Shown here: positions 1 to 64,000 of the stretch, one piece after another
How positions within the stretch are numbered: the first letter of the stretch is position 1
Layout: the number at the start of each line of letters is the position of its first letter
Origin: Rhodobacter sp.
GTDB taxonomy: Bacteria; Pseudomonadota; Alphaproteobacteria; Rhodobacterales; Rhodobacteraceae
DNA length: 64,000 nt
Direction of reading: 5' to 3'
NCBI GenBank assembly: GCA_031425795.1
Contig: JANPJZ010000228.1
Location: 18-64,017 of the forward strand
Translations under genes and position numbers: made by a program
Notes under the pieces: model-generated
Seen by the model: only the letters and a program-made list of their open reading frames with translations
The model's database searches: none
Told to the model about the DNA's origin: nothing

Positions 1-46
1 TGCAGTAAGAGTCATGGGAGTCCCGGGAAAGTAGTATAGTAGAAGT

Positions 47-151
47 CATAAGTCATTGTATTGTAAGTACTCCGCGACTCTTCCAAGTAGGGATAGTAGT
101 CAAACAACCTAAAAGCCATAAGTCATTGTACTCCAGATACTCCGCGACTCT
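47..151. repeat. Imperfect 70-bp-period direct repeat (CATAAGTCATTGTA..TACTCCGCGACTCT, two copies) in a low-GC non-coding stretch
   Basis: cataagtcattgta at 47-60 and 117-130; tactccgcgactct at 68-81 and 138-151. Confidence 0.85.
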
Positions 152-162
152 AGAGTCGCGGA
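141..162. repeat. Perfect 22-bp palindrome TCCGCGACTCTAGAGTCGCGGA
   Basis: Equals its own reverse complement; overlaps the second direct-repeat copy. Confidence 0.9.
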
Positions 163-375
163 AAACGCAGGGTCGTAGTAATTTTGGCGTCAGACCAGAA
201 CTATGAGACTGCAATCTCGATGTACCCCTAAGAGCTCGAACGGCCCACATATTAAGTAGGCCGCAGCACACGGTCTTTGATCTCCACAATACGGAGCGTG
301 TAGTTAGCTGGTGCCGACTTCAGTATGCAGATTTCGCATACCAAACCGGCAACCAGGCCCCTTCAAACTGTCCCA

Positions 376-402
376 TTGACAGCCCGAAGGACACTCCATG
401 CT
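376..402 (+). promoter_or_regulatory. Promoter TTGACA-N15-CATGCT
   Basis: Matches the 15-bp-spacer promoter class seen 12 times in the window. Confidence 0.65.
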
Positions 403-529
403 CACCCCTGTCGCGCCCAACGGCGTGATGTTGCTGACCGGCTACCATTCAATACCTTGTACCACTAACCACGTCGTACTCTGCTTCACCGCCGCGTCTT
501 CTAGAAGCAGCGCTCCTCACGGATCGCTC

Positions 530-1861
530 ATGACCACTCTCCTCGGTTCCCTTATCGCTGCCCAGACCTCGGGCCCCGATCTCACCGCGTCCTATTACTT
601 CTTGGACGACGCCAATACCCCCATCCAGGCCGACGGCGCCACGATTGTGGCCAAGATCGATGCCGGATATGCCAAGCAGATCGTGAAGGCTGGCGACCAG
701 GCCTGGAAGGCCCCCGGCGAATACGGTTTCATTAAGACCGTCGTTGCCGCCGTCATCCCGCCCACCGCCCCTGCTGCTCCCGCCGCGCCTGCCGCCCCTC
801 CGGCTGCTCCGGTCGTCCCGACCGCGCCTGCCCTCCCGGCGGCTCCTGCGGCCACCAGCACCCCTCCGTTCGCCGTCGGCGCGCCCCGGGCCGACGCCAA
901 GAACCCGGGATTCCGGGAACTGGCTCCCATGATCACCAGCACCGACGAGGCCCGTAGCCTCATGGCCTCCTTCATGGCTCCGGCCGTGGCCGGCCCGGGC
1001 ACCTCGCTGCGCGAAGCCATGGACAACGACGGTGGGCAGATGTCCCACAGCCTGCCGTTCTGCAACCTGAAGAAGGGCAACTGGACCGACACCGGCACCG
1101 CCGACAAGCCGGCTCCTGGCGCCCAGTATCTGCCCGCCGGCACCCGGCCCTACAGCACGATCCTCCTGGGCTACCGCTACGCGGCCACCGGTTGGAAGGG
1201 CGATGCCAGCAACGATGGCTCCAAGGCCAGCGCCCCGCTGTATCGCTTCGTCCTGCCGACCCTCGAAGGTGACAGCGGCATCCTGCCCCTGGTCTCCGCC
1301 GTGACCAAGATCGCCCGGAAGATCCAGTACACCGGCCGCCAGGATCGGGCCAAGTTCGACGCCCTCGGCCGCATGACCCTGGAAACCCAGGTCCTGATCT
1401 GGGTCCCGAACCTGCCCCTGGGCCTGCTGTGCGTTTCCGGCTGGGAGGCCGCGAACCTGACCAGCAAGTCGGTCGACGATGCCGTGCGGGCTGGGCAGCG
1501 CATGCAGCCCTTCTCCGTCACCGTCGGCGAGCAGCAGGAAGTCAATGACAACAAGGTGAAGATGCGCGAGAAGTACCTCGCCGAGGTGTCGGCCGCCAAG
1601 GCCGCCAACCGTGCCTGCGCGCTGAAGGAAGTCACCGAGGCCGAATGCAGCTGGACCACCAAGTTCGGCAAGTTCACCCTCGACACCGGCGCGGTTGGCA
1701 CCGCCACCCGGGCCCAGTTCCAGGACTGGATCCAGAACGAGGCCAACCTCGTCAGCCTGGCCAACACCGTGAAGAACTTCAACACTGGCCGGGATTACAA
1801 CGGCCTGTCGGTTGAGGAAATTGGCGCCCTGGTGGCGAAGTACGCTCCGCTGGTCGACTGA
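530..1861 (+). CDS. Hypothetical protein with Pro/Ala-rich linker (replication-module gene; SSB-like role is speculative)
   Basis: Long ORF with strong GC3 bias; ATG 530 preferred over 398 because the upstream segment has non-coding composition; followed by a terminator. Confidence 0.75.
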   Translation: MTTLLGSLIAAQTSGPDLTASYYFLDDANTPIQADGATIVAKIDAGYAKQIVKAGDQAWKAPGEYGFIKTVVAAVIPPTAPAAPAAPAAPPAAPVVPTAPALPAAPAATSTPPFAVGAPRADAKNPGFRELAPMITSTDEARSLMASFMAPAVAGPGTSLREAMDNDGGQMSHSLPFCNLKKGNWTDTGTADKPAPGAQYLPAGTRPYSTILLGYRYAATGWKGDASNDGSKASAPLYRFVLPTLEGDSGILPLVSAVTKIARKIQYTGRQDRAKFDALGRMTLETQVLIWVPNLPLGLLCVSGWEAANLTSKSVDDAVRAGQRMQPFSVTVGEQQEVNDNKVKMREKYLAEVSAAKAANRACALKEVTEAECSWTTKFGKFTLDTGAVGTATRAQFQDWIQNEANLVSLANTVKNFNTGRDYNGLSVEEIGALVAKYAPLVD

Positions 1862-1880
1862 TTCGTCGGACCAGTTCGCT

Positions 1881-1910
1881 GCCCCCGGGACACCCGTCCC
1901 GGGGGCTTTT
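1881..1910 (+). terminator. Rho-independent terminator
   Basis: gcccccggga-cacccg-tcccgggggc followed by tttt, just after the stop at 1861. Confidence 0.85.
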
Positions 1911-1926
1911 CACACCCGGACCTGCG

Positions 1927-2268
1927 ATGCCGAAATATACCATCCACACCACCGATACCAAAGTCATCTCGGTAACCCGGGCCCTCGAGATCGTGCGGGC
2001 CAAGTACCCCATCATCCCGGGCCACGCCAAGCTACAGGGTACCTTCATCAAGGAGTCTCTCCCGGCAGAGCCTGTGCTGGTCTCCTTGACCGCTATTTGG
2101 GCTGACGCTAGTGGGGCAGAGCACCGCGTCGAGTTCACGCTGGCCGAAGCCGCCAAACTTTTCCAGCTCGATGGCTTTCCGCTCACCGCCACCACGCGCA
2201 TCGGCACCGGGCAGTGGGCTACTGTTTACACGGATGCCCAGGATGTACCCCTCGAGATCCCGAAATGA
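1927..2268 (+). CDS. Hypothetical protein
   Basis: 113-aa ORF; ATGA overlap with the next gene. Confidence 0.75.
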   Translation: MPKYTIHTTDTKVISVTRALEIVRAKYPIIPGHAKLQGTFIKESLPAEPVLVSLTAIWADASGAEHRVEFTLAEAAKLFQLDGFPLTATTRIGTGQWATVYTDAQDVPLEIPK

Positions 2269-3419
2269 CAGACATCAACCTCCGTCACGTTTCGCCGTCT
2301 GGCACCGGTGATTATGCCGGCTGCCCCGCGAAGCTGCTGTACGATTCCGAGGTGACTGAGAAGGCTGAATCCGAGTGGCCTGGCCGTGCCGAGTTCGGCA
2401 CGATCAGCCACTGGCACACCTTCAAACTGCTCGGCAGCGGCCACCTGGTGCCGAAGCCTGACGATGCCACCTACGCTGCCGCCATGTCGATGAAGTCCCT
2501 GCCGCAGACACGGGCAGCCCTTGATGAACACTCTGAGCGCTGCGCCGGGCAGGCCGTCGCCGCGATCAACATGGTGTCCCCACTTCCGCCGGGCGTCATG
2601 TGGCTGGTTGAGCAGTTGACCAGCGATCCACAGCTGTTGCCCAATCGCGTTGGCCGTCACGGCGAGCGCGGCTATGGCGGCAGCATCGACCTTGTTTCCA
2701 GCGACAATGAGTGGCTGTGGGACTTGAAGTTTACGAACCCGGACTACATGCCGGCCAAAGGCTCGTTGCTCAGCACGAAGTACCTCTGGCAGTTGGCCTC
2801 CTACACTAAGCTCCGCAAGGTGAAGAAGTCTGGCCTGGTCTATGTCGGCCGCGATGGGAAGAAAAAGCCCGTCGTTACCGTCATCGACTGGACGTCCCCC
2901 GCGGGCCGTCAGCTGCAGGACCAGGTGACGCGCTTCGTGACCTTCACGGGCTACGCGAACTTCGCGTCGCTGGCCTGGGAAGTCCGAGGCGATCAGTGCA
3001 CCTTCTGCCAACACAAGAAGTCCATCGCGGGCAAGGCCCCTCGCTGCGCCAGCCAGGGCCTTGGCATGATGGATGAAGCTGCCGCGTTCGTGCCCGTCCG
3101 CATGGCTGTTGGCGGTGGCGACGAGCTGGCCGCACTGCTTAGCCGCGTCCCCGCCACTCCGGCGGGCCGGCCTGCCAGTGCCATCCCTGCCGCGATTGGT
3201 GGCCTGACTGGTGCTGCAGTCCCGCCGCCGGCCTTTCTGCCACCACCCCCACCACCGCCACCGCCGCTGGCACCCCCAGCTCCGGCCCGGGCTCTGCCTC
3301 CGCCGCCTCCGGCTCCGCCAGCACCACTGGCCCCACCAGCACCGCCTGTTCCGGCCGCACCGCTGGCACCTCCTGCGCCGCCGGTCACCAAGCGCCCCGT
3401 TGTGGAAGAGCTGTTCTGA
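2265..3419 (+). CDS. Cas4-like / PD-(D/E)XK exonuclease with Pro-rich C-terminal tail
   Basis: SPS..CP N-terminus, G(T)xxH, GSID-x8-DLK, QLASY, C-x2-C..C Fe-S-type cysteines; poly-Pro tail. Confidence 0.8.
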   Translation: MTDINLRHVSPSGTGDYAGCPAKLLYDSEVTEKAESEWPGRAEFGTISHWHTFKLLGSGHLVPKPDDATYAAAMSMKSLPQTRAALDEHSERCAGQAVAAINMVSPLPPGVMWLVEQLTSDPQLLPNRVGRHGERGYGGSIDLVSSDNEWLWDLKFTNPDYMPAKGSLLSTKYLWQLASYTKLRKVKKSGLVYVGRDGKKKPVVTVIDWTSPAGRQLQDQVTRFVTFTGYANFASLAWEVRGDQCTFCQHKKSIAGKAPRCASQGLGMMDEAAAFVPVRMAVGGGDELAALLSRVPATPAGRPASAIPAAIGGLTGAAVPPPAFLPPPPPPPPPLAPPAPARALPPPPPAPPAPLAPPAPPVPAAPLAPPAPPVTKRPVVEELF

Positions 3420-3446
3420 TTGACACCAGAACCCTCTGAATACTGT
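3420..3446 (+). promoter_or_regulatory. Promoter TTGACA-N15-TACTGT
   Basis: Intergenic, 10 nt before ATG 3457. Confidence 0.65.
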
Positions 3447-3456
3447 GCGCTCCGTA

Positions 3457-3921
3457 ATGCCTAAACTTGCCGCGTTTGACGTAGATCTCCACCGAGTGCA
3501 CGGCTTCTGCCGCGAAGTCGGTCGCCTCTGCTACAACGCGCCAGCTTGGCCCTACGACGTGATCGCCACCTACGACCGGATTCTGGTCGAGGTGGCGAGC
3601 CCCGTCGCAACCGGAGCGTCTTCTGCGGAGGACTATAACCGACGGAAGTGGGCCATCGGCAACAGCATCATGGTCGGCCGGCTCTTCGAGTGGGCGACGC
3701 ACCATTACGACCCCGCCAAGATCCTCGTCAGTTCTGCAGATCAGTGGACCCTGAAGCACCCGGAGAAACTCCGGGAGCAGGTCGCCGGCGTTTACGGCCA
3801 GGACAACCACGACATCCGGGCCTGCCGCTGCATGCTGTTCTACTTCCAAACTAACCCCGAAAAATGGCAGCCATTGCTGGCCTATTACGACGGGCTCTCC
3901 ACCAAAAAGAAAACGAAATGA
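3457..3921 (+). CDS. Hypothetical protein
   Basis: ORF downstream of the promoter; ATGA coupling to the next gene. Confidence 0.7.
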   Translation: MPKLAAFDVDLHRVHGFCREVGRLCYNAPAWPYDVIATYDRILVEVASPVATGASSAEDYNRRKWAIGNSIMVGRLFEWATHHYDPAKILVSSADQWTLKHPEKLREQVAGVYGQDNHDIRACRCMLFYFQTNPEKWQPLLAYYDGLSTKKKTK

Positions 3922-4220
3922 ACGCCGATCTTCTCCCGATCATCCGCGCCCTCGCGCACCTATCCCGGTCGATCCTCGACAACCACGAGGACACCGAACG
4001 GCAGCAGGACCAGCTGCTGCAGGACGTCCTGGCCCTCCCGCCCAGCGTGCTGGAACCCTTGGCCGCCGCCAGCATTCGCCGCGCGGTGCTGTCCCGGGTG
4101 CCCCAGCGGTTGCTGACCGAGGTCATGAACCTGCTGTTCGTGCCCATCGCGGTGGCGGAACCCGAGGTGGTGCCGACCGACGATACCCTTCTGGTCCCCG
4201 CGCCCGAGGTGGCCCCGTGA
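3918..4220 (+). CDS. Hypothetical protein
   Basis: ATGA and GTGA overlaps on both sides. Confidence 0.7.
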   Translation: MNADLLPIIRALAHLSRSILDNHEDTERQQDQLLQDVLALPPSVLEPLAAASIRRAVLSRVPQRLLTEVMNLLFVPIAVAEPEVVPTDDTLLVPAPEVAP

Positions 4221-4849
4221 AAATCCAAGTCCTTCGCCCCTCCGCGACGCCGGAGCTGAACCAAGCCCGGCAGTGCATCGTCCTTCGGGCCGTGCGCGTC
4301 AATGAAGCCGTCAGCGCTGCTGACGTGGTGAACCCCACCATCTATCCGAATGCCAACGGCATGGACCTGGTGCTTCAGCCTGGCAGCATCTACCGCGCCT
4401 TCACCGGCGTGGCGCTGCCTGGTCAGACCCTGCGGGAGCTGCAGATCGAGGCGTCCTCCAAGGCCTTCCTCGAGGCTGGCCTGCGGGTCGAGCGGTTCGA
4501 CTTCGATGCCTCCTCGGAGCTGCGGGTCTACTTCAGCCTGCTGAAGCCCATGCGGTTCTCCCGGGACGCCCAGCTGTTCGAGCTGCGCAGCCTGGCCCTC
4601 GGCGTCGAGGCCCCAGCCGACATCACCGCTGGGGCCACCCAGCTCGGCGAGACCAACGCCATCCCGGCCCTCCAGGAAACCCGGCACGTCAAGACCATGG
4701 AGCCGCCGGCCCCGGTGCAGCAGGCTGCGCGCCCCACCGTGGACGCGAATGCCTGGCTGAACTCCCCGGATGCCCGTCCGGGGCGCGTGACGGCTGACAC
4801 CCCCGCCGCGGCACCCGCTGCCGCCAGCCCCGTCATCCTGGACCTGTAA
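4217..4849 (+). CDS. Degenerate dUTPase-fold-like protein
   Basis: DLVLQPGSIYRAFTGVAL and EASSKAFLEAGL resemble dUTPase motifs 1-2, but the catalytic motifs (RSG, GxIDxDYRG) are absent. Confidence 0.4.
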   Translation: MKIQVLRPSATPELNQARQCIVLRAVRVNEAVSAADVVNPTIYPNANGMDLVLQPGSIYRAFTGVALPGQTLRELQIEASSKAFLEAGLRVERFDFDASSELRVYFSLLKPMRFSRDAQLFELRSLALGVEAPADITAGATQLGETNAIPALQETRHVKTMEPPAPVQQAARPTVDANAWLNSPDARPGRVTADTPAAAPAAASPVILDL

Positions 4850-4853
4850 TCCC

Positions 4854-5336
4854 ATGGCTGTCACCTCCGTTGACGATCTGCTGCGCATCCCCGGCCCAAG
4901 AGCGTGGATCGCGGCAGCCCTGAAAGAGCAGATGCACGTCGTGCAGACGCTCTGTTTCCTCGACAACGAATACGGTGACGCAGCCCGTGCTGCAGCCGCC
5001 TTTGCGACCCGCGTTGAAGCCCCGGTGATTCGGCGGCTCCAGCGCGGGAACAAGACCGTGCGGATCTTCCGCATGTGCATTCACCCGACGCAGCTCCATA
5101 CCGTGACCGTCGATTACTCGGCCATAGATGGAACACCTGCGTCAACGATTCACCTCGCCATCTACCACCCCAGTGAGCGCGCCCGCGCCAGGGAGAGGAA
5201 CTTTGAGCAAGCCGGAGAACAATTTCAAAACGGTGTCCCACGACGCGGAAAGAAATCTGGATCAGGTAGCGACTTGCACGCGAGGAATGAACGAGTTCGG
5301 AAAGCACGCAAAGCACAAAACAAAAACGATTGGTGA
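4854..5336 (+). CDS. Hypothetical protein with basic C-terminus
   Basis: 160-aa ORF ending at the convergent terminator. Confidence 0.7.
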   Translation: MAVTSVDDLLRIPGPRAWIAAALKEQMHVVQTLCFLDNEYGDAARAAAAFATRVEAPVIRRLQRGNKTVRIFRMCIHPTQLHTVTVDYSAIDGTPASTIHLAIYHPSERARARERNFEQAGEQFQNGVPRRGKKSGSGSDLHARNERVRKARKAQNKNDW

Positions 5337-5353
5337 CGGTCACCATTAACGTA

Positions 5354-5381
5354 AAAAGCCAGGGCAGATGCCCTGGCTTTT
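5354..5381. terminator. Bidirectional terminator between convergent gene blocks
   Basis: aaaagccagggc-agat-gccctggctttt with A and T tracts on either side. Confidence 0.85.
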
Positions 5382-5400
5382 GTTTACCTCGAGCGATTGG

Positions 5401-5787
5401 TCACGCGGGGCGGTTAAGGCGGCGTTCCGCGAGCGACTGGAGACGGGACGCATTCTCGGGCGTCTGCTCCATGAGCGGAGCACCCGGGACATTCATCTTC
5501 GGGGCCCGCAGCACGGCTGGGCCCATCGCGAACCGGCTGACCCCGCCCGCCTGGGCCTTCATGTACGACCGGCCACCCGTAGCCAGGCCGCCAGCAGTGG
5601 CTCCGATCAGGGCATCCCGCAGGCCATGGCTCTCGCCATCACCCATGCTGCCCATCACGCCACCAAGAAGACCGCCAACGACGGCACCAGGGAGAGCCCC
5701 GTGCGCCGCATGGTTCCAGGCGCGAGCCGTCGGGACCACTGGCCCCGACGCCCGCTTTTCCATCACCTCGGTGGCGAAGAACTCCAT
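5401..5787 (-). CDS. Glycine-zipper putative internal virion protein with FFATE..KRAS leader
   Basis: MEFFATEVMEKRAS; GAVVGGLLGGVMG and ALIGATAGGLATGG. Confidence 0.75.
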   Translation of the reverse strand: MEFFATEVMEKRASGPVVPTARAWNHAAHGALPGAVVGGLLGGVMGSMGDGESHGLRDALIGATAGGLATGGRSYMKAQAGGVSRFAMGPAVLRAPKMNVPGAPLMEQTPENASRLQSLAERRLNRPA

Positions 5788-5789
5788 GA

Positions 5790-6599
5790 TCAGAAGCCCA
5801 GGGCCGTGAGCTGGGCACCGCTCTGGGTGTTGAACTCCATCGGGATGCAGGCGTCAGCCTGGAAGCTGGCGGTCTCGGTGATCAGCGTGGAGCTGGACGA
5901 GACGCGGAAGCTGTGGGCGCTGATGAAGCAGTCTTCGATGTAGATCGCGCCGTAGTTCTGGTTCTTGTTGTCGCGGAGCAGGAAGCCGAAGCCGAACGGG
6001 TGGCTGAACAGCTCGGACATCAAGTTGAAGAAGAACGAGTTGGGCTGCTGGCTGATCTCGGTGTCGGCAGCCGCGAAGCTACCGGGCTCGAAGAAGATCG
6101 GCGGGAACTGCTGGCCGCTGTTGTCCGGCTGCGCGATCACGGACGAGATGCTGTCCGGGCTGCCACCCTTGCCCAGAACCTTGCCGTTGGCCATCTGGAT
6201 CGAGTTGGGGTAGTAGGCGTACAGGGCGCGCAGCAAGCTGGGGCCGTTGAACATCACGCGGCCCAGGTCCCCGACGACCTGCACCCGGCCGCCGGCCTGG
6301 TAGCTGCGGCGGGAGCCGATCTCGAACATCTTCTGGACGTTCTGGACCTGCTGGACGCCGAAGGATTCGACCAGGCCGATGGGGTAGAGCGCGTCCTTGC
6401 CGGTGGCAGCGGCAGAGATGCCGCCGCTGAGCCCGCCGTTGGCCAGGCTGACGTTGCCCGTCATGTCGCTGACCCGGGGCGGGCCAGCGAACAGGAGGCA
6501 GGTCTCGGCGTTGATATAACGGCCGGACCGAATGGCCGCCTCGACGTGTTGCGTCGAGCGGTTCCAGTTGTTGATCGAGGTCGTTGCGGGGATGGCCAC
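5790..6599 (-). CDS. Tail tube protein (contractile tail)
   Basis: PIGLVESFGVQQ..FEIGS.RSY...GR motif; directly downstream of the sheath. Confidence 0.8.
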   Translation of the reverse strand: MAIPATTSINNWNRSTQHVEAAIRSGRYINAETCLLFAGPPRVSDMTGNVSLANGGLSGGISAAATGKDALYPIGLVESFGVQQVQNVQKMFEIGSRRSYQAGGRVQVVGDLGRVMFNGPSLLRALYAYYPNSIQMANGKVLGKGGSPDSISSVIAQPDNSGQQFPPIFFEPGSFAAADTEISQQPNSFFFNLMSELFSHPFGFGFLLRDNKNQNYGAIYIEDCFISAHSFRVSSSSTLITETASFQADACIPMEFNTQSGAQLTALGF

Positions 6600-6612
6600 G
6601 GGGTGTTCCTTA

Positions 6613-9600
6613 TCAGCCGACGTTCAGGGTGATGTCGATAGCGTTGCAGGGGTAGAGCGGCTGCCCACGCACCTTGATGTCGACGCTGTCCGGACGGTCA
6701 GCGTTCTGCGTCAGGTCCACGAACCGGGAGCCGCGGCCGATGATGCGGCTGTCGACCAGGGCCTTGTTCACGGACTCGCCGATGCCCCGGAGCTGGGTCA
6801 GCAGTTCGGCCGTGATGTTGTTCTTGCCGATGTACGGCCGGTACGACTCGCGGTAGTACTTAGCGGTGTAGTCCATGGCCACGTTGATCGACACCTCGCG
6901 GGTTTCGATCGAGGTCATGTCAGTCGTCAGCTGGTGGCGAATCGTGGTGCTGGAGCCCCGCGATGCCTGCACCAGGATCAGGTTACCGCCCTCCGCGATC
7001 GTGTTGAGCTGATCGGGTCCGAAGTAGGTGTTGCTGGTGTCGAGCTTGTCGATGCCAGGAACGGCCGTGTTCGTGAGGGGCTGGGACGGCGACAGGGTGG
7101 CGTGGTAGCCGGCCAGGGCCGCACAGCCGAAATGCATCGGAGCACGGATCTGGATGTCGACGTTGGACGGCCCGGTCTTGTCGGTGTAGGTCAGGTAGCA
7201 GGCTTCCGGACGCACCATCGACAGGCGGGGATTCCCGTACCCCTTGGCTTCGTCGCGCCAGATTTCGGCCTGCTGCGACTTGCTGTACGGGTAGGTGTCG
7301 ATCTTGAAGTAGACGGTGGGCGGCACGGTGGCGGTGTTGCCATCCGGGTCGGTGACCGAGGCCGGGAAGGCCTCATAGACCGTGCAGTACTGGCCGACAG
7401 TGTTGACTGAGCGGATGCGGCGCTGGACCAGCACGGCAGAACCCGTGTCGCTGGTGGTCAGGACGCTGAGCATCTGGCCGGGCTGGACCAGGGCCCAGTT
7501 GACGCCAGGGCCATTGAACTGGGTGGCGATCGGGGTGTACGGGCCGGAGCCCGTGTAGCCGACGTTGCCCTGCAAGGCCGTGGTGCCCGTCTGGGGCAGG
7601 ATGGGGTCCGACGTGCGCAGCGCCGTGGAGATGTAGGCCCGGCGCTCGTGCTTGTTGAGTGGCTGGCTCTGCGTCGAGACATGCGCGCTCACCAGGTCGA
7701 GGACGTCCTTATCCTGGCTGAGGGGCACGATGAAGTAGGCTTCCTCGTTGCCGACCGTTTCCAGGGCCTTGGCGTAGCCGTCGACCGTGTCGCTGTCCAC
7801 CGAGACCACAAAGATCACCGTGGTGCCATTGGCCCCGCCGGTGCGGGTCGCCATGTCGGCGCCCAGGGCCAGGGGGTTGCGCGGGTGGATCATGCCGAGG
7901 GTGGCTTCGATCTCGTCGCGCGATGCCACTTCCATGACGCCGTTGGCCGCGAGGTCCGACCGGGCCGCCTCGTAGGAGACCGTCACGGGGCCGCTGTACC
8001 CGGTGGTGACCACCTGGCGCAGGTCGTAGGCGATCTCCTGGTCTGCAGCACGGATGCCGCGGTGAATCTCCAACGAGGTCGCGCCACTGACACCAGCCGG
8101 CAGCGGCGCAGCCAGCGTGATGCGGTAGGGGGCGACATCGAGGATCTCGATGCTGTACGTCGCGCCTCCCGCAGTGAAGCGGACGAAGTCGCCGTTCAGG
8201 TTCGGGCCGTCGTTGCGGCCAGCGAAGCAGCGCAGCAGCGAGATGGCGGACACGTTGGCCGAGGTCAGGTTCAGCGTAGCCGTCGAGGACGCCAGGCCAT
8301 CCGGGTTCACGACCGAGATCGTGCCGTTCACCTGGTCGATGGCGGTGATCTTGTAGTCGAGGAACAGGCTGGTCCAGGTGTCGGGGGCGACCGGGGTCTT
8401 CCCGAAACCGCCAGTGAGGCGCAGCCAGTCGCCGACCTTGGCGGTCGTCAGCAGGCTCTTCCAGAGCGGGGCGTTGGAGCCGTAGGGCGAGCCAGCAACC
8501 AGCGGAGCGCCGGGTGCCAGGGTGACGGCCGCACTGGAGGTGGTCTCAGGGATCTTGACTGGCGTGGCGTGGGCCGTGGTGCCGTCAGTCGTGAGAACTG
8601 CCGTGAGGTTGCCGCCGGAGATATGCAGCGTGCAGGCTTCGACACCGATGCCGAACGGCGTGGTGGTCTCAGCGTCGTCCAGGCTGCGGGCCTGGCTCAT
8701 GGCGGTTACGGTGTTGAAGTCCACGCCGGTGGCGTTGAGGACCCAGCCGCTGGTCGTCCCGACGTTCCGGGGCGAGGCGAAGCCGACGAAGTTCGAGGCC
8801 ACGACGGCCACGGCCGACGCGCCGGACCCGCCGCCACCGGAGATGGTCACCGTCGGGACGCTGGTGTAGCCGGCGCCGGGGGTGAGCAGGTTGATCTGCA
8901 CCACGACACCGCCGACCACGACGGCCGCTGCGGTTGCCTGAGTCACTGCGCCGCCGCCGGAGAGGACCACCGTTGGCGTGCTGCTGTAGTTCAGGCCACC
9001 GCTGGTGACGTTGATGTTGGCGAGGGGAGCTGCGGTGCCGCTGCTCACGCCACGAATGTGGGCCGTGCCGCTGGTCGGGGCCTGGTAGCCGCGCAGCTCG
9101 GTCGTGCCAGCGCCGAGGGCGCCGGTCGGCAGGAAGCGGTTGTGGATTTCGAGGTAGCCGCTGGTGTTCAGCTTCTCCAGGCGCAGGCGGGTGATCCGCT
9201 CAGCAGCCGTGGCGGAACCCGAAGCGTCACGGATCTTCTCAGCGACGCGGTAGCGACCGGCAGCCAGGACCGGAGCCTTGACCACCAGGATGGAACCAAC
9301 CGTCAGGCTTTCGACCACGCCGAGCGAGTCGAAGTCCAGGCTGCTGTCGTCGAGGAAGATGCCATCGGCGGTGCCGCTGGCAGTGTCGTCGTCGAGCGTG
9401 TCGAGGTTGTTGTTCCGGCTGGAGAACAGGCTGTATTCCAAGCCTGCCTGCAACGAAGCCGGGATGGTCAGCACGCTGTTGTCCGAGGACAAGAGAACGT
9501 CGGTGCCGACGTGCAGCTGGAACGTGCCGATGGACGCGCCAAGGGCGTCAACCGCGTCGAACTTCACGAGGATCGTGGTGGGGTCCACCGTCGCGGCAGC

Positions 9601-9786
9601 GGCCAGGTTCGGCAGCGCAGTCGTCAGCTGGGTGCCAGCCGAATACGTGCCAGCGATCTGGTCGACTTCGATCTGGCGGGAGGGTCCGATGATGCAGACC
9701 GGCAGCTGGGGACGAAGGCGCGGGGTGGAGCTCACAACCCGCTGCTGGGTGACGGTGGCATCAGGCGGGATGTAGTTCGAGGGCAT
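6613..9786 (-). CDS. Tail sheath protein with large beta-rich insertion domains
   Basis: N-terminal RPQLPVCIIGP; C-terminal sheath signature (RHQLTTDMTSIETREVSI..DY, PLYPCNAIDITL); internal PTVTISGGGGSGA repeats. Confidence 0.85.
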   Translation of the reverse strand: MPSNYIPPDATVTQQRVVSSTPRLRPQLPVCIIGPSRQIEVDQIAGTYSAGTQLTTALPNLAAAATVDPTTILVKFDAVDALGASIGTFQLHVGTDVLLSSDNSVLTIPASLQAGLEYSLFSSRNNNLDTLDDDTASGTADGIFLDDSSLDFDSLGVVESLTVGSILVVKAPVLAAGRYRVAEKIRDASGSATAAERITRLRLEKLNTSGYLEIHNRFLPTGALGAGTTELRGYQAPTSGTAHIRGVSSGTAAPLANINVTSGGLNYSSTPTVVLSGGGAVTQATAAAVVVGGVVVQINLLTPGAGYTSVPTVTISGGGGSGASAVAVVASNFVGFASPRNVGTTSGWVLNATGVDFNTVTAMSQARSLDDAETTTPFGIGVEACTLHISGGNLTAVLTTDGTTAHATPVKIPETTSSAAVTLAPGAPLVAGSPYGSNAPLWKSLLTTAKVGDWLRLTGGFGKTPVAPDTWTSLFLDYKITAIDQVNGTISVVNPDGLASSTATLNLTSANVSAISLLRCFAGRNDGPNLNGDFVRFTAGGATYSIEILDVAPYRITLAAPLPAGVSGATSLEIHRGIRAADQEIAYDLRQVVTTGYSGPVTVSYEAARSDLAANGVMEVASRDEIEATLGMIHPRNPLALGADMATRTGGANGTTVIFVVSVDSDTVDGYAKALETVGNEEAYFIVPLSQDKDVLDLVSAHVSTQSQPLNKHERRAYISTALRTSDPILPQTGTTALQGNVGYTGSGPYTPIATQFNGPGVNWALVQPGQMLSVLTTSDTGSAVLVQRRIRSVNTVGQYCTVYEAFPASVTDPDGNTATVPPTVYFKIDTYPYSKSQQAEIWRDEAKGYGNPRLSMVRPEACYLTYTDKTGPSNVDIQIRAPMHFGCAALAGYHATLSPSQPLTNTAVPGIDKLDTSNTYFGPDQLNTIAEGGNLILVQASRGSSTTIRHQLTTDMTSIETREVSINVAMDYTAKYYRESYRPYIGKNNITAELLTQLRGIGESVNKALVDSRIIGRGSRFVDLTQNADRPDSVDIKVRGQPLYPCNAIDITLNVG

Positions 9787-9811
9787 TTCGGCGGATCCTT
9801 GTGGTGGACGC

Positions 9812-9838
9812 ATCCTACAACGCCCGGGCCCGCCGCAA
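9812..9838 (-). promoter_or_regulatory. Promoter TTGCGG-N15-TAGGAT for the sheath/tube operon
   Basis: Member of the 15-bp-spacer class. Confidence 0.7.
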
Positions 9839-9844
9839 TGGCGG

Positions 9845-10501
9845 CTACCCGAGGGTCGTCACGATCGGCGTCATGGGCGTGCCCTGGGCGTTGGTGGTCT
9901 CGGCGACCAGCCGGGCGATGTTCAGGGTGTTGGCGAGCTCCGTCATCCGGTACTGCTCTCGCATGACGATAATCATGGTCACCGTGGTGACCCATGGCTG
10001 GCCTGGGGCGTCACCGAACCGGGACGGCGGGCTGATGCCCCGCAGTTTGATCGTGTCGATGTCAAAATCCGCCATGATCTGACGGCGGAACATCTTGATG
10101 ATGTTGTAGCTGATGCTGGCCAGGGCCTCGGAGCTCAGCTTATTACCGGCTTCGCACTCGATGAAAATGGGCGTGTCGGCCAAGTCCATGTAGGTCTTGG
10201 TGCCCTGCCAGTTGCCGCCGCTGATGTTCTGCATGCCCAGCTCCTGCGGGACATACTCACCGCGCCGGACCGTGATGATCATGCGCTGGCCATCCCGCTC
10301 AGGCCCATCGACCCGGGCGTCCGGATCGCAGATCCACACCCGGCTGTTCTTGGGGTCTGCCGGGGTGAAGAGGTAGGGATTCTGCCCCTCCAGGAGGTTG
10401 GGCTGCTGGAAGGCGGCCTGGAGCGTGGCGAGCACGACGTCCACCACCCGGATGGACGGGAGCCGGTACTGCGGCGCGGTGCGATCGAAGGCTTCACTCA
10501 T
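9845..10501 (-). CDS. Tail terminator / tail completion protein (by position)
   Basis: Lies between the neck gene and the sheath, the usual myovirus order. Confidence 0.55.
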   Translation of the reverse strand: MSEAFDRTAPQYRLPSIRVVDVVLATLQAAFQQPNLLEGQNPYLFTPADPKNSRVWICDPDARVDGPERDGQRMIITVRRGEYVPQELGMQNISGGNWQGTKTYMDLADTPIFIECEAGNKLSSEALASISYNIIKMFRRQIMADFDIDTIKLRGISPPSRFGDAPGQPWVTTVTMIIVMREQYRMTELANTLNIARLVAETTNAQGTPMTPIVTTLG

Positions 10502-10740
10502 ACAAACCTCTGGCCTCCCGGCAGATAGGGGGACGGTGCCGGCGGCTCCGGGGCCATCGGGGTGTCGGCGGCTGCCATCTGGATGCCAGCCAGGAAGGCC
10601 CCGGCCAGGGCACCAATGATGGCGCTGTAGAGGACCGGGTCCGTCGTGCGCAAGGCAGCCAGCCTCGGGTTGCGGTCAGCGAAGCCTGCGGCCAGGGCAG
10701 ATGCGCCAGCGGTGACGACCGCGCTGTGGAGAATGCTCAT
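10498..10740 (-). CDS. Small two-helix hydrophobic protein
   Basis: Two hydrophobic Ala/Gly-rich segments; overlaps both neighbours by 4 nt. Confidence 0.65.
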   Translation of the reverse strand: MSILHSAVVTAGASALAAGFADRNPRLAALRTTDPVLYSAIIGALAGAFLAGIQMAAADTPMAPEPPAPSPYLPGGQRFV

Positions 10741-11603
10741 TGGTGGTGCGTGCTTTCAGAGGCAGGAGGCGTCACGCGCTCGACCAGGTCCCAGCTGCGC
10801 TCTTCCATCGCGTGGCTGGGTGGCGAAATCGGGATGACGTAGATGGCGTCGTTCTCGTCGACGCGGTTGAGCTGGGCCACCTGGCTAACGATGTAGCCGC
10901 GGCGCGTGGCCAGGCCGACATTCTCCACCTTGTAGCGGATGTTGGATTGCCGATCCACCCACACATCATCGCAGCTGAGGAACGGGTAGTTGGCCAGCTC
11001 GATGTAGACGCTCCAGGCTTCGTACTTCAGCCCCGCTTCGACCACGGCCTGTTTGGGCGGGTTGAACAGCGTGGGGACGAAGACCGGCGGATCCTGGTAG
11101 CCACCGACGAACGTGGTGCCGTAGCATTCGTGGCAGTCCGGGTCGGCCGCGAGGCCGCGCTCGGTGGAGAAGCAGCGGCTGCACTTGGCGCCCCAGGACT
11201 TCTTCAATAGCACGGCACCGGCGATGCCGCCCTTCACCGTCAGGTACAGCGTCTTTTTCCGCACCATCTCCAGGGCGATATTGTCGGGGTCGTGGCCCGC
11301 GTTGGCGGACGACGAATCCTTGAACCCCTTGCCAGTTTTGGATGCAGCCCGGACCACGTAATAGTAGTTCCGGCTGGTGTTCATGCTCTGGACGTTGAAG
11401 TCTGTGAATGATGTCGCGCCTTCGCGTGGCTCGCCGACAAACTCCCAGGGGCCCGACGGGCTGTTGGCTCGGAACACCAGGAACGCCAGGTCGCCCAGAT
11501 CCCAGTTGTGCGGGTTCAGGATCCAGGTGACAGCGGCCACGCCGGGGTTCGGCCGGAACACCGACACGGTGCGGAACGACGGGAAGTTGGCCGGGGCAGA
11601 CAT
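10737..11603 (-). CDS. Head closure / neck protein with Zn-finger (CxxC..CxxCxG)
   Basis: KCSRCF..DCHECYGTTFVGGY; FN3-like N-terminus; position upstream of the tail terminator. Confidence 0.65.
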   Translation of the reverse strand: MSAPANFPSFRTVSVFRPNPGVAAVTWILNPHNWDLGDLAFLVFRANSPSGPWEFVGEPREGATSFTDFNVQSMNTSRNYYYVVRAASKTGKGFKDSSSANAGHDPDNIALEMVRKKTLYLTVKGGIAGAVLLKKSWGAKCSRCFSTERGLAADPDCHECYGTTFVGGYQDPPVFVPTLFNPPKQAVVEAGLKYEAWSVYIELANYPFLSCDDVWVDRQSNIRYKVENVGLATRRGYIVSQVAQLNRVDENDAIYVIPISPPSHAMEERSWDLVERVTPPASESTHHQ

Positions 11604-11605
11604 GC

Positions 11606-13618
11606 TCAGCCTTCCATCTTGAGGCGGGAGATCGACGGGAAGTCGCGCCAGTTGAGGGTGAAGAAGTGGTCCGGGTGCGCCGCCCCGATGCCGATGGCCC
11701 GGGCGCCGGCCAGATTCTCCGGCCTGTCGTCAACGAGCACGCAGTTTTCAGGGTCGATGCCGTGACGATGGATGGCCACCAGCAGCATGTGGGGGTTCGG
11801 CTTGTGCCGGGGGTCCGGCCCGTCGGGCAGACACAGCACGTCCTCGAGCACACCGCCGAGCAGCCGGTTGGCGACCTCGAGCGACTGCATGATGGTGTCC
11901 GCCGTCTGATCTACCGAGTAGCAGGACCGGTTCGTCACGCCCACTAGGGCGTAGCCGCGTTGCTTCAGGCCCGTGAGCAACTCGAGCACGCCCGGGCGAA
12001 CCGTCTGGGCATGCGGGTCGCTCCAGTCGTGGCAGACCACGCAGGTCTCGTCCAGGTCCAGGAGGATCCCGGGGCGCAGCTCCTCGACGTAGGGGATAAA
12101 CGTGTGCTCCTGCTCCCCCGCCTTCGGGGCGATGGCGCCGGGCCCGAAGGTCTGGGTGTTGAACGCGCTCTCTTTGACTTCGGGGCGCATGACGGCGTCG
12201 GCGGTTTCGCCGCGCAGGATCCGCAGGAATGGCTCGTTGAGGGCCTGCTTTTCGTGGGCCCGGTCGTAGAGGTATTCGTCGATGCTCTTGTCAGGGTTCC
12301 GCTGCCGGCGCAGGAGCCGGTCGATCATGCCCTTCTGCGGGACGGTGTGGAAGCGCTGGACCTCAACGTGGCGCTCTTCCGGCGGCAGCGCGGCGTGGCT
12401 CTTGTAGCGGATGCCGCGGGCCCGGACCTGGTTGATCTGTTCCTCATGCCAATGCGGCTCCATGATGGCAATGTGCTTGGTGCCCTTCAGGTCCAGGCCC
12501 TCGGCCCCGGCGCCCGAGATCAGCAGCACCGGCGACTTGCCGGTGTTGTAGGCCTCGATGGCCTCCTTGCGCTCGTTGTCGTTCATCGCGCCGGTGAAGA
12601 TGCGGTGCTGGATGCCCTTGGCCGTGAGGCCCCGGCTCAGCGGTTCAATGCCGGTGCTGAGGAATGCGGAATAGGCCACGCCCCGGTAATTTGGATCGCT
12701 GGCGTGCCGCTTGGCGATCTCACCGACCGCCGCGTTGATCTTGGCGGCATCCGCGTCAGTGGCGCCCTTGTTGAACTGGCCCGGGTGGTTGGACACCTGC
12801 CGGGGCCCATTGAAAAAGGCCTGGAAATCGGCCTCCTCGCTCTTGGCCGGCGGGATGCCATGGCGGATCTTGTATGCGATGCGCGGGTAGCGACCCAGGA
12901 CGAAATCGTAGGCCGCCTGCTGCTTGTCACTCATCGGCACTTCGACGATCGACTCGGAATGCGACGGGAAATGCTCGCGGTTCGCCGCCTGGTAGAAGTC
13001 CACCTTTCCGCGCACCGCGTTTTCAAAGTCGTGCAGGTTCTTCGGCACTTTGATCTTGCCGGGTTTGGCCCCCATCATGCGGCCCCAGAAGCCGACGGGC
13101 ACCTCCCGTGTCTCGACGAAATGCTCCTTGAATTCCTTCGGGTCGCTGGGCAGCGACCCCGGAGCGATTGCGTTGATGAGCGGGGCTACCTCGTGCGGTG
13201 CATTACGCACCGGGGTGCCGGTGAGCAGCAGCTTCTTGGCTGATGGCAGATCCGTGGCCAGGGCGCTACGAGCGGAGCCGGCCTGGCCCATGCGGGCGGC
13301 CTCGTCGAAGGCCACCAGGGAGCCGGCGGCCTGGGCTCGGAAGGCGGGGTCGTTGATGCGGCGGGTAGCCTCCTCGTAGGAGACCACGTCGGTGGGGCCG
13401 GTGTGGCCGGATTCGGCGATGCCCTTGCGGAAGTTGTTGCGCAGGGCGGCTGGCACGATGGCAAGCAGCGGGAGGTTGTTCGCCTTCGCAGCGTTGATGG
13501 AGGTCAGCGTCTTACCAGTACCAACCCCATGGTAAACCAGCTTCCCCGGGTTGTCCGGGTCCTTGAGGTCGTCGGCGACGCGCTCTTGGTGCGGCAGTGG
13601 GGTGAAGTTCAGGGCCAT
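11606..13618 (-). CDS. SNF2/SF2-type helicase fused to a C-terminal HAD-family phosphatase
   Basis: HGVGTGKT, DEAA, LTGTP, GAEGLDLK, EPHW, QVRARGIR; HAD motifs LLDLDET, VTN, KPNP, VDD. Confidence 0.85.
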   Translation of the reverse strand: MALNFTPLPHQERVADDLKDPDNPGKLVYHGVGTGKTLTSINAAKANNLPLLAIVPAALRNNFRKGIAESGHTGPTDVVSYEEATRRINDPAFRAQAAGSLVAFDEAARMGQAGSARSALATDLPSAKKLLLTGTPVRNAPHEVAPLINAIAPGSLPSDPKEFKEHFVETREVPVGFWGRMMGAKPGKIKVPKNLHDFENAVRGKVDFYQAANREHFPSHSESIVEVPMSDKQQAAYDFVLGRYPRIAYKIRHGIPPAKSEEADFQAFFNGPRQVSNHPGQFNKGATDADAAKINAAVGEIAKRHASDPNYRGVAYSAFLSTGIEPLSRGLTAKGIQHRIFTGAMNDNERKEAIEAYNTGKSPVLLISGAGAEGLDLKGTKHIAIMEPHWHEEQINQVRARGIRYKSHAALPPEERHVEVQRFHTVPQKGMIDRLLRRQRNPDKSIDEYLYDRAHEKQALNEPFLRILRGETADAVMRPEVKESAFNTQTFGPGAIAPKAGEQEHTFIPYVEELRPGILLDLDETCVVCHDWSDPHAQTVRPGVLELLTGLKQRGYALVGVTNRSCYSVDQTADTIMQSLEVANRLLGGVLEDVLCLPDGPDPRHKPNPHMLLVAIHRHGIDPENCVLVDDRPENLAGARAIGIGAAHPDHFFTLNWRDFPSISRLKMEG

Positions 13619-13628
13619 ATCAGCGGCC

Positions 13629-13655
13629 AGTCTGGTTGAGGGCTGGCCCGGGCAA
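13629..13655 (-). promoter_or_regulatory. Promoter TTGCCC-N15-CAGACT
   Basis: 10 nt upstream of the helicase ATG. Confidence 0.6.
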
Positions 13656-13658
13656 GGC

Positions 13659-14081
13659 TCACTCGCCGCGACGGCGCCGCTGCAGCTCGAGCAGGAAGGT
13701 GTACCGCTGCGGCGACGGGCTTTCGTTCGCCAGCTTCCGCAGCTGCGCGTCGTCCATCTCGCGGATCACCTTCTGCCCTGCCGCCCGGGCCTCATCCACC
13801 GTCAGGACTCCAGCCACCTTGGGCCGGAAGCCCTGGCTCTCGAGGTCCGTCCGCGTCAGGTACTGGCCGACCGCGGTGGACTTCTCATTGAACTGGCCGA
13901 GCAGGTGCTGGCCCTGGGCTCGAACTGTTGGGTCTGGGTGGCTGAGCAGGGCGTGGAACTTGCGGGCCCGGATGATCTGCTCAGGAGACCGTGTTGCCTT
14001 CAGGACATTGAGGAGGTCATTGGTCGGCGGGATGTGCGCCAGGGCGGCGAGCTTTTCGGTGGCGAAGAACGTCAGGGACAT
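13659..14081 (-). CDS. Hypothetical protein with FFATEKLAA leader
   Basis: ATG 14081 sits 1 nt after the stop of the upstream gene; MSLTFFATEKLAA. Confidence 0.75.
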   Translation of the reverse strand: MSLTFFATEKLAALAHIPPTNDLLNVLKATRSPEQIIRARKFHALLSHPDPTVRAQGQHLLGQFNEKSTAVGQYLTRTDLESQGFRPKVAGVLTVDEARAAGQKVIREMDDAQLRKLANESPSPQRYTFLLELQRRRRGE

Positions 14082-14082
14082 G

Positions 14083-15219
14083 TCAGCGATCCTCACCAGC
14101 AGAAAGCATTTTCTTGAGGCCATAGCCCGCCAAGCCGGCCCCGGCCAGGCCGACACCGAGCCCGCCCCACCGGCCAGCGTTCGCCACCGTCGATGCCCGG
14201 CGATGCGCCGTAGTGTAGCTCTTCAGCGGGCCCGTGATGTTGCCGTAGAGGCTCCCCTGCGACAGCACGTTGTGCCCCAGCGTTTCCTTCGCGAGCACCG
14301 GAACATCCGGGTGGTTGATCAGATGCCGTGCGACAGCGGACTGCCCAGCGGGTGACATCTTGTGGAAGTCTCCGGCCGCCAGGTGGGCCACGTCGGTGTG
14401 GGAGCCTGTCACGCGGAGGGCCTCGTGCGGGTCAGCCTGGAGTTTTCCGACGACGGCGGCCAGCGGGCGGTCATGGACCCCCGCGACCAGGGCATCGTGG
14501 GGATTGCCTTCGCCGCTGGCCCCGGCCATCCGGTCGACGGCCGCCTGATAGCCCGCCGGATTCGAGGCCAGCAGCTGGTCGTGCTGCGTGACGGCAACGT
14601 CGCCGGACAAGCCGGTCTTCGCCCCGAAATGCGTGCCAATCAGCTCCCGATACCGTTCGTGCGCGGGCTGGTGCGACAGCACGGAACCCGCACTGATACC
14701 GTGCTCCGCTGCGGCCTGGTGGAGCGCGTCGTACTGGGCGCCCTGGAAGGCGTGCGTGAGCGTCCGCGAACCCTGGGCCTCTTCGTCGAGCTTGAGCACG
14801 GCGGGAAGCTGGCCCTGCCGGAACGCCCGGTAATGGCCCTGGCGGTCCTCATCCCAGCCACCCCGCCCAACCACGTTGGCAGTGAGCGGATTGGAGTAGA
14901 CCTTGCGCATCAAACCGTAGCCAGTGCCCAGGCCGTGGATGCGTTCGTTCATGAGGCGGGAACCGCCCCGGGTGTACGACATCACGCGCTCGGCTGCCGG
15001 CGTGGTGGCCTTGGCCGAGGTGTCGAAGTCCGTGAGTGCGGAGGCCACACCGGCTGACGGCGCGACGTTCTGCAGCGCGGTGTGACCCCGGTGCGCAGCG
15101 TAGCCACCAAGGGCCCCCGCCCCCGCCAGCATCGCGCCGCCGCCGAGCAGCCCGGCACCGACGAGCTTATCGTCCTGTTCCTTCCGGACCTGGTCGAGAT
15201 CTGCGTTACTGACGGGCAT
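14083..15219 (-). CDS. Putative internal/ejection protein with Gly-rich hydrophobic helices at both ends
   Basis: LVGAGLLGGGAMLAGAGALGG and WGGLGVGLAGAGLAGYGL. Confidence 0.7.
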   Translation of the reverse strand: MPVSNADLDQVRKEQDDKLVGAGLLGGGAMLAGAGALGGYAAHRGHTALQNVAPSAGVASALTDFDTSAKATTPAAERVMSYTRGGSRLMNERIHGLGTGYGLMRKVYSNPLTANVVGRGGWDEDRQGHYRAFRQGQLPAVLKLDEEAQGSRTLTHAFQGAQYDALHQAAAEHGISAGSVLSHQPAHERYRELIGTHFGAKTGLSGDVAVTQHDQLLASNPAGYQAAVDRMAGASGEGNPHDALVAGVHDRPLAAVVGKLQADPHEALRVTGSHTDVAHLAAGDFHKMSPAGQSAVARHLINHPDVPVLAKETLGHNVLSQGSLYGNITGPLKSYTTAHRRASTVANAGRWGGLGVGLAGAGLAGYGLKKMLSAGEDR

Positions 15220-16126
15220 CGGGGGCCTCGCGATCTTTCAGCGCATGGTAGGCCAGTGCCCCGAGGCCAAGGGCCCCGAGACCACCTGCGACCAGGGCGG
15301 CCGGACGACCGTAGCGGGCCAGGCCACGCTGCACGATGTTCGGGCTGCCGGCCGCTGCAGCCTGCTGGGCCAGCATCGGCGTCGGGCCCGGGGCTTTGGC
15401 TTTTGGTGGCAGAGCGGTGGCCGCCGCGTGCAGGCGATTCCACTCAGCAGCATCGCCTGGCTTGGTCGCGAACTGTTCGATAGCCTGGTGCAGCTCGGCG
15501 TGGCCCGGGGCCGCGGGGTCTGCGAGGGCCAGGCGCTGGCGCAGGTGACCGACCGGCGTTTCATCAATCGGAGCCTCGTGCAGCATCTTGGCCCGGGCAC
15601 CATTGGTGGAGAGGTCGTGCGGCGCGCCCGGAGCCATGGCCCGAACCTTCGCGTGCAGGGCCTCGAGGTGTGCGGGATCCGGCTCGCCCGTCGGGTTGTT
15701 CCGGAGCGGATACATGGCGGACTGGACGTCGGAGAAGCCGGGGCTTTTCGCATCACGGTTCAGGAGATCTGCATAGATCTCCTGGACTTTGAGGTCCGAT
15801 TCGCGGGATGCCCGCTTGGTGAATGCTTCGGTGGCCCACAGATCCATAGTCATGTTCCTTGCCGTTTTGTACGCGACGATCCCCGAGTCCTGACAGGCTT
15901 TCGCGAAGCCATCCCACCACGCCTGCGCCACGTTTGGCTGCGGGCCCTGGGCCAGACGCTCGCGCATCACACCAGGGTCACCAGACTGGACGAACTCGTA
16001 GCCATTCTCGAACTCACTCGCCTGGTCGGTTCCCGCGAGCGGGTTGGCCGTAAGTGTCGGCTGAGCAACGTCACCACGCATCGGAGCGGGGTCGCCCGTG
16101 GCGCGGATCGAGGGGTCAACGGGCAT
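15206..16126 (-). CDS. Putative internal/ejection protein with C-terminal Gly-rich helix
   Basis: Internal LWATEAFTKRAS; C-terminal ALVAGGLGALGLGALAY. Confidence 0.7.
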   Translation of the reverse strand: MPVDPSIRATGDPAPMRGDVAQPTLTANPLAGTDQASEFENGYEFVQSGDPGVMRERLAQGPQPNVAQAWWDGFAKACQDSGIVAYKTARNMTMDLWATEAFTKRASRESDLKVQEIYADLLNRDAKSPGFSDVQSAMYPLRNNPTGEPDPAHLEALHAKVRAMAPGAPHDLSTNGARAKMLHEAPIDETPVGHLRQRLALADPAAPGHAELHQAIEQFATKPGDAAEWNRLHAAATALPPKAKAPGPTPMLAQQAAAAGSPNIVQRGLARYGRPAALVAGGLGALGLGALAYHALKDREAPDARQ

Positions 16127-16133
16127 GCCGACT

Positions 16134-16160
16134 AGCCTACCAAAGCGAAACGGCCGGCAA
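16134..16160 (-). promoter_or_regulatory. Promoter TTGCCG-N15-TAGGCT, leaderless (7 nt to ATG); -35 lies inside a hairpin at about 16144-16177
   Basis: Member of the 15-bp-spacer class. Confidence 0.7.
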
Positions 16161-16199
16161 GTGCCGGCCGTTTCGCTCTTCTTTTTACCTCGAGCGGCG

Positions 16200-16676
16200 T
16201 CACCAGAGCACGCCGTAGTAGTTTTGGATCAGCCCATACTCCGAAGGCATGCTCTGCCCACTGAGCGCGACCGAAATGTTGATGGCGGCCTTGAGGTCGC
16301 CTTTCTTGCGTTCGTAGTCAGCGGCCCAGCGCTCGATCCAGCCGCTGTACTCGCCAGCCTTGGCATGGTCGTCACCGCTGGTGCCACCATCGGACGACGG
16401 CATGTGCTCGCGGCTGTGCCAGATGCCGGCCTGGGTCAGGGCCTCGAGCGCGGCCTTCTGCAGGAGCAAGTACTTGTTGGGGTGCGAACGCAGGGTCACG
16501 CCAGCCAGGAGCGGTGGCGTCGTGTTCCAATCGATCAGGGCCATGATCAGGCACTGCCGCAGTTCGTCGTCCTGCGATTCGTACTGGCCGACGAGCAAGC
16601 GATTGAGTTGCCGCTTGTCGCGGATCATGTTCCGCAACGAGGCAACAGCGCGCTCAAGAACTTGCTCGTCGTTCAT
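16200..16676 (-). CDS. Head-tail adaptor/connector protein
   Basis: LRxxxRDxxxLNRL..DWNTTPP..LLL..DGG pattern typical of large-phage adaptors; position after the capsid genes. Confidence 0.6.
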   Translation of the reverse strand: MNDEQVLERAVASLRNMIRDKRQLNRLLVGQYESQDDELRQCLIMALIDWNTTPPLLAGVTLRSHPNKYLLLQKAALEALTQAGIWHSREHMPSSDGGTSGDDHAKAGEYSGWIERWAADYERKKGDLKAAINISVALSGQSMPSEYGLIQNYYGVLW

Positions 16677-16679
16677 TCG

Positions 16680-17144
16680 TCAGATCCCGAACCGGCGCAT
16701 GGCCGCGTTGGCAGCCAGCTGGGTGCCGACGCCTTCGATGGCCCCGGTGGTGTTCTGCGGCAGGGTGTCGAGATCGAACTGGTTATGCGCGCCACGGCGC
16801 ATGGCCTCCTCGATCAGGGCATTCTGTTCCGTCGCAGCGCCGTGCCCATGAAATCCGCCGATGAGCGCACCGACTGGCGCACCGATCGCGGCACCGAGCG
16901 GCCCCCCAAACGCCAGACCAGTTCCGCCGCCAGCCAGCGCGCCAGCGCCAGCCCCGATCACGGCGCGAGCCGTGGGGCTGGACATCCCGTCCGTCACCGG
17001 TGCGGAAGAGCCGCCGTTGCCTGGCAGCCAGCGCGACTTCGCCTGCTCGATCTGAGCCTGCTGTTCTGGCGTGAGATCGCCGCGGGGCATGAACCCCGCG
17101 CGCTTCTGGATCACCTCGGTTGCGAAGAACGCAAACTTGTCCAT
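16680..17144 (-). CDS. Glycine-zipper putative internal protein with FFATE..KRAG leader
   Basis: MDKFAFFATEVIQKRAG; AVIGAGAGALAGGGTGLAFGGPLGAAIGAPVGALIGG. Confidence 0.75.
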   Translation of the reverse strand: MDKFAFFATEVIQKRAGFMPRGDLTPEQQAQIEQAKSRWLPGNGGSSAPVTDGMSSPTARAVIGAGAGALAGGGTGLAFGGPLGAAIGAPVGALIGGFHGHGAATEQNALIEEAMRRGAHNQFDLDTLPQNTTGAIEGVGTQLAANAAMRRFGI

Positions 17145-17154
17145 GGGACTTCCC

Positions 17155-17883
17155 TTAGGCCAGGGCGACGGTCTTGGAGCCGGCCGCGTTCTTGTTCATG
17201 TCGGCATCGCGGAGTGCATTGGCCACCAGGCCGATGGTCACGGTGTCGGTGGCCAGCGCAGTGCCGGTGACCGAAATGTTGAAGCGAATGGTGGACTCGC
17301 CGCCAGTGAGGGCCCCGCCCCCGGTCTTCGTGATGCTGGTCAGCGTGCAGGCGGTGGCGCCGGCAGGGCCGTCATTGAACACGAACGTGAAGTCCGCGAC
17401 GGTGGGAACCACGCCGGTGCTGTTGCCGCCGAGACCGACCGGGTTGTTGTAGACGGCCTCGTTGAAAGCCAGGTCGATGAAGCCAGCGCCGCGGGTCAGG
17501 CTGACGATGTACGGGCCCTGGCCATCGCTGGCGAAACCAGGAAGTCCGGGACGCGGCGTGTTCGTGTCAGCGGCCTTGATGGGGTTGGCCACGGCGTAGG
17601 CCGGGGTCGTCAGGGGCAGCACGTTGGGCGAGGTGCTGACGATGGTGATGAGCGCGGTCGCACGAGCGGCGGTGACGCGGGACATCTCCACCAGGCCCTG
17701 CCAGGTGCGCTCCAGCGGGGTGTCACCGCGGATGTCGGTGGACTTCCCGCGGAGCTTGCTGAGATCGATGGTGAGGTTGGATGCGCTGGCCGGGATCACC
17801 ACGCCGAATCCGACCCGTAGGGCCTGGGTGGTGAGATTGGTGACCACGACCGAGGTCGGAATGGTTTCGACGGGGAACGACAT
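17155..17883 (-). CDS. Ig-like domain virion decoration protein
   Basis: C-terminal beta-sandwich (IDLAFNEAV..DF..LRDADMN); N-terminus paralogous to the upstream gene. Confidence 0.55.
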   Translation of the reverse strand: MSFPVETIPTSVVVTNLTTQALRVGFGVVIPASASNLTIDLSKLRGKSTDIRGDTPLERTWQGLVEMSRVTAARATALITIVSTSPNVLPLTTPAYAVANPIKAADTNTPRPGLPGFASDGQGPYIVSLTRGAGFIDLAFNEAVYNNPVGLGGNSTGVVPTVADFTFVFNDGPAGATACTLTSITKTGGGALTGGESTIRFNISVTGTALATDTVTIGLVANALRDADMNKNAAGSKTVALA

Positions 17884-17948
17884 AGTGATCCTTGGGGATT
17901 CTGGGTGTACCGGAAGGATCTACGAAACCACCCCTCGTGCAAGGGCCG

Positions 17949-18299
17949 TCAGTGCGGGGGCTGCTCTTCGCCTTCGGGCTGTTCCAGGGTGCCGGTGGCG
18001 GCGGGCACGCCGACAGCAAGCAGCTCGGCATCGCGGGCCACCTGGCCGGCGGACGGGTCACGGCGGACGGCTGCCGGGCCGGCGATGAGCGGGACGTCAG
18101 CCTTGATGGTGCCGGCGCTGGCCGCCTTGCGGATGGTGGTGTAGAGGGCCTGGCGGTTGGCCGGGGTCAGCTTGCTGAGGTCCACGGTGATGGGCTTGCC
18201 AGCCGGGAGCGTGACGAGGCCCATGAGATTGAGCGGGCTGTCGAGGAGGTTGGTGACCTCGAGGGTGGCGGGAATGTCGGAGAGGCGGATGTCGAGCAT
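17949..18299 (-). CDS. Hypothetical protein, paralog of the N-terminal domain of 17155-17883
   Basis: IPATLEVTNLLDSPL..ITVDLSKL vs IPTSVVVTNLTTQAL..LTIDLSKL. Confidence 0.65.
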   Translation of the reverse strand: MLDIRLSDIPATLEVTNLLDSPLNLMGLVTLPAGKPITVDLSKLTPANRQALYTTIRKAASAGTIKADVPLIAGPAAVRRDPSAGQVARDAELLAVGVPAATGTLEQPEGEEQPPH

Positions 18300-18378
18300 G
18301 GTTGGGCGGAGTGTTATGGGTTTGTTATGCCGCGCAAGACCAGACCCCTGCGCGGGGCGCAGGGGTCTGTGCGGGTGG

Positions 18379-19374
18379 CTAGAGGGCAGGCGGCGTCCAG
18401 GGGAGCGGCGGGGCTGGTGGCGGAAGAGTTGCCTGCAGCAGCCCGGCGACCTCCGCATGCTTGGCCACGATTTTGTCGGCCCGTTCGATGATAGCCCGCG
18501 CGATGACCAGGAGCTCATCGGGCAAGGCATCCCGTTTCATGTAGTTGATATGGGACGCCGCCCATACGAGGTTCGCAGGTTCTGCTACCAGCAGCGGGAA
18601 CCGCGAAGTCGGCCAGACGTGATCCATCGACGCCGTCGAGCCCATCGCAATCGGGACACCAGTGTAAAAGCACTTCCCCTCCTGCTGTTGAAACTTGGTC
18701 AGCATGATCGGGGTGAGCGCGTTACCAGCCGTCGCGCCCACTCGCGTGTGGAGGATTTTGTTGACCCAGTGGTGGGCACACTGGTCAGACTCTGGTAGTG
18801 CCGGCTGGGTGCAGTACCTGCACTTCCCGTCCGCGACACGCCGTGCCGCGGAGGCCGTAGAGGCCCCGGCGGCTGAGCGCTTTACCGCGCAGCCGTCGCA
18901 CTCGCGGGCCTCGCTCTCTTTGGGTCCACCGCACGTGCCACAGCTGCCGGCGGCGATACGCAATTCCCGGGTTTTGCGTGCCCGCTGGGCCTCTCCGGGC
19001 CGGCGTGCCTCTGCGCATGCTGCGCAACGTGTGTGCCCCGCCTCTGCGGGTTCTGCTGCGCAGGTGACGCACAGCCCAGCCTGTTTTGCCCGTTGGGCCC
19101 GGTCCCGGGTCCGCCGGGCGATACCAGGGCCGTACTTGTCGATGCAGGTTTGGCAGGTGACGCGCTCGTCCGTCCGGGCGCCTCCACACACGATGCACAG
19201 GCAGGCGGCCATGCGGCTTTCGCGGATGCGGGTCTGGCGATCCCGGTTCCGGGTCCGCGACTTCTCACGGCAGTCGTCGCAGCTATAGGTGCCAGTGGTG
19301 TTGGGAACGCCGCATGACGGGCAGAGCCCTGCTGCGATCCGGCGGTTGATGGTATTATCGGGTTTCGTATCCAT
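18379..19374 (-). CDS. HNH endonuclease with five tandem Cys4-type Zn-finger repeats
   Basis: Five CxxC-x9-11-CxxC/H units, then KCFYTG..SMDHVWP..NLVW..IN. Confidence 0.8.
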   Translation of the reverse strand: MDTKPDNTINRRIAAGLCPSCGVPNTTGTYSCDDCREKSRTRNRDRQTRIRESRMAACLCIVCGGARTDERVTCQTCIDKYGPGIARRTRDRAQRAKQAGLCVTCAAEPAEAGHTRCAACAEARRPGEAQRARKTRELRIAAGSCGTCGGPKESEARECDGCAVKRSAAGASTASAARRVADGKCRYCTQPALPESDQCAHHWVNKILHTRVGATAGNALTPIMLTKFQQQEGKCFYTGVPIAMGSTASMDHVWPTSRFPLLVAEPANLVWAASHINYMKRDALPDELLVIARAIIERADKIVAKHAEVAGLLQATLPPPAPPLPWTPPAL

Positions 19375-19380
19375 GCCCGG

Positions 19381-19408
19381 AGATTAGCGATTGTGGGTCT
19401 CCACGCAA
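19381..19408 (-). promoter_or_regulatory. Promoter TTGCGT-N16-TAATCT, leaderless (6 nt to ATG)
   Basis: Directly behind the capsid-gene terminator. Confidence 0.6.
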
Positions 19409-19410
19409 GT

Positions 19411-19443
19411 AGAAAACCCGGGGGCTTTCGCCCCCGGGTTCTA
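19411..19443 (-). terminator. Terminator after the major capsid gene
   Basis: On the - strand aacccggggg-cgaaag-cccccgggtt followed by a T-run. Confidence 0.85.
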
Positions 19444-19471
19444 CGTCCTTCACCAATAAGGACTTATACCG

Positions 19472-20404
19472 TCAATCTACCAGCGTGACCCGTGCGCAGG
19501 CGGGGGCATTGGCGATAGACATTCCGATGTACTCCCATGCGAGCATAGAAATACTGTTGAACACCTTGCGAACACCGAACTTGGTGCTGTCCAGGACGAG
19601 GAAGCGGCCCAGGGCCTTCTCCTCGGCGTAGAAGTACACCATGCGGGCGGGCTCGCCGCTGGCCAGGGTGGCCGTCGGGTGACGGAAGAGCTCGTCCTTG
19701 ATCGACACGATGAGCTGCAGACCACCGAGCTGGTAGTACTTGAAGCCTTCGATGGTGATCTCCTTCAGGAGGTCGCTGCCGACGTCCTGATAGGTCATCG
19801 TGTAGAAGTCGTTGAACAGGACCTTGGGCATCAGCACCTTGCGGGCGATGAGGCGCTTGGACTCGATCAGGTTCATGCCGACCTTGATGGCGCCCTTGGT
19901 CAGCGTGCCACCGGCACCGGTGGAGTAGCTCACCAGGTTGCCAGCGAGCAGCGCAGCTGCGTCGGTGGCGGCCAGGAAGTACGTGTCCTCGATCTCTTCG
20001 ATCTCGCGGACCGTGTTCTCCTCGATGATCTTGGTCACCGGCTGGGTGTACGCCATCAGCTCGATTTCCTTCTTCTCGAACTTCTTCGAGGCGATCTCGA
20101 AGATGTTGATAGCGTAGCGGTTGCCGGTGATGTACTCGGCATCCGGTTCGCCCTTGAAGGACAGTGCCTTGGCGGGACCGACGTTGACTTCCTTCTCGTC
20201 GATGAACTGGAGCTGGTCGTGGGCGGTCGAGACCTGGAGCTCGTGACGGCCGACGACGCGGGGGGTCAGGACCTGGCGGGCGAAGGAACGCTCGCGCAGC
20301 TTGGTGGCGATGAAGAGGCCGGCCACTTCGGCGACCTTCTGGTTGTTGGCCGAGATCTCGCGGATGAAGGTCTCGGTGTCGCTCTTGAAGATGTCGTATT
20401 CCAT
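19472..20404 (-). CDS. Major capsid protein (HK97 fold)
   Basis: 310 aa; KLRERSFARQVL..EKE..A; follows protease/scaffold/decoration genes; strongly biased codons. Confidence 0.8.
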   Translation of the reverse strand: MEYDIFKSDTETFIREISANNQKVAEVAGLFIATKLRERSFARQVLTPRVVGRHELQVSTAHDQLQFIDEKEVNVGPAKALSFKGEPDAEYITGNRYAINIFEIASKKFEKKEIELMAYTQPVTKIIEENTVREIEEIEDTYFLAATDAAALLAGNLVSYSTGAGGTLTKGAIKVGMNLIESKRLIARKVLMPKVLFNDFYTMTYQDVGSDLLKEITIEGFKYYQLGGLQLIVSIKDELFRHPTATLASGEPARMVYFYAEEKALGRFLVLDSTKFGVRKVFNSISMLAWEYIGMSIANAPACARVTLVD

Positions 20405-20408
20405 GGTC

Positions 20409-20888
20409 TTACTTCCCCATCGAGCGGACGGTGAGCTGAGTCGTCAGGCCGCCGCCGTCGACAACACGCTTGAGAATGACGCAGGTCGCATCGGCCTGGC
20501 CGGAAGCCACAATCAGACGACCGAAGGCGTCGGGCTTGGCGAGAACGCCGTTGTTCAGCGCGGCGCTGGGGTCACAGCCCTCGGGGCCGACCACATACAG
20601 GAAGTTGCCATAAGCGAGGGCGACCTCGTTGTTGGCAACAGCGCTGGGCAGGCTGACGGCCGCGGTGCTGGCGAAGGGGGAGCCGCCGAAATCGGTGGCC
20701 GTACCCGTGTGGATGAGATTGCCCTCGAGGGCAAGGAACAGGCCGGAGGCCTGGGAACCGGGCAGCACGCAACGCTCGGAAGCGTCCACGAAGACCCAAC
20801 GGCCCGACAGGATGTCGGTCGCGGCGAGCTTCGAGCGGCTGGCACGGGGGACTTCGTTGAGTCCCGGATTGATGATGCTGACTGCCAT
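20409..20888 (-). CDS. Capsid decoration/cement protein
   Basis: Small beta-rich protein immediately upstream of the MCP. Confidence 0.55.
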   Translation of the reverse strand: MAVSIINPGLNEVPRASRSKLAATDILSGRWVFVDASERCVLPGSQASGLFLALEGNLIHTGTATDFGGSPFASTAAVSLPSAVANNEVALAYGNFLYVVGPEGCDPSAALNNGVLAKPDAFGRLIVASGQADATCVILKRVVDGGGLTTQLTVRSMGK

Positions 20889-20951
20889 GAGGCATTCCTT
20901 TTGGAGGGACCTGCGGAGTGCAGGCCGGTTGATCGACGAAAGACGAGAAAG

Positions 20952-21431
20952 TTAGCGACCGGGGCGCGTGCGAAGGAACGACGTCAGAACGTCGAGCTTC
21001 GGGTCAGTGGGACGGCTGGCGGTTGCGGCAAGCTCTCCAACTTCCGGAGCGGTGGCTAGCTCGTCGAGTGCAGAGAGTTTTACGGTACCGTCGGCGATCG
21101 AGCGTTGAGCAAAGGTGAGGATGTCACCTACGTCAATCACTCCGTCCTGCGCGAGCTTCACAGAGTTGACGAGAGCAGCGGCGAGCTTGACGTTCTGAGA
21201 ACGAGAGTCACGCAACTGATCGACGACTCCGAGGAGTTGGTCGAGGGCCTCAGCGGCCTGGGCTAGCTTCTGTGTTCCGTCGACTCCAGTGCCATTCATG
21301 GTTGCAGTCGAGTTTCCAGCAGTTTTAGCGGTGCTGATGGTGGAAGATACGAGACTGTCGCGAGCCCGCAAGCCCTGGGCTTCTGCGGCCTTCAGGGTTG
21401 CTGGCAAAGGGGCCACGCGGAGCAGTGACAT
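20952..21431 (-). CDS. Hypothetical head protein, helical, K-x-A rich
   Basis: KTAG, KLAQ, KLAA; atypically AT-rich third positions. Confidence 0.65.
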   Translation of the reverse strand: MSLLRVAPLPATLKAAEAQGLRARDSLVSSTISTAKTAGNSTATMNGTGVDGTQKLAQAAEALDQLLGVVDQLRDSRSQNVKLAAALVNSVKLAQDGVIDVGDILTFAQRSIADGTVKLSALDELATAPEVGELAATASRPTDPKLDVLTSFLRTRPGR

Positions 21432-21434
21432 TGG

Positions 21435-21689
21435 TCAGGCCAAGAGGCGCGTCGCAACGCGCCCGAGGTGGATGAGCGTCGCGACCTTTTCGGCCCGACG
21501 GCTGGCTGCGTCCGCAGCCATCTTGCGCAGGTCGGCGGCCACAGCAGAAGCCGAAGCCACCACTGCGTCGACGTCCGGCGCGGTTGCAGCGGCCGCCGTC
21601 TTGCCGGTCAGGGCAGCGGCGTCCGCCAACATCGCGTCCAGCTTGCCGGACTCGAGAAGCGTCTGGTAGGCAGCACGCGGGTTGAACAT
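21435..21689 (-). CDS. Small hypothetical head protein (K-x-A motifs)
   Basis: ATG 21689 adjacent to the upstream stop; KTAA, KMAA, KVAT. Confidence 0.65.
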   Translation of the reverse strand: MFNPRAAYQTLLESGKLDAMLADAAALTGKTAAAATAPDVDAVVASASAVAADLRKMAADAASRRAEKVATLIHLGRVATRLLA

Positions 21690-21690
21690 G

Positions 21691-22254
21691 TCAGATCTCC
21701 AGGAGAGCGGCGGCACCGGCGCCGGGGACCACCAGCGGATCACGGCCGGCCCAGGCGGCGAGTTCGGGCACGACGGACGCGACCTTGGAGGCTTCCGTGG
21801 TGGCCAGGAGAGCCTGGGTGGCAGGGGCACGTTCGGGCGTCCAGGCGGAGGACTTCGTGGCTTCGTCCAGCGAGTCGAGCTGCAGGGCAGCCAACCGCAC
21901 GACTTCAGCCGGCGACAAGCCCGCGATCTTCTGTTCCGCGATCAGGGTCGCAGCGCTGCGCAGGGCAGCGAGCATGACGGTGTCAGCCAGGGCCGCAGCC
22001 TTGGTGACTTCGTTGTCCCGATGCGCGATGTACTTCTGCGCCAGCTTCAGCGCATCGTCGCGGCAGTCTTCCAGCGTGGGGTACGAAACCCCGTCCAGCT
22101 GCAGCTGCTCGAAGTAGCGAGCTGCGAGCTTCGCCACTTCGACCGTGACGCCCAGGGCTTCGGCGGTCTTCTCCACCGGCGTCACCGCAGGGGCAGCGAT
22201 GCCGCTGCGGACCAGCGTTTCGTGATAGAAGTCGGATTCAGATTTCAGAGCCAT
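21691..22254 (-). CDS. Hypothetical head protein (K-x-A motifs)
   Basis: KTAE, KLAA, KLAQ, KVAS. Confidence 0.7.
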   Translation of the reverse strand: MALKSESDFYHETLVRSGIAAPAVTPVEKTAEALGVTVEVAKLAARYFEQLQLDGVSYPTLEDCRDDALKLAQKYIAHRDNEVTKAAALADTVMLAALRSAATLIAEQKIAGLSPAEVVRLAALQLDSLDEATKSSAWTPERAPATQALLATTEASKVASVVPELAAWAGRDPLVVPGAGAAALLEI

Positions 22255-22284
22255 GGGTACTCACGCGTTTGGGTGATAGGAGCC

Positions 22285-22311
22285 ATGGTAGCCCCGACAA
22301 AAACAACGCAA
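22285..22311 (-). promoter_or_regulatory. Promoter TTGCGT-N15-TACCAT
   Basis: -35 is embedded in the arm of the upstream terminator. Confidence 0.7.
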
Positions 22312-22338
22312 CCGGTGGCGTGGGCCACCGGTTGCGTT
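22298..22338 (-). terminator. Terminator after the scaffold gene (15-bp perfect stem)
   Basis: aacgcaaccggtggc / gccaccggttgcgtt followed by gttttt on the - strand. Confidence 0.8.
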
Positions 22339-22362
22339 CAGCAAACCATCGACTGGAAGGAC

Positions 22363-23109
22363 TCAGCCCTTGCCGTGGCTCACGGGCTGCTCGACGCCGC
22401 CGGAGGCCATACCGGGGTTGCCGGGCATGGTCACGGTTTCCTCGAAGCGCAGGAGCTTGCCGTCGACGCCGCGGACGGGCTGACGGGTACCAGCGCTGGC
22501 GCCGGCCTGGTACATCGTGGTGTTCTGGTTGCGCTCAGCCTGGGCGAGGACCTCGCTGTCGGCGGGATTGGCCCCGGAGCCCCAGAAGCTGGTGACCCAG
22601 CCGGCGTCGGGCTGGCTGCCGATGACTTCGGCGCTCTTGGCGATCTGAATCGCACGGTTGTGCAGATCGGCGGGGGTGCAGCCGGTCATGGCGCAGGTGG
22701 CAGTCACGTCGGCGAGCGACGCCTGCTTGGAGGCCAGGCGGACAGCGCAGGCTTCCTTGGCCATGCCGTGGTACTGCAGGGCACCGCGGGATTCCAGCTC
22801 AGTGACCATGGCCTGCTTGGTGGCCTCTTCGGCGGTCTTCTGCGCTTCGAGCTCCTGGGCGTAGAGGACCTCAGCAGCCTTGACGGGGACGTCGCCGTAG
22901 CCGGCGGTCTTGGCCCAATCCTGAGCGGGGGTGGTGGTCACGGTGGCGACTTTCTGGACGGGGGCGGCGACGGGGGCGGGAACAGGAGCCGCGGCGACGG
23001 GCGCAGCGGTCTTGGCCGGAACCGGAGCAGCGGCCACGGGGGCGGCAGCGACGGGAGCGGCGGTTTTGGAGGGGGCGGCGACGAATTCGCCGAGGGAGCG
23101 GACAGCCAT
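22363..23109 (-). CDS. Putative scaffolding protein with AAPV repeats
   Basis: Between protease and capsid; low-complexity; many K-x-A motifs. Confidence 0.6.
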   Translation of the reverse strand: MAVRSLGEFVAAPSKTAAPVAAAPVAAAPVPAKTAAPVAAAPVPAPVAAPVQKVATVTTTPAQDWAKTAGYGDVPVKAAEVLYAQELEAQKTAEEATKQAMVTELESRGALQYHGMAKEACAVRLASKQASLADVTATCAMTGCTPADLHNRAIQIAKSAEVIGSQPDAGWVTSFWGSGANPADSEVLAQAERNQNTTMYQAGASAGTRQPVRGVDGKLLRFEETVTMPGNPGMASGGVEQPVSHGKG

Positions 23110-23116
23110 GATTTCC

Positions 23117-24502
23117 TCAGAGGGGAAGACCTACGCCAGCGTGGGCGAGGTGGTAGAGAGCGGAGGTGATATTGCCAGAGGCTTGCAGTTCGGCGAGTGC
23201 CGGGTTTTTCGCTGCAATTTTGGCAATGTGCGTGATCGGCAAAGAGCTCAGGCAAGCGCGGTAGAACGCGTAGTATTCAGCGGCGAGCTGATGCCCTTCT
23301 GCAGCGATCTTCGCAGGCTCCCAACCAGTGGCGAGACAAGGCGCCACGTAGCCAGACCGAGCGGCCATCTTGCTGCGCAGGACGGTATACGCGGACGGAG
23401 AGAATTTGTCCAGCGGCACACCAGGGAAGCCTTGGATGTCACCGTTCCAACTGGCCGCCTTGGAGGGTTCGACTGCGAGCGTGGCGTGGATCAGCTCGTG
23501 CGGTGACAGAACGATGCCCATGAGAGCAGCCGTTCCGAGCAACGCGGGCAGGCCATCGACGCTGGCAGCCTTGAGCTCGTCCGGCGTGTACTCGGGCACC
23601 AGGTCGATTTTGGCGACCGGGGTCTCGTACGGAACGTCGCCGGCGGTGCCCCGGGACACCAGGGGGATCTGCTTCTCGATCTCGGACCGCTTCTGGGCCC
23701 AGTTGTGGCTCAGGTGGTCGCGGGTGTCTTCCGCGTGGTTCACCCGGCGGACAGCGTCCAGGGTGTGCGAGGCGACCTTCGAGAGGCTGAATGCCACCGG
23801 GTCAGCAGGCACGCCGACATCCGAGTAGTCGAAGAACCGGCAGCCGTAGTTCTCGGCCGTGACCTGACGCCCGTCAGGCATCACTTCGTTCATGTGGTTC
23901 TTGAGATGGTCGCAGCGCTGGTGAATGAATTCGTTTTCGGCACCGCAGTAGCGGCACTTCTCGTGGCTGATGCGGGTGCCCATCGAGCCCGTGAGATACC
24001 CACGCTGCTCGAACTTCTTCATGATGTTCGGATCGCAGTTCAGGCCCAGTTCGGGAATGGGTTCCCGGGCAATGCGAATGATCAGTTCCACGCGCCGCAT
24101 CGGGGTGTTCCAGCCGGCGCAGCCGATGTCGCCGTAGGCCGGATCCCGGTCGCTGTTCGCGTGATTCTTGAAGAACTTCGCGGTCTCGAACGTCTTGTAG
24201 CGCGGCACGCAGATGCCGGCCAGGCGGCCAGTATTCTTGGCGGCCTCTTCGGGGCCTTGCAGCCCCGTCAGCTGATCGCTGGTGAACACGTCACCATTGA
24301 GGTTGCTGCCATAGAAGTCACCGTCGCTCATCGCGATCATGTGCACGTAGCCGAAGCGTGGATCAGGCTTCAACTCCGCGCAGTACCGCTCGATGTCCGG
24401 CGGCACGTGCGTGTCGAACTGTCCAATCGCGATCTTCGTCGCTTCGGCGAAGAGCGGATTGATCTCGAGCGGAATGCCGGTGATGATCTTGGTGATCGCC
24501 AT
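23117..24502 (-). CDS. Prohead (capsid maturation) protease with Zn-finger insert
   Basis: YGSNLNGD; GSMG..KCRYCG..RCDH; FFDYSDVGVPADPVAFSLSKVAS. Confidence 0.8.
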   Translation of the reverse strand: MAITKIITGIPLEINPLFAEATKIAIGQFDTHVPPDIERYCAELKPDPRFGYVHMIAMSDGDFYGSNLNGDVFTSDQLTGLQGPEEAAKNTGRLAGICVPRYKTFETAKFFKNHANSDRDPAYGDIGCAGWNTPMRRVELIIRIAREPIPELGLNCDPNIMKKFEQRGYLTGSMGTRISHEKCRYCGAENEFIHQRCDHLKNHMNEVMPDGRQVTAENYGCRFFDYSDVGVPADPVAFSLSKVASHTLDAVRRVNHAEDTRDHLSHNWAQKRSEIEKQIPLVSRGTAGDVPYETPVAKIDLVPEYTPDELKAASVDGLPALLGTAALMGIVLSPHELIHATLAVEPSKAASWNGDIQGFPGVPLDKFSPSAYTVLRSKMAARSGYVAPCLATGWEPAKIAAEGHQLAAEYYAFYRACLSSLPITHIAKIAAKNPALAELQASGNITSALYHLAHAGVGLPL

Positions 24503-24505
24503 GGC

Positions 24506-25486
24506 TCAGACCTGCGACACCGTGGGCAAGCTCACCGCGGTGGGCGAGGGCTTCGTGAGCAGAGCCTGCTTGGCGGTGGTGATGCGGCTGGCGATCTCAG
24601 TGGTCCAGCCAGTCACCTTGGCCCGGGCGTCGGCGTCGACGGCGCTGTCCAGGCTGAACTGGTGAGGCGAGGAGCTGCGCACCGGCACCAGGACGGGGCC
24701 GCCGGCGAGCACGAACGTGTTCGGCGCGGTGGACGGCAGCGTCTGGAAGCTGAGCTGGGTCACGATGGCATAGCCAGCGGTGGCCTGGCCGCTGTTGAAG
24801 AACAGACCGACGGCAACGCCGGGCAGCGCGATCGTGGCGACGGCGAGCTGGGTGAACGTCAGGCCATTGTCCAGGCTGTAGGACAGGGTGATGTTCTCGC
24901 TGACCCGGGCGGCGCGCAGCAGGATGCCGTGCGGGTTGGTCCGGGCGAACGTCGCGACGGATGGCATCGCGCCGCCCTCCGTCGTGCGCCGACGGTACTG
25001 GATGCCGAGTGCCGACTGGCTGCCGCCCCAGCCGAAGAGGAGGCCAGGCGCTGCGTCACCGGGAGCCGTGAAGACACCGATGCCGAGCATGAACCCGTCG
25101 GTGGCCACCGGGTCGATGAAGCCCTGGACGTGGTCGATGCGGAACATGAATTCCCAGTCGCCGATGACCTGGGCGTTCTGGTGGAACATTCCGGGGTTCG
25201 CGGACACCGTGGCCGGGAAGACGCCGGAGGCCGTCAGTTCGTAGCCAGCCAGGCCGGGGTTGAAGTTAACCGAGCCGGCCACCGCCACGGTGCCGATGTC
25301 GCCGGCCGTCAGGGGGATGGCCAGCGAGGTCTGGGGGACCGTCGGCACGTAGGCAAACGTGCCCACGCGGTCGATCCGGGGCTCACCGTAGGCCGTGAAA
25401 TAGCTGGTCTCCACCGGGTCAACTTCGACCGCGACGGAGCCCTTGTACACGCCGGCCTGGGCTTCGATGGTCTTGGTGATGATCAT
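24506..25486 (-). CDS. Virion protein with ConA/LamG-like lectin domain
   Basis: Beta-sandwich with LLRAARVSENITLSYSLDNGLTFTQL. Confidence 0.5.
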   Translation of the reverse strand: MIITKTIEAQAGVYKGSVAVEVDPVETSYFTAYGEPRIDRVGTFAYVPTVPQTSLAIPLTAGDIGTVAVAGSVNFNPGLAGYELTASGVFPATVSANPGMFHQNAQVIGDWEFMFRIDHVQGFIDPVATDGFMLGIGVFTAPGDAAPGLLFGWGGSQSALGIQYRRRTTEGGAMPSVATFARTNPHGILLRAARVSENITLSYSLDNGLTFTQLAVATIALPGVAVGLFFNSGQATAGYAIVTQLSFQTLPSTAPNTFVLAGGPVLVPVRSSSPHQFSLDSAVDADARAKVTGWTTEIASRITTAKQALLTKPSPTAVSLPTVSQV

Positions 25487-25487
25487 T

Positions 25488-25895
25488 TTAGCGCACCTTC
25501 AGGGCGGGCATGTGAGGGGCCGGGATGGGGAACGGAATCGGCGTCGGGCTCGGGGCCTTCGGAGGGATTGCCATGTGGTGGCCGGAGGACGGGTCCACCG
25601 CATCGTGGACTGCGCCAAGCGCGTTCAACTCATGCAGCGGATCCTGGGCCTTTTCGGCGGCGTACATTGCCTTGATCTTGCGCGGGTCGGCACCGAGAGC
25701 CTGCATGCCCTCGTAAGAGTCATGCCGGATCTGCCGAGGAACGGTCACCGGCAGGCCAGGCACACCGTGCAGGGTCATGAGGTGGCTGGCGTCGCCACGC
25801 CGATGCGCGGCAGCCTGCTGGGTAGCAGGGCCGGCCGGCAGGGCAACGGCGGCGCGCTTCGCGATGTGGTCAGTGGCGTAGAAGAGCATGATCAA
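25488..25895 (-). CDS. Hypothetical protein with FYATD..KRAA leader
   Basis: MIMLFYATDHIAKRAA; tight coupling to neighbours. Confidence 0.65.
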   Translation of the reverse strand: MIMLFYATDHIAKRAAVALPAGPATQQAAAHRRGDASHLMTLHGVPGLPVTVPRQIRHDSYEGMQALGADPRKIKAMYAAEKAQDPLHELNALGAVHDAVDPSSGHHMAIPPKAPSPTPIPFPIPAPHMPALKVR

Positions 25896-27616
25896 CCCTT
25901 GAAGAGCGAAAAGGCGTTGGCGAGGATCGCGTCCCGCTGGCGATCGAGCTCGGCGAGCTTCATCGTCAGCTGGATGCTGGGCAGGGGGATCGTCACGCTC
26001 ATGCCGCCCATGCCATCAGGCACAGCAGTCGGGGGCGCGGCGGGCAGCATGCTGGGGGCACCAACAGGTGCTGGCGCGGCAGCCGGAGCCTGGGCGGGCA
26101 GCGGCGTCGGGGCCTGTCCCGCCGCAGCCATCTGCTGGGCCAGCGCATCATCGGCGGCCTGGTCTTCGGGGCTGCCTTCTGGCAAAGCCCCGGGGCCAGT
26201 GTGGTGGTCCAGCTCGTCTTCGACGGAGCCTTCGATGGCCTCGCCGGGGGCGGCTTCTGGGGGCATCTCGCCAGTGGCTTCGGGCGGCAGTTCGGCCTCC
26301 GCACCAGGCGGCATCTCGCCAGTGGCTTCGGGCGGCAGTTCGGCCTCCGCACCGGGCGGCAGTTCGGCCTCCGCACCAGGCGGCAGCTCGCCAGTGGCTT
26401 CAGGAGGCAGTTCGGCACCAGGGGGCATCTCGCCTTCCGGCTGGCCCATGGCTTCAGGAGGCATCTCGCCAGCGGCTTCGGGAGGCAATTCGCTCTCGGC
26501 GCCAGGGGGCATCTCGCCGGCGGCTTCGGGAGGCATTTCGCCTTCGGCACCAGGAGGCATTTCGCCTTCCGGCTGGCCCATGGCCTCCGGGGGCATTCCG
26601 CCTGCGGGCTGCTCGCCGTGGGGCGCATCGCCTTCCGGCGGCTGGCCCTGGGCTTCCATCGGCTGGCCGGTGGTGGGGTCCACGCCGTACTCGTCCTGGT
26701 ACGCGCTGGACATCTGACCCTGCACGCCGGCGGCCTGGGCCATCATCTGCTCGCGCTGCGCCAGCACTTCCTCACGCTGTGCCAGCTCCTGCTCTTTCAT
26801 CAACAGCTCGCGCACCACCGCGTCGAGCGGCATGAGCGGGTACTGCTGGGTCTGCTGGCCCATGTCGTAGGCGTTGGTGGCCTGCTCCATCGTGGTGCCA
26901 GAACCAGAGAAGGCGTCGGTCAGGCCTGCGGTCTTCATGGGCTCTGTGCCCCAGTTGAAGAAGCAGGGCGTGCCGTCCAGGGCGATGTGGGTGGCCCGGA
27001 CGCAGGCAGTCTTGCCGCTGAACGAGCCGGTGGACAGCACGTTGGCAGCGGAGCCGACGGTGCCGACGTTCTTCATGCCGCTGATCGCGGTGTCGAGCAT
27101 GCCGCCGTCAGAGCGCTGGCCCGTCATGTTCTTGCGGATGTCGCTGAGCCGGCCCACGGTGCCGAGATCGATGTTGGGCTGGGCCGACATCTGGCGCAGC
27201 AGGTCAACTGCCACGGGCGTGTTCTGGGCGACGGAAGGGGCGGCCGAGTACAGCAGGTCGTAGAGGGCCTTGCCGCGAACGGGGTCGTGCATCAGTTCGG
27301 GCGCGTGGGCCTGCAGATCAGCGAAGCCCTTGGACTTGGCCCGGGCGTCCATGATCGCGCTGACACCCGCAGCGGCGGGGCCGGCAATCATCGTGCCCAG
27401 GGCCAGGGCCCGGACGACAGGCTCGCTGAGGAACGCCTGCTTTGCAGAGACCCGGTCGTTGTCGTTCTCGATCTCTTCGAGGCGGTCGAGCACAGCCGCC
27501 CGGTCCGCCGCATCGAGGTTGAGTTCCGCGATCTTCTGGAGCAGCATGCCGTAGACGGCAGCCGGGCCATTCACAGAGGCGGAAATCAGGTCGGCTTCAG
27601 CAGCGGTTTTGTTCAC
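25892..27616 (-). CDS. Large head-associated protein with acidic GEMPPEA tandem repeats
   Basis: GTG start overlapping the upstream stop; KTAA, KIAE, KQAF, KTAC, KTAG, KLAE. Confidence 0.75.
   Translation of the reverse strand: MNKTAAEADLISASVNGPAAVYGMLLQKIAELNLDAADRAAVLDRLEEIENDNDRVSAKQAFLSEPVVRALALGTMIAGPAAAGVSAIMDARAKSKGFADLQAHAPELMHDPVRGKALYDLLYSAAPSVAQNTPVAVDLLRQMSAQPNIDLGTVGRLSDIRKNMTGQRSDGGMLDTAISGMKNVGTVGSAANVLSTGSFSGKTACVRATHIALDGTPCFFNWGTEPMKTAGLTDAFSGSGTTMEQATNAYDMGQQTQQYPLMPLDAVVRELLMKEQELAQREEVLAQREQMMAQAAGVQGQMSSAYQDEYGVDPTTGQPMEAQGQPPEGDAPHGEQPAGGMPPEAMGQPEGEMPPGAEGEMPPEAAGEMPPGAESELPPEAAGEMPPEAMGQPEGEMPPGAELPPEATGELPPGAEAELPPGAEAELPPEATGEMPPGAEAELPPEATGEMPPEAAPGEAIEGSVEDELDHHTGPGALPEGSPEDQAADDALAQQMAAAGQAPTPLPAQAPAAAPAPVGAPSMLPAAPPTAVPDGMGGMSVTIPLPSIQLTMKLAELDRQRDAILANAFSLFKG
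26245..26600 (-). repeat. Coding tandem repeat (about 24-nt units; GE[ML]PP[EG]A[AET])
   Basis: About 13 units such as ggcatctcgcc and ggcggcagttcggcctccgcacc. Confidence 0.85.
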
Positions 27617-28008
27617 GGGGTATGCCCTTCAACGGAGGAGACAGGATTCAGGAGAGGTTCTTGGGCCGTCAGGTGCTTGACCGCGTCGTGGTACAAGCCC
27701 TTCGACACCGACACGGGGTGCGTGAATGCCTGGTGCGGGAGCGCCGGGATCTCAGGGAGGACCGCACCAGCGATGGACTCAGCGCCCTTGAAGGCCCGGG
27801 CCGCGCCGGGGGCGGGGTGCCGAGCCATCTGGCTGCGCCCCGTGACAGGGGCAGACTTCGGATCCGAGCGACCGTTGGACGGGCGGATCTGGGCGACGGG
27901 GCCGCGCTTCGTCACCGTCTGGGTGGACTCGATGGCCTGGTTCTGGACGGGCCCAGTGATGACCGGGTCGTTCGTCTGCGCCACCTTGACGAGGGGGAAG
28001 TACATCAT
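27613..28008 (-). CDS. Hypothetical protein
   Basis: Coupled ORF; VKVAQ near the N-terminus. Confidence 0.6.
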   Translation of the reverse strand: MMYFPLVKVAQTNDPVITGPVQNQAIESTQTVTKRGPVAQIRPSNGRSDPKSAPVTGRSQMARHPAPGAARAFKGAESIAGAVLPEIPALPHQAFTHPVSVSKGLYHDAVKHLTAQEPLLNPVSSVEGHTP

Positions 28009-28009
28009 G

Positions 28010-29422
28010 TCAGGTGAGGGAGGTCTGGGGTGCCGCGGCAGCCTGCTGTTTGGCGTCGCGACGGTTCATGTCGATCTGCTGCTTGGCCGCGACGGCGCTC
28101 AGGGCACCGCCGCCGATGTTCACGGCAGAACCAAGGGCCGACCCACCCGCACCGCTGAGCGCTGAGCCGACCGCGCTATTGCCGATGGCGTTGACACCTT
28201 TGGCGATGAGCCCACCGATGAACGCGGACTTCTGGGCTTCCGTGAGCAGTTCGGCCGTCTTGGCGTGCACACCGCGAAGGCCGCCGATGGCCTCCTGGAT
28301 CTGCTTCAGCTTCATGCCCAGGTACGCCTGGGAATTGTGGTTCTTGTACATCCGGTCTTGGGCCCCGACGAGGTCCCGGACGGCGATGACGAACTCGCTG
28401 TCGCCGTTGATCATCCGCATGTTGGACCCGGTCTGGTTCTGCGTCAGCTTCTCGTCCAGGTACCCGGCCTGCAGCGGGTACTGGGTGATAGCGCCACGGG
28501 CGCCGAGCCACTTGCCAGCCTCCTGGTACGGGTGCTGGTTCGCATCGAGCGCGTGCAGTTCAGCGATGCCTTCGATGTACCGGGCAGCCGACTTCTGGGT
28601 CTCCATCGTCAGGCTACCGCATTCGCAGCCCATGGACCGCTTGCACAGGGCCACCAGGTCGTCGGCCGAAAGGTTGTCGATCTCGGCGAGGTTGACCTTG
28701 TAGCGGAAGCCCATGCGGTGGTTGGGGATGCCGCGGTCCTTCAGCTCCTGGATGATCATGAGCGCCAGGCTGTCCACGGTCTCGCGCTCGGCGTCCGACG
28801 CAGCAGAGCCGGAGACAGCGGCGGCCATTGCCTGGTACAGGGACGGCAGGGTGATGCCACCCATGACCAGTTCGGCCGCGTCGTCGACTGCCCGTTTATG
28901 GGAGCCAACCGCGTCACGGTAGATCTCGAGCTTGGCTTCCTTCGCGGCCTCGAGCAGCTGCGAGGTTTCAAACTCGGCCGCCGTCAACTTCGCCAGGGTG
29001 GCCGCAATCTTCTGATTCCGCTGCCCAAGCTCGATGATCGGCTCCAAGGGCTGCTGGTAGAGGGAGAGGCCGTCGCTGGTGCCGAGATCTGGAGCCGCGA
29101 ACGGGTCGCCGCCGAGGGCCGCGACCTTCGCCAGTTCACCGCGCAGACCCTCGTGCTGCTCCGGCGCCGATGCCGTCTTGGCCAGGGCCTCGGTGATCTT
29201 GAACGGGTCGGCCAGGTCGAACTTGAACCGCTTGTCGCTGGCCGACTTCTGCAACGTCAGCTGCACGTCGCGGTTGGCGATCTCGGCGACCCGGTGGATC
29301 TGGTGCTGGGTGAGGTCGTGCTCGTGGGCGACATTGCGAAGGGCGTCCGTCATGGACTTCCCCTCGAGGCCGGCCGCCTTGACGGTGTCGGCAAAGGGCT
29401 GGAGGCGTGCGCGGTGGCTCAT
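28010..29422 (-). CDS. Head-associated protein with C-terminal Gly-rich helix
   Basis: KSAS, KTAS, KVAA, KIAA, KSAA, KTAE, KSAF. Confidence 0.75.
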   Translation of the reverse strand: MSHRARLQPFADTVKAAGLEGKSMTDALRNVAHEHDLTQHQIHRVAEIANRDVQLTLQKSASDKRFKFDLADPFKITEALAKTASAPEQHEGLRGELAKVAALGGDPFAAPDLGTSDGLSLYQQPLEPIIELGQRNQKIAATLAKLTAAEFETSQLLEAAKEAKLEIYRDAVGSHKRAVDDAAELVMGGITLPSLYQAMAAAVSGSAASDAERETVDSLALMIIQELKDRGIPNHRMGFRYKVNLAEIDNLSADDLVALCKRSMGCECGSLTMETQKSAARYIEGIAELHALDANQHPYQEAGKWLGARGAITQYPLQAGYLDEKLTQNQTGSNMRMINGDSEFVIAVRDLVGAQDRMYKNHNSQAYLGMKLKQIQEAIGGLRGVHAKTAELLTEAQKSAFIGGLIAKGVNAIGNSAVGSALSGAGGSALGSAVNIGGGALSAVAAKQQIDMNRRDAKQQAAAAPQTSLT

Positions 29423-29430
29423 GTCCGACG

Positions 29431-29457
29431 AGCATAGGATTGCTCCGGGCAGCGCAA
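29431..29457 (-). promoter_or_regulatory. Promoter TTGCGC-N15-TATGCT, near-leaderless (8 nt to ATG)
   Basis: Member of the 15-bp-spacer class. Confidence 0.7.
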
Positions 29458-29463
29458 CCGCCC

Positions 29464-32403
29464 TCAGTAATACATGTCGAGTGCACTGGCGATCTGCATG
29501 ACGTCGTCCATGCTCTCGGAGGTCACGTCCCGGGGGGAGGTGCCCATGTGCCCGGTGAAATCACCGTTCAGCAGCAGCTCGCCACCGAGCATGCAGTACG
29601 TGGTGGCGTGCAGCAGGTCGTCTGGTTTGATGTTTACGTAGCGCTGGGTATTATTGCGCTCGTTGTATTCCATACTAACGGCCAGGAAGTGGTCGAACAG
29701 GACCTGGCTCTCGGAGATGCGCGGGATCGTGACCTGCCGGTTGCGGAAGGCCTCGAAGGTGTCTGTCAGCACCCGGGTGCGGGACAGGTGGTACTTGCGG
29801 GTCTTCGGCTCCCACTTGGCCCGGGGCGCTTTGCCGCCGACGCCGTTGCCCATTCCACCGGCGTGCCACATCTGGGCCACCGAGCCCTCGCCCAGGGCGT
29901 TGACCAGGTTGATGTTCTGCACCTGGCCACAGCCCCAGTCGGCCGCGATGAGGCGGATATTGAAGGCATGGTAGGCCCGCTTGATCCAGGCCATCTCGGC
30001 GTCGGGGCCGGCTTCAGCGCCCTTAAACACCTTGTAGTAGTAGATCTCAAAGCGGGCAGGGAATGGATTCCAGGCCCCGATCACCGCGGTTGTAAAGCTA
30101 TTGCCGGCGTTGATGCCACCGTTGACGGCCCAGTCTACTCCCATGACCAGTGGCGGAAGGTTGGAGGTGTGCTCCGGCATCGCGTTCGGCCGGTCAGGGT
30201 TGCAGCAGGCCTCGAGCTGGGCCTGCGTGATGGGTTGGGAACCGGATTCCGCCGGCATCCCGAGCACTTCGTTGGCGAACTGGACAGCCGAATAGTTGCG
30301 CTGCTTGCCCAGCAGCTCCAACCACTTCGTCGGGATGTCCATGATCGGCTTGACGATCAGCTGTGGGATCCGGTACGATTCACGGTCTACCCGTGAATCC
30401 TTCCCCAGGTGGATGTCCATCTTCCGCCGGGCCACCCACTGGCCGTCACGTGTATCGAGAGGCTGGCCGCAGTGGCGACAGATGACGCCCTTGGTGCCGA
30501 TATTCCTGTCGTCCCACTCATGGTTCCACTTCTTGCATCCCGTGGCCGGGCACCGGACGGCCCACTCGCAGCCCGTGGACTGCGAGCGCATCACCTCCAT
30601 GTGATTGTTCATGGACAGCGGCGTGCCGCAGTACCAGAACGAGCAGTCGGCGGCACGGAAGGCCAGCTCCTCGACCACCGGGATCACGTGCGGCATGATG
30701 TCCTGGATTTCGTCCCAGACGATCGAGCCACCGTTGCTGATCGAACGACCACGGACGCGTGAGCCATCCGTCTGCGCGTACGAAAGCGCTACGATCGAAT
30801 CGTTGCTGAACACCTTGCGGTGGACCTGGTCCACCACCTTCGGGCCGCTGAAGAAGTACTTCTTGATGAAAGGCGAGTTGATCGTGAAGTCACGCAGGCG
30901 CTGGATCGAGAACACATCAGCCTGGTCTGCGAGCGGGGCCAGGTAGATGGCGGCCGTCCGGGGGCGCATGACGGCCTGAAGCACGAGTTTCGACGCGAGA
31001 GTGGTGCTGTTGTGGACGAGTAGCCCGGAGGCCAATGCAAAGTTGTGGTGCGCTTCGACCTCGATGTCGACGCACTCCAGCTCTCCAGCGTCTTCGACGG
31101 TGGCAACGCGGTCCCACCAGACGTCCGCGGTATCCAGCGTACGCAGGTTCGCACCTGAGGGGCCAGTCAGAAGGCCCTCTTCTTCGAGGTACGTCACGTA
31201 CCGGGCGAACTTTGACGACGAAATGGAGTACGCTGGGGTGTTGGCGAGCCCCACGTCGTACAGGGTCCGGGCCGACCGTGACCGGAGGCGCGCACGGTAG
31301 CAATCGGCGATCAGGGCCCCGGCCTCGATGGGGACCGTCAGCCGGTTGTTTCGCTCTTCCACGTCAGGGACAGCAGGGCGCCGCCCATCCGACGTTTGGA
31401 TGAGCTCGTAGAACCGCTGCTGGCTGGGCCGACCGATCACGCGTAACACAAAGGCGTCACGGCATTGGTGGTATTCGCCGTCTTTCGTGTATCCGGCTTC
31501 CCGCTGGTCAACCCAAGCCAGGATGCCCAGGCGGAGCAGGAGGCGACGCACATCATCAACGAGGCCCGGGCTCGCACTGGAATACGTTATCGCCAGGCTG
31601 TTATTTTGCCGGGCGATGCACCCGTCGGTATCCCACAGGTGGCCGAGAAACGTCGCGATCTTGGCATCCGGCAGGCTGAAGAACTCGGCTGGCACACGCT
31701 TCTCGTGGCTGTACGTGCCGACCAGCCGGTATCCGACGAGCACATCGTGCAGTGGGTGCAGGCAGCCAAAGCGGACACGCCATGCACCGGCGGTGGGTTG
31801 GCGAGGTTGTCCGGACATGCGCTCCATCGAGGCCACGACAGCCTCGACTGGGCTCGTGACATCCCAGAACTTTCCACCCTCTGGCTGGTAACAGCAGCCG
31901 TCTCCGATGAAATAGGCGACAAGGGCTAGCGTGTCGTCAGGCACTTCGTGTGCGCCAGTTGCCCGGATCACTTTCAGGGAGGCCACGCTGTCGCCTGGCT
32001 TCAGCGTCCCCGCGGCTTGCTCCCCGTGCACCACGAGCATGCGGTGGTCCGTGGACACGATGGTGGACGCACCGCTGCGGAATGTCAGTTTAACGCAGGG
32101 CCGAAGTGTTCGTGGGAAGACATGCGACACGCGGTCAGGAGCCGACCGGCGGCTGGCTGTCGAGGACGCGAGGCGGGTGCCAACGGTGACATCCCCGATA
32201 CGCATGGTCGTGCCGTCATCCCGCAACACCTCAGTATTAACCCAGCAGCACTTACTGACCTGCCGCGACGTAAATAGGCAGACCCGGCGGGCCTTTGTGT
32301 TGTAAATGGCTTCTAGATACGGGTAGCTCTTAACATCGAAGCGCTCCCCGTTCAGGTGGAAGAGTTCGCCGACGAGTTGGAAGGGGGAGACCGCTGGTAG
32401 CAT
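29464..32403 (-). CDS. terL: Terminase large subunit interrupted by an intein
   Basis: Walker A SRQVSK|STT, Walker B WDEIQD, GTP coupling motif, nuclease MGVDW and DDLLHA. Confidence 0.9.
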   Translation of the reverse strand: MLPAVSPFQLVGELFHLNGERFDVKSYPYLEAIYNTKARRVCLFTSRQVSKCCWVNTEVLRDDGTTMRIGDVTVGTRLASSTASRRSAPDRVSHVFPRTLRPCVKLTFRSGASTIVSTDHRMLVVHGEQAAGTLKPGDSVASLKVIRATGAHEVPDDTLALVAYFIGDGCCYQPEGGKFWDVTSPVEAVVASMERMSGQPRQPTAGAWRVRFGCLHPLHDVLVGYRLVGTYSHEKRVPAEFFSLPDAKIATFLGHLWDTDGCIARQNNSLAITYSSASPGLVDDVRRLLLRLGILAWVDQREAGYTKDGEYHQCRDAFVLRVIGRPSQQRFYELIQTSDGRRPAVPDVEERNNRLTVPIEAGALIADCYRARLRSRSARTLYDVGLANTPAYSISSSKFARYVTYLEEEGLLTGPSGANLRTLDTADVWWDRVATVEDAGELECVDIEVEAHHNFALASGLLVHNSTTLASKLVLQAVMRPRTAAIYLAPLADQADVFSIQRLRDFTINSPFIKKYFFSGPKVVDQVHRKVFSNDSIVALSYAQTDGSRVRGRSISNGGSIVWDEIQDIMPHVIPVVEELAFRAADCSFWYCGTPLSMNNHMEVMRSQSTGCEWAVRCPATGCKKWNHEWDDRNIGTKGVICRHCGQPLDTRDGQWVARRKMDIHLGKDSRVDRESYRIPQLIVKPIMDIPTKWLELLGKQRNYSAVQFANEVLGMPAESGSQPITQAQLEACCNPDRPNAMPEHTSNLPPLVMGVDWAVNGGINAGNSFTTAVIGAWNPFPARFEIYYYKVFKGAEAGPDAEMAWIKRAYHAFNIRLIAADWGCGQVQNINLVNALGEGSVAQMWHAGGMGNGVGGKAPRAKWEPKTRKYHLSRTRVLTDTFEAFRNRQVTIPRISESQVLFDHFLAVSMEYNERNNTQRYVNIKPDDLLHATTYCMLGGELLLNGDFTGHMGTSPRDVTSESMDDVMQIASALDMYY
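31009..32250 (-). mobile_element. 414-aa intein with LAGLIDADG homing endonuclease
   Basis: Starts with C (CCWVNTEV), ends VHN before Ser; LVAYFIGDG and FLGHLWDTDG motifs. Confidence 0.9.
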
Positions 32404-32433
32404 GACAGGTTTATGTCCAAACCTGTCGATGTG

Positions 32434-33339
32434 TCAACCGGAGCAGAGACCATCGAGGTCGTCCAGCATCACGGGGGTCTGCTCTTCGTACTGCAGGCCG
32501 ATGGCTTTCAAGGTCTCGGCGACCTTGCGGGCCTCTACATCGTCGCCCCCGCCGCCTGCACTCTCCGCCATCTTCAGCTTCTGCTTCGCATTCAGGGCCT
32601 TGAACAGCGTGTCGCGCTCCAGCTTCAGCCGGACGATCTCGTCCTTCGACATCCGCAGGCCGTGGTTGCCGGCCTCGGCCTTCAGCAGCCGCTCGGTGAA
32701 ATAGGCGTCGGAGATGAGCCGGTCCAGGACCTGCTCATTCGACATGGACACCGGCACGCCCATCCGCCACCGGGCGTATTCGTGCGGCTGGTGCATGAGG
32801 TCACGCTTCAGCGTGGCCTCCGACGGGGCGATGCACTTCAGATAGGCGGACCAGTGCTCGCCTTCGGTGTATTCGCGGTCAGCAAAGTAGCGCCCGAACA
32901 GGGCCACGGCAGATTCGTCCACCGGGTAGCCCCACATGCGCTGGATGTCCGCCGCCACCGTGGCCGTCGGCACCCCGGCCAGCAGGAGGGTCTCGATGAA
33001 GACGCGCAGGGTGTCGTCCTGGCGCCACTTCGGGAGCATGCCTGGCAGGGCGAGGATCGCGCCGTCAGGCCCCAGGCCCAGGACGTCAGCTACGCCGAGG
33101 CGGGAGGCCGCTTCCATCATGGGCCGGTAATCCCGCAGCAGCGCCGCGTCGGTGGACCGGAGCCAGGCTTCGAGCCCGGGCGGCAGCTCGGGGAACACCT
33201 GGGTGTGGAGGAATTCGGCGAGGGTGACAGGAAATGTCACTCGGGCATCGGCACAAAACCGAGCAACAGCGCCAACACCATCAGATCGACAGAGCGCGAC
33301 CAGGGAGATGGCCTGCAGGATCTTGTGGTGCGGGACCAT
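32434..33339 (-). CDS. Hypothetical protein, candidate terminase small subunit
   Basis: Directly upstream of terL; helical, possible HTH. Confidence 0.45.
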   Translation of the reverse strand: MVPHHKILQAISLVALCRSDGVGAVARFCADARVTFPVTLAEFLHTQVFPELPPGLEAWLRSTDAALLRDYRPMMEAASRLGVADVLGLGPDGAILALPGMLPKWRQDDTLRVFIETLLLAGVPTATVAADIQRMWGYPVDESAVALFGRYFADREYTEGEHWSAYLKCIAPSEATLKRDLMHQPHEYARWRMGVPVSMSNEQVLDRLISDAYFTERLLKAEAGNHGLRMSKDEIVRLKLERDTLFKALNAKQKLKMAESAGGGGDDVEARKVAETLKAIGLQYEEQTPVMLDDLDGLCSG

Positions 33340-33345
33340 GCGACG

Positions 33346-33372
33346 AGTGTGTCGTTAGTTGCAGCAACGCAA
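33346..33372 (-). promoter_or_regulatory. Promoter TTGCGT-N15-CACACT, leaderless (6 nt to ATG)
   Basis: Member of the 15-bp-spacer class. Confidence 0.7.
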
Positions 33373-33377
33373 CCGGG

Positions 33378-35192
33378 TCAGAACCCGGCCTGCGATACTT
33401 CCTGGTTGGCGCTCTGCAGGCGCTCGGTCACGCGCTGCAGGGCCTTCATGGCCACTGCCGTCGCGTTCTCGTCGCCGGGCAGCCCCATGCGGATAGCGAG
33501 CAGCAGCCGGGCCAGGCCCTCGACGGTCTGCTCGAACGTGCCTTCCAGCTGCATGAAGTCCGCGAGGTTGTCCTCGTTGAGGAAGCCGGTGCCCAGGATC
33601 GCATCCGCGCAGTCGGGCCGGCCAATGGCGGCAGCCAGCTTGGCAGCAGCAGCCAGGGGCATGGCCAGGGCCTTGAGTTCAGCGGCGACCAAGCCGGGGA
33701 TGACCGCAGCGGTCTTCTTCTGCTCGGCGATGCTGGCGGCCGTCTCCGACATCCCGCTGTCGAACCGCAGGTGGCCCTTGGCCTCCGCGGCTGCGGCGAT
33801 CTCAGCGCCGTTGGCCATCCAGTGGTTGATGTGCTGCAGCGCGGCGGTCTTGCCGACGTTCGTGAAGATGGCTTCGTTGCCGATGGTCATGGACCACTGG
33901 CCATTGTCGACGACCAGCTGGTCCGGGACCTGGGAGGCGAGGATCGCGGCCACCTTGCCGACGCCGGCAGGCTGCTGGTGCTCTTCGGCGTAGGCCTTCA
34001 GCTGCAGCACTTTGGTGTCCAGCGGGAAGATCCAGGTGCCATCGGCGTCGTCGAACGACGCGACCTTCACACCCTTGGCCAGCAGCACGTTCACCGTGGC
34101 GCCGAACGGGGTGGTGAGCGCAACATGGTAGCTGCCGGCGGCCTCATCGACCTGGATCGAGGCGACCTTGAGCGGCGCCGTGATGGCGTCAGCGACGCTG
34201 AAGACAACGTCGGCCCCACGGCGAAGGCTGGCTGCGGCCAGCTTCTCGACCACCGCGCCAGCGGCACTGGCGTCCTGCGGAATGCCAACCACCTGAGCGG
34301 CGGCCTTGCAGTAGGTCCCGTCCTCGAAGGCGAACCAGTCGGCCAGGCCGGCCGTGGGGTTCGTGAGGTCGATCGCGGAGAACGCCATGGCGGTCTTCGC
34401 GGTGCCATCATTCAGGAACACCGTAGCGGCCGAAAGCGTGGAGGTCTCCAGCGCGGTCGGCAGGGTGTCCAACGTCTTGGCGTAGCTGACGTTCACCGGC
34501 AGGCCGGCGACTTTGCTGGCGATCTTGTTGGCGGGGGCGGGCGCGCCGAACCAGGCGTCGACGACGTCAGCCAGGCCGTGCACGTGGAAGCCAGCAACGA
34601 TCGTCGGGTCCGCCTTCAGCACGGCGGCGAAGGCAGTCTTCTGGGCGTCGGTGGCTCCGAGGACATGGGCCAGCACGGTGCGGCCGCGCATCGGCAGGCG
34701 CATGGCGCTGCCGTCTTCGGTGTACTGGGAACCACGGATGTCGCCGGGCAACACGGTTTCGCCGATGCCGCTGGCATCGCTGGCGCCGTCGAAGTTCTGC
34801 TCGGTCAGGGGAAGCACGCGGTCATCCGAGGTGGAGCCCGCACCTTCCTGGGTGCCCATCTCGCCGGCCTGCTGGGGCGAGCGCACGATCATGATGTCCA
34901 TGGGCTTGAGCTCACGGGCAGTGATCACCACCGGGATGCTCACGCGCGGCGTGTCCATCACGCTGATGTAGCCCACGGCGTAGCCCATGGCATCGTCGCG
35001 CTGCTTGAAGTTCACGATCAAGCGATCATGCGGCAGGTAGGGGTGGTCCCGCAGCAGGGTCTGCAGAATCTCGTCGGACCAGGCCCCGGGCGGCGACACG
35101 AGCCGCACACCGGCGGTCTTGCGGGCCGCTTCCGGCGTCAGGTAATCGGTGGCGCTGATCGTCGGGGGCAGGACAAAGAGTGGCTTGGTCAT
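33378..35192 (-). CDS. Large structural protein, rich in K-x-A motifs
   Basis: ATG 35192 chosen because the promoter lies 7 nt upstream; KTAG, KTAF, KIAS, KVAG, KTAM, KLAA, KVAS, KVAA, KTAA. Confidence 0.75.
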   Translation of the reverse strand: MTKPLFVLPPTISATDYLTPEAARKTAGVRLVSPPGAWSDEILQTLLRDHPYLPHDRLIVNFKQRDDAMGYAVGYISVMDTPRVSIPVVITARELKPMDIMIVRSPQQAGEMGTQEGAGSTSDDRVLPLTEQNFDGASDASGIGETVLPGDIRGSQYTEDGSAMRLPMRGRTVLAHVLGATDAQKTAFAAVLKADPTIVAGFHVHGLADVVDAWFGAPAPANKIASKVAGLPVNVSYAKTLDTLPTALETSTLSAATVFLNDGTAKTAMAFSAIDLTNPTAGLADWFAFEDGTYCKAAAQVVGIPQDASAAGAVVEKLAAASLRRGADVVFSVADAITAPLKVASIQVDEAAGSYHVALTTPFGATVNVLLAKGVKVASFDDADGTWIFPLDTKVLQLKAYAEEHQQPAGVGKVAAILASQVPDQLVVDNGQWSMTIGNEAIFTNVGKTAALQHINHWMANGAEIAAAAEAKGHLRFDSGMSETAASIAEQKKTAAVIPGLVAAELKALAMPLAAAAKLAAAIGRPDCADAILGTGFLNEDNLADFMQLEGTFEQTVEGLARLLLAIRMGLPGDENATAVAMKALQRVTERLQSANQEVSQAGF

Positions 35193-35199
35193 GGGTGGG

Positions 35200-35226
35200 A
35201 TCGTAGACCGATCGTTCTCGCTGCAA
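35200..35226 (-). promoter_or_regulatory. Promoter TTGCAG-N15-TACGAT, leaderless (7 nt to ATG)
   Basis: Member of the 15-bp-spacer class. Confidence 0.7.
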
Positions 35227-35232
35227 TGGGGA

Positions 35233-36702
35233 TCAGCCAACTCCAGGCCCCGAGGTGGCCCCCGGCGGGAACGGTACTGGGTGGACGTGAGTGGACAGGC
35301 TGGCCGTCGCGCTCTTGACCACGGCAGCCTCCACCAGGGCGGCCCCAGTGATGGACGCGCCATTCATGGTCAACGGCACGCCGGGGGAACCCAGCTTCAG
35401 GGCCGCAACGTCCAGGGCCAGGGAGAGCCCGAAGATCCGGATGCCCGCAGGGGTGCATTCGATGCCGGAGATCGGGGGTCCGTTGGGTGCCGGCGCGCAG
35501 CCCAGGCTTGCGGACGTGGGGGCCGTCAAGGCCGCCTGCCCGGTCGTGCCGTTGGCTTCGAGGGCCACCAGCGGGGCAGCGGCGTTCGGGCCCACCGTGA
35601 ATTTGAACGTGGTAGTTTTGCTGTCGTACGACAGCACAAACTCAGGGATGACGGCGAACTTTGCCTTGGTCGGCGCGCCCGGCACCCGGCCCTTATTACC
35701 GGACCAGATCCGGAAGGAGCCGTCGGCATCGACGATCGAGTCGTACATTACGGCGCCGACGGTATCCAGCTCGTCTGCCGGAATGGGCGCGATTGCCGGC
35801 ACAAGTGGCTGTACCACCGCATCATGCTTCAAGCTGTAGGTGCCGGCAGCCCGGTCCGCCATGATCGTGAAGTCAGTGAGCACCGTTGCGACGGCCGCGC
35901 GGCCATCCGCCAGGGCCGAGTGGCTGACGTGCCCGCGCTGGGACAGGAGGTACGGCGCCATGGCCTCGGGCCAGGGGGAGGCTTCAAACACCTCGCTCAT
36001 GGTCTCGTAGGCCCCGGGCGGGTGCACCTTCTCAGACTGCGACATGGTGAGCACGGCCAGGGCCTCGGCCGGGCCCAGGTAGCTGTCGTGCCGCCGCCAG
36101 TAACCCGGAGCTCGGACGACCCGCTTCAGGAAGCGGTCCAGCACCTCGCCGTCAGCCTTGTACCAGGTGCCGGCGTAGGAGCAGCCGCCAATCGTGGCAC
36201 CGTAGTCGTTCACCTTGACCTTGGCCGAGCCCTTGGACATGACGGTGTCGCCGGGCTGCAGGCCGAAGGTCCAGTCACCAAGCGTGGAGCCGACGGCGCC
36301 GGACCGGGCCAGCGCGGCTTCGATGCCCGGATTGTAGCCGGACTGCCGCTTCTCGGTGTCCGCGGCGGTCTCCGGCGTGCTGGTGGGGCCGGTGTAGAAG
36401 CCAATGATGACCCAGGCCCGGCCGTCCCACAGGCACGCAACGCGGGAGCCCTCCTCGGGAAGGTAGATCAAACCCCCAGCTGGTGGGTCGCTGCGGGTCG
36501 GCCGCTGAAACCCGGCCTGGAGCATCAGCACGTTGTCGTGGATGCCGGTGCCGTCCAGGCTCGAGGTGGACACGCCCTCGAAGCGAACCCGGAAGGTGAA
36601 CAGCGGGACCTGCCCATTCTGCGTCATGTTCACCTTCAAGACGACGCCACGCGCGAAATCCGCACGCCCCTGGGGCATCGACGAGAATGGTGAATGGATC
36701 AT
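35233..36702 (-). CDS. Baseplate central spike (gpV/gp5-like)
   Basis: OB-fold LPEEGSRVACLW..VIIGF; C-terminal THVHP metal-binding tip. Confidence 0.7.
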   Translation of the reverse strand: MIHSPFSSMPQGRADFARGVVLKVNMTQNGQVPLFTFRVRFEGVSTSSLDGTGIHDNVLMLQAGFQRPTRSDPPAGGLIYLPEEGSRVACLWDGRAWVIIGFYTGPTSTPETAADTEKRQSGYNPGIEAALARSGAVGSTLGDWTFGLQPGDTVMSKGSAKVKVNDYGATIGGCSYAGTWYKADGEVLDRFLKRVVRAPGYWRRHDSYLGPAEALAVLTMSQSEKVHPPGAYETMSEVFEASPWPEAMAPYLLSQRGHVSHSALADGRAAVATVLTDFTIMADRAAGTYSLKHDAVVQPLVPAIAPIPADELDTVGAVMYDSIVDADGSFRIWSGNKGRVPGAPTKAKFAVIPEFVLSYDSKTTTFKFTVGPNAAAPLVALEANGTTGQAALTAPTSASLGCAPAPNGPPISGIECTPAGIRIFGLSLALDVAALKLGSPGVPLTMNGASITGAALVEAAVVKSATASLSTHVHPVPFPPGATSGPGVG

Positions 36703-36705
36703 GGG

Positions 36706-36900
36706 TCAGGCCTTCGGCGGGGTGAACGTCAGGATCGTAGCGTGGCCCACGCGAACCCTGGACAAGTGCCAGCCGGGGTAGCGGGCCACCAGCTCGGCCT
36801 CTTGGGCGGGGTTGGCCACCCGGTGTCGCACGGAGGCAACCCGGGTAGAGCCCGGCGGTGGCGCGGCAGCACGAAACTTGGGGCAGGCAGAACAGGCCAT
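36706..36900 (-). CDS. Small protein with N-terminal CxxC
   Basis: MACSACPK; own leaderless promoter; stop 3 nt before the spike ATG. Confidence 0.55.
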   Translation of the reverse strand: MACSACPKFRAAAPPPGSTRVASVRHRVANPAQEAELVARYPGWHLSRVRVGHATILTFTPPKA

Positions 36901-36906
36901 GGAAGA

Positions 36907-36933
36907 AGGGTAAATCAGAGGGTTAAATTGGAA
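36907..36933 (-). promoter_or_regulatory. Promoter TTCCAA-N15-TACCCT, leaderless (6 nt to ATG)
   Basis: Variant of the class in the AT-rich divergent intergenic region. Confidence 0.55.
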
Positions 36934-37046
36934 GGCGTTTTATGGGATAAGTAATATAGTGGGTAGCAATACCCGCCGCGCTGCATGTCTGCAGCGATGG
37001 CTTACTAACCCGAGCGCCGCACAGCCGGCCAGAAAGGACGGGCGTC

Positions 37047-37334
37047 ATGAAGACGGCCACCTACCTCCGCGACCTTGGCAATGGTCGTCACCTCTACCGG
37101 CTGAGCGAGCCGGTGCCGATGGCTGACGGATTCAGCTGCGCCTTCGTGGCGTCCTACACGTCCCTCCTCGACGGGCAGCTCGAGACCGTTCTTGTCGGGG
37201 CTGACGCGGACGGGATGTCGGACTTCAATGCCCACGTGGGCCTCGAGTTCGAGGCCTTTGGGCAACCGCCGGCGGTCAGCCGGATCCTGGCCCAGCACGG
37301 CTACGACCTCGTTTACCCCGCGAAAGCGGGGTGA
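37047..37334 (+). CDS. Hypothetical protein
   Basis: SD-like AAGGA upstream; first gene of the + strand island. Confidence 0.7.
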   Translation: MKTATYLRDLGNGRHLYRLSEPVPMADGFSCAFVASYTSLLDGQLETVLVGADADGMSDFNAHVGLEFEAFGQPPAVSRILAQHGYDLVYPAKAG

Positions 37335-37337
37335 GCG

Positions 37338-38027
37338 ATGGGCGCCCCGCATCACATTCGCGACCAGGCAGATGATGCTCGCCACCTCATCCGGCTGAAA
37401 TCCCGCCACTGGGGCCACCACCGGACATCTGCAGCGTTCACAGATGTGGACTGGGACGTCGGCCGCGACAGCGAGGTTGCCCGCGCAAGGCGGGGCCTCG
37501 GGGACCTCCTGGACACCGCGGTTCGTTTGTTCCGGTCAGGAGACTACAACTTCAGCATACGCTTCCGCAATGCGATTAAACGACAATGGTCCGTCATTAC
37601 GGAGCTCGGCGCTGCAGCTGCAGAACTCGAAGACCTCAACGTCTTTCTCGAGAAGTTTAGCCTGCGCTTGACTGGTAACGGGTCGATCATCCCTGACCCG
37701 GCGGCAGTGGCAAAGTGGCAGGCCCTCGCAGCCCAGATCAAGCATCTCAGCGTCGAGCTTGAGATGGCAGCGCAGACCGGCCGGGACAAAGCCGTGCGGG
37801 CTCGCGACCGCCGGCTGAAGGCCATCGCGAGTGCCAAGGCCGGAATAGGCTGCGTCCGCCTCGGGGCAGACGGCCAGTACTACGAAGTCGAGCTGGCAAC
37901 GCTGTTGAAAGAAGCGGAGCACGATGAGGTGCACCAACTCGAGGCACGGGTTGCCAGGTTGAAGAGCGACCTGGCAGCCGCGAAGCAACGAGACCAGCAG
38001 GCCCGACTTGGCCTGCTCAAACTGTGA
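37338..38027 (+). CDS. Hypothetical coiled-coil protein
   Basis: 229-aa ORF in operon. Confidence 0.65.
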   Translation: MGAPHHIRDQADDARHLIRLKSRHWGHHRTSAAFTDVDWDVGRDSEVARARRGLGDLLDTAVRLFRSGDYNFSIRFRNAIKRQWSVITELGAAAAELEDLNVFLEKFSLRLTGNGSIIPDPAAVAKWQALAAQIKHLSVELEMAAQTGRDKAVRARDRRLKAIASAKAGIGCVRLGADGQYYEVELATLLKEAEHDEVHQLEARVARLKSDLAAAKQRDQQARLGLLKL

Positions 38028-38043
38028 GAAAGGAGACCCAGCG

Positions 38044-46049: not shown

Positions 46050-46360
46050 TGCACTACGGGCCAATCAAAATCAGCGCTACTGATGACCGTGTCGGGTCGC
46101 AGGGTGGGACCCTCAACGCGCAGCAGATCCCGTGCACCAAGGAGCAGGTGTTCGATGACGAATACCGATGCGACTTCACGGACACCCAGGCGGAGGAAAA
46201 GCTCCGCGCGGAGAGGCTCGAGCGGGAATACATCAAGCGCCGGATCCGCCGTAAACTGGCTGGGCTGGCGGCCCGTGAGGCCAACGACAAGCTGTGCCAG
46301 ACCCGCGAGTACCGGGAAGCCGCGTCGGCCCATGCGCTCGGCCACAGAGGTGCAAAATGA
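46049..46360 (+). CDS. Hypothetical basic protein
   Basis: TAATG coupling; contains CQTREYRE. Confidence 0.6.
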   Translation: MHYGPIKISATDDRVGSQGGTLNAQQIPCTKEQVFDDEYRCDFTDTQAEEKLRAERLEREYIKRRIRRKLAGLAAREANDKLCQTREYREAASAHALGHRGAK

Positions 46361-46569
46361 CGTTCTATGGTCAAAATCCCCGCCGCGACTACCGCCGCGT
46401 AAGCTCGCAGGACGGAACGCCGAACCTCGGGGTACCCGCCCGACTGCTTGGCCTGCGGAGGAAGTACCTGTTCTTGCTCAGGCTGCACAAGCGGATGAAG
46501 CACGACCGGAAATGCCAAACCCGCGAGTACCGAGAGAAGATGTCCCATGAAGCGAGGATGAAGAAATGA
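46357..46569 (+). CDS. Hypothetical basic protein
   Basis: ATGA coupling; second CQTREYRE copy. Confidence 0.6.
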   Translation: MTFYGQNPRRDYRRVSSQDGTPNLGVPARLLGLRRKYLFLLRLHKRMKHDRKCQTREYREKMSHEARMKK

Positions 46570-46832
46570 CACCGCGCCAACGAAAACAGAAACGCCGGCT
46601 GTTCATCAGGAAGTTGAACGCAGCGCTGCATCGCAACCTAGATGCCTACCTGACGCCACAGATCCGGAAAGCGGCAAAGGCCCAACACTGGAAACACTTG
46701 CACGCCAAGTGCCATTGGTTCCGGGCAGCTGATCACGCGGCTGTGGTGGCAGAGGCTGCTGCGTCTGTGGACAACATCGTGGTTATGCCGCTCCAATACT
46801 ATCGCCGGACAGCAGCGCCAAAAGGACTGTAG
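46566..46832 (+). CDS. Hypothetical basic protein
   Basis: ATGA coupling; followed by a terminator. Confidence 0.6.
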   Translation: MTPRQRKQKRRLFIRKLNAALHRNLDAYLTPQIRKAAKAQHWKHLHAKCHWFRAADHAAVVAEAAASVDNIVVMPLQYYRRTAAPKGL

Positions 46833-46837
46833 CACGC

Positions 46838-46872
46838 AGCCCGGCGGGAGCCGGGCTGCTTGCTTTTCTTTT
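46838..46872 (+). terminator. Terminator closing the + strand island
   Basis: gcagcccggc-ggga-gccgggctgc followed by ttgcttttctttt. Confidence 0.85.
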
Positions 46873-47587
46873 ACTTCGAGCGATTCAGCGGTGCGAACGG
46901 ACGGGGCGTAGTGGAAGGGGCCTTGATGGCCTCGAGCGTCGTGGCCGCCGCTGGGCCAAACACCTCGCGCAATGTCTGCCGTGCAAAAGCAGATAGGGCC
47001 GGCGAAACCATCCTGTTGTTCCGGGTATGCACGGTGGCGACAAGTGGACTTTCGGTGTCCATGCCAACGCGGAGCTTGACGCCCGCTTGGTTGAACTCGT
47101 GGTTCGTGCTCTGGTGATCGGTGTTCACCTGTAGGGCTCCGACCTCCACGGCCAGGGAGGCTGGTAGCACCCGTTCAAGGCGCCCCTTCGACTTCCAGGC
47201 CAGGTACGCGAGGCCCGCATGCGCAGCAGCATCCGGAAAGCAGATAAACTGCTCGCCTTCTGTGCCGCGTACGTGCTTGTTCTCGTGCTGCTGGAACGAC
47301 GCAGAAGCTGCCCGGTCTGCCAGAATATCCTTACCTGGTTTGTGGTCGTCCTTGTGCGCCAGGTCGCGGAACACTGCGGTCTTGCGCTGTTCCAGAGCCT
47401 CCGTCGCGAAGAAGGCGGTCTTCCGGAACTTCGGCTCAGCCTTGGCCAGGTCGCTGTAGTAGTGCGGGAACTCCCGCAGGTGATCCAAGGCTGTGCGCTT
47501 GGCGGCGGGCAGCGGCATGTTGTGCTCCGCATGCTCGTCTTTGGTGCCGGCGGCGACCTCTGCGGGCGGGATGTGCTCAGTGCTCAT
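46871..47587 (-). CDS. Hypothetical protein coupled to the RNAP gene
   Basis: ATG 47587 overlaps the RNAP 3' end. Confidence 0.65.
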   Translation of the reverse strand: MSTEHIPPAEVAAGTKDEHAEHNMPLPAAKRTALDHLREFPHYYSDLAKAEPKFRKTAFFATEALEQRKTAVFRDLAHKDDHKPGKDILADRAASASFQQHENKHVRGTEGEQFICFPDAAAHAGLAYLAWKSKGRLERVLPASLAVEVGALQVNTDHQSTNHEFNQAGVKLRVGMDTESPLVATVHTRNNRMVSPALSAFARQTLREVFGPAAATTLEAIKAPSTTPRPFAPLNRSK

Positions 47588-50500
47588 GCGTCGCTCCGCG
47601 ATTGAACGCAGTATCTCCCTCGGCGATCGGGCGGAAGAGCGCACCGTATGCCAGGCCCGGCACCGGGCTCCCGCTGCCGGTGAGGTCGCTCTTGCCGCCC
47701 ATGGCCGGCACCTGCTGCAGGGTGTCGGTCAGGCGCTGGAAGTTTAGGCGCTCCATCAGGTCGTTGGACCGGCGCAGTGGCAGGCCGTAGAGGCCGGGAA
47801 CGGTGGGCACCGCCTGGACACGCGGGTTCTTGGCCTTGCGGGCCAGGTAGTCGTTCTCGTGCAGCAGGTCGCCAGCGGCCAGGTCGTGCTCGCCACCGTC
47901 GTCGGTGATTTCGACCCAGCGCAGGGTGGCTGAGGCGATCACTTCGAGCACAGGGCGCCGAACCACGGCGCCCGAGGTAGCGTAGGCCTTCCGCGTCTCG
48001 TCGACGACGTACTGCTGGGCCGCCAGGTTGCCCTTCTTCGCCGCGATCTCCTGGGGCCGGTAGCTGCCGTCGGAGAGGGCGTCGCCGATCTTCACGTGGT
48101 CGCCAACCTTGACCTTCAGGGCCCGGCCGGTGCCAATGTAGTGGGCCGGCTCGGTCTCGCCGAGCTTGTCAGGGGTGACCGTGACGTAGTAGCCGCCCTG
48201 CGGGGCCGGCCGGATCTCCGTCACCTTGCCGTCGTGGTCAGCCAGCGTGCCCTGGTCCTTCAGGTCGTGCGGTGCCGTCAGCAGCTCGTTAAGCCGGGCG
48301 AAGCCCGCACTCATGCTGTCGCCGGACCCGACGGTGCCGCCCGAGTGGAACTGCTTCATGATGGCCTGGGTGCTGCGTTCAGAGAACGTCTGGCCATAGT
48401 CCAGGCCGATGTTGGCCCCGACCTCGTGCAGCTTGCCATCTGGCCGCGTGCCAGCGCACATCGAGCACGGCGGGGACATCGACTTGCAGGTCATGGCGCT
48501 GCGGACCTTGAAGTGCATCACCTTGCGGTCACGCAGCGTGGCCAGCATCTCGGGGGTCACCCGGTCGTTGCGCTTGAACGACGTGGTGGGGATCCCGTCG
48601 ACCAGGAACCGGTCGAGGAGGTCTGCATCGTGCCCTTTGACGCCTAGCATGTCCGTCTGGACCTCGATGCCCTCGTGAGTGCCGCAGTCGGCCTCCGTCA
48701 CGCGGATCGGGCCCATGTTGCCGGCGACGCTCTTGGCCAGGTAGCCAGGGAGCGCGGTGGCCAGCGAACGGGCCACGATACCGGCCCGGGCACCAGGGGT
48801 GGTGAGAACGTAATCGCTCGGGGCCATGCCCGAGCCGTAGCCGCTCTTGATTACCTGGGGGATGACCTTGCCAGCGACGTCGGCCACCAGCACAGGGCTA
48901 GCCATCATCTGCTGGTAGCTGTCGAAGCCGAGCTTGGAGCTGGGCTTCGAGGACAAGAAGATCGAGCCGCCCAGGCCGATGCCGTGGAGGTGGTCCGCGA
49001 TTGCGGCGCGCAGGCCCGGCTTCACGTCAGCCTCGAAGTTCTTGAGCGCAACGTCGCGCTTGCCCTTCAGGGTGGACTGCGCCGCGATGTCCCGCTCGAG
49101 CTGGTCGAGCAGGCGGTTGATCTTGGTCCGGTCCATGACCAGCTCATCAACGGTGGCCGTGATGCCGCCGGACCGTGCGCTGGCGGTGAAGCCAGCCTGG
49201 GCAATCCGCTTGCTCAGCATGTTGTAGGAGGCCGGATCCTTCTCAGCGATCTGCGTCAGCAGTGCCTCCAGCTTCTTGCCGTCGATGGGGCTCCCGGCCA
49301 GGCCAGCGTAATAGCGGGGCGGGAGCATCTCCTCGAGCATCAGCCATCCGATCTGCTGTGGCTTGCCGGCCACCGAGACGACGCTGTTCATCTTGAGGTT
49401 CTGCTTCGGGTCGTGGAAGGCCTTGAGCGCGTCGCCTACATCATCGAACTTCTTCCCGCTCGGCTGCCCGGGGCGGGTGAGCATGAACAGGCCCGTGATC
49501 ACGTCCTTATCCACCCCATAGGCGAGCGTGCGATCCTTGTCGTAGAACAGGTTGTTCGACGGGAGCAGGTTGTAGGCCTCCTTCTTCGCAGCATCAGTGA
49601 GCGGCACCGTGATGCTGGTGGTGTCGCCGTCGTAGTCCCCGTTGATGGGGCCCAGGAGCAGCGGGCTCGTCTTGATTTCCTTACCGGGGACCAGGCGCAC
49701 CTTGGCCGAGCTGACGCTCCACCGGTGCAGCGACGGCGCGCGGTTGATCATCACCAGGCGGTCCTGGATCTCGGCGTCCAGGGCGTTCTTGGCGCTCTGG
49801 GTCCGCTTCTGCACCTCGACCATCGCGTCGGCTGGCTTCCAGCCGCTCTGCACCAGGCGGCGGATGATGGCGGGCTCGTAGATCTTCCAGGCCATCAAGA
49901 TCGGGATACCGATCTCGTCGGGGCCCAGGGTGGCATCGGGCTCGATCGTCGACCGGCCCGTGTAATCGTTACGGCGGCGGGTGAGGTTGCGCTGGAACAG
50001 GCCCTCCTTGTTGGACACGCCCTTGATGATGTCGGCAAAGCCGCGCAGCTCTTCAGCGTCCCGGCGCTTGGTCATTGCTGGCGCTAGGCCGATGATGCCG
50101 GCGTGGGCGTCGTAGAGCGACAGGCGGGCCTGGGCCAAATCTGTAGCAGGAAGGCTCTTGTCCTTCTCAGCGCGCTCCACCAGCCCCTTGGTGAGCAGGA
50201 GATCGCGGTAAAGCAAGTTCGCATCTGCGACACGCAGGCCGCCATCCTTCATCTCGATGATCGGCCGGTACTTTGGTGGCACCACGGGCACCACAGAGGT
50301 CAGGTAGGCGTCGGCGGGGGACAGCTCCATGCTCTTCAGGCCACGCAGGTAGCGGGTGACCCGGTTCAGCTTGTTGCGGTCGGACCCGACGGCGGTCTTG
50401 GCCTTCTCCTTGGCCTCAGCCAGGCGCTTGTCGATGTCGAACGACAGCAGGTGCTTGAAGGCGGCCTCGCCGGTCAGCGTCTTGCCGGTGGGCTCTTCCA

Positions 50501-53500
50501 GGAGCTCGCCGGTCTTTGGATCCAGGTGCCGGGTCTCGCCGATCAGTCCGTAGAACTGCGCGGTCTTCAGGCCCGTGATGTCGCGGATGGCCTTCTCGAA
50601 CAGCGGGTTCGGCATCGAGCGGCCCAGCTCGATGTGGCTGTAGTGCTCGCCCTTCAGGCCACCCGTGACCTCCTCGTCGAACAGGCCACCCTTCTCGGCA
50701 GCCAGGTCTTTGGCCCGGATCAGCGACGCCCGGGTCACGGCGCCGTTCGACATTTCGCGGACCTTCTTGTCCGTCATGGGCAGGTAGTGCAGCGAAGTTC
50801 CATCTTTATGCGTGTCGATGCCCATTCCGTGCAGATAACTGCGGAACTTCTCGAACGCGAAGGGCACCTTCGGGGGTGGCGGAAGCTCGCCGGCCTGGTA
50901 GGCGTGCCAGAACTCGTCGTTCTTGGTGCCCCGGATGCCGGCGGACTCGGACAGGATGGCATGGGCGTTGTGGCCCAGCAGCGCGTAGGTCGTCAGGTGG
51001 TCGAAGCTCTGGCCGCCCTTGCCCTTGCCGCGCGTCGGCTCCTCGTCCATCGTGTAGCCGTCCCGGGTCCGGGCGCTGAACTTCTTGCGCACGGCGTGGT
51101 CCAGCTTGACGACGTAGTTGAAGCCGGTGGCGACTGGCTCCTCGAGGTCCTTGCCGGTGACAGGATCGTGGAGGATCTCGGCATGCTTCAGGCCGGCCTT
51201 CTTGAGCGCAGCAGCGATCTCCCGGGCATGATCGCGGCCGTCAAAGTTAGCGTGGTTGTACTCGACGCCGCCATCCTTCACCAGCTTGCCGGCGGCCTGC
51301 TCGATGGTCTGGGAGGGGTTGATGCGGCCGGCCACGCCGTGGGGGTTGAAGATTACCTGGATCGAGCGGCCCTTTTCGTCCGTCGGCATCTCGTGGTCCG
51401 GGATGATGGCGGAGATGGTGCCCTTGGCAGCGGAGCTCATGGAGAGCTTGTCACCGACCCGGCAGGGCTCTTCGGTCTCGAGGTGGACCTCGACGCGGTC
51501 CTTGTTTTTGAGAACGCGCACGACCTTGCCCTGGAACTCTTCGTCCCAGGCGAGGGCTGCGTTCACGTAGGGGCGCTCGAGGATCTTGTGGATCTCGCCG
51601 AGATTCTTCGAGCTCTTGTCCGTGGGGTCGTAGACGCGCTTGCGGACGGCCAGCACCAGGAGGTCGCCGGGGCTGACGATGGAGCCCGCCTTGATCAGGC
51701 CGTTCTCGTCGAGCTTCTCCAGGCTACCGGGCTGGAACACCGTCGGGAACTGGGCGATGAACAGCTTGCGGTTGACCTCGAGGCCAGCCATATCCAGGTA
51801 GGACCGGTGGACATGCTGGGACGCCAGGTGCTTCGCAGCGCTCTCGCTGATCGCGATGGCGTCCTCGAAGTTCGATGCGTTCTTCCAGGGCATGTAGGCA
51901 GAGAGCAGGTTGGTGCCCAGGGCCAGCTTGCCGTTCTTGGAGTAGTTCGAGTCCGCGAGCAGGTCGCCCTTCTTGACCATGTCGCCAACCTTGACGACGG
52001 CCTCGTGGTGGATGGCGACCTTGGCCTGCATCGGGTATTTGTCGAACAGCTCGTGCTTGACGTCCCCGACCCAGATGGCGTTCGGCTCGACCTTGGTGAC
52101 CTTGCCGGACACGGTGGCCCGGACGACGAACGACCGCGCGATGGACTCGAGCACGTCGCCGCCGGCGATGTCCTTCAGGCCCACCAGGGGGAGCTCGCGG
52201 TGGGTGAGCGGCAGCGCCTGGGTCAGGTGCTTACCGGCCATCATGCCGCGGTTGGGATGGGTGTGGGCGAAGAACAGCGCGGCGTTCGAGGTGTGGTCGA
52301 ACATCGACGCGCCAGAGGGGATGGCGTAGGTGACCGACTTGGCCGGGACGCTGACGACTTCGCCGTCCTTGATGGCACGGACGAGGCCAACCCGGGACTG
52401 GTTCCGGTCCTTCGGATCGACGCCTGCAGCGCGGTCGATAGCATCGTCTTTGGCGGCCTGGGCTTTGGTATACGAGATCGTGTCGCCGGTCTTCAGATCG
52501 AAGTATTCCGGGTACATGACGACTTCGTCGCTGGCCTGCTCGATCGAGAGGTACTTCGGCGCCGACAGGTTCACCTTCCCGTTGATGACGGGATAGTAGG
52601 GAGCCTTGAGGGTTTTGTCCTCGCGAATGACGTTGGCTGCAGCATGTGTTGTAACACCGATCTCGCTCCCTTCCGGGGTGTGGACGAGGTCAATAATATT
52701 AGAGGCTGTTGGGCGGAACAGACGGGCGCCCATCGTGATCGCGTGGCTGCTCTGGATGCCGCCTTCACCGGTCAGCGTCATCTTGCTCTGCTCGGACAGG
52801 ATCGCGAGCGGGTTGGCGGCTTCTGCAGTCGAGGCCAGGCCACCGGGCATGCCGCCACCGCCGCCGAAATAGCCGATCGTAGCACCGTTCAGCCAGGTGC
52901 CATTTCCGAAAATTCCGGAAATGCTGGAATCCTTGTCAGCCAGCCGCCGCAGCGTCTTGTTCTTCGTCATGCGCCAGTACTTGGCGATGCGCTCGGCCAT
53001 CAGGTCCTCGAGGCCGTGGGCGCTCTTGAACTCGGGGGCGTCACGGTCATCGGGTTCGACATCGCCGCGCTGGACAGCAAAGATCTGGCCGGCGGCCTTG
53101 AGCAGCAGCTCAGGGCCCACCTTGGAGATGGCCTTGCCGAGGGTCTTGCGGGTGACGAACGGGTCCACATCGCGGCCGTCCATCCACTGCTTGATGAATG
53201 CGACCTTGTCGTTGTAGCCCATCGCCGTGCTGACGGGCCGCTCGATGATGCCACCCTTCAGCAGGTCCTGGTCCAGCTTCGTCTTGGACACGGCCTCATA
53301 GAACTTTTCGACGTCCTTCACCATGGCGGCGTCGGTCATCTTGTTCATCTCGACGACCGCCCGGGCGTGTTCCGTGCTGCCGAGGGCGGTGGCCATCTCG
53401 CCTTCGCTGACGCCCAGGGCACGCATGACGGCGTACCAGGCGACATTGGTGGTGCCCTTGCCGAGCTTCAGCAGGCCCTTGCTGGGCTCCATCCAGATGG

Positions 53501-53948
53501 TGAGGCCACCACCCTTGAGGGGGATGAACGCCTCGTACTGGCCGTTGGCCATCTCGCGGGTGTAGCAGCCGGGCTTCAGGCGGGTCTGGGCGAACGGGGT
53601 GTACCAGTCGGCGCCCTTGACCATGGCGGTGCCCAGGCCGGTGTAGAGCGGCAGGTCGCCCAGGCGCACCTTCTGCTTCGTCTCCACGACCTTGCCGTCG
53701 CGCACCAACTGCACGTCGGCGTAGATCTTGGCACCCAGGGTCTTACCGGCCTGGCGGGCCTCCTGGTGGGCGATGCGGCCGATCGGATTGAAGTCGCCGG
53801 CGTCCACGACGACGTTGGTGGCCCGGGCCTCCGTCCGGCCGTCGGTGGTCTGCAATGGAAACAGCCCAGCCACAGCCGCTGCGACCGTCGTCTTCAGCTT
53901 CTGGTTGGCAGCATCGTAGGATGGCGTCGGCGCGATAGGCTCAGGCAT
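47577..53948 (-). CDS. rpoBC: Fused beta-beta' multisubunit DNA-dependent RNA polymerase
   Basis: beta: NFEDAI, GDKLS..KG, FNPHGV.GRIN, KLDH, GGQ; beta': NRAPSLH, NGDYDGD (49623-49643), GAR.G bridge helix, TQAIMKQFH trigger loop, Zn cysteines. Confidence 0.95.
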   Translation of the reverse strand: MPEPIAPTPSYDAANQKLKTTVAAAVAGLFPLQTTDGRTEARATNVVVDAGDFNPIGRIAHQEARQAGKTLGAKIYADVQLVRDGKVVETKQKVRLGDLPLYTGLGTAMVKGADWYTPFAQTRLKPGCYTREMANGQYEAFIPLKGGGLTIWMEPSKGLLKLGKGTTNVAWYAVMRALGVSEGEMATALGSTEHARAVVEMNKMTDAAMVKDVEKFYEAVSKTKLDQDLLKGGIIERPVSTAMGYNDKVAFIKQWMDGRDVDPFVTRKTLGKAISKVGPELLLKAAGQIFAVQRGDVEPDDRDAPEFKSAHGLEDLMAERIAKYWRMTKNKTLRRLADKDSSISGIFGNGTWLNGATIGYFGGGGGMPGGLASTAEAANPLAILSEQSKMTLTGEGGIQSSHAITMGARLFRPTASNIIDLVHTPEGSEIGVTTHAAANVIREDKTLKAPYYPVINGKVNLSAPKYLSIEQASDEVVMYPEYFDLKTGDTISYTKAQAAKDDAIDRAAGVDPKDRNQSRVGLVRAIKDGEVVSVPAKSVTYAIPSGASMFDHTSNAALFFAHTHPNRGMMAGKHLTQALPLTHRELPLVGLKDIAGGDVLESIARSFVVRATVSGKVTKVEPNAIWVGDVKHELFDKYPMQAKVAIHHEAVVKVGDMVKKGDLLADSNYSKNGKLALGTNLLSAYMPWKNASNFEDAIAISESAAKHLASQHVHRSYLDMAGLEVNRKLFIAQFPTVFQPGSLEKLDENGLIKAGSIVSPGDLLVLAVRKRVYDPTDKSSKNLGEIHKILERPYVNAALAWDEEFQGKVVRVLKNKDRVEVHLETEEPCRVGDKLSMSSAAKGTISAIIPDHEMPTDEKGRSIQVIFNPHGVAGRINPSQTIEQAAGKLVKDGGVEYNHANFDGRDHAREIAAALKKAGLKHAEILHDPVTGKDLEEPVATGFNYVVKLDHAVRKKFSARTRDGYTMDEEPTRGKGKGGQSFDHLTTYALLGHNAHAILSESAGIRGTKNDEFWHAYQAGELPPPPKVPFAFEKFRSYLHGMGIDTHKDGTSLHYLPMTDKKVREMSNGAVTRASLIRAKDLAAEKGGLFDEEVTGGLKGEHYSHIELGRSMPNPLFEKAIRDITGLKTAQFYGLIGETRHLDPKTGELLEEPTGKTLTGEAAFKHLLSFDIDKRLAEAKEKAKTAVGSDRNKLNRVTRYLRGLKSMELSPADAYLTSVVPVVPPKYRPIIEMKDGGLRVADANLLYRDLLLTKGLVERAEKDKSLPATDLAQARLSLYDAHAGIIGLAPAMTKRRDAEELRGFADIIKGVSNKEGLFQRNLTRRRNDYTGRSTIEPDATLGPDEIGIPILMAWKIYEPAIIRRLVQSGWKPADAMVEVQKRTQSAKNALDAEIQDRLVMINRAPSLHRWSVSSAKVRLVPGKEIKTSPLLLGPINGDYDGDTTSITVPLTDAAKKEAYNLLPSNNLFYDKDRTLAYGVDKDVITGLFMLTRPGQPSGKKFDDVGDALKAFHDPKQNLKMNSVVSVAGKPQQIGWLMLEEMLPPRYYAGLAGSPIDGKKLEALLTQIAEKDPASYNMLSKRIAQAGFTASARSGGITATVDELVMDRTKINRLLDQLERDIAAQSTLKGKRDVALKNFEADVKPGLRAAIADHLHGIGLGGSIFLSSKPSSKLGFDSYQQMMASPVLVADVAGKVIPQVIKSGYGSGMAPSDYVLTTPGARAGIVARSLATALPGYLAKSVAGNMGPIRVTEADCGTHEGIEVQTDMLGVKGHDADLLDRFLVDGIPTTSFKRNDRVTPEMLATLRDRKVMHFKVRSAMTCKSMSPPCSMCAGTRPDGKLHEVGANIGLDYGQTFSERSTQAIMKQFHSGGTVGSGDSMSAGFARLNELLTAPHDLKDQGTLADHDGKVTEIRPAPQGGYYVTVTPDKLGETEPAHYIGTGRALKVKVGDHVKIGDALSDGSYRPQEIAAKKGNLAAQQYVVDETRKAYATSGAVVRRPVLEVIASATLRWVEITDDGGEHDLAAGDLLHENDYLARKAKNPRVQAVPTVPGLYGLPLRRSNDLMERLNFQRLTDTLQQVPAMGGKSDLTGSGSPVPGLAYGALFRPIAEGDTAFNRGATHEH

Positions 53949-53954
53949 GGCAGG

Positions 53955-53981
53955 AGTATGGCCCCCGCCTTGCCCCTGCAA
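53955..53981 (-). promoter_or_regulatory. Promoter TTGCAG-N15-CATACT, leaderless (6 nt to ATG 53948)
   Basis: Member of the 15-bp-spacer class; supports ATG 53948 over TTG 53981. Confidence 0.7.
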
Positions 53982-53984
53982 CGC

Positions 53985-56126
53985 TTACGCCCGGCTGAAC
54001 GGCGTTGTGGCTCCGCGCCGGGCGGCCATCGCGGGGTCCACTGGCGTCGGCGTCAGGTCCACCTTGGGCAGCGGCGGCCGGGTGGGCACCACCGCGGGCT
54101 TGATGTTGCACAGGTCGCTGATGTCTGGGCTGGTCAGCTTCTGCAGCGCCAGGATGAGCCGGAGCAGGGCCGCGATGCGGGAGTTGACGCCGGCCTTGGT
54201 CGCAGCCCGGGGCAGGCGGTCGAGCTGCCCGATGGTGAGCGCTTTGGCTTTGTCGCGGCTCTTCTGGGCGCTGAAGTAGTCCAGGGCCTTGCTGGCGATG
54301 TCGGACAGGGTGGGGTTGGAACACTGCAGCAGGAAGCACTGCAGGGCCTCGACGATGACGTCCAGGAAGTTGGTTTTCTCCCCCGAGAGGACACTGAGCG
54401 ACTGCAGCTGCCGGGCCAGCTGGGTGCTGGTGGCGGCCAGGGCTGCCAGCTGACGGACAGCCTGGATGACGGCAGCGACGTCAGTGGCCGCGGACAGGAA
54501 TGCCGCGTTACCGAGTGTCAGCCGGTCCATGAGGCAGTTGAGGTAGGCCTCCCGGGCGTCGAGAGCGGACTTGAGGGCGGCGCCGCTGGCCTGGACGTCC
54601 CGGTTGTGGGAAGTGCGGCCGCGCAGCCGCTCCTCCGCAGCAGTCAGGTAGCGCTTCAGCTGCTCGCCGACGACCTTGGCCCCCTCGATGTCGCCGCAGT
54701 CTTCGGCAGCGAAGCGGGAGACGAAGGACTTGATCTGCAGCATGATCTTGCTGTTCAGCTTGATCAGGCGGTTGAGGGCCCCTTGGAGGCGCTCCGTCCG
54801 CTTCATCAGGTAGCACAGCACGGTCAGCGTGGCGTAGGCACCTGTCTGCACGCCGACGTAGGAGGAAATGTCCTGGCCGCCCTCCCGGGGCTGCAGGGCC
54901 GGGTCGCCGGCCCCGGCCGGTGTTGGCGGTGCCGGAACACCCAGGGCCGCCCAGTCCACGCCCAGACTGCCCGCGCCCTCTTGGGTGAGCGTGAAGCCGG
55001 CGCCGGAGGCCTCGAGCTGGCGGCGGACCTCGTTGATCTGCCGGTGGAGGATCTGCACCACCTGAGCGAGCATGTCGGCGACGTGCAGGCTGGTCAGCGA
55101 CTCGATGGTGTTCATCAGGTCGATGAGGTTGGCGTGAAAGGCCTTGATGGGCGGATCCGCGCGCTGGAGGGCATTGCCCCAGAACAGCAGCTGCATGGTG
55201 GCGATGCGAAACTGTGGGTCCGGCATGAACTGGAACTTGGCCAGGGCGTTCGCCTGCATGTCGGACAGGCCGTACATGTTCTTGATGTGCCGGGCGAACA
55301 CTTTGCTCATCTTGCCGTTGCCGATGGCGTCCTTCGCCGCGCACACTTTCTCGGTGGCCTGGCCGAATTCTGGCTTGTTCCAGATGCGGTTGCCGCGCAA
55401 CTGGTCGTGCACGTTCTTGAGGTGCCCGGCGGCCTGGCACAGAAGGTCGGACGCTTCAGCGTTCGGCAGGTTCGGCTGCATTGACGGCGGCAGCTTCGAG
55501 GTCTCCCGTAGCGACTTCTTCAGCGCGCTCTTCATCTTGCGGATATAGACGAGCTCGTTGGTGACCGCCGGGATGGTTGACTGGATGCCGTAGACCAGCA
55601 GGCCCAGCAGGCCCAGGCCGGCCTCGTCCTTGGACGTCAGCTCCATGCGCAGGATGTACGCCAAACGGTCGGAGATCTGGGGGCCGATGCCGTCGGATCC
55701 CCCGTACGCGTCGGCGATCTGGTTGCCGGTGAACTCGATGACGTTCACCTGGCCTGCGAACATGGACAGCATGTTACCAGAGAAGGCGTCGAACATGGAC
55801 TTGGCCAGGGTGCTGGCCATGTCGGCAAAGCCCTCGTCGGCGCTGAAGTCGGTGCCGGCGGGGACCAGGAGATCATGCAGGGCGGAGGAGGCCTCAACGA
55901 AGGGGCTGGTCAGGGCCTCCACCGCGTAGGTGGCGGTGCCGGAGTCGGCCAGGCCGTCGGTGGTGACGGCCGAGCCGCCGGTGCCAAGGGCCGTGGCCAG
56001 CTTGAGGATGCAGGAATCGAGGTTGAGGGAGCCATCGTCGTTGACGAAGTATTCCCCAGCACCGCTGAGGGCGGCCATCAACGCGGAGGCCTCCTCCATG
56101 TTGTCGAACAGGGTCGCTTTCGACAT
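53985..56126 (-). CDS. Large helical hypothetical protein
   Basis: 713-aa ORF, 1 nt after the sigma stop. Confidence 0.75.
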   Translation of the reverse strand: MSKATLFDNMEEASALMAALSGAGEYFVNDDGSLNLDSCILKLATALGTGGSAVTTDGLADSGTATYAVEALTSPFVEASSALHDLLVPAGTDFSADEGFADMASTLAKSMFDAFSGNMLSMFAGQVNVIEFTGNQIADAYGGSDGIGPQISDRLAYILRMELTSKDEAGLGLLGLLVYGIQSTIPAVTNELVYIRKMKSALKKSLRETSKLPPSMQPNLPNAEASDLLCQAAGHLKNVHDQLRGNRIWNKPEFGQATEKVCAAKDAIGNGKMSKVFARHIKNMYGLSDMQANALAKFQFMPDPQFRIATMQLLFWGNALQRADPPIKAFHANLIDLMNTIESLTSLHVADMLAQVVQILHRQINEVRRQLEASGAGFTLTQEGAGSLGVDWAALGVPAPPTPAGAGDPALQPREGGQDISSYVGVQTGAYATLTVLCYLMKRTERLQGALNRLIKLNSKIMLQIKSFVSRFAAEDCGDIEGAKVVGEQLKRYLTAAEERLRGRTSHNRDVQASGAALKSALDAREAYLNCLMDRLTLGNAAFLSAATDVAAVIQAVRQLAALAATSTQLARQLQSLSVLSGEKTNFLDVIVEALQCFLLQCSNPTLSDIASKALDYFSAQKSRDKAKALTIGQLDRLPRAATKAGVNSRIAALLRLILALQKLTSPDISDLCNIKPAVVPTRPPLPKVDLTPTPVDPAMAARRGATTPFSRA

Positions 56127-56127
56127 C

Positions 56128-56832
56128 TCAGGTGGGCCTCAAATAGGGGTTCAGCTTCTTGCCGATGCTCTCCTTCACCGCACTAATGCGGGCGGGAGAA
56201 ACGCCCAGCTTGGCTGCCATGGCACTCGGCTTCAGCTTCGGCTGGCCGTGGGCCCCGAAGGTGTAGTCGAACACCGTCTTCTCTTGTGGCGACAGGCTAT
56301 AGTAGGCCATGATCGCCCGCTCGTAGTCGGGGTCGTGCTCGATGTCGGTGATGTCGTCCGAGTCTTCGCCGGAGATCACCAGGTCCTTCCGCAGCATCTT
56401 CCGCAGGGACACGACGTGCGTCACGGCGACGCCCATGTGGTCGGCGATCTCGTGGGTCGTGGGCTCGCGGCCGAACCGGATGGCCAGGTCGCCGACGGCA
56501 GCGTTGAAGGGCCCGATGCGCTGGATCTGGTGCTCGGGGATCCGGGCGACGTTCTGGTGCTGGCCCACGTAGCGGTGCAGGTCGTTGCGGACCTTGGTGC
56601 CGACGTAGGACGCCAGGCTCATGCCCTTCGCGCCGTCCCAGGACCGGATGGCGTCCACCGCGCTGGCCTTGGCCTCGAGCTCCAAGATCTGAAACGGGAG
56701 CGGGGCCGCCCGGTAGGTGTTGACGGCGGAGCCGACGACGCCCTTGAGGCCATCCAGCAAGTCGCTGAGGGCCTTGTCCTTCTGGGAGAACGTCGCGCCT
56801 TTCCAGGCAGCATAGAGCTCTGCGTCAGTCAT
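56128..56832 (-). CDS. Sigma-70-family sigma factor (FliA/SigB-like, regions 2-4)
   Basis: AIRSWDGAKGMSLASYV; RIPEH; GREPT.HEIADHMG; LSPQEK.V..FG..A.KLGVSPARIS. Confidence 0.9.
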   Translation of the reverse strand: MTDAELYAAWKGATFSQKDKALSDLLDGLKGVVGSAVNTYRAAPLPFQILELEAKASAVDAIRSWDGAKGMSLASYVGTKVRNDLHRYVGQHQNVARIPEHQIQRIGPFNAAVGDLAIRFGREPTTHEIADHMGVAVTHVVSLRKMLRKDLVISGEDSDDITDIEHDPDYERAIMAYYSLSPQEKTVFDYTFGAHGQPKLKPSAMAAKLGVSPARISAVKESIGKKLNPYLRPT

Positions 56833-58904
56833 CGGGACCCGTCCGTAATTTGCCGTGCGATGGCATCCGCAATCGTGAGGGCGATTTCGGCCCGCACCAT
56901 CGACAACTCGCCGGTCTCGTAGATGCCGTAGGTGGTCGGGCCCTCCTTGTCGGCGAACGTCAGCTGGCGGGGTGTGAGGAACGGGCCGCTGGTCAGGACG
57001 TTGGTGTCGCCCGGGCCGTTGAAGATGGTCTCCGGCGGGTCGATGGACCCGTCGAGGACGCTGGCGTCGAAATCAGGCACGTCCTGGCCAAGGTCATGGG
57101 CATTGAGGTACTGGGCCAAGGAGGTGCCGGCCCGGTACTGGTATTCGTACTGGGAGGCCTTCGGGTCTGCCATGGTGCGCAGGCGGTCGGCTTCGGTATC
57201 GTCGGAGACGAGGCCGGCAGACGCGAAATCGGCGGAATACTGGGGCGTGGCCACCACCTCGCCGACAGCCTGGTCGATGTCGACCTGGGCCTCGATGTCC
57301 TCGATCCCCAGGAGGGCGGCCAGGATCTGGCTGGCGGCGTCAGGCTTTGCCAGGCCCTCCAGTCGCGCCGTCGTCACCGAGGCCGGGCAGCCGAGCATCT
57401 GCTCGAAGGTCGACCCGATGAGCCGGGGCGCGTAGGCCGAATTCATGTGCAGCGACAGCGGTGCCGTGCGGGTGGTGCCGACAACCTGGTACGCCTCCCG
57501 GACCTGGGAGAGCGACACGGTGGTGAGCGGGGCACCGCCGCTGGGGAGCAGGTGCGTGACGCTGTCGACGAAGCCCAAGAGCGGGGTATCCCCGTCCTCG
57601 ACCAGCGTGGTGAAGCCAGGGGCCAGGTAGGGGAGGAACTGCGCGGTGACGTTGGCGCGCAGCTGCTGGCCCCGGGCCACCTGCCAGGCGGCCTGCGTCG
57701 CCAGGGCGGCGTATCCGGCGAGCTGCTTGGAGGAGGCCTCCGCGCTGGCCGCGGCGATCGACGCGTCCTTTTGTTTGCCAGCCGGGAACAACCGCTCCAT
57801 GGTGAGCTGGTGGTACTGAAGCTGGACGCCCAGGTAGAGCTCCTCGTTTGACAGGATTCCATGCGACATGGCATGAGAGCCGCGCATGTTTTTGGTCAGG
57901 TCTGCGGGTGGAGAGGCCACGCCATTGGCCATGTAGAGGATCGGAATGGCCGTGTCGGACATCGAGCTCTGCGAGGTGAGATCACCCACCACGCGGGTCG
58001 GCAGCGAACCAAAATCCACCGAGTCGTTGACGGAGGTCAGCTGGTCCCGGAAAATCACATTGCAAGCCGGCGGCACGGTGTCGTACAGCAGCGGCAGGAA
58101 GAGCAGCTCTGGGAGTCGCGGAGTCGTCGACCAGGTGGTGCCATTGCGCACCGGCTTGGTGCTGAAGGTTGGCGGGGCCACCAGGGGCACATGCACGTAG
58201 TTGGCGATGGCCTCGATGCGGGACACGATGGTCGACAGCGCGGTGTTGGCCCCGAAAGCGTAGGTGGCCAGCCCGTTCTTCATGACGTCGTCGAGGCGGT
58301 CGAAGTCGATGAGCCGACGGATCTCGGCGTCGGGCATCGCGAACATCTTGGTCGCCAGGCGCCGGGCCTCGAAGTAGAAGGCCTCGACGTTGGCCTGGCC
58401 CGCCAGCTTCTGCAGCATGGACGGCATGAAGGAGGAGAACAGGCCAGCCGGGTTGGCCTGGTACGCCTCGGACAGCAGGGCGCCGACGGAATGCAGCTGG
58501 GTGGGGCCGCTGGCAGAGGTGCCGACATCGGTGCCACCGGCCCAGGCCCGCACTGCGGTGGCAGCCAGCTCGTCCCGGGCGCCGGCGACGGTGGTGTAGG
58601 TGGCGCTGTCGGTGAAGCCAAACAACCCGCGGCATGACAGCACCCGGGTCCGGTTACCATTGGAGTCTTTGCCGCGGCTGCGGCCGATGTACTCGCCCTC
58701 GCACAGCAGCCGCCAGGTGTTGGTCACCGGGTCGACGAAGAACACCACCACGTGTGACCGGGGCGGCAGCAACTGCCACTCGGCCACCGGCACCACATCC
58801 AGGGAGAACGACAGGTAGCTGTTAACCGCCACCGTGACGGACACGGAGCGAGGGAAGAAGCGAACCCCGTTGATGTAGGCGACGGTGCGGAGGTTGGTGG
58901 CCAT
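56829..58904 (-). CDS. Baseplate hub / tail-associated protein (gp27/gpD-like)
   Basis: YINGV..V.V..F.L..LPPRS.V.VF..EGEY; APP.CNVIF; PGF.LV. Confidence 0.6.
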   Translation of the reverse strand: MATNLRTVAYINGVRFFPRSVSVTVAVNSYLSFSLDVVPVAEWQLLPPRSHVVVFFVDPVTNTWRLLCEGEYIGRSRGKDSNGNRTRVLSCRGLFGFTDSATYTTVAGARDELAATAVRAWAGGTDVGTSASGPTQLHSVGALLSEAYQANPAGLFSSFMPSMLQKLAGQANVEAFYFEARRLATKMFAMPDAEIRRLIDFDRLDDVMKNGLATYAFGANTALSTIVSRIEAIANYVHVPLVAPPTFSTKPVRNGTTWSTTPRLPELLFLPLLYDTVPPACNVIFRDQLTSVNDSVDFGSLPTRVVGDLTSQSSMSDTAIPILYMANGVASPPADLTKNMRGSHAMSHGILSNEELYLGVQLQYHQLTMERLFPAGKQKDASIAAASAEASSKQLAGYAALATQAAWQVARGQQLRANVTAQFLPYLAPGFTTLVEDGDTPLLGFVDSVTHLLPSGGAPLTTVSLSQVREAYQVVGTTRTAPLSLHMNSAYAPRLIGSTFEQMLGCPASVTTARLEGLAKPDAASQILAALLGIEDIEAQVDIDQAVGEVVATPQYSADFASAGLVSDDTEADRLRTMADPKASQYEYQYRAGTSLAQYLNAHDLGQDVPDFDASVLDGSIDPPETIFNGPGDTNVLTSGPFLTPRQLTFADKEGPTTYGIYETGELSMVRAEIALTIADAIARQITDGSR

Positions 58905-58905
58905 A

Positions 58906-60843
58906 TTAGAACAGCACGGTGACAGGGGCGTTTGGCGCGAGGTAGGGCGACGTCGGGATCAGCGAGAAGGTCAATGATCCGCCAGACGAAGGGGTCTCGG
59001 CATAGAAGAACAGGAGCACGCGCATTGAAAAGCCATTTTCGTCTGCCGTGGGGCGCAGTGGCCGCACGCGCGCAGATGTCGTGCCAATCTGGAGTGTCGC
59101 GGTCTTGTCCCCCGTCAAAGGCACGAAAACTCCGGGGTTCGCAACAGACCCCGAGTTGGAATCGTATGTCCCGTAGCTATCGACGATCTTCAAGTTGTAT
59201 GCTGCCAAGACATCGTCTGGCCGACCGGCGCCGGGAGCAAAGGCACCAGAGACCGTGACCTCCCACGTCGTGGTCCGGGTCCCGGCAGCGGCCACGCGGA
59301 GTGTTGGGATCGCTTGGTTTGGGGTGGTGGCGCCGGAGGCACTCAGCACCCGCAACGTGAAACTCGGCAGGTCAAACGTGCCGCTCGACGAATTGAAGGT
59401 GAATGCCTTCTCCGGGACCACGTTGTTCTGGAGGTCCGTGAGGGCGGCCGCCGGGAGCGTCAGCGTCAATGTGGCCGAGCGTGAGGAGGTCGCAGTGACC
59501 GTTGCAGTTGCCCCCTCAGAACCCGTCATCGTGGGCACGGAGGAGGTGTTCACCTCGCGTTTGAACTCGAGCCCCAGGGAGACCACGCCGTTCGGTGCCG
59601 CATTCAGGGGCACGGTCTGCAGGCGGGTCAGGTCAGGGAAGCTGATGGGTGGCGAGGAGCCCCGCACGGCGCCGCTGATGACGCCGGGGCTGGCTTTCGG
59701 CTGGGCGTTCTCGGCGGTGAAGGCGATCGATTCTTTCGTCGTGCCCGCCTGCACCTTGATGGTGGCCGAGCCACCAACGAACTTGGCGAGTTCTGACACC
59801 GTGATGCCGACCTGGACAGCCTGGTCTTTCTGGGCAACGGTGGAGTCCCGGCCGTCAGTGAATGTGAAGGTCGCCCCAGGCATAGAGCCCGTCAACTGGA
59901 GGGGCCCAGGCGCTGCCAGGGTGACGGTGGCCACCGGGTAGAAGCCCACGGCGGTGACCTTGGGCTGCGTGCCGGTGGCGGACACCGTGATCTTGTTGGT
60001 GCCGGTGGCGGCGACGATCTCGGCGTTGAGTACTGCCCGGGCCTTGGGCCGGGTGGTGCGCGGGGTGCCGGCGAAACGCTTCAAATACCGGGTGAGCTCG
60101 GTGGCCTGCCCCGGGTGGTTGCGGTCGCGGGCTACAAAGGTGAACGTGAAGGACGCGAAGCCTTCGGACCCCGAATCGCGGGTGGGCGTCATGGACAGCA
60201 CCCAGCCGTCGAAGACTTCGCCATCGACGGTGATGCGGGTGAAGCGGCCGGTCTCGGCCTGCTTGGTGATGCGCAGGTAGTCGTCGTAGAAACGTAGGAA
60301 GGCCGCGTAATGGGAGACGGTGGGCCGGGACGTGCCGCCACGAGAGCCGCCGGAGGTCCGGCCGCCAGTCAGCGTCGTCCGCAGCGAACCGCTGAAGGTG
60401 TACCGGCGCATGAAGCGACCCGAGGTGAACACGTGCGGGATGCCGAAGGTCTCGACGACTTCCGCTTTCTCGGCGTCGCCGCCAGTGACCGAGTTCAAGA
60501 TCCAATCTGAGAAGACTGGCGCGGTGGTCTGGGCCGTGGCGTCCGTGTCAGACAAAATCTGGATGACGGGGCGGTTGGAGTAATCGGTGGACCCCAGGGA
60601 CCCCGGCCGGGCCATATCGGGAACAGGGTGCCGGGTCGCGCCGAGCGGGTTGATGACGAAACCTGCCAGGGTGCCATTCTTGCGCCCCTTCTCAGCCGCC
60701 GTCTGCTGCCGGGCGCCGATGACCGCCCAGGGTTTCGCTACCGCGGTGACGAACTTGTCCCAGGCATTCGGGGCCGAAGGCTGAACCGGTGCCGTTGGCG
60801 TAGCATCCGGGGGCGTGGCGGGAGGAACGGACGCATCAAACAT
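58906..60843 (-). CDS. Tail tube initiator-like baseplate protein with beta-rich C-terminal extension
   Basis: WILNSV..EKAEVVETFG..F..Y.FSG.L pattern; follows the tape-measure cluster. Confidence 0.5.
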   Translation of the reverse strand: MFDASVPPATPPDATPTAPVQPSAPNAWDKFVTAVAKPWAVIGARQQTAAEKGRKNGTLAGFVINPLGATRHPVPDMARPGSLGSTDYSNRPVIQILSDTDATAQTTAPVFSDWILNSVTGGDAEKAEVVETFGIPHVFTSGRFMRRYTFSGSLRTTLTGGRTSGGSRGGTSRPTVSHYAAFLRFYDDYLRITKQAETGRFTRITVDGEVFDGWVLSMTPTRDSGSEGFASFTFTFVARDRNHPGQATELTRYLKRFAGTPRTTRPKARAVLNAEIVAATGTNKITVSATGTQPKVTAVGFYPVATVTLAAPGPLQLTGSMPGATFTFTDGRDSTVAQKDQAVQVGITVSELAKFVGGSATIKVQAGTTKESIAFTAENAQPKASPGVISGAVRGSSPPISFPDLTRLQTVPLNAAPNGVVSLGLEFKREVNTSSVPTMTGSEGATATVTATSSRSATLTLTLPAAALTDLQNNVVPEKAFTFNSSSGTFDLPSFTLRVLSASGATTPNQAIPTLRVAAAGTRTTTWEVTVSGAFAPGAGRPDDVLAAYNLKIVDSYGTYDSNSGSVANPGVFVPLTGDKTATLQIGTTSARVRPLRPTADENGFSMRVLLFFYAETPSSGGSLTFSLIPTSPYLAPNAPVTVLF

Positions 60844-61108
60844 TGTACACCCCGAGGTCCACGGTCTTGATGGTGGCCAGGGCATCGGCGGGCTGCGTGC
60901 GTGCTGTCAACGCCAGCCGAGCCGTGGCCTGGAAGTGGCCGGCCAGCGGGGCCAGCTTGTCCCGGGCGGCCTGGCCGGCCAAACGCTGGGCATCTTCCCG
61001 GAAGATGGGCCGGCCAACCGGATCCGTCTCGATGTGCCCGTTGTCGTAGACGTAGCGGGTGTACGTCCCGACGTAATCGGTCTCAATCGTCTTGGAGATC
61101 AGGCTCAT
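60836..61108 (-). CDS. Small hypothetical protein
   Basis: Coupled ORF. Confidence 0.6.
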   Translation of the reverse strand: MSLISKTIETDYVGTYTRYVYDNGHIETDPVGRPIFREDAQRLAGQAARDKLAPLAGHFQATARLALTARTQPADALATIKTVDLGVYNV

Positions 61109-61758
61109 ACGTTGGCCAAGGTGAAGTAGGGATCGTTGCAGAACTGCGTCAGCCGTTCAGCGAACGGGGTGTTGGCAGGCAGTGTGGCTGCGGCGGCCAG
61201 GGTGCCAGCCTCAGGCAGAGCCCGGGGCGCGGTAACATCGATGCCCATCGCCCGGAGGTTGGCCGTCAGGTATGCGGGTCGGGCAGAGGGCCGCAGCATG
61301 GCGGCGAAGTCCTCGCGGCTCAGCTGGAGGGAAGCGGGCAGGTAGCTGTAGAGCTGCAGGGTTTCGTACCGCTCGTCGATGTCAGCCTGGGACAGGTCAG
61401 TCTGCGGGCTGGCACCCAGGTGGGTGGGAAAGTTCTGCTGAGCCCACAGGGCCTCTTCGTGCTGGTGCATCACGAGAGCCGCCCGGACGGCCGAGAGCGC
61501 GCCGCGCAGCTCGACGGGTGGCGCGAGGGTCTCGTCCTCTTCCTTGCCGTCGCGGACCAGGACCTGCTCGGTGGCACCCGGGAGGAGCATCAGCAGCCGA
61601 GGCCGGGGTGACTCTGCGGCGGTGCGGCGAGGCTCCGGGATTGCCAGGAGGGTCCGAGCCGGCGTGGTCGACGGCACGTTCGGGGTGTTGGACCCGAAGA
61701 GGCCACCGGGGGTACCGAATAGGCCGCCAACAGCGCCATACTGGTCGTTACTTGCCAT
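61105..61758 (-). CDS. Hypothetical protein
   Basis: GGAGG SD; ATGA coupling. Confidence 0.65.
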   Translation of the reverse strand: MASNDQYGAVGGLFGTPGGLFGSNTPNVPSTTPARTLLAIPEPRRTAAESPRPRLLMLLPGATEQVLVRDGKEEDETLAPPVELRGALSAVRAALVMHQHEEALWAQQNFPTHLGASPQTDLSQADIDERYETLQLYSYLPASLQLSREDFAAMLRPSARPAYLTANLRAMGIDVTAPRALPEAGTLAAAATLPANTPFAERLTQFCNDPYFTLANV

Positions 61759-61921
61759 CGGAGCCTCCAGGGGTCAGCGCGCTAACAGCGGCAGACAACG
61801 AATCAGTGAGCTTGTCGAATGTCGAACGCTCCGTCACTTTCACCTTCACGATGTGCGCGGTCACCTGGACGATCTTGTCGTCGAGGTCAACGGTCTTCCC
61901 GAGAATGGCGGCGCTGCTCAC
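61748..61921 (-). CDS. 57-aa ORF filling the gap after the tape measure gene
   Basis: GTG overlaps the TGA stop (GTGA); GGAGA SD; MSSAAILGKTVDLDDKIVQV..; below the ORF-track cut-off. Confidence 0.55.
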   Translation of the reverse strand: MSSAAILGKTVDLDDKIVQVTAHIVKVKVTERSTFDKLTDSLSAAVSALTPGGSDGK

Positions 61922-64000
61922 TTCGCTTCTCCGATGTTCAGACGTTTGATGAGTTCATCCAGGATCTGGGCTGTCCGCACCTGCGTGTTCACCGCCTTGC
62001 TGAGGATCCCGTCGGGGCTCTTCTCCATGGCGCCGAGACCCTGGAGGAAGGCAGCCTTGGCGGCGTTGGCATCCTGGCCCATGCCCTTGCCGACGGCCTT
62101 TTCGTACTGGTCGAGGGACATGCCGAACAGCTTGGCGTAGCCAGCGCGATCGGTCGCGGTGTCCACCTTGAGGAGGGCCTGGAGCTGCTCGATATTGCGG
62201 TCACCTGCGACAGCATTCTCCAGGACGCCGCCCGCGCCGAGGGCGTTGAACAGCTGGCGCTTGTCACCGGCCATGCCATGGAGCTTCTCCCGCGCCCCGC
62301 CGGTGAGCGAGCCGTCGAGGTAGTTATACAGGCCCGACAGGCTGTGATCGACAGCGCGAGAGGCCCCTGCAGCGGAGGCTTCCGAGTAGTGGGTCCCGTA
62401 TCCGCGACGTTCGTCTGCCGACAGCCCGCCCAGGTTCGCATCAAGCCGGGCCAGATCCTTCGTCGTCATGTTGGCGCTGTCGAGCAGGCCGCCCCGGGCC
62501 AGGAGCTTGGCTCCGGTGTCCCCCGAGGAGAATGCAGAGATGTAGGAGGCGAGCGCCCCCGCGCCTTCGGACGTTTGCACGTTGGCGGACGAACTGATCC
62601 CCGACAGCACGGCGCTCGTGGCGGCGTCGCTGGCGATGCCGCCGTAGTTCTTGAAGGCCCCGGTGACCGACAGGCCACTGCCGCCGGCCGCCAGGGCGGC
62701 TGCGACGGACGAGGCGGACATGCCGTACTGGGCGGCGATGGCGGACACTTCGCCGGCAGCCGACAGCGATTCGTTCCGTGACAGCTGGCGGCCAGAATAG
62801 CCGGTGGCCAGGTTCTGGAAACGGGTGTCGCTCGCCAGGCGCTGCAACGTCTCACGGCCGGCCTGAGAGGCCCCGGTGGCGGTGGTCTTCTGGATGGCGT
62901 TGAGGGTGTTGTACTGGTCGGCTGAGATCTGCGTCGCGGCACCGGAGGGGGCGAACCAGCCGCCGCCCAGGGCGCCGCCGTAGGCACCGAGCGTGCTGCC
63001 GGCCGCAAAGCCCAGGCCCCCGGCCACGAGCGACAGACCACCAGTGAACGGCGCAGCAGCGGCTGCCATTGCCAGGCCGCCGAGGCCCGCACCACCAAGC
63101 ACCCCACCAGCGATGGAGAACCAGGGGTTGGAAGCCGTATGGTAGGTCAGGTCGGCGCCGGCCTTGGCCGGTGCACGCGGATCCCGCAGTGCGGCAGCCA
63201 TGCCGTTCAGCGACAGCGAATCCACAGCGAGGCCCATGCCCAGGGCATTCCGCTGGTTCTTGGCCGCGCTGTCGAACCCCAGGAAGCCCGTCTGGCCCGG
63301 GTCGAGGGAGGCTTCGATGCCTGCTAGGACGCCGGTGTATCCGCCGCGCAGGTCTGCAAGCCCGCGATGCCAGGCACCGGCGGACGAGGCATTCATGTAG
63401 TAGGCGTCGTAATCGCTGGCCGCGTCCATGCTGGCGCCGGCCCCGGCAGCGCGAATGGACTGGGAAGCCGCGCTGAACTGGCCGGCAGCCGAGTACCGGC
63501 GGGCCGCCATGTTGGCGACCGCGGCATTCCCGGTCTTGTCCAGGTAGAATTTGCGGGCCACGGCCTGGCGACGCACCGCACCACCGCCGACCATACTGGC
63601 CTGCTGATCGATGTAGCGGTCCACCGCGGCCTGGCCGGCGTTGGGATCAAGCCCATCCAGGAGATCGCTGGACCCGAGCTGCAGCGCCAAGGTGGCATCG
63701 AGGTCGCCACCGATCGCGCCCAGGCCGGTGGTGAGGCCGCCGAGGTAGCTGGAGCCGCCGCCGATCATCGCCAGCATTGACGGGGTGCTGCCTAAGAAGC
63801 CTTGCTGGGCCTGGGTCACGGCGGCAGCGTAACCGTTCGCGCCGCCGGCCTGGGCCATCAGGTTCTGGGACACCAGCCCGGACCGGCTCATTGTGCGCGC
63901 GGCCGCCAGGTTGGAGCCGTAGAGGCCCGCAGAGGTGCCTGCCGAGATCCCGGCCCCGAGGCCGCCGGTGATCGCCTGCAGGGCGCCCGGGACCATGTCG
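61918..64000 (-). CDS. Tape measure protein, C-terminal part (5' end outside the window)
   Basis: Long Ala/Gly-rich helical ORF with Gly-zipper TM segments; frame open to the window edge. Confidence 0.75.
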   Translation of the reverse strand, partial: DMVPGALQAITGGLGAGISAGTSAGLYGSNLAAARTMSRSGLVSQNLMAQAGGANGYAAAVTQAQQGFLGSTPSMLAMIGGGSSYLGGLTTGLGAIGGDLDATLALQLGSSDLLDGLDPNAGQAAVDRYIDQQASMVGGGAVRRQAVARKFYLDKTGNAAVANMAARRYSAAGQFSAASQSIRAAGAGASMDAASDYDAYYMNASSAGAWHRGLADLRGGYTGVLAGIEASLDPGQTGFLGFDSAAKNQRNALGMGLAVDSLSLNGMAAALRDPRAPAKAGADLTYHTASNPWFSIAGGVLGGAGLGGLAMAAAAAPFTGGLSLVAGGLGFAAGSTLGAYGGALGGGWFAPSGAATQISADQYNTLNAIQKTTATGASQAGRETLQRLASDTRFQNLATGYSGRQLSRNESLSAAGEVSAIAAQYGMSASSVAAALAAGGSGLSVTGAFKNYGGIASDAATSAVLSGISSSANVQTSEGAGALASYISAFSSGDTGAKLLARGGLLDSANMTTKDLARLDANLGGLSADERRGYGTHYSEASAAGASRAVDHSLSGLYNYLDGSLTGGAREKLHGMAGDKRQLFNALGAGGVLENAVAGDRNIEQLQALLKVDTATDRAGYAKLFGMSLDQYEKAVGKGMGQDANAAKAAFLQGLGAMEKSPDGILSKAVNTQVRTAQILDELIKRLNIGEAK

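Follow-up and report, generated by a model that had tools for sequence, protein, structure and literature searches.

The window, the whole stretch of DNA that was analysed (64 kb), comes from an uncultured phage with a GC content of 65% that encodes a bacterial-type RNA polymerase (RNAP) and a sigma factor. A search of sequencing runs found the sequence in DNA runs only, all of them from freshwater sediment metagenome. The polymerase, a fused beta-beta' enzyme of the multisubunit type, is encoded on the minus strand (47577..53948), and the Rpb2_6, Rpb2_3, Rpb1_1, Rpb1_2, and Rpb1_5 families all match this single protein of 2123 amino acids. Two genes upstream, also on the minus strand, is the gene for a sigma-70-family factor of 234 amino acids with sigma2, sigma3, and sigma4 domains (56128..56832). 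The order sigma, 713-aa protein, RNAP is constant in every relative. With homologues of beta and beta', a sheath-like C-terminus, and, in the related locus L004, a terminase-type neighbour, the phage groups with the RNAP-encoding tailed phages (mReC).

A preliminary description of this DNA had listed 13 intergenic sites at which a TTG hexamer and a YANNNT hexamer are separated by 15 nt (N15). All 13 were found at their coordinates, which on the minus strand refer to the low end of the motif; 12 have N15 and one, at 19381, has N16. Three are on the plus strand. In the first (376..402; TTGACA-N15-CATGCT) the -10 shares bases with the first ATG in frame (398), and the following one is at 428. In the second (3420..3446; TTGACA-N15-TACTGT) the ATG at 3457 lies 10 nt past the -10, for a predicted leader of about 3 nt. 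The third (42439..42465; TTGACG-N15-CACACT), 17 nt upstream of a tRNA-Pro gene, is doubtful as a promoter because both hexamers fall within a perfect stem of 14 bp (-36 kcal/mol, z = -5.6), in its arms. On the minus strand, the site at 9812..9838 (TTGCGG-N15-TAGGAT) is leadered, with AAGGAT within the leader and the ATG at 9786, 25 nt past the -10; it precedes a gene for a 1057-aa protein whose C-terminus is tail-sheath-like (phrog_279). The site at 13629..13655 (TTGCCC-N15-CAGACT; ATG at 13618, 10 nt past the -10) precedes a gene for an SNF2 helicase fused to a HAD hydrolase, and that at 22285..22311 (TTGCGT-N15-TACCAT) is leadered, its ATG (22254) lying 30 nt past the -10.

The other seven listed sites, all on the minus strand, have the ATG only 6-8 nt after the -10, as had been claimed, a geometry that would suit leaderless transcripts. 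The distance is 6 nt at 19381..19408 (TTGCGT-N16-TAATCT; ATG 19374), 33346..33372 (TTGCGT-N15-CACACT; ATG 33339), 36907..36933 (TTCCAA-N15-TACCCT, with a weak -35; ATG 36900), and 53955..53981 (TTGCAG-N15-CATACT; ATG 53948), the last being the predicted promoter of the gene for the fused RNAP. It is 7 nt at 16134..16160 (TTGCCG-N15-TAGGCT; ATG 16126) and 35200..35226 (TTGCAG-N15-TACGAT; ATG 35192), and 8 nt at 29431..29457 (TTGCGC-N15-TATGCT; ATG 29422). Three weaker minus-strand sites were missing from the list. One, at 18311..18337 (TTGCGC-N15-TAACAC), directly follows a strong hairpin and is 11 nt from the ATG at 18299; another, at 21344..21371 (TTGCGG-N16-TATCTT), is leadered, with the ATG at 21299. 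The third, at 32410..32437 (TTGACA-N16-CATAAA), is 6 nt from the ATG at 32403, which brings the sites with leaderless geometry to eight. The 979-aa gene behind it is the counterpart of an L004 gene with a GpA_ATPase (terminase-type) match.

Among the 13 listed sites, the upstream hexamer starts with TTGC nine times, TTGAC three times, and TTCC once (TTG in 12 of 13), and the downstream hexamer is TAnnnT in nine and CAnnnT in four, where T6 is fixed by construction because the search pattern demanded YAnnnT. Primary sigma factors use spacers of 17 +/- 1 bp; here 12 of 13 are 15 bp and one is 16 bp, 13 of 16 are 15 bp when the three extra sites are included, and none of the sites is at 17. No TG-extended -10 was seen at the sites. 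Every N15 site is oriented toward its downstream gene. The proposed division of the class into TTGC on the minus strand and TTGAC on the plus strand is weak, since it was drawn from three plus-strand sites, one of them a hairpin, and is broken by the minus-strand TTGACA at 32437. Calling the minus-strand genes "late" is likewise weak, most genes having no family match.

To compare spacers, we counted TTG[CA]NN-Nk-YANNNT in non-coding DNA, 33 segments totaling 6,614 nt that were derived from our own codon-bias gene calls. The pattern occurs 11 times at N15, where 1.75 +/- 1.37 occurrences per spacer were expected from 500 dinucleotide shuffles. None of the shuffles had 11 at N15, and the shuffle maximum over all spacers was 8. 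The counts are 2, 4, 1, and 2 for spacers of 11-14 and 4, 2, 0, 3, 0, and 4 for spacers of 16-21. Thus, the enrichment of N15 over shuffled controls is borne out in non-coding DNA. A stricter pattern, TTGNNN-N15-TANNNT, gave eight non-coding occurrences (1.1 expected from shuffles). The entire window holds 13 occurrences of the N15 pattern, 11 of which fall inside the 10% that is non-coding. A scan of 36500-47000, a plus-strand block in which another type of promoter could be anticipated, revealed no excess of canonical N16-18 sigma-70 promoters; no other recurring motif was seen in the gaps ahead of minus-strand genes. As judged from sequence, the sites are a real, recurring promoter-like class of the sigma-70 family with a fixed 15-bp spacer, predicted to open most transcription units.

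Many of the sites lie directly after, or overlap, a terminator-like hairpin. At the 16134 site, a terminator-like hairpin of 17 bp includes the -35 (at 16160) in its loop and 3' arm, and at the 22285 site the -35 (at 22311) is part of the 3' arm of a terminator-like stem of 15 bp; the 19381 site (-35 at 19408) comes immediately after a terminator-like hairpin that has a T-run, and a hairpin is directly upstream of the 33346 site (-35 at 33372). Together with the stem at 42439, these cases could suggest that there is no promoter class and that the pattern arises from start-codon context together with GC-rich terminator hairpins, the TTGC being supplied by their T-rich tails. We regard this as very improbable, because hairpins are weak or absent at 35226, 53981, 29457, 13655, 36933, 376, and 3420, where TTG is nevertheless kept at exactly 15 nt, because the observed N15 count was never matched by shuffles, because orientation and ATG distance are consistent from site to site, and because the layout is kept at orthologous positions although the spacer sequences diverge.

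The sites with leaderless geometry leave no room for a Shine-Dalgarno sequence. With only 6-8 nt between the -10 and the ATG, the first transcribed nucleotide would be the A of the ATG or lie 1-2 nt ahead of it. A YANNNT ending 6-8 nt upstream was found at 10 of 80 candidate gene-start ATGs, compared with about 3.7 expected from all ATGs in the window. The start codons are supported by an M1 that is invariant in 18 RNAPs, by the tblastn matches of two gene products (604 and 301 aa), which start from residue 1, and by orthologues with the same -10-to-ATG geometry. From this geometry we infer both the transcription start sites and leaderless translation at these sites.

The same promoter layout precedes orthologous genes in related uncultured phages, where the surrounding sequence has diverged. 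Thus, the suggestion that the class is typical of the phage group is upheld as far as its recurrence goes, but a spacer of exactly 15 holds only for this phage and its nearest relatives. The preferred spacer is 15 in the window and in the closest relatives, L003 and L031, whereas relatives with 51-61% sigma identity peak at N16 (20 occurrences vs 7.0 +/- 2.7 expected, 0 of 300 shuffles), and in the most distant loci, with few sites only, it is 17. The promoter of the RNAP gene (53955) is kept as N15 in L003, L031, and L004 and as N16 in L002; what L005, L006, and L007 retain is the -10 alone, still 6-7 nt from the start. Orthologues of the 35200 site in L004 and L008 read TTGC-N16-TAnnnT, followed after 7-8 nt by the ATG, and in L031 the sigma/RNAP gene string is headed by a TTCCAT-N15-CACGAT 7 nt before the ATG. 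No -35 is present at about half of the leaderless sites in relatives. A second, AT-rich box, ATAAGTAATAT (the ATAAG box), is also conserved across the lineage and is shared even by very distantly related phages whose hosts differ. In the window it stands at the head of the block of small plus-strand genes (36947), and it competes as a candidate for the promoter that the phage polymerase itself uses.

The class shares with the primary sigma promoter, TTGACA-N17-TATAAT, its two parts, the TTG start, A2 and T6 of the -10, and an implied start about 7 nt past the -10; it differs in its spacer (15 bp, or 16 in sister clades, vs 17 +/- 1) and in the fourth base of the -35, which is C rather than A. 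A TANNNT 6-8 nt before the start codon is a known leaderless layout in Deinococcus-Thermus and Actinobacteria, where the primary 5' end of such genes is the start codon (PMC4007540, PMC12340547, PMC6448022). The phage sites resemble this type in the position of TANNNT before ATG/GTG, the predicted lack of a Shine-Dalgarno sequence, and the high GC content. In Deinococcus there is no widely conserved -35, and an added -35 was functional at 17 bp (PMC12340547); in contrast, nearly all phage sites have a -35 at 15 bp, in a genome with its own RNAP and sigma. The earlier proposal of an undescribed promoter code therefore goes too far, because the elements are the ordinary -35 TTG and -10 TAnnnT of the sigma-70 family and the leaderless layout was already known.

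Among phages, the closest parallels are the mReC phages (PMC7481178) and Salmonella phage Arash (PMC10585845), which like the window phage have beta and beta' homologues; here, unlike in those phages, the two are fused into one protein. The words "promoter" and "sigma" are absent from the mReC paper (PMC7481178), as is "promoter" from the Arash paper (PMC10585845). The RNAP is 29-30% identical to those of Arash and Vibrio phage D69, which, unlike the window sites, have other upstream motifs (G[GT]TATAAG...) and Shine-Dalgarno-led genes. The promoters of phiKZ/AR9-type jumbo phages are short single elements, whereas the window phage has a two-part promoter and a three-domain sigma. The phiKZ/AR9-type phages have multisubunit RNAPs, one set of which is in the virion, and may be independent of host transcription (PMC7598289, PMC7824862); their RNAPs consist of split subunits and lack a sigma factor (PMC7824862).

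The phage sigma has a Sigma70_r3 match above the cut-off, and its region 2-3 aligns with SigA chains (E = 1e-8). Its best full-length profile matches, FliA/WhiG and SigB/F/G, cover residues 54-228, and every NCBIfam score is far under the family cut-off. A structure model (mean pLDDT 85) matched sigma chains over the full length. In E. coli sigma-70 numbering, the W433/W434 pair is replaced by T and K, with the Y430 equivalent retained, and R584, E585, R588, and Q589 of region 4.2, which read TTG in sigma-70, are replaced by P, A, S, and A; by the pair and the region 4.2 residues the protein falls outside the group 1 (primary) sigmas. The recognition helix reads SPARISAVKE, compared with TRERIRQIEA in E. 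coli sigma-70; the phage sigma is therefore no copy of sigma-A, and a -35 at a shifted position could be recognized by it. As a full sigma2-3-4 protein it would be expected to use a two-part promoter, and the length of the sigma linker does not track that of the spacer. Group-3 sigmas (sigma-28/FliA) are similar in size (about 235-250 aa), domains (sigma2-3-4), and rigid short spacers, but the phage hexamers are primary-sigma-like and match no group-3 consensus; sigma-28 promoters are written TAAA-N15-GCCGATAA. The closest cultured counterpart of the phage sigma is Arash Gp10, which is abundant in virions along with RNAP beta and beta' (PMC10585845).

The reader of the class could be another phage-encoded sigma, of the Arash gp196 type and located elsewhere in a genome of about 200 kb, or a hybrid enzyme of the kind used by T4 and SPO1, which pairs a phage sigma with the host core. 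Arash and D69 each have two sigma genes, of which the window sigma matches the Gp10 type only, the window covers 64 kb of a 110,034-bp contig whose relatives reach about 200 kb, and a rigid short spacer would suit an alternative sigma. We nevertheless consider these readers unlikely, since the window and the roughly 26 kb around the RNAP gene in ten relatives yielded no second sigma, and nothing in the data requires a hybrid.

The host primary sigma holoenzyme is a more serious contender, although on balance we doubt it. Thermus phage P23-45 and phage N4 reportedly have their own RNAPs, yet leave sigma-A-type promoters of later genes (N4 late, P23-45 middle/late) to the host RNAP, and P23-45 transcripts are said to be often leaderless. 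The RNAPs of these two phages are not sigma-dependent bacterial-type enzymes, and we know of no 15-bp spacer rule for either. Under host transcription, the virion would carry the phage RNAP and sigma as cargo that is made late from host-type promoters and reads a different, early promoter, the ATAAG box, and the leaderless layout would mirror host genes with TANNNT adjoining the ORF, a pattern known from Deinococcus-Thermus and Actinobacteria (PMC4007540, PMC12340547). In its favor, TTG and TAnnnT are the consensus elements of primary sigma; the class stands ahead of structural genes, the RNAP gene, and the head of the L031 sigma/RNAP string, as would be expected for virion components, which the Arash counterpart of the sigma is; the ATAAG box, kept in phages of different hosts, leads the block on the opposite strand; and the phage sigma lacks the residues with which sigma-A recognizes its -35 and -10. 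However, 15 bp is at the edge of the primary sigma holoenzyme range, the spacer distribution is much narrower than at usual sigma-A promoters, TTGC rather than TTGAC dominates, and the preferred spacer moves from 15 to 16 to 17 among phage clades. In Deinococcus, a -35 helps at 17 bp and not at 22 bp (PMC12340547).

Our preferred reading, tentatively held, is that the class is read by the phage holoenzyme, the fused beta-beta' RNAP with the 234-aa sigma. Each site would be a two-part promoter with TTGC or, at some sites, TTGAC or TTCC as its -35, a spacer fixed rigidly at 15 bp, and YAnnnT, mostly TAnnCT or TAnnAT, as its -10. It would open a transcription unit, usually immediately past or partly within the terminator hairpin of the preceding unit, and at seven or eight sites the mRNA would begin at, or 1-2 nt ahead of, the start codon, with neither leader nor Shine-Dalgarno sequence. 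Sigma domain 4, unlike that of sigma-A, may read TTGC 2 bp nearer to the -10 than in host promoters, and, if Arash is a guide, the virion may bring the holoenzyme into the cell. The rigidity of the spacer argues for the phage enzyme, as do a preferred length that follows phage relatedness, the lack of a canonical N16-18 excess and of a rival minus-strand motif in the regions scanned, and the constant sigma-713 aa-RNAP gene order. That the RNAP gene is itself under the promoter class of its targets is no objection, because the Arash counterparts are virion proteins. Against the phage enzyme, TAnnnT is a hallmark of primary (host) sigma, and the phage sigma has different residues at the sigma-A -35/-10 reading positions. 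A virion-delivered sigma would be expected at early promoters, whereas the class precedes structural, terminase-like, and RNAP genes. The ATAAGTAATAT box competes for the polymerase, the linker length does not fit, and the -35 is missing from roughly half of the leaderless sites in relatives. Thus, the earlier view of the phage sigma and RNAP as the "obvious readers" stands insofar as both genes are present and plausible, but the missing W433/W434 pair, the absent TTG-reading residues, and the rival box make them less than obvious.

Two hints to the host come from binning: one relative was placed in a Phycisphaerae MAG, and one sigma homologue in a Bryobacteraceae MAG.

All 13 sites that the preliminary description had assigned to a promoter-like class, TTG[CA]NN-N15-YANNNT (N15; N16 at 19381 and a TTCCAA variant at 36907), were found where it had placed them, and the 15-nt spacer is enriched over a shuffled background. 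Gene calling left 6.6 kb of the window non-coding, where TTG[CA]NN-Nk-YANNNT occurs 2, 4, 1, 2, 11, 4, 2, 0, 3, 0 and 4 times for k = 11 to 21. The 11 sites at N15 compare with 1.75 +/- 1.37 expected from 500 dinucleotide shuffles, none of which reached 11 (the largest shuffle value at any spacer was 8), and the stricter TTGNNN-N15-TANNNT was found 8 times in non-coding DNA, against 1.1 expected. The N15 pattern occurs 13 times in the whole window; 11 of the 13 are in non-coding DNA, which makes up 10% of the window, every one oriented toward the downstream gene. Judged by their sequence, the sites appear to work like sigma-70-family promoters, but they lack the 17 +/- 1 bp spacer that is defining for the primary-sigma type. 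Three weaker minus-strand sites can be added to the earlier list: TTGCGC-N15-TAACAC (18311-18337), TTGCGG-N16-TATCTT (21344-21371) and TTGACA-N16-CATAAA, 6 nt ahead of an ATG (32410-32437).

Measured distances bear out the claim that seven sites place an ATG 6-8 nt past the -10 element, a geometry that predicts leaderless messages. The distance is 6 nt at 19381, 33346, 36907 and 53955, 7 nt at 16134 and 35200, and 8 nt at 29431, all on the minus strand. It is 10 nt at 3420 (plus strand) and 13629 (minus), and 25 and 30 nt at 9812 and 22285 (both minus). Overall, YANNNT ends 6-8 nt ahead of candidate gene starts 10 times, against ~3.7 expected. The start codons have independent support: Met1 of the fused beta-beta' RNA polymerase (RNAP; 47577..53948, minus strand) is invariant across 18 homologues, and tblastn matches of the 604-aa and 301-aa products in relatives begin at residue 1. 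Two plus-strand sites are less regular. The -10 at 376 and the first in-frame ATG overlap; the second such ATG is at 428. At 42439 the hexamers lie in opposite arms of a perfect 14-bp stem (-36 kcal/mol, z = -5.6) just past a gene and before tRNA-Pro, so this site may be a terminator or processing hairpin and not a promoter.

The observation itself is confirmed and extends to related phages, and the interpretation given in the preliminary description is supported in part. The proposed division into TTGC on the minus strand and TTGAC on the plus strand is not clean, given the minus-strand TTGACA at 32410-32437 and only three plus-strand sites. The label "late" for the minus-strand genes is weak. 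Most of them have no family match, and nearly all of the ~30 proteins annotated with Pfam and PHROG for early/late classing were without one.

A strong GC-rich hairpin, in many cases with a T-run, lies directly before several of the sites or overlaps them. At site 16160 a 17-bp stem contains the -35 in its loop and 3' arm, at site 22311 the -35 lies within the 3' arm of a 15-bp stem, and the hairpin stops just ahead of the -35 at sites 19408, 33372 and 18337. This arrangement of hairpin and promoter would divide the genome into short units, each consisting of a terminator, a promoter and one or more genes. The TTG stays at 15 nt where the hairpin is weak or absent, which argues that the -35 is not a mere by-product of the terminator. 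In the plus-strand block, units end in canonical intrinsic terminators (9-11 bp GC stems, then T-runs) at 39159-39193, 40235-40269, 42644-42676 and 46836-46869, and one follows each tRNA gene of the block; no TTGC-class promoter was found after these four.

Codon-bias gene calling drew four gene blocks in the window, whose GC content is 62-70%: 380-4849 (plus), 5401-36900 (minus), 37047-46360 (plus; small genes and two tRNAs) and 46871-63999 (minus). The minus-strand blocks encode a 1057-aa protein whose C-terminus is tail-sheath-like, a fusion of an SNF2 helicase and a HAD hydrolase, a 979-aa protein for which a relative's counterpart has a terminase ATPase match, and the 2123-aa RNAP, which carries beta and beta' domains on a single chain. 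The gene for a 234-aa sigma-70-family protein (56128..56832, minus strand) lies two genes upstream of that for the RNAP. The source of the sequence is a metagenome of freshwater sediment; just three runs, all DNA, hold or accompany it, and RNA-seq or 5'-end data for it were not found. No near-identical DNA was found among sequenced phages. One metagenomic contig encodes an RNAP 95% identical to the window's, and ~30 others, several of ~200 kb, encode RNAPs 52-63% identical; cultured distant relatives (29-30% RNAP identity) include Vibrio phages D69, D148 and D181 and Salmonella phage Arash. These relatives place the phage with the RNAP-encoding Caudovirales (PMC7481178), a paper in whose text neither "promoter" nor "sigma" occurs. 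One relative is binned in a Phycisphaerae MAG, as seen in a genome-collection scan, and one sigma homologue is located in a Bryobacteraceae MAG; as hints to the host these are weak and mutually conflicting. A literature search for Planctomycetes yielded nothing about their promoters or leaderless mRNAs.

Among relatives, the RNAP-gene promoter is kept even though its spacer sequence diverges completely. It reads TTGCCA-N15-CATACT, 7 nt, ATG in L003 (95% RNAP identity), TTGCTG-N15-CATACT, 6 nt, ATG in L031 (72% sigma identity), TTGCGT-N15-TAGGCT, 8 nt, ATG in L004 (61%) and TTGCAG-N16-TACACT, 8 nt, ATG in L002 (56%); L005, L006 and L007 (46-52%) retain just the -10, at 6-7 nt from the start. 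Orthologues of the 604-aa gene are preceded by TTGC-N16-TAnnnT and 7-8 nt before ATG in L004 and L008, and by a -10 and 7 nt in L028, the single new locus that a search of viral and metagenome collections for further orthologous promoters returned. For the 301-aa gene, a -10 is retained in L004 and L006, with 6-7 nt between it and an ATG or GTG. In L031, used as a proxy for the window's own contig, the long string of genes that includes sigma and the RNAP is headed by TTCCAT-N15-CACGAT, 7 nt, ATG, which is similar to the TTCCAA variant of the window.

When ten related loci are pooled (13.9 kb of non-coding DNA), the commonest spacer is 16, with 20 sites against 7.0 +/- 2.7 expected, a count reached by none of 300 shuffles; the count at 15 is 12. 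In the most distantly related loci the few sites are spaced by 17, and TTG is missing altogether from about half of the leaderless sites in relatives. Since the -10 is retained also where the -35 is absent, the robust feature of the family is a -10 placed for a leaderless start; a -35 at a short distance that varies by clade is most fully developed in the window's phage. The sigma3-sigma4 linker length showed no co-variation with the spacer: the linker is one residue shorter in L004 and nine longer in L008, both of which use N16.

As for what reads the sites, their sequence features point, with a little under even confidence on our part, to the phage's own holoenzyme. The short spacer is rigid, and the length that is preferred follows phage relatedness; TTGC dominates, not TTGAC; the plus-strand block (36500-47000) has no excess of canonical N16-18 promoters (3 against 1.9 expected); and no other recurring motif was seen in the gaps before minus-strand genes. 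In every relative, the genes for the sigma, a 713-aa protein and the RNAP stand in the same order. The sigma model (mean pLDDT 85) matches sigma chains over its full length and carries all three DNA-reading domains, but its -35 recognition helix, SPARISAVKE, differs from that of sigma-70, TRERIRQIEA. Against the phage holoenzyme, the RNAP gene bears the same promoter class as the genes that the enzyme would transcribe. This objection is weakened by phage Arash, whose Gp10, matched by the window's sigma, is together with RNAP beta and beta' among the most abundant proteins of purified virions (PMC10585845); by analogy, the phage enzyme may be injected together with the DNA.

It is possible, though somewhat less likely, that the host primary sigma reads the sites instead. 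TTG and TAnnnT are primary-sigma consensus elements, and an ORF-adjacent TANNNT is the architecture of Deinococcus-Thermus and Actinobacteria hosts (PMC4007540, PMC12340547). The phage sigma lacks the W433/W434 pair and sigma-70's TTG-reading residues, and a virion-packaged sigma would be expected at early promoters, not at those of structural genes. The -10-to-ATG geometry of leaderless promoters in Deinococcus and Actinobacteria is the same as in the window, but only the window has a well-conserved -35.

A second AT-rich motif, the ATAAG box, competes for the role of the phage enzyme's promoter. In Vibrio phage D69, ATAAGTAATAT recurs in four perfect copies ahead of genes on one strand, each preceded by GTT or TTGTT, and Arash carries seven copies of GGTATAAG on a single strand, where 1.0 is expected. 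A single perfect ATAAGTAATAT occurs in the window, at 36947, where rough chance expectation for such an AT-rich 11-mer is ~0.001; it is part of GGGATAAGTAATATAGTGG (36941-36965, plus strand) and lies in the window's only AT-rich divergent gap, facing the plus-strand small-gene block. Related boxes are GGGATAAGAATTATAGTGG in L028, CTATAAGTATAAT in L004, GATAAGAATAAT in L006 and GGTATAAGGATTGTAC in L007, and in L004 and L006 the box occupies the equivalent divergent gap. Besides 36941-36965, the motif's positions are 48-53, 118-123, 39708 and 43923 (plus) and 19462-19470 (minus); all six ATAAGT in the window are non-coding. The box may, from these sequences, be a second promoter class common to the phage lineage regardless of host. 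Its retention in phages of Vibrio, of Salmonella and of a further, high-GC host is explained more easily by a conserved phage factor than by the host enzymes. Should the holoenzyme be this factor, the host enzyme or a second sigma would be left to read the TTGC class. Two other candidates were rejected: G[GT]TATAAG, the motif of Arash and D69, as the main class in the window (one match only, chance level) and CTAAAATA as an Arash late promoter (three matches, two abutting the complement of GGTATAAG).

Reading by another phage sigma or a hybrid enzyme is unlikely; a second sigma (gp196 type) is present in both Arash and D69, and none was found in the window or in the relatives' loci examined. 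That the sites are not promoters is highly improbable.

Returning to the phage holoenzyme, we tentatively propose, as a possibility, that the RNAP and sigma would form a self-sufficient holoenzyme, possibly delivered by the virion, with TTGC-N15-TAnnnT as its own promoter. Its rigid spacer, shifted from 15 to 16 to 17 with clade divergence, would separate phage transcription from host sigma-A, and the enzyme would be adjusted to initiate at the start codon's A, making most phage messages leaderless.

The jumbo-phage RNAPs of the phiKZ and AR9 types differ in having no sigma (PMC7824862), and their promoters differ from the window's. In the literature we found no description of a fixed 15/16-bp TTGC...TAnnnT leaderless class in a phage with RNAP plus sigma, nor of the recognition sequence of any bacterial-type phage RNAP with a canonical sigma. 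To our knowledge, phages with this combination are known from genome sequences only. The window provides a clonable set of 13 to 16 candidate promoters with a fixed 15-bp spacer and a defined (predicted) start, so that what this phage RNAP recognises becomes directly testable biochemically with defined templates, and sister clades with a 16-bp spacer are a natural comparison. If the phage enzyme reads the sites, it would be a compact system of one catalytic protein and a sigma with its own spacer rule, of interest as an orthogonal expression system and for the evolution of sigma-RNAP geometry. If the host enzyme does, a large phage would still run much of its late programme on leaderless messages, and this would indicate a host with an unusual spacer preference.

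With either reader, gene callers would misplace the start codons of leaderless genes, and such starts are probably often mis-annotated in this phage group. In L006, TTGTTC-N16-TACCAT lies 6 nt before a candidate upstream ATG at 21741, and the database gene start is 21939; judged from this ATG, the gene appears to be called ~200 nt too short.

Around sigma and RNAP, four or five large proteins (713, 691, 659 and ~1000 aa) keep a constant order in every relative (53985-63999, minus strand, in the window; matching regions in L002-L009 and L031). They have no Pfam, PHROG or NCBIfam match and could be further polymerase subunits or virion-internal proteins. Many relatives have fused RNAPs of 2,470-2,950 aa with LAGLIDADG, Hom_end or intein-splicing domains (homologues P0002, P0003, P0009, P0014-P0016, P0024, P0025, P0027, P0028, P0034, P0035 and others), which suggests, from domain content, inserted inteins or homing endonucleases; the window's RNAP has none of these domains.

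A 409-aa protein (44225-45454, plus strand) weakly matches Transposase_20 (IS110 family) and has >800 homologues of ~288 aa among metagenome proteins, Tara samples included, 52-55% identical over 69% of the query. Between its gene and a plus-strand gene lie 817 nt without a convincing ORF (43408-44224), whose minus strand has 9-mers resembling CGGGTTTCT ~10 times, at spacings mostly multiples of ~36 nt, and GACACACT four times; Tandem Repeats Finder reports nothing here, so these are degenerate repeats. The first 380 nt of the window are AT-rich and hold a 42-nt direct repeat (40-81 and 110-151; 83% identical, 70 nt apart) that includes CATAAGTCATTGTA and TACTCCGCGACTCT; a regulatory function, a replication origin or a genome end could account for it.

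Follow-up and report, generated by a model that had tools for sequence, protein, structure and literature searches.

A two-part leader on unrelated proteins of an uncultured myovirus-like phage as a possible capsid-targeting propeptide with a predicted K-x-A cleavage site

In a 64,000-nucleotide stretch of DNA from an uncultured myovirus-like phage (65% GC; hereafter the window), we found a short tag, [FW]-A-[TS]-E followed after 0–7 residues by K-x-A-[S/G/A], on proteins that share little else. We give an even chance to the reading that this leader is a two-part, address-plus-cut propeptide resembling the T4 capsid-targeting sequence (CTS), borne by proteins of the procapsid interior and cut at K-x-A. 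The string [FLWY][FYW]AT[ED] occurs six times on the coding strand among the 46 window proteins, where within-protein shuffles expect 0.16 and none of 2000 shuffles gave six copies, and the bipartite form of the tag occurs seven times against 0.24 expected. Four window proteins begin M-x(1-5)-[FW/FY]AT[ED]. As DNA, the six copies vary at synonymous positions and in the flanking sequence, so the tag is a motif of the peptide rather than a repeat of the DNA, and the same differences rule out an explanation at the DNA or RNA level. By BLASTP, no two mature parts of the window's tagged proteins cluster together, which bears out the first-pass annotation in calling the carriers otherwise unrelated. 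Megablast of positions 5401–25895 against GenBank phages returned no match. The leaders carry E/D and K/R within 12 residues.

The first-pass annotation had quoted five leader peptides, all of which we confirmed at the places given, on the minus strand, but the window holds seven copies, the two additional ones lying at 47375–47413 and, in degenerate form, at 26927–26956. Four of the copies are N-terminal (all on the minus strand; for each copy the second peptide given ends at the predicted cut, and the residue after it is named). The 128-aa glycine-zipper protein (gene 5401–5787), whose gene comes last, behind that for the tail tube, and lies outside the head module, begins with MEFFATEVMEKRAS (5749..5787; MEFFATEVMEKRA, then S). 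The 140-aa protein (gene 13659–14081) begins with MSLTFFATEKLAA (14046..14081; MSLTFFATEKLA, then A), and the 154-aa glycine-zipper protein (gene 16680–17144) with MDKFAFFATEVIQKRAG (17097..17144; MDKFAFFATEVIQKRA, then G). FFATE..KRAG is kept in four orthologues of the 154-aa protein, and its orthologue in L066 has the leader PWATEALMRRKTA, then S. The 133-aa protein (gene 25488–25889) begins with M(I)MLFYATDHIAKRAA (25851..25889; MLFYATDHIAKRA, then A); its likelier start is the ATG at 25889, directly after an upstream TGA, while the open reading frame list starts it at the TTG at 25895, and its orthologues in L065 and L066 carry YFATEQLAKRAA and MFATEAVNRRKQAA, respectively.

The other three copies are internal, again on the minus strand. 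In the 306-aa protein (ORF 15206–16126) the leader MTMDLWATEAFTKRAS occupies residues 92–106 (15809..15853; MTMDLWATEAFTKRA, then S). A check for an internal start at 15853 had been suggested: the second ATG (15847) has AAGGA 8 nt upstream and a nested start is therefore possible. The 91 codons preceding the leader look coding (GC3 0.70–0.80). The L052 orthologue has its leader at residue 162, and alignment of this family with putative orthologues was uninformative, the sequences being Gly-rich and divergent. The 237-aa ORF (46871–47584), downstream of an RNA polymerase gene and outside the head module, contains FFATEALEQRKTAV (47375..47413; FFATEALEQRKTA, then V) after a weak DUF5661 match; its single-sequence AlphaFold2 model (pLDDT 36) was unusable. 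The degenerate copy, FFNWGTEPMKTAGLTDA (26927..26956; NWGTEPMKTA, then G), lies in a 574-aa head protein (ORF 25892–27616) every orthologue of which keeps the W and K-x-A-G, while several have P in place of the E. The 128-, 154- and 306-aa proteins contain Gly-rich segments with a Kyte-Doolittle hydropathy of 1.4–1.65 over 19 residues, so that the earlier attribution of glycine-zipper or transmembrane helices to three carriers stands for these hydrophobic segments; the matches of the cargo proteins to the Pfam families Gly-zipper_YMGG / Gly-zipper_Omp (E 2.5e-4 to 7e-4) fall under the gathering scores (128-aa protein: 21.1 bits versus a cutoff of 28.9; 154-aa protein: 20.1 and 20.0 bits, where 28.9 and 25 are required). 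Against PHROGs, Pfam and PADLOC the leader proteins gave nothing above threshold, with weak DUF5661, LPD39 and Gly-zipper matches only, and a homologue search with the 128-aa protein found none. These sub-threshold matches are the evidence for the earlier suggestion that the cargo may consist of membrane-active ejection proteins.

By fold and gene position, the 461-aa product of ORF 23117–24502 (minus strand; phrog_18299, E 2.4e-6) is a prohead (head maturation) protease. Its model comprises a protease domain (about residues 31–242) and a helical C-terminal domain (AlphaFold2 pLDDT 81), and at E<=1e-3 it matches 142 BFVD structures, many of which bear the name prohead protease. The match to phage G gp19, whose annotation is head maturation protease (PMC12484599), has an E-value of 6e-16, and fold similarity to T4 gp21 (5jbl) is weak (E 0.3, TM 0.46–0.49). 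With no match in Pfam (including S77) or among PDB sequences, the protease was rejected as a sequence member of the gp21 family. The gene lies between the portal/terminase and scaffold/major capsid protein genes in an order conserved in relatives. H114 and S173 are invariant in the alignment and H54 nearly so, making these three residues candidates for the catalytic positions. K-x-A occurs on both sides of the protease domain, as K23-I-A25 in the disordered N-terminus (24428–24436) and as K242-V-A244 at the domain end (23771–23779), the latter invariant in the alignment and followed by a hypervariable linker; the C-terminal domain contains five more K.A[SGA] sites. The protease superfamily spans about 3,000 clusters at 50% identity, including those of Bacillus phage G and Salmonella phage Arash, and among its representatives K[VIL]A holds the domain-end position in 132 of 142, and K.A stands just before the protease fold in 104 of 110 versus 23.6 expected. 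The domain-end K-V-A could reflect a structural or catalytic constraint instead of a cut site.

K-x-A also marks other head-module products, all encoded on the minus strand. An Ala/Pro-rich scaffold-like protein (22363..23109) has four K.A[SGA] sites and orthologues that begin with a [YF]LK.AG leader. A conserved 470-aa head-module protein (28010..29422) has the N-terminal leader ...PFADTVKAA, then G, and five of its six K.A[SGA] sites lie within the first 140 residues. The major capsid protein (19472..20404; HK97-like, phrog_2522, E 1.7e-7) has a conserved K-V-A-E at residues 23–26.

Searches of IMG/VR with the protease alone or the major capsid protein alone found no related loci, and those used here were retrieved by profile search. 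The tag is present in at least 10 of 16 related, non-redundant metagenomic genomes of the clade, with 26 clear copies, and its N-terminal placement there is far above chance. A purely N-terminal leader is borne out in part: about 15 of the 26 copies directly follow the start Met (starting within 13 residues) and about 11 are internal. The description of a short, portable leader ending in K-x-A holds, in that K.A follows [FW]ATE within 7 residues in all 26 copies (spacing 0–7), with S, G or A next in 18, while the mature parts of the clade's tagged proteins fall into about 24 BLAST-unrelated clusters. The A of the motif is invariant across these copies and the T/S and E/D are nearly so, and the motif is conserved between genomes whose proteases are 42–55% identical while the remainder of each protein diverges.

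The [FW]ATE element is patchy, with none in the region examined of L002, L067, L068, L057 and L058, and the first three of these retain K-x-A leaders without it, on small Gly-rich proteins of the cargo cluster. Since loci whose protease is at most 39% identical have merely sporadic [FW]A[TS]E-like leaders, [FW]ATE is clade-specific and K-x-A universal. The leader is best described as a clade-specific elaboration of a much broader, putative K-x-A propeptide code that most head-module proteins appear to share, as do phage G, Arash and other distant relatives. The plain leaders of L002, L067 and L068 also favor an alternative that is possible although we consider it unlikely, in which the whole tag would be an extended substrate-recognition (exosite) sequence, with [FW]ATE improving cutting at K-x-A and the cargo entering by its other parts. 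Many head proteins likewise have K-x-A leaders without [FW]ATE but preceded at a short distance by an aromatic residue (scaffold, [YF]LK.AG; protease, F[DA]xxxK.A; a 131-aa family, [WYF]xP[ML]K[VLI]A). However, a single binding cleft is hard to square with a spacing that varies from 0 to 7 residues, and a simple hydrophobic anchor would not require conservation as strict as that of A-T-E.

In an unbiased scan we covered all residue pairs with gaps of 0–2 in 106 head-module proteins from six genomes (orthologues included, and hence not independent). K.A was the top pair (z=20; 424 observed versus 179 expected), with the runner-up at z<9. Within the first 30 residues K.A occurred 84 times versus 19.6 expected and K.A[SGA] 45 times versus 5.6 expected, counts that likewise include non-independent orthologues, while the controls A.K, R.A, K.G, K.S, E.A, KA and K..A were at or below expectation (ratios 0.2–1.3). 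K.A[SGA] was enriched 3.7-fold (z=8) in the head proteins of the window versus 1.2-fold (z=1) in its non-head proteins. The same K-x-A enrichment was found in Arash (4.15-fold) and phage G (3.1-fold), as well as in all 27 distant IMG/VR loci with this protease (612 observed versus 192 expected; control 0.95). Scaffold-like proteins of 248 and 187 aa have four K.A[SGA] sites each, and the 470-aa protein and the protease six each; most cargo proteins have exactly one, right behind the leader. Given the head-module-specific enrichment, the sites at both ends of the protease domain and the multiple sites in the scaffold, K-x-A has the statistics expected of a site cut by the phage's prohead protease.

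These statistics bear on two further explanations. If the leader were a non-cleaved interaction helix, binding the portal, the capsid interior or DNA, K-x-A would be coincidental to Lys/Ala richness, and the roughly 40% of copies that are internal would be in keeping with it; we regard this as improbable because K.A is enriched but A.K, K..A, KA and R.A are not, because K.A lies within 7 residues in 26/26 leaders, and because K-x-A also flanks the protease domain. Cleavage after the Glu of A-T-E, in the style of T4 (L/I-x-E) or phiKZ/SPN3US (S/A/G-x-E), would remove 6–10 residues, and three points recommend it: A-T-E matches the A-X-E motif of SPN3US and phiKZ (PMC5694885), the leader length would equal that of the T4 CTS, and the protease model is weakly similar in fold to T4 gp21. 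We nevertheless judge it very improbable, as x-x-E sites are not enriched in the 106 head-module proteins (A.E z=0.0, S.E z=-1.0, G.E z=-2.5, L.E z=-1.0), Glu becomes Pro in several orthologues of the 574-aa family in which K-x-A-G is invariant, and the protease lacks a Pfam S77 match; the first two of these rule out A-x-E as a general cleavage specificity.

Reading of the leader by a host system, either a host protease or a secretion or lipoprotein pathway, is barely plausible, and nothing specific speaks for it. Prp, acting on the capsid and scaffold leaders of staphylococcal phage 80-alpha, is an example of such a host protease. The leaders here do not qualify as Sec, Tat or lipoprotein signal peptides (h-region of at least 10 residues, A-x-A or lipobox), having E and K/R and neither a hydrophobic stretch nor a Cys lipobox, and K-x-A enrichment tracks the phage protease family over a GC range of 33 to 68% and unrelated hosts such as Bacillus and Salmonella. 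That the shared N-termini are a functionless relic of paralogy or recent recombination, as Gly-rich segments common to several carriers might hint, is hardly to be entertained given mature parts that are BLAST-unrelated, DNA copies that differ at synonymous sites and flanks, and a motif that outlasts the divergence of the proteins carrying it.

From the patterns described above we infer that K-x-A is cleaved, that [FW]ATE has a targeting role and that virions contain the cargo. In the address-plus-cut propeptide reading, the first part of the leader, [FW]-A-[TS]-E and usually then an aromatic/aliphatic pair, would be a clade-specific docking element through which unrelated cargo reaches the core during its assembly (protease and/or scaffold). 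The second part, 0–7 residues on, would be the scissile site, K-x-A then S, G or A, cut after the Ala by the phage's own prohead protease (23117–24502). After assembly, this protease would free itself at the K-x-A sites that border its catalytic domain on both sides, fragment the scaffold-like proteins at multiple K-x-A sites and trim a leader of 12–17 residues off each cargo protein, the mature part of which would stay in the head. Where the tag is internal, it may mark a long propeptide or else a junction within a fused (polyprotein-like) cargo ORF. Counting against this reading are the two leader genes outside the head module (5401–5787 and 46871–47584) and the internal copies, about 40% of the total, which are at odds with a strictly N-terminal signal. 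The proteome papers on Arash and phage G list no N-termini at peptide level (the Arash supplement consists of gene tables), and cleavage sites are likewise not reported in the published work on phage G and PaBG.

The encapsulin cargo-loading peptides of cellular nanocompartments offer a conceptual analogy only, in which a short conserved peptide, usually C-terminal and uncleaved, loads unrelated cargo into an HK97-fold shell. Herpesvirus assemblin, of a fold class common to phage prohead proteases, cuts (V/L/I)-x-A before S at its R and M sites, one of which, at the C-terminal boundary of the protease domain, frees that domain from a scaffold-like extension. The predicted site here resembles the assemblin site in specificity and architecture only, with P1 occupied by Ala and P1' by a small residue (Ser), and differs in having Lys at P3 as the dominant predicted determinant.

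In T4, the CTS occurs on the internal proteins IPI-III and Alt (Mullaney and Black 1996; PMC5694885 and PMC9024508 give summaries), and capsid-targeting propeptides of 10–20 residues together with C-terminal prohead protease auto-cleavage are established in T4, phiKZ and SPN3US (PMC5694885). The analogy with the T4 CTS drawn in the first-pass annotation is apt in concept because K-x-A behaves, on sequence statistics, like a prohead protease site. Both are short N-terminal peptides on unrelated proteins that end in a prohead protease site, putative here; the T4 CTS measures 10–20 residues and its cargo is packaged in the head and thought to be ejected with the DNA, which here is read from sequence. 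Unlike the T4 CTS, the tag also occurs internally, has no sequence similarity to it, belongs with a different protease family and would be cut after the Ala of K-x-A and not after the Glu of L/I-x-E. The head propeptides of phiKZ, 201phi2-1 and SPN3US are cut at S/A/G-X-E by gp175/gp245 proteases (PMC5694885). As in these phages, which like the present one are large and encode multisubunit RNA polymerases, many head and ejection proteins would here have propeptides, short or longer than 100 residues, with C-terminal protease auto-cleavage and multi-site cutting of scaffold or core proteins also predicted; in contrast to them, A-x-E is not enriched, the predicted specificity is K-x-A, and the leaders share a further strict element, [FW]ATE, which has not been described in the other phages. 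In phage P1, the N-terminal ~30 residues of DarB suffice for capsid entry and the cargo is delivered to the host (PMC9024508), and unlike the tag here that signal has no motif common to several proteins and no common cleavage motif reported.

The principle of a targeting propeptide is thus already known from the T4 CTS, and on the best reading what is new here is the [FW]ATE element and the predicted K-x-A cut. More broadly, and tentatively, at something short of an even chance, this large, mostly uncultured phage lineage may use a two-part code, [FW]ATE to load into the procapsid and K-x-A to cut, with the protease superfamily having an assemblin-like specificity. If so, 'targeting peptide plus protease site' would have arisen with a sequence and a protease specificity unlike those of T4 and phiKZ, and the superfamily of about 3,000 clusters would have an undescribed Ala-P1/Lys-P3, assemblin-like specificity. 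The predicted cut after the Ala of K-x-A is testable at once in Bacillus phage G and Salmonella phage Arash, both of which are in culture. A compact tag of 12–17 residues might also serve to package foreign proteins, as the T4 CTS does. Were the code real, the whole packaged and ejected proteome would be predictable from sequence, and it would provide a sequence rule for spotting, in a widespread lineage, head-internal and probably host-injected proteins that are otherwise without annotation.

We found all five copies of a short leader that the first-pass annotation had noticed on otherwise unrelated proteins of the window, four in the genes 5401–5787, 13659–14081, 16680–17144, and 25488–25895 and one internally at about 15810–15853. 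This observation was borne out and widened by recurrence of the leader in relatives and by two further window copies, an internal one in a 237-aa ORF (46871–47584, minus strand; FFATEALEQRKTAV) and a degenerate one within a 574-aa head protein (25892–27616; FFNWGTEPMKTAGLTDA). The pattern [FLWY][FYW]AT[ED] occurs six times in the 46 window proteins versus 0.16 times after shuffling, and none of 2000 shuffles reached six. Since the DNA copies differ in synonymous codons and have unrelated flanks, the constraint acts on the peptide. Two of the leader genes are located away from the head module, one after the tail tube gene (5401–5787) and the other adjoining the RNA polymerase gene (46871–47584). 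In ORF 15206–16126, the internal copy is preceded by 91 codons with coding-like GC3; a nested start at the second ATG (15847) may exist, as AAGGA lies 8 nt before it.

The window has a GC content of 63–70% and a long minus-strand gene block from ~5.4 to 36 kb. Profile searches identified a tail sheath (6613–9813) and, on the minus strand, a major capsid protein (MCP; 19472–20404), a head maturation protease (23117–24502), a 979-aa large terminase with an intein (29464–32403), an SNF2-HAD helicase (11606–13618), a fused beta/beta' RNA polymerase of 2134 aa (47577–53981), and a 234-aa sigma-like protein (56128–56832). No GenBank phage matched the window at the DNA level. The closest cultured relatives of the protease are from Vibrio phages D181, D148, and D69, Salmonella phage Arash, and Bacillus phage G (gp19), at 31–35% identity; uncultured relatives form a clade in the protein database, on contigs of at most 200 kb, and 68 related loci were retrieved for comparison. 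The terminase intein includes a homing endonuclease of the LAGLIDADG type (Pfam Intein_splicing, E 2e-12; LAGLIDADG_3, E 4e-16), and terminases of the related loci L001, L066, and L068 also contain inteins. In the RNA polymerase, which is of the multisubunit type, one ORF near the sigma-70 region-3-like gene combines a beta-like part (Rpb2 domains) with a beta'-like part (Rpb1 domains), and Arash has comparable RNA polymerase and sigma genes. The SNF2-family helicase is fused with a phosphatase domain of the HAD type and lies midway through the block of structural genes, a position kept in L001, L052, L066, and L068. Between the MCP gene and that of a 242-aa protein lies a 331-aa Cys-rich ORF (18379–19374, minus strand) that contains repeated CxxC pairs and ends in an HNH-like region. 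It had no Pfam match at E 1e-3 and is probably a homing endonuclease; a similar ORF occupies the equivalent position in L004 (15887–16813). In L066, a TnpB/Cas12f-like ORF (OrfB_IS605, Cas12f1-like_TNB; 7757–8974, minus strand) lies within the head module and adjoins the leader-bearing gene.

Among non-redundant clade genomes, whose proteases are 42–86% identical to that of the window, at least 10 of 16 carry the leader. In the 26 clear copies Ala is invariant, preceded by Trp, Phe, or Tyr (18/7/1) and followed by Thr or Ser (21/5) and Glu or Asp (24/2); K-x-A (Lys-any-Ala) follows 0–7 residues past the Glu in all 26, with Ser, Gly, or Ala next in 18. About 15 of the 26 copies start within 13 residues of the initiator Met and the remainder are internal, with two in one ORF of L052. 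Some clade members (L002, L067, L068) are without [FW]ATE in the fetched region yet have K-x-A leaders. The leader is kept in orthologues of the 154-aa protein, and gene order is kept as well, with one leader gene adjoining the protease and a cluster of them flanked by the 158-aa family gene on one side and the SNF2 helicase on the other. The mature parts fall into ~24 BLAST-unrelated clusters. Gly-rich segments of moderate hydrophobicity are present in three of the window's cargo proteins, and weak matches were found to DUF5661 in one cargo protein and to LPD39 in one; the earlier description of the cargo as 'membrane-active ejection proteins' is a guess. Several clade members also have DUF5661-like segments (EH...DHL.E.P.YY..L) in proteins of the cargo cluster (L066, 17572–19173; L067, 21128 onward), and that of the 237-aa window protein (46871–47584, minus strand; residues 22–50) lies ~20 residues upstream of its internal leader copy.

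By inspecting N-termini, we found K-x-A near the start of most head-module proteins, including leaders in the scaffold-like protein ([YF]LK.AG), the 470-aa protein (FADTVKAAG), and the 131-aa family ([WYF]xP[ML]K[VLI]A), and at the protease N-terminus (F[DA]xxxK.A). An unbiased scan covered every residue pair at gaps of 0–2 in 106 head-module proteins of six genomes. In these tests, which include non-independent orthologues, K.A was the top pair (424 observed versus 179 expected, z=20; runner-up z<9), and in the first 30 residues we counted 84 K.A versus 19.6 expected and 45 K.A[SGA] versus 5.6, while seven control patterns were at or below expectation (ratios 0.2–1.3). Within the window, K.A[SGA] was enriched 3.7-fold in head proteins (z=8) and 1.2-fold in non-head proteins (z=1). 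The effect is separately visible in 27 of 27 distant IMG/VR loci (612 observed versus 192 expected; control ratio 0.95) and in the head modules of two cultured phages, Arash (4.15-fold) and phage G (3.1-fold). Judged from sequence, K-x-A is a general signal of head-module proteins.

The K.A[SGA] sites number six each in the 470-aa protein and the protease (one at the catalytic domain end, five in the C-terminal domain), four each in the scaffold-like 248-aa and 187-aa proteins, and zero in the MCP, 326-aa, and 158-aa proteins. Leader proteins have one each, immediately past the tag, with a second in the 140-aa protein and Val in place of Ser, Gly, or Ala in the 237-aa protein. This distribution is the pattern predicted if cargo proteins are merely trimmed, whereas those of the scaffold and core are degraded. 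The N-terminal arm of the MCP has a conserved K-V-A-E at residues 23–26 (orthologues KVAEAAG, Arash KEAGAA), and because of this conservation ~25 N-terminal residues may also be removed. The C-terminal half of the 574-aa protein, in which a coiled-coil-like segment precedes acidic tandem repeats rich in Pro (E-M-P-P-E/G-A...), looks like an internal core or scaffold protein.

The AlphaFold2 model of the protease (pLDDT 81; disordered at residues 1–30 and 241–282) matched numerous BFVD entries predicted to be prohead proteases, among them those of phage G (gp19), phiRSL1, and PaBG, and weakly matched T4 gp21. A conserved zinc-ribbon-like CxxC...CxH insertion at residues ~181–200 (C183, C186, and C197 invariant), unusual among prohead proteases, is shared with Arash gp222 and phage G gp19. 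Residues 242–244 are K-V-A in every sequence of the clade alignment, mostly followed by Ser, Ala, or Gly and then a hypervariable linker. A profile search yielded 3,156 clusters at 50% identity, and in the best 150 of these K-[VIL]-A occurs at the domain end in 132/142 and K-x-A just before the fold in 104/110 (23.6 expected). The motif thus brackets the catalytic domain, as self-release would predict, and the proteases of phiKZ and SPN3US are documented to cleave themselves at the C-terminus (PMC5694885). K-V-A at the domain end could also be conserved for a structural reason. A purely substrate-extending role of [FW]ATE for the protease is less favoured than docking or targeting, as the variable spacer to K-x-A suggests that the two elements are read separately. 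Cleavage after the Glu of A-T-E is argued against by the lack of enrichment of A.E (as of S.E and G.E) in the 106 head-module proteins, by Pro at the Glu position in orthologous versions of the 574-aa copy, in which K-x-A-G is still invariant, and by the absence of A-x-E from scaffold leaders.

The earlier proposal of a cleavable capsid-targeting leader ending in K-x-A gains in silico support from the motif's enrichment and the protease bracketing, with the correction that some copies are internal. Its likeness to the T4 capsid targeting sequence is one of concept, a propeptide that would combine an address with a cut site, whereas the sequence is unrelated, the protease family differs, and so does the predicted specificity. 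Published proteomes of Arash, phage G, and PaBG give no peptide-level N-termini. The most economical model, drawn from sequence comparison, is that the leader is a propeptide in which [FW]ATE would act as the address element that docks or targets cargo and K-x-A would be cut after Ala by the phage's own prohead protease, which would release itself at the same motif, degrade scaffold and core proteins, and only trim the cargo.

Follow-up and report, generated by a model that had tools for sequence, protein, structure and literature searches.

A tailed-phage family encodes a compact bacterial-type RNA polymerase core as a single fused beta-beta' chain

The window, a 64,000-nucleotide stretch of contig JANPJZ010000228.1 from an assembly labeled Rhodobacter sp., carries on its minus strand a gene for a fused beta-beta' RNA polymerase, preceded by a promoter-like site; a phage sigma factor gene lies in the same strand block, two genes upstream. 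Residue numbers for features within the polymerase are counted from the TTG at 53981.

47577..53948, minus strand: gene for the fused beta-beta' RNA polymerase; 2,123 codons, then the stop codon at 47577-47579 (ORF and translation, Pfam)
50805..53948, minus strand: beta module, ORF residues 12-1059 (AF2 model)
47580..50804, minus strand: beta' module, residues 1060-2134 (AF2 model)
50775..50834, minus strand: beta/beta' junction, GMGIDTHK followed by DGTSLHYLPMTDKKV (aligned with Salmonella RpoB/RpoC and 34 members of the family)
52749..52871, minus strand: counterpart of rifampicin cluster I (alignment to Salmonella RpoB)
51420..51455, minus strand: beta active-site motif GDKLSMSSAAKG, residues 843-854, with both Lys retained and RHG lost
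50985..51017, minus strand: GGQSFDHLTTY in place of GGQRFGEME, residues 989-999
50625..50690, minus strand: position at which the beta' Zn ribbon has been lost, GGLFDEEVTGGLKGEHYSHIEL, residues 1098-1119
49623..49643, minus strand: catalytic Asp triad motif NGDYDGD, residues 1447-1453
48450..48698, minus strand: second beta' Zn site, retained (TEADCGT ... CKSMSPPCSMCAG), its Cys at least 90% conserved in the family
53955..53981, minus strand: promoter-like site TTGCAG-N15-CATACT, directly before the polymerase gene (sequence)
53985..56126, minus strand: 713-aa protein without a Pfam or PHROG match, between the sigma and polymerase genes
56128..56832, minus strand: phage sigma factor, 234 aa (Pfam Sigma70_r3, phrog_351)

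The ORF listing extended the polymerase frame over 47577..53981 on the minus strand by using the TTG at 53981 as its start. This TTG belongs to the -35-like hexamer of the promoter-like site, and we placed the start at the ATG at 53948, as the original prediction had done, giving a chain of 2,123 aa. Pfam domains in this one chain ran from Rpb2_3 and Rpb2_6 (beta) to Rpb1_1, Rpb1_2, and Rpb1_5 (beta'), and a PDB search matched bacterial beta' at E 3e-78. The chain is 23% shorter than Salmonella beta plus beta' (2,749 aa) and falls at least 8% below the shortest bacterial pairs in the sample (2,303-2,357 aa or less, from Patescibacteria, Saccharibacteria, and one reduced gammaproteobacterium); its identity to any sampled bacterial beta or beta' was 23-27%. 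The whole of a bacterial-type two-barrel RNA polymerase core lies in one polypeptide, and the predicted real, compact beta-beta' fusion was borne out by the single ORF, the beta-then-beta' domain order, and the presence of all quoted motifs in the translation.

Alignment to Salmonella RpoB and RpoC placed the join at ORF residue ~1059 (window ~50805, inside the range of 50790-50815 first proposed), where beta residue 1339 abuts beta' residue 16. There is no added linker domain, and the junction sequence is conserved across the fused family. AF2 modeled the beta module with pLDDT 86.1 and pTM 0.83 and the beta' module with pLDDT 86.2 and pTM 0.81; the beta model gave TMq of 0.72-0.74 to the full-length beta subunits of Thermus, Synechocystis, and other bacteria, and the beta' model 0.82-0.88 to solved bacterial beta' subunits. 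Both folds are predicted to be full, with the lobes, clamp, bridge helix, and trigger loop present in the models. In alignments, the polymerase is pared to the conserved core: the beta module is without the counterparts of E. coli beta 1-23, 221-349 (SI1), 938-1046 (SI2), and 1127-1180, and the beta' module without beta' 66-97 (the N-terminal Zn ribbon), 152-172, and 944-1130 (SI3). The 66-97 segment holds the four Zn cysteines (Cys70, 72, 85, and 88), and the same 32-residue gap was found in all 34 fused members aligned as well as in the enzymes of phages Arash and D69, so that the deletion of the beta' N-terminal Zn-binding domain called from this one sequence proved family-wide. The fusion and the absence of SI1, SI2, and SI3 are likewise shared by the family. 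We also found 74 intein-free homologues of 1,950-2,160 aa with the identical fused architecture, so the fusion is no artefact of assembly.

The three Asp of the catalytic triad were invariant in 34 family members. The original prediction had described a divergent active-site neighborhood, and all the motifs it quoted are present, including GDKLSMSSAAKG, in which translation and alignment both showed the two lysines retained and RHG lost; the divergence is layered, however. NGDYDGD is limited to this polymerase and its 95% relative P0002 (the change of F to Y also occurs in Arash), and the loss of RHG is restricted to a sub-clade of 52-63% identity in which SMSSAAKG is conserved, the distant clade and Arash retaining G(R/L)HGNKG. 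Only the GGQS.D.LT.Y change, together with the Zn-ribbon deletion, extends to the whole family. R1106 (GRIN), the Mg-II ED pair (NFEDA), the bridge helix, and, in the trigger loop, M932 and H936 with R933K (E. coli numbering) are retained; the fork-loop region is diverged in the alignment. The clamp helices and flap tip, at which sigma docks, have counterparts that are strongly diverged. Rifampicin cluster I carries Q513S, F514T, D516E, H526E, R529K, S531T, and a five-residue insertion.

The sigma factor is 28% identical over 231 aa to Gp10 of Arash, of which it is the counterpart, and its gene occupies the equivalent position in relatives. In these relatives the genes follow one another as [~790 aa]-[~730 aa]-sigma-[713-845 aa]-polymerase, the 713-845-aa gene having been seen at this place in two relatives from the 54-56% clade. 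Neither Pfam nor PHROG matched the large genes at 53985-56126, 56829-58904, 58906-60885, and 61918-63996, and tblastn against distant relatives gave nothing for them either. Directly upstream of the polymerase gene, the -10-like hexamer of the promoter-like site ends 6 nt before the ATG and would yield a leaderless mRNA. The N15 spacing is enriched directly upstream of gene starts on the contig, and the polymerase gene shares this promoter class with structural genes. By their co-occurrence, we infer that the sigma factor recognizes the TTGCNN-N15-YANNNT promoters. In bacterial holoenzymes the Zn ribbon contacts spacer DNA, and one may speculate that the fusion or the loss of the ribbon is linked to the 15-nt spacer. 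Besides this class, a repeated promoter-like element of another kind, CATAAGTCATTG...CCGCGACTCT, borders the large transcription units.

The contig encodes a tail sheath, a prohead protease, and a terminase with an intein, and tblastn against the Arash genome showed that the two have in common sheath, capsid, protease, TerL, portal, SNF2 helicase, sigma, and polymerase. With its 110 kb, the contig probably covers some half of the genome, and the remainder of this phage could hold an alpha-like gene or another polymerase; none of the other contigs of the MAG carried its repeated promoter-like element, and the rest of the phage genome was not found among them. At least 659 clusters (50% identity) share the N-terminal region of the polymerase. 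Most members are single chains of ~2,050-2,120 aa, and others are split into beta-beta'N and beta'C as in Salmonella phage Arash and Vibrio phage D69, which with Vibrio phages D148 and D181 are the cultured relatives. The lineage is large and confined to tailed phages with genomes of ~170-210 kb. A literature search found no description of the fused family, and no biochemical study of it is known. Three candidates from these searches were set aside: L044, taken as an unfused member, reads as one frame containing four in-frame TGA codons; L078, taken as a published mReC contig from its metagenome in the mReC table, has a fused gene with an insert; and MT836236 ("Bacteriophage sp.") resembles bacterial rpoB/rpoC contamination.

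We then placed the polymerase in concatenated and beta'-only trees (FastTree; IQ-TREE -fast with SH-aLRT). All sampled bacteria (24 in the concatenated and 26 in the beta'-only alignment) formed one split with support 100 and the family outside it, supporting the expectation that the enzyme is not a recent horizontal transfer from within a bacterial clade. The family was monophyletic with the Arash and D69 enzymes (support 1.0 and 100 concatenated, 90.8 beta'-only). Rooted on giant-virus RPB1, it was the sister of Bacteria and not basal to all bacterial-type enzymes, so the deep branching originally proposed was not established. The proposed link to the mReC phages was not shown either. The likeness is that these enzymes, too, are phage-encoded and compact, with beta and beta' recognizable by COG and Pfam, and lie outside cellular clades. 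In every table row of the published set, however, beta and beta' are two different ORFs (Weinheimer and Aylward, 2020; PMC7481178). The mReC capsids match PF07068 and the terminases PF03237 (PMC7481178), whereas our capsid candidate at 19472-20404 had no PF07068 match at E≤0.05 and the terminase only a weak PF05876 match. The mReC enzymes were represented in the trees by IMG/VR contigs with matching subunit lengths (L259, L272, L234, and L235) in place of the published sequences, and these formed a clade separate from the fused family; contigs of mReC type-1 length retain the Zn ribbon that the family is without. IMG/VR queries for mReC enzymes gave no match with Carin-5 beta' and seven unrelated contigs with an alignment; among the contigs listed by a back-translated NADFDGD scan, none had the sample and length of a published one. 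In these trees the family forms a clade made up of phages alone, apart from the sampled bacteria and from mReC-like two-gene enzymes.

The closest known enzymes are those of Arash (Gp206/Gp216), D69, D148, and D181, which belong to the same clade at 29-30% identity over most of the length. They share with this phage the beta-to-beta' join, the Zn-ribbon loss, an orthologous sigma, and a virion gene set. In all four cultured phages, however, a break after the catalytic domain separates beta-beta'N of ~1,525 aa from beta'C of ~606 aa, whose gene lies several kb off, and Arash keeps GLHGNKG where this polymerase has lost RHG. Cobetia phage Carin-5 and Yersinia phage GN1 likewise encode a sigma adjoining compact bacterial-type subunits, but there the sigma, beta', and beta genes stand in a row with beta' before beta, the Zn ribbon is kept, and the enzymes form a separate long branch. 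In the natural fusions of Helicobacter and Wolbachia and in an engineered E. coli fusion, the beta C-terminus is also joined to the beta' N-terminus; these are cellular enzymes with Zn ribbon, alpha, and omega, and have no link of descent to the phage family. The crAss-like gp66, YonO, and the tape-measure-fused polymerase of P23-45 are likewise single-chain two-barrel phage enzymes, some of them delivered by the virion, but they are minimal or extremely divergent, sigma-independent, and missed by beta/beta' Pfam models. The phage enzymes of phiKZ and AR9 are two-barrel polymerases that lack alpha and omega, and of their two enzyme sets one is packaged in the virion (PMC7598289). They differ in being made of four or five very divergent polypeptides and in using a gp68/gp226-type factor and no sigma; PHROG matches to them were weak (E 1e-23 or worse, versus 1e-82 and 1e-56 for the closest families).

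To our knowledge, all cellular RNA polymerases are thought to require an alpha-type platform that joins the two large subunits. Searches for alpha (PF01000) and omega (PF01192) gave no match on the phage contig, the matches in the MAG being confined to host contigs. Nor was the alpha N-terminal domain (PF01193) or omega (PF01192) found in 11 related phages (Arash, D69, and nine IMG/VR genomes rated 84-100% complete), with 14 of 14 control genomes matched in the same searches; the absence of both genes, predicted for the window, extends to the contig and these relatives. It is from this absence that alpha independence is argued, and the polymerase may work without alpha; host alpha could still bind, since none of the conserved beta and beta' regions is missing. 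For packaging, the evidence comes from Arash particles, in which the polymerase Gp206 topped all proteins in spectral count; Gp216, the sigma Gp10 (100% coverage), and the helicase Gp217 were detected as well (PMC10585845). Of 272 proteins, that proteome assigned 116 to the virion, ribonucleotide reductases and RNA ligases among them; such metabolic enzymes make carry-over of abundant infection proteins likely, as its authors agree (PMC10585845). We observed no enrichment of Lys-x-Ala, a proposed marker of capsid loading, in the polymerase, the sigma, or the 713-aa protein.

We consider it fairly likely that the locus provides a self-encoded, sigma-directed polymerase core, possibly independent of alpha and possibly carried in the virion. 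The fused polymerase would pair with the sigma encoded two genes upstream, and the holoenzyme would read TTGCNN-N15-YANNNT promoters, including the one before the polymerase gene. It would dispense with the alpha dimer and omega because, as we propose, the covalent link takes over the role of the assembly platform, and the pocket changes would make it insensitive to rifampicin. Core and sigma would be loaded into the capsid and injected with the phage DNA, which would make phage transcription independent of the host polymerase from the start. Packaging may nevertheless not occur: the polymerase could be made after infection, with host polymerase reading the early genes, and have a middle or late role only, like T7-type enzymes or the phiKZ non-virion enzyme. 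We regard this as possible but doubtful. The apparent contamination of the Arash list with metabolic enzymes, the promoter class common to polymerase and structural genes, which fits a late autocatalytic circuit, and the lack of a head-processing signature in polymerase or sigma all speak for it, and the repeated element flanking the large transcription units could be an early promoter class read by the host. Against it stand the top spectral count of the polymerase and the full coverage of the sigma in Arash particles; moreover, if the gene's only phage promoters are read by the polymerase itself, the enzyme is needed at time zero.

It is rather unlikely that the fused chain still assembles on a host alpha dimer, with or without omega, in the manner of the Helicobacter fused beta-beta'. 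Both modules are full-length bacterial-type folds with intact C-terminal regions, and the natural and engineered bacterial fusions still use alpha. However, no phage of the family examined encodes alpha or omega, and an enzyme with 23-27% identity to bacterial subunits, in so diverse a family, would be unlikely to bind the alphas of many hosts; phiKZ- and AR9-type enzymes are active without alpha (PMC7598289). That the polymerase is a catalytically dead relic with a structural or DNA-binding role seems highly improbable. The changes of RHG to SSA and of GGQRFGEME to GGQSFDHLTTY and the diverged fork-loop region do lie near the active site, but the polymerase still has the Asp triad, both Lys, R1106, the ED pair, and Met and His in the trigger loop, and the conservation of the active-site substitutions throughout the sub-clade points to purifying selection. 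Hardly credible at all is a bacterial rpoBC fusion, a recent capture from bacteria, or simply a bacterial contig. The contig was found within a bacterial MAG and has the same G+C (65%), but other contigs of that MAG hold host copies of rpoC, rpoA, and rpoZ, the phage contig bears phage structural genes, the sampled bacteria form a fully supported split that excludes the family, and bacterial enzymes match it at no more than 23-27% identity; for the bacteria sampled, this reading is refuted.

A bolder version of the self-encoded, sigma-directed core can be offered tentatively, and we would not bet on it as a whole: this would be the simplest natural sigma-programmable polymerase of the cellular class (one chain plus a 234-aa sigma; no alpha, omega, or Zn ribbon), a capsid-packaged holoenzyme injected with the DNA, from an old phage-only lineage between mReC-like enzymes and Bacteria, in which Zn-ribbon loss is coupled to the 15-nt spacer and leaderless transcripts. 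If true, an enzyme with full beta and beta' folds and a sigma, in which a covalent link replaces the platform, would directly test the rule of the alpha platform, and would show how much of the bacterial enzyme, among the Zn ribbon, SI1-3, alpha, and omega, is dispensable. It would also provide synthetic biology with a two-gene, sigma-addressable transcription system, probably uninhibited by rifampicin. Overall, the polymerase adds a further phage lineage of bacterial-type enzymes outside the sampled Bacteria, distinct from the mReC-like one, and points to a large and hardly studied group of phages, with genomes of ~170-210 kb, that likely carry out their own transcription, with Arash and D69 as cultured models.

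The polymerase is encoded on the minus strand by a single ORF, which runs from 53981 to 47577 in the ORF listing of the window (65% G+C). The TTG at 53981, taken as the start by the ORF lister, lies at the first base of a TTGCAG hexamer. Reading onward, we found exactly 15 nt, CATACT, a further 6 nt, and then ATG at 53948; therefore, the gene starts at this ATG, as the original prediction had it, and its product is 2,123 aa. All motifs quoted in that prediction were found in the ORF translation. Within the one chain, the Pfam beta domains Rpb2_3 and Rpb2_6 precede the beta' domains Rpb1_1, Rpb1_2, and Rpb1_5, and the best solved-structure relatives were bacterial beta' chains (E down to 3e-78). 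The N-terminal 380 residues had no Pfam match; they are ordinary beta lobes. The window's copy carries no intein. We also modeled the two modules with AlphaFold2, using family and bacterial alignments as input, and the predicted folds are confident for both: the beta' module (pLDDT 86.2, pTM 0.81) matched solved bacterial beta' with a TMq of 0.82-0.88, and the beta module (pLDDT 86.1, pTM 0.83) matched solved bacterial beta with a TMq of 0.72-0.74.

We then aligned the polymerase and 33 relatives with 25 bacterial beta+beta' pairs, including Salmonella RpoB/RpoC (E. coli-equivalent numbering). Beta residue 1339 joins beta' residue 16 directly, at ORF residue ~1059 (window ~50805), and seven segments are missing.

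Segments missing from the polymerase (E. coli numbering)
beta 1-23: N-terminus
beta 221-349: SI1
beta 938-1046: SI2
beta 1127-1180
beta' 66-97: Zn ribbon, including its four Cys
beta' 152-172
beta' 944-1130: SI3

The catalytic elements are kept (the Asp triad, K1065, K1073, R1106, the NFED pair, and the bridge helix), as are the second Zn site and the C-terminal region of beta'. The trigger loop retains M932 and H936, with R933 replaced by Lys. The clamp helices and flap tip, which are sigma docking points in bacteria, are present and strongly diverged. Because the counterpart of rifampicin cluster I carries Q513S, F514T, D516E, H526E, R529K, and S531T together with a 5-residue insertion, rifampicin probably does not bind, and the enzyme would be insensitive to the drug. 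In length, the fused protein falls 23% below E. coli-type beta+beta' and at least 8% below the smallest of the bacterial pairs that we sampled. Calling it minimised is fair, yet most of the missing parts are also lineage-specific among bacteria.

A word-indexed search yielded 360 scored homologues, mostly of 2,040-2,120 aa and many with inteins, on contigs of up to 204 kb. When the 388 N-terminal residues, which are specific to the family, were searched exhaustively (E<=1e-10), 659 clusters at 50% identity matched; among the best 150, 65 were at least 1,950 aa, 31 were 1,380-1,949 aa, and the remainder were fragments. IMG/VR held at least 406 relatives. In the best 79 IMG/VR loci, the gene was a single ORF in 57 (15 of these with large inserts), was split after the catalytic domain in at least 8, and had in-frame TGA codons in one. 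Nine IMG/VR family genomes measured 173-211 kb and were rated 84-100% complete. Not all of the divergent motifs extend across the family.

Distribution of motifs
Zn-ribbon deletion: family-wide
GGQS.D.LT.Y: family-wide
GDKLSMSSAAKG (RHG loss): only a sub-clade at 52-63% identity
NGDYDGD: only the window's polymerase and its 95% relative

Other members have NADFDGD, and Salmonella phage Arash has AADYDGD. Inteins or homing-endonuclease inserts are common in family polymerase genes (P0003, P0004, P0012, P0020-P0025, and others), and one member has an insert within the catalytic motif, between NADFDG and D. The fused gene at 10001-15952 of IMGVR_UViG_3300000172_000001 (L044; contig 35% G+C) contains four in-frame TGA codons, and in this phage TGA is probably a sense codon.

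To place the family, concatenated beta+beta' trees were built from 62 taxa and 1,914 columns (FastTree LG+gamma; IQ-TREE -fast LG+F+G4 with SH-aLRT). The 24 bacteria from about 12 phyla formed one split (FastTree 1.0, IQ-TREE 100), the fused family plus Arash and Vibrio phage D69 another (1.0, 100), and all fully fused members a third (0.84, 79). The mean patristic distance was 2.0 inside the family, larger than the 1.05 among sampled bacteria. As mReC stand-ins, we added two IMG/VR contigs with adjacent genes, chosen only because their subunit lengths agree with the published mReC values (beta ~1,010-1,022 aa, beta' ~904-924 aa); these formed their own clade, and the separation of bacteria from all phages still had a support of 100. 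In a beta'-only tree (67 taxa, 993 columns) rooted with giant-virus RPB1 homologues, mReC-like and Carin-5-like groups branched earliest, the fused family grouped with Bacteria and two other phage beta' proteins (support 100), and it lay outside the 26 bacteria (support 100). These are fast ML trees under site-homogeneous models, with long branches and no archaea. They exclude a recent acquisition from any of the bacterial groups sampled; an origin older than Bacteria is not established by them.

We do not file the enzyme under mReC, whose polymerases the original prediction had found it to fit. The table of the mReC paper contains pairs of different ORFs only (999-1,563 and 899-1,391 aa), fused-gene contigs from two of its metagenomes are absent from that table, and the capsid and terminase of this phage did not match the defining mReC markers PF07068 (capsid) and PF03237 (terminase). 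The two are alike in a broad sense, as phage-owned enzymes with a bacterial-type core. A separate 1,007-aa phage beta' of second-mReC-type length (L235, IMGVR_UViG_3300031669_004775, 8004-11033, minus strand) also lacks the Zn ribbon (GLFSEKIFGVENSRERSQTYSYIEL), and the ~900-aa mReC-length beta' type retains its cysteines; there may have been more than one loss of the Zn ribbon among phage enzymes. In the isolates Cobetia phage Carin-5 and Yersinia phage GN1, the gene for a compact beta' (1,083-1,090 aa) precedes the one for beta (925-927 aa), the opposite of the bacterial gene order. In both, the two large genes are annotated "subunit beta"; directly upstream of beta' lies an annotated sigma gene in Carin-5, and the GN1 counterpart is annotated hypothetical only.

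The closest phage-collection records, at 29-30% identity, were Vibrio phages D69, D148, and D181 (187 kb) and Arash (181 kb), in which one gene encodes beta joined to the N-terminal portion of beta' (~1,525 aa) and another the C-terminal remainder of beta' (~606 aa). Since the window's contig and Arash have in common the genes for sigma and the polymerase, the tail sheath, capsid and portal, the prohead protease and terminase, and an SNF2 helicase, they belong to one viral lineage, beyond a single common gene. Other features of the window were as follows.

11606-13618, minus strand: protein combining an SNF2-type helicase with a HAD phosphatase, the helicase part 35% identical to Arash Gp217; by analogy with RapA, it could be a polymerase-associated remodeller
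29464-32403, minus strand: large terminase subunit split by an intein that contains a LAGLIDADG endonuclease
40148-40223, plus strand: tRNA-Ala(TGC) gene
42482-42560, plus strand: tRNA-Pro(TGG) gene

In Arash particle preparations, the polymerase Gp206 had the top spectral count of all proteins, and Gp216, the sigma factor Gp10, and the helicase Gp217 were likewise found (PMC10585845). The Arash authors offered two readings: the proteins are packaged to serve early transcription, or abundant proteins were carried over (PMC10585845). Carry-over is a real concern because the particle list comprises 116 of 272 proteins (PMC10585845). For the window's polymerase, we consider the chances of packaging and injection to be about even.

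Two genes upstream of the polymerase lies the gene for a sigma factor of 234 aa (Pfam Sigma70_r3; phrog_351), which can be aligned with Arash Gp10 from one end to the other. The order [~790 aa]-[~730 aa]-sigma-[713-845 aa]-polymerase is identical in the window and two relatives (54-56% identity). Searches for the alpha N-terminal domain (PF01193) and omega (PF01192) gave no match at E<=1 in Arash, D69, and the nine IMG/VR genomes, with matches in 14/14 control genomes; the MAG's rpoA, rpoC, and rpoZ sit on contigs other than the phage contig.

We scanned the 110-kb contig for TTG[CA]NN-Nx-YANNNT ending no more than 45 nt before a called start. Near-start sites numbered 7/19 for N15, 4/16 for N16, and 0 or 1 for each of N12-N14 and N17-N20. 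An eighth N15 site belongs to the polymerase gene itself; the count misses it, as the gene caller began at TTG. These counts back the predicted 15-nt spacer; its cause is a separate matter. In bacterial holoenzymes, the beta' Zn ribbon and zipper sit near spacer DNA, and in E. coli catalysis survives deletion of the Zn ribbon; the proposed link of fusion and Zn-ribbon loss to the short spacer is thus a reasonable candidate.

The contig ends form an exact 141-bp inverted repeat (window 1-170, contig 1-190, and the contig end), and the element recurs at contig 66.4-66.9 kb, upstream of the block with the sigma and polymerase genes. It contains copies of CATAAGTCATTG-N9-RNTACTCCGCGACTCT, some followed by a perfect 20-bp palindrome, CCGCGACTCTAGAGTCGCGG. 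The phage contig holds 12 of the 13 MAG copies of CCGCGACTCT, and the CATAAGT..TTG part is on no other MAG contig. The element may serve as an origin, as a recombination site, or as a promoter of a second class.

Precedents exist separately for phage polymerases of the multisubunit type, for natural beta-beta' fusions, and for virion polymerases. Our literature search found no paper describing the full bacterial fold in one chain, sigma-dependent, without alpha or omega genes and without the Zn ribbon; among the literature searched, the only published trace of this combination is routine annotation in Arash. Sigma dependence enters the combination as a strong prediction. Overall, our analyses demonstrate an intact single-chain core of phage origin, with family-wide fusion and Zn-ribbon loss, a co-encoded sigma, and no alpha or omega genes. 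Such an enzyme very likely transcribes from N15 promoters together with the phage sigma and, somewhat less securely, would need no alpha.
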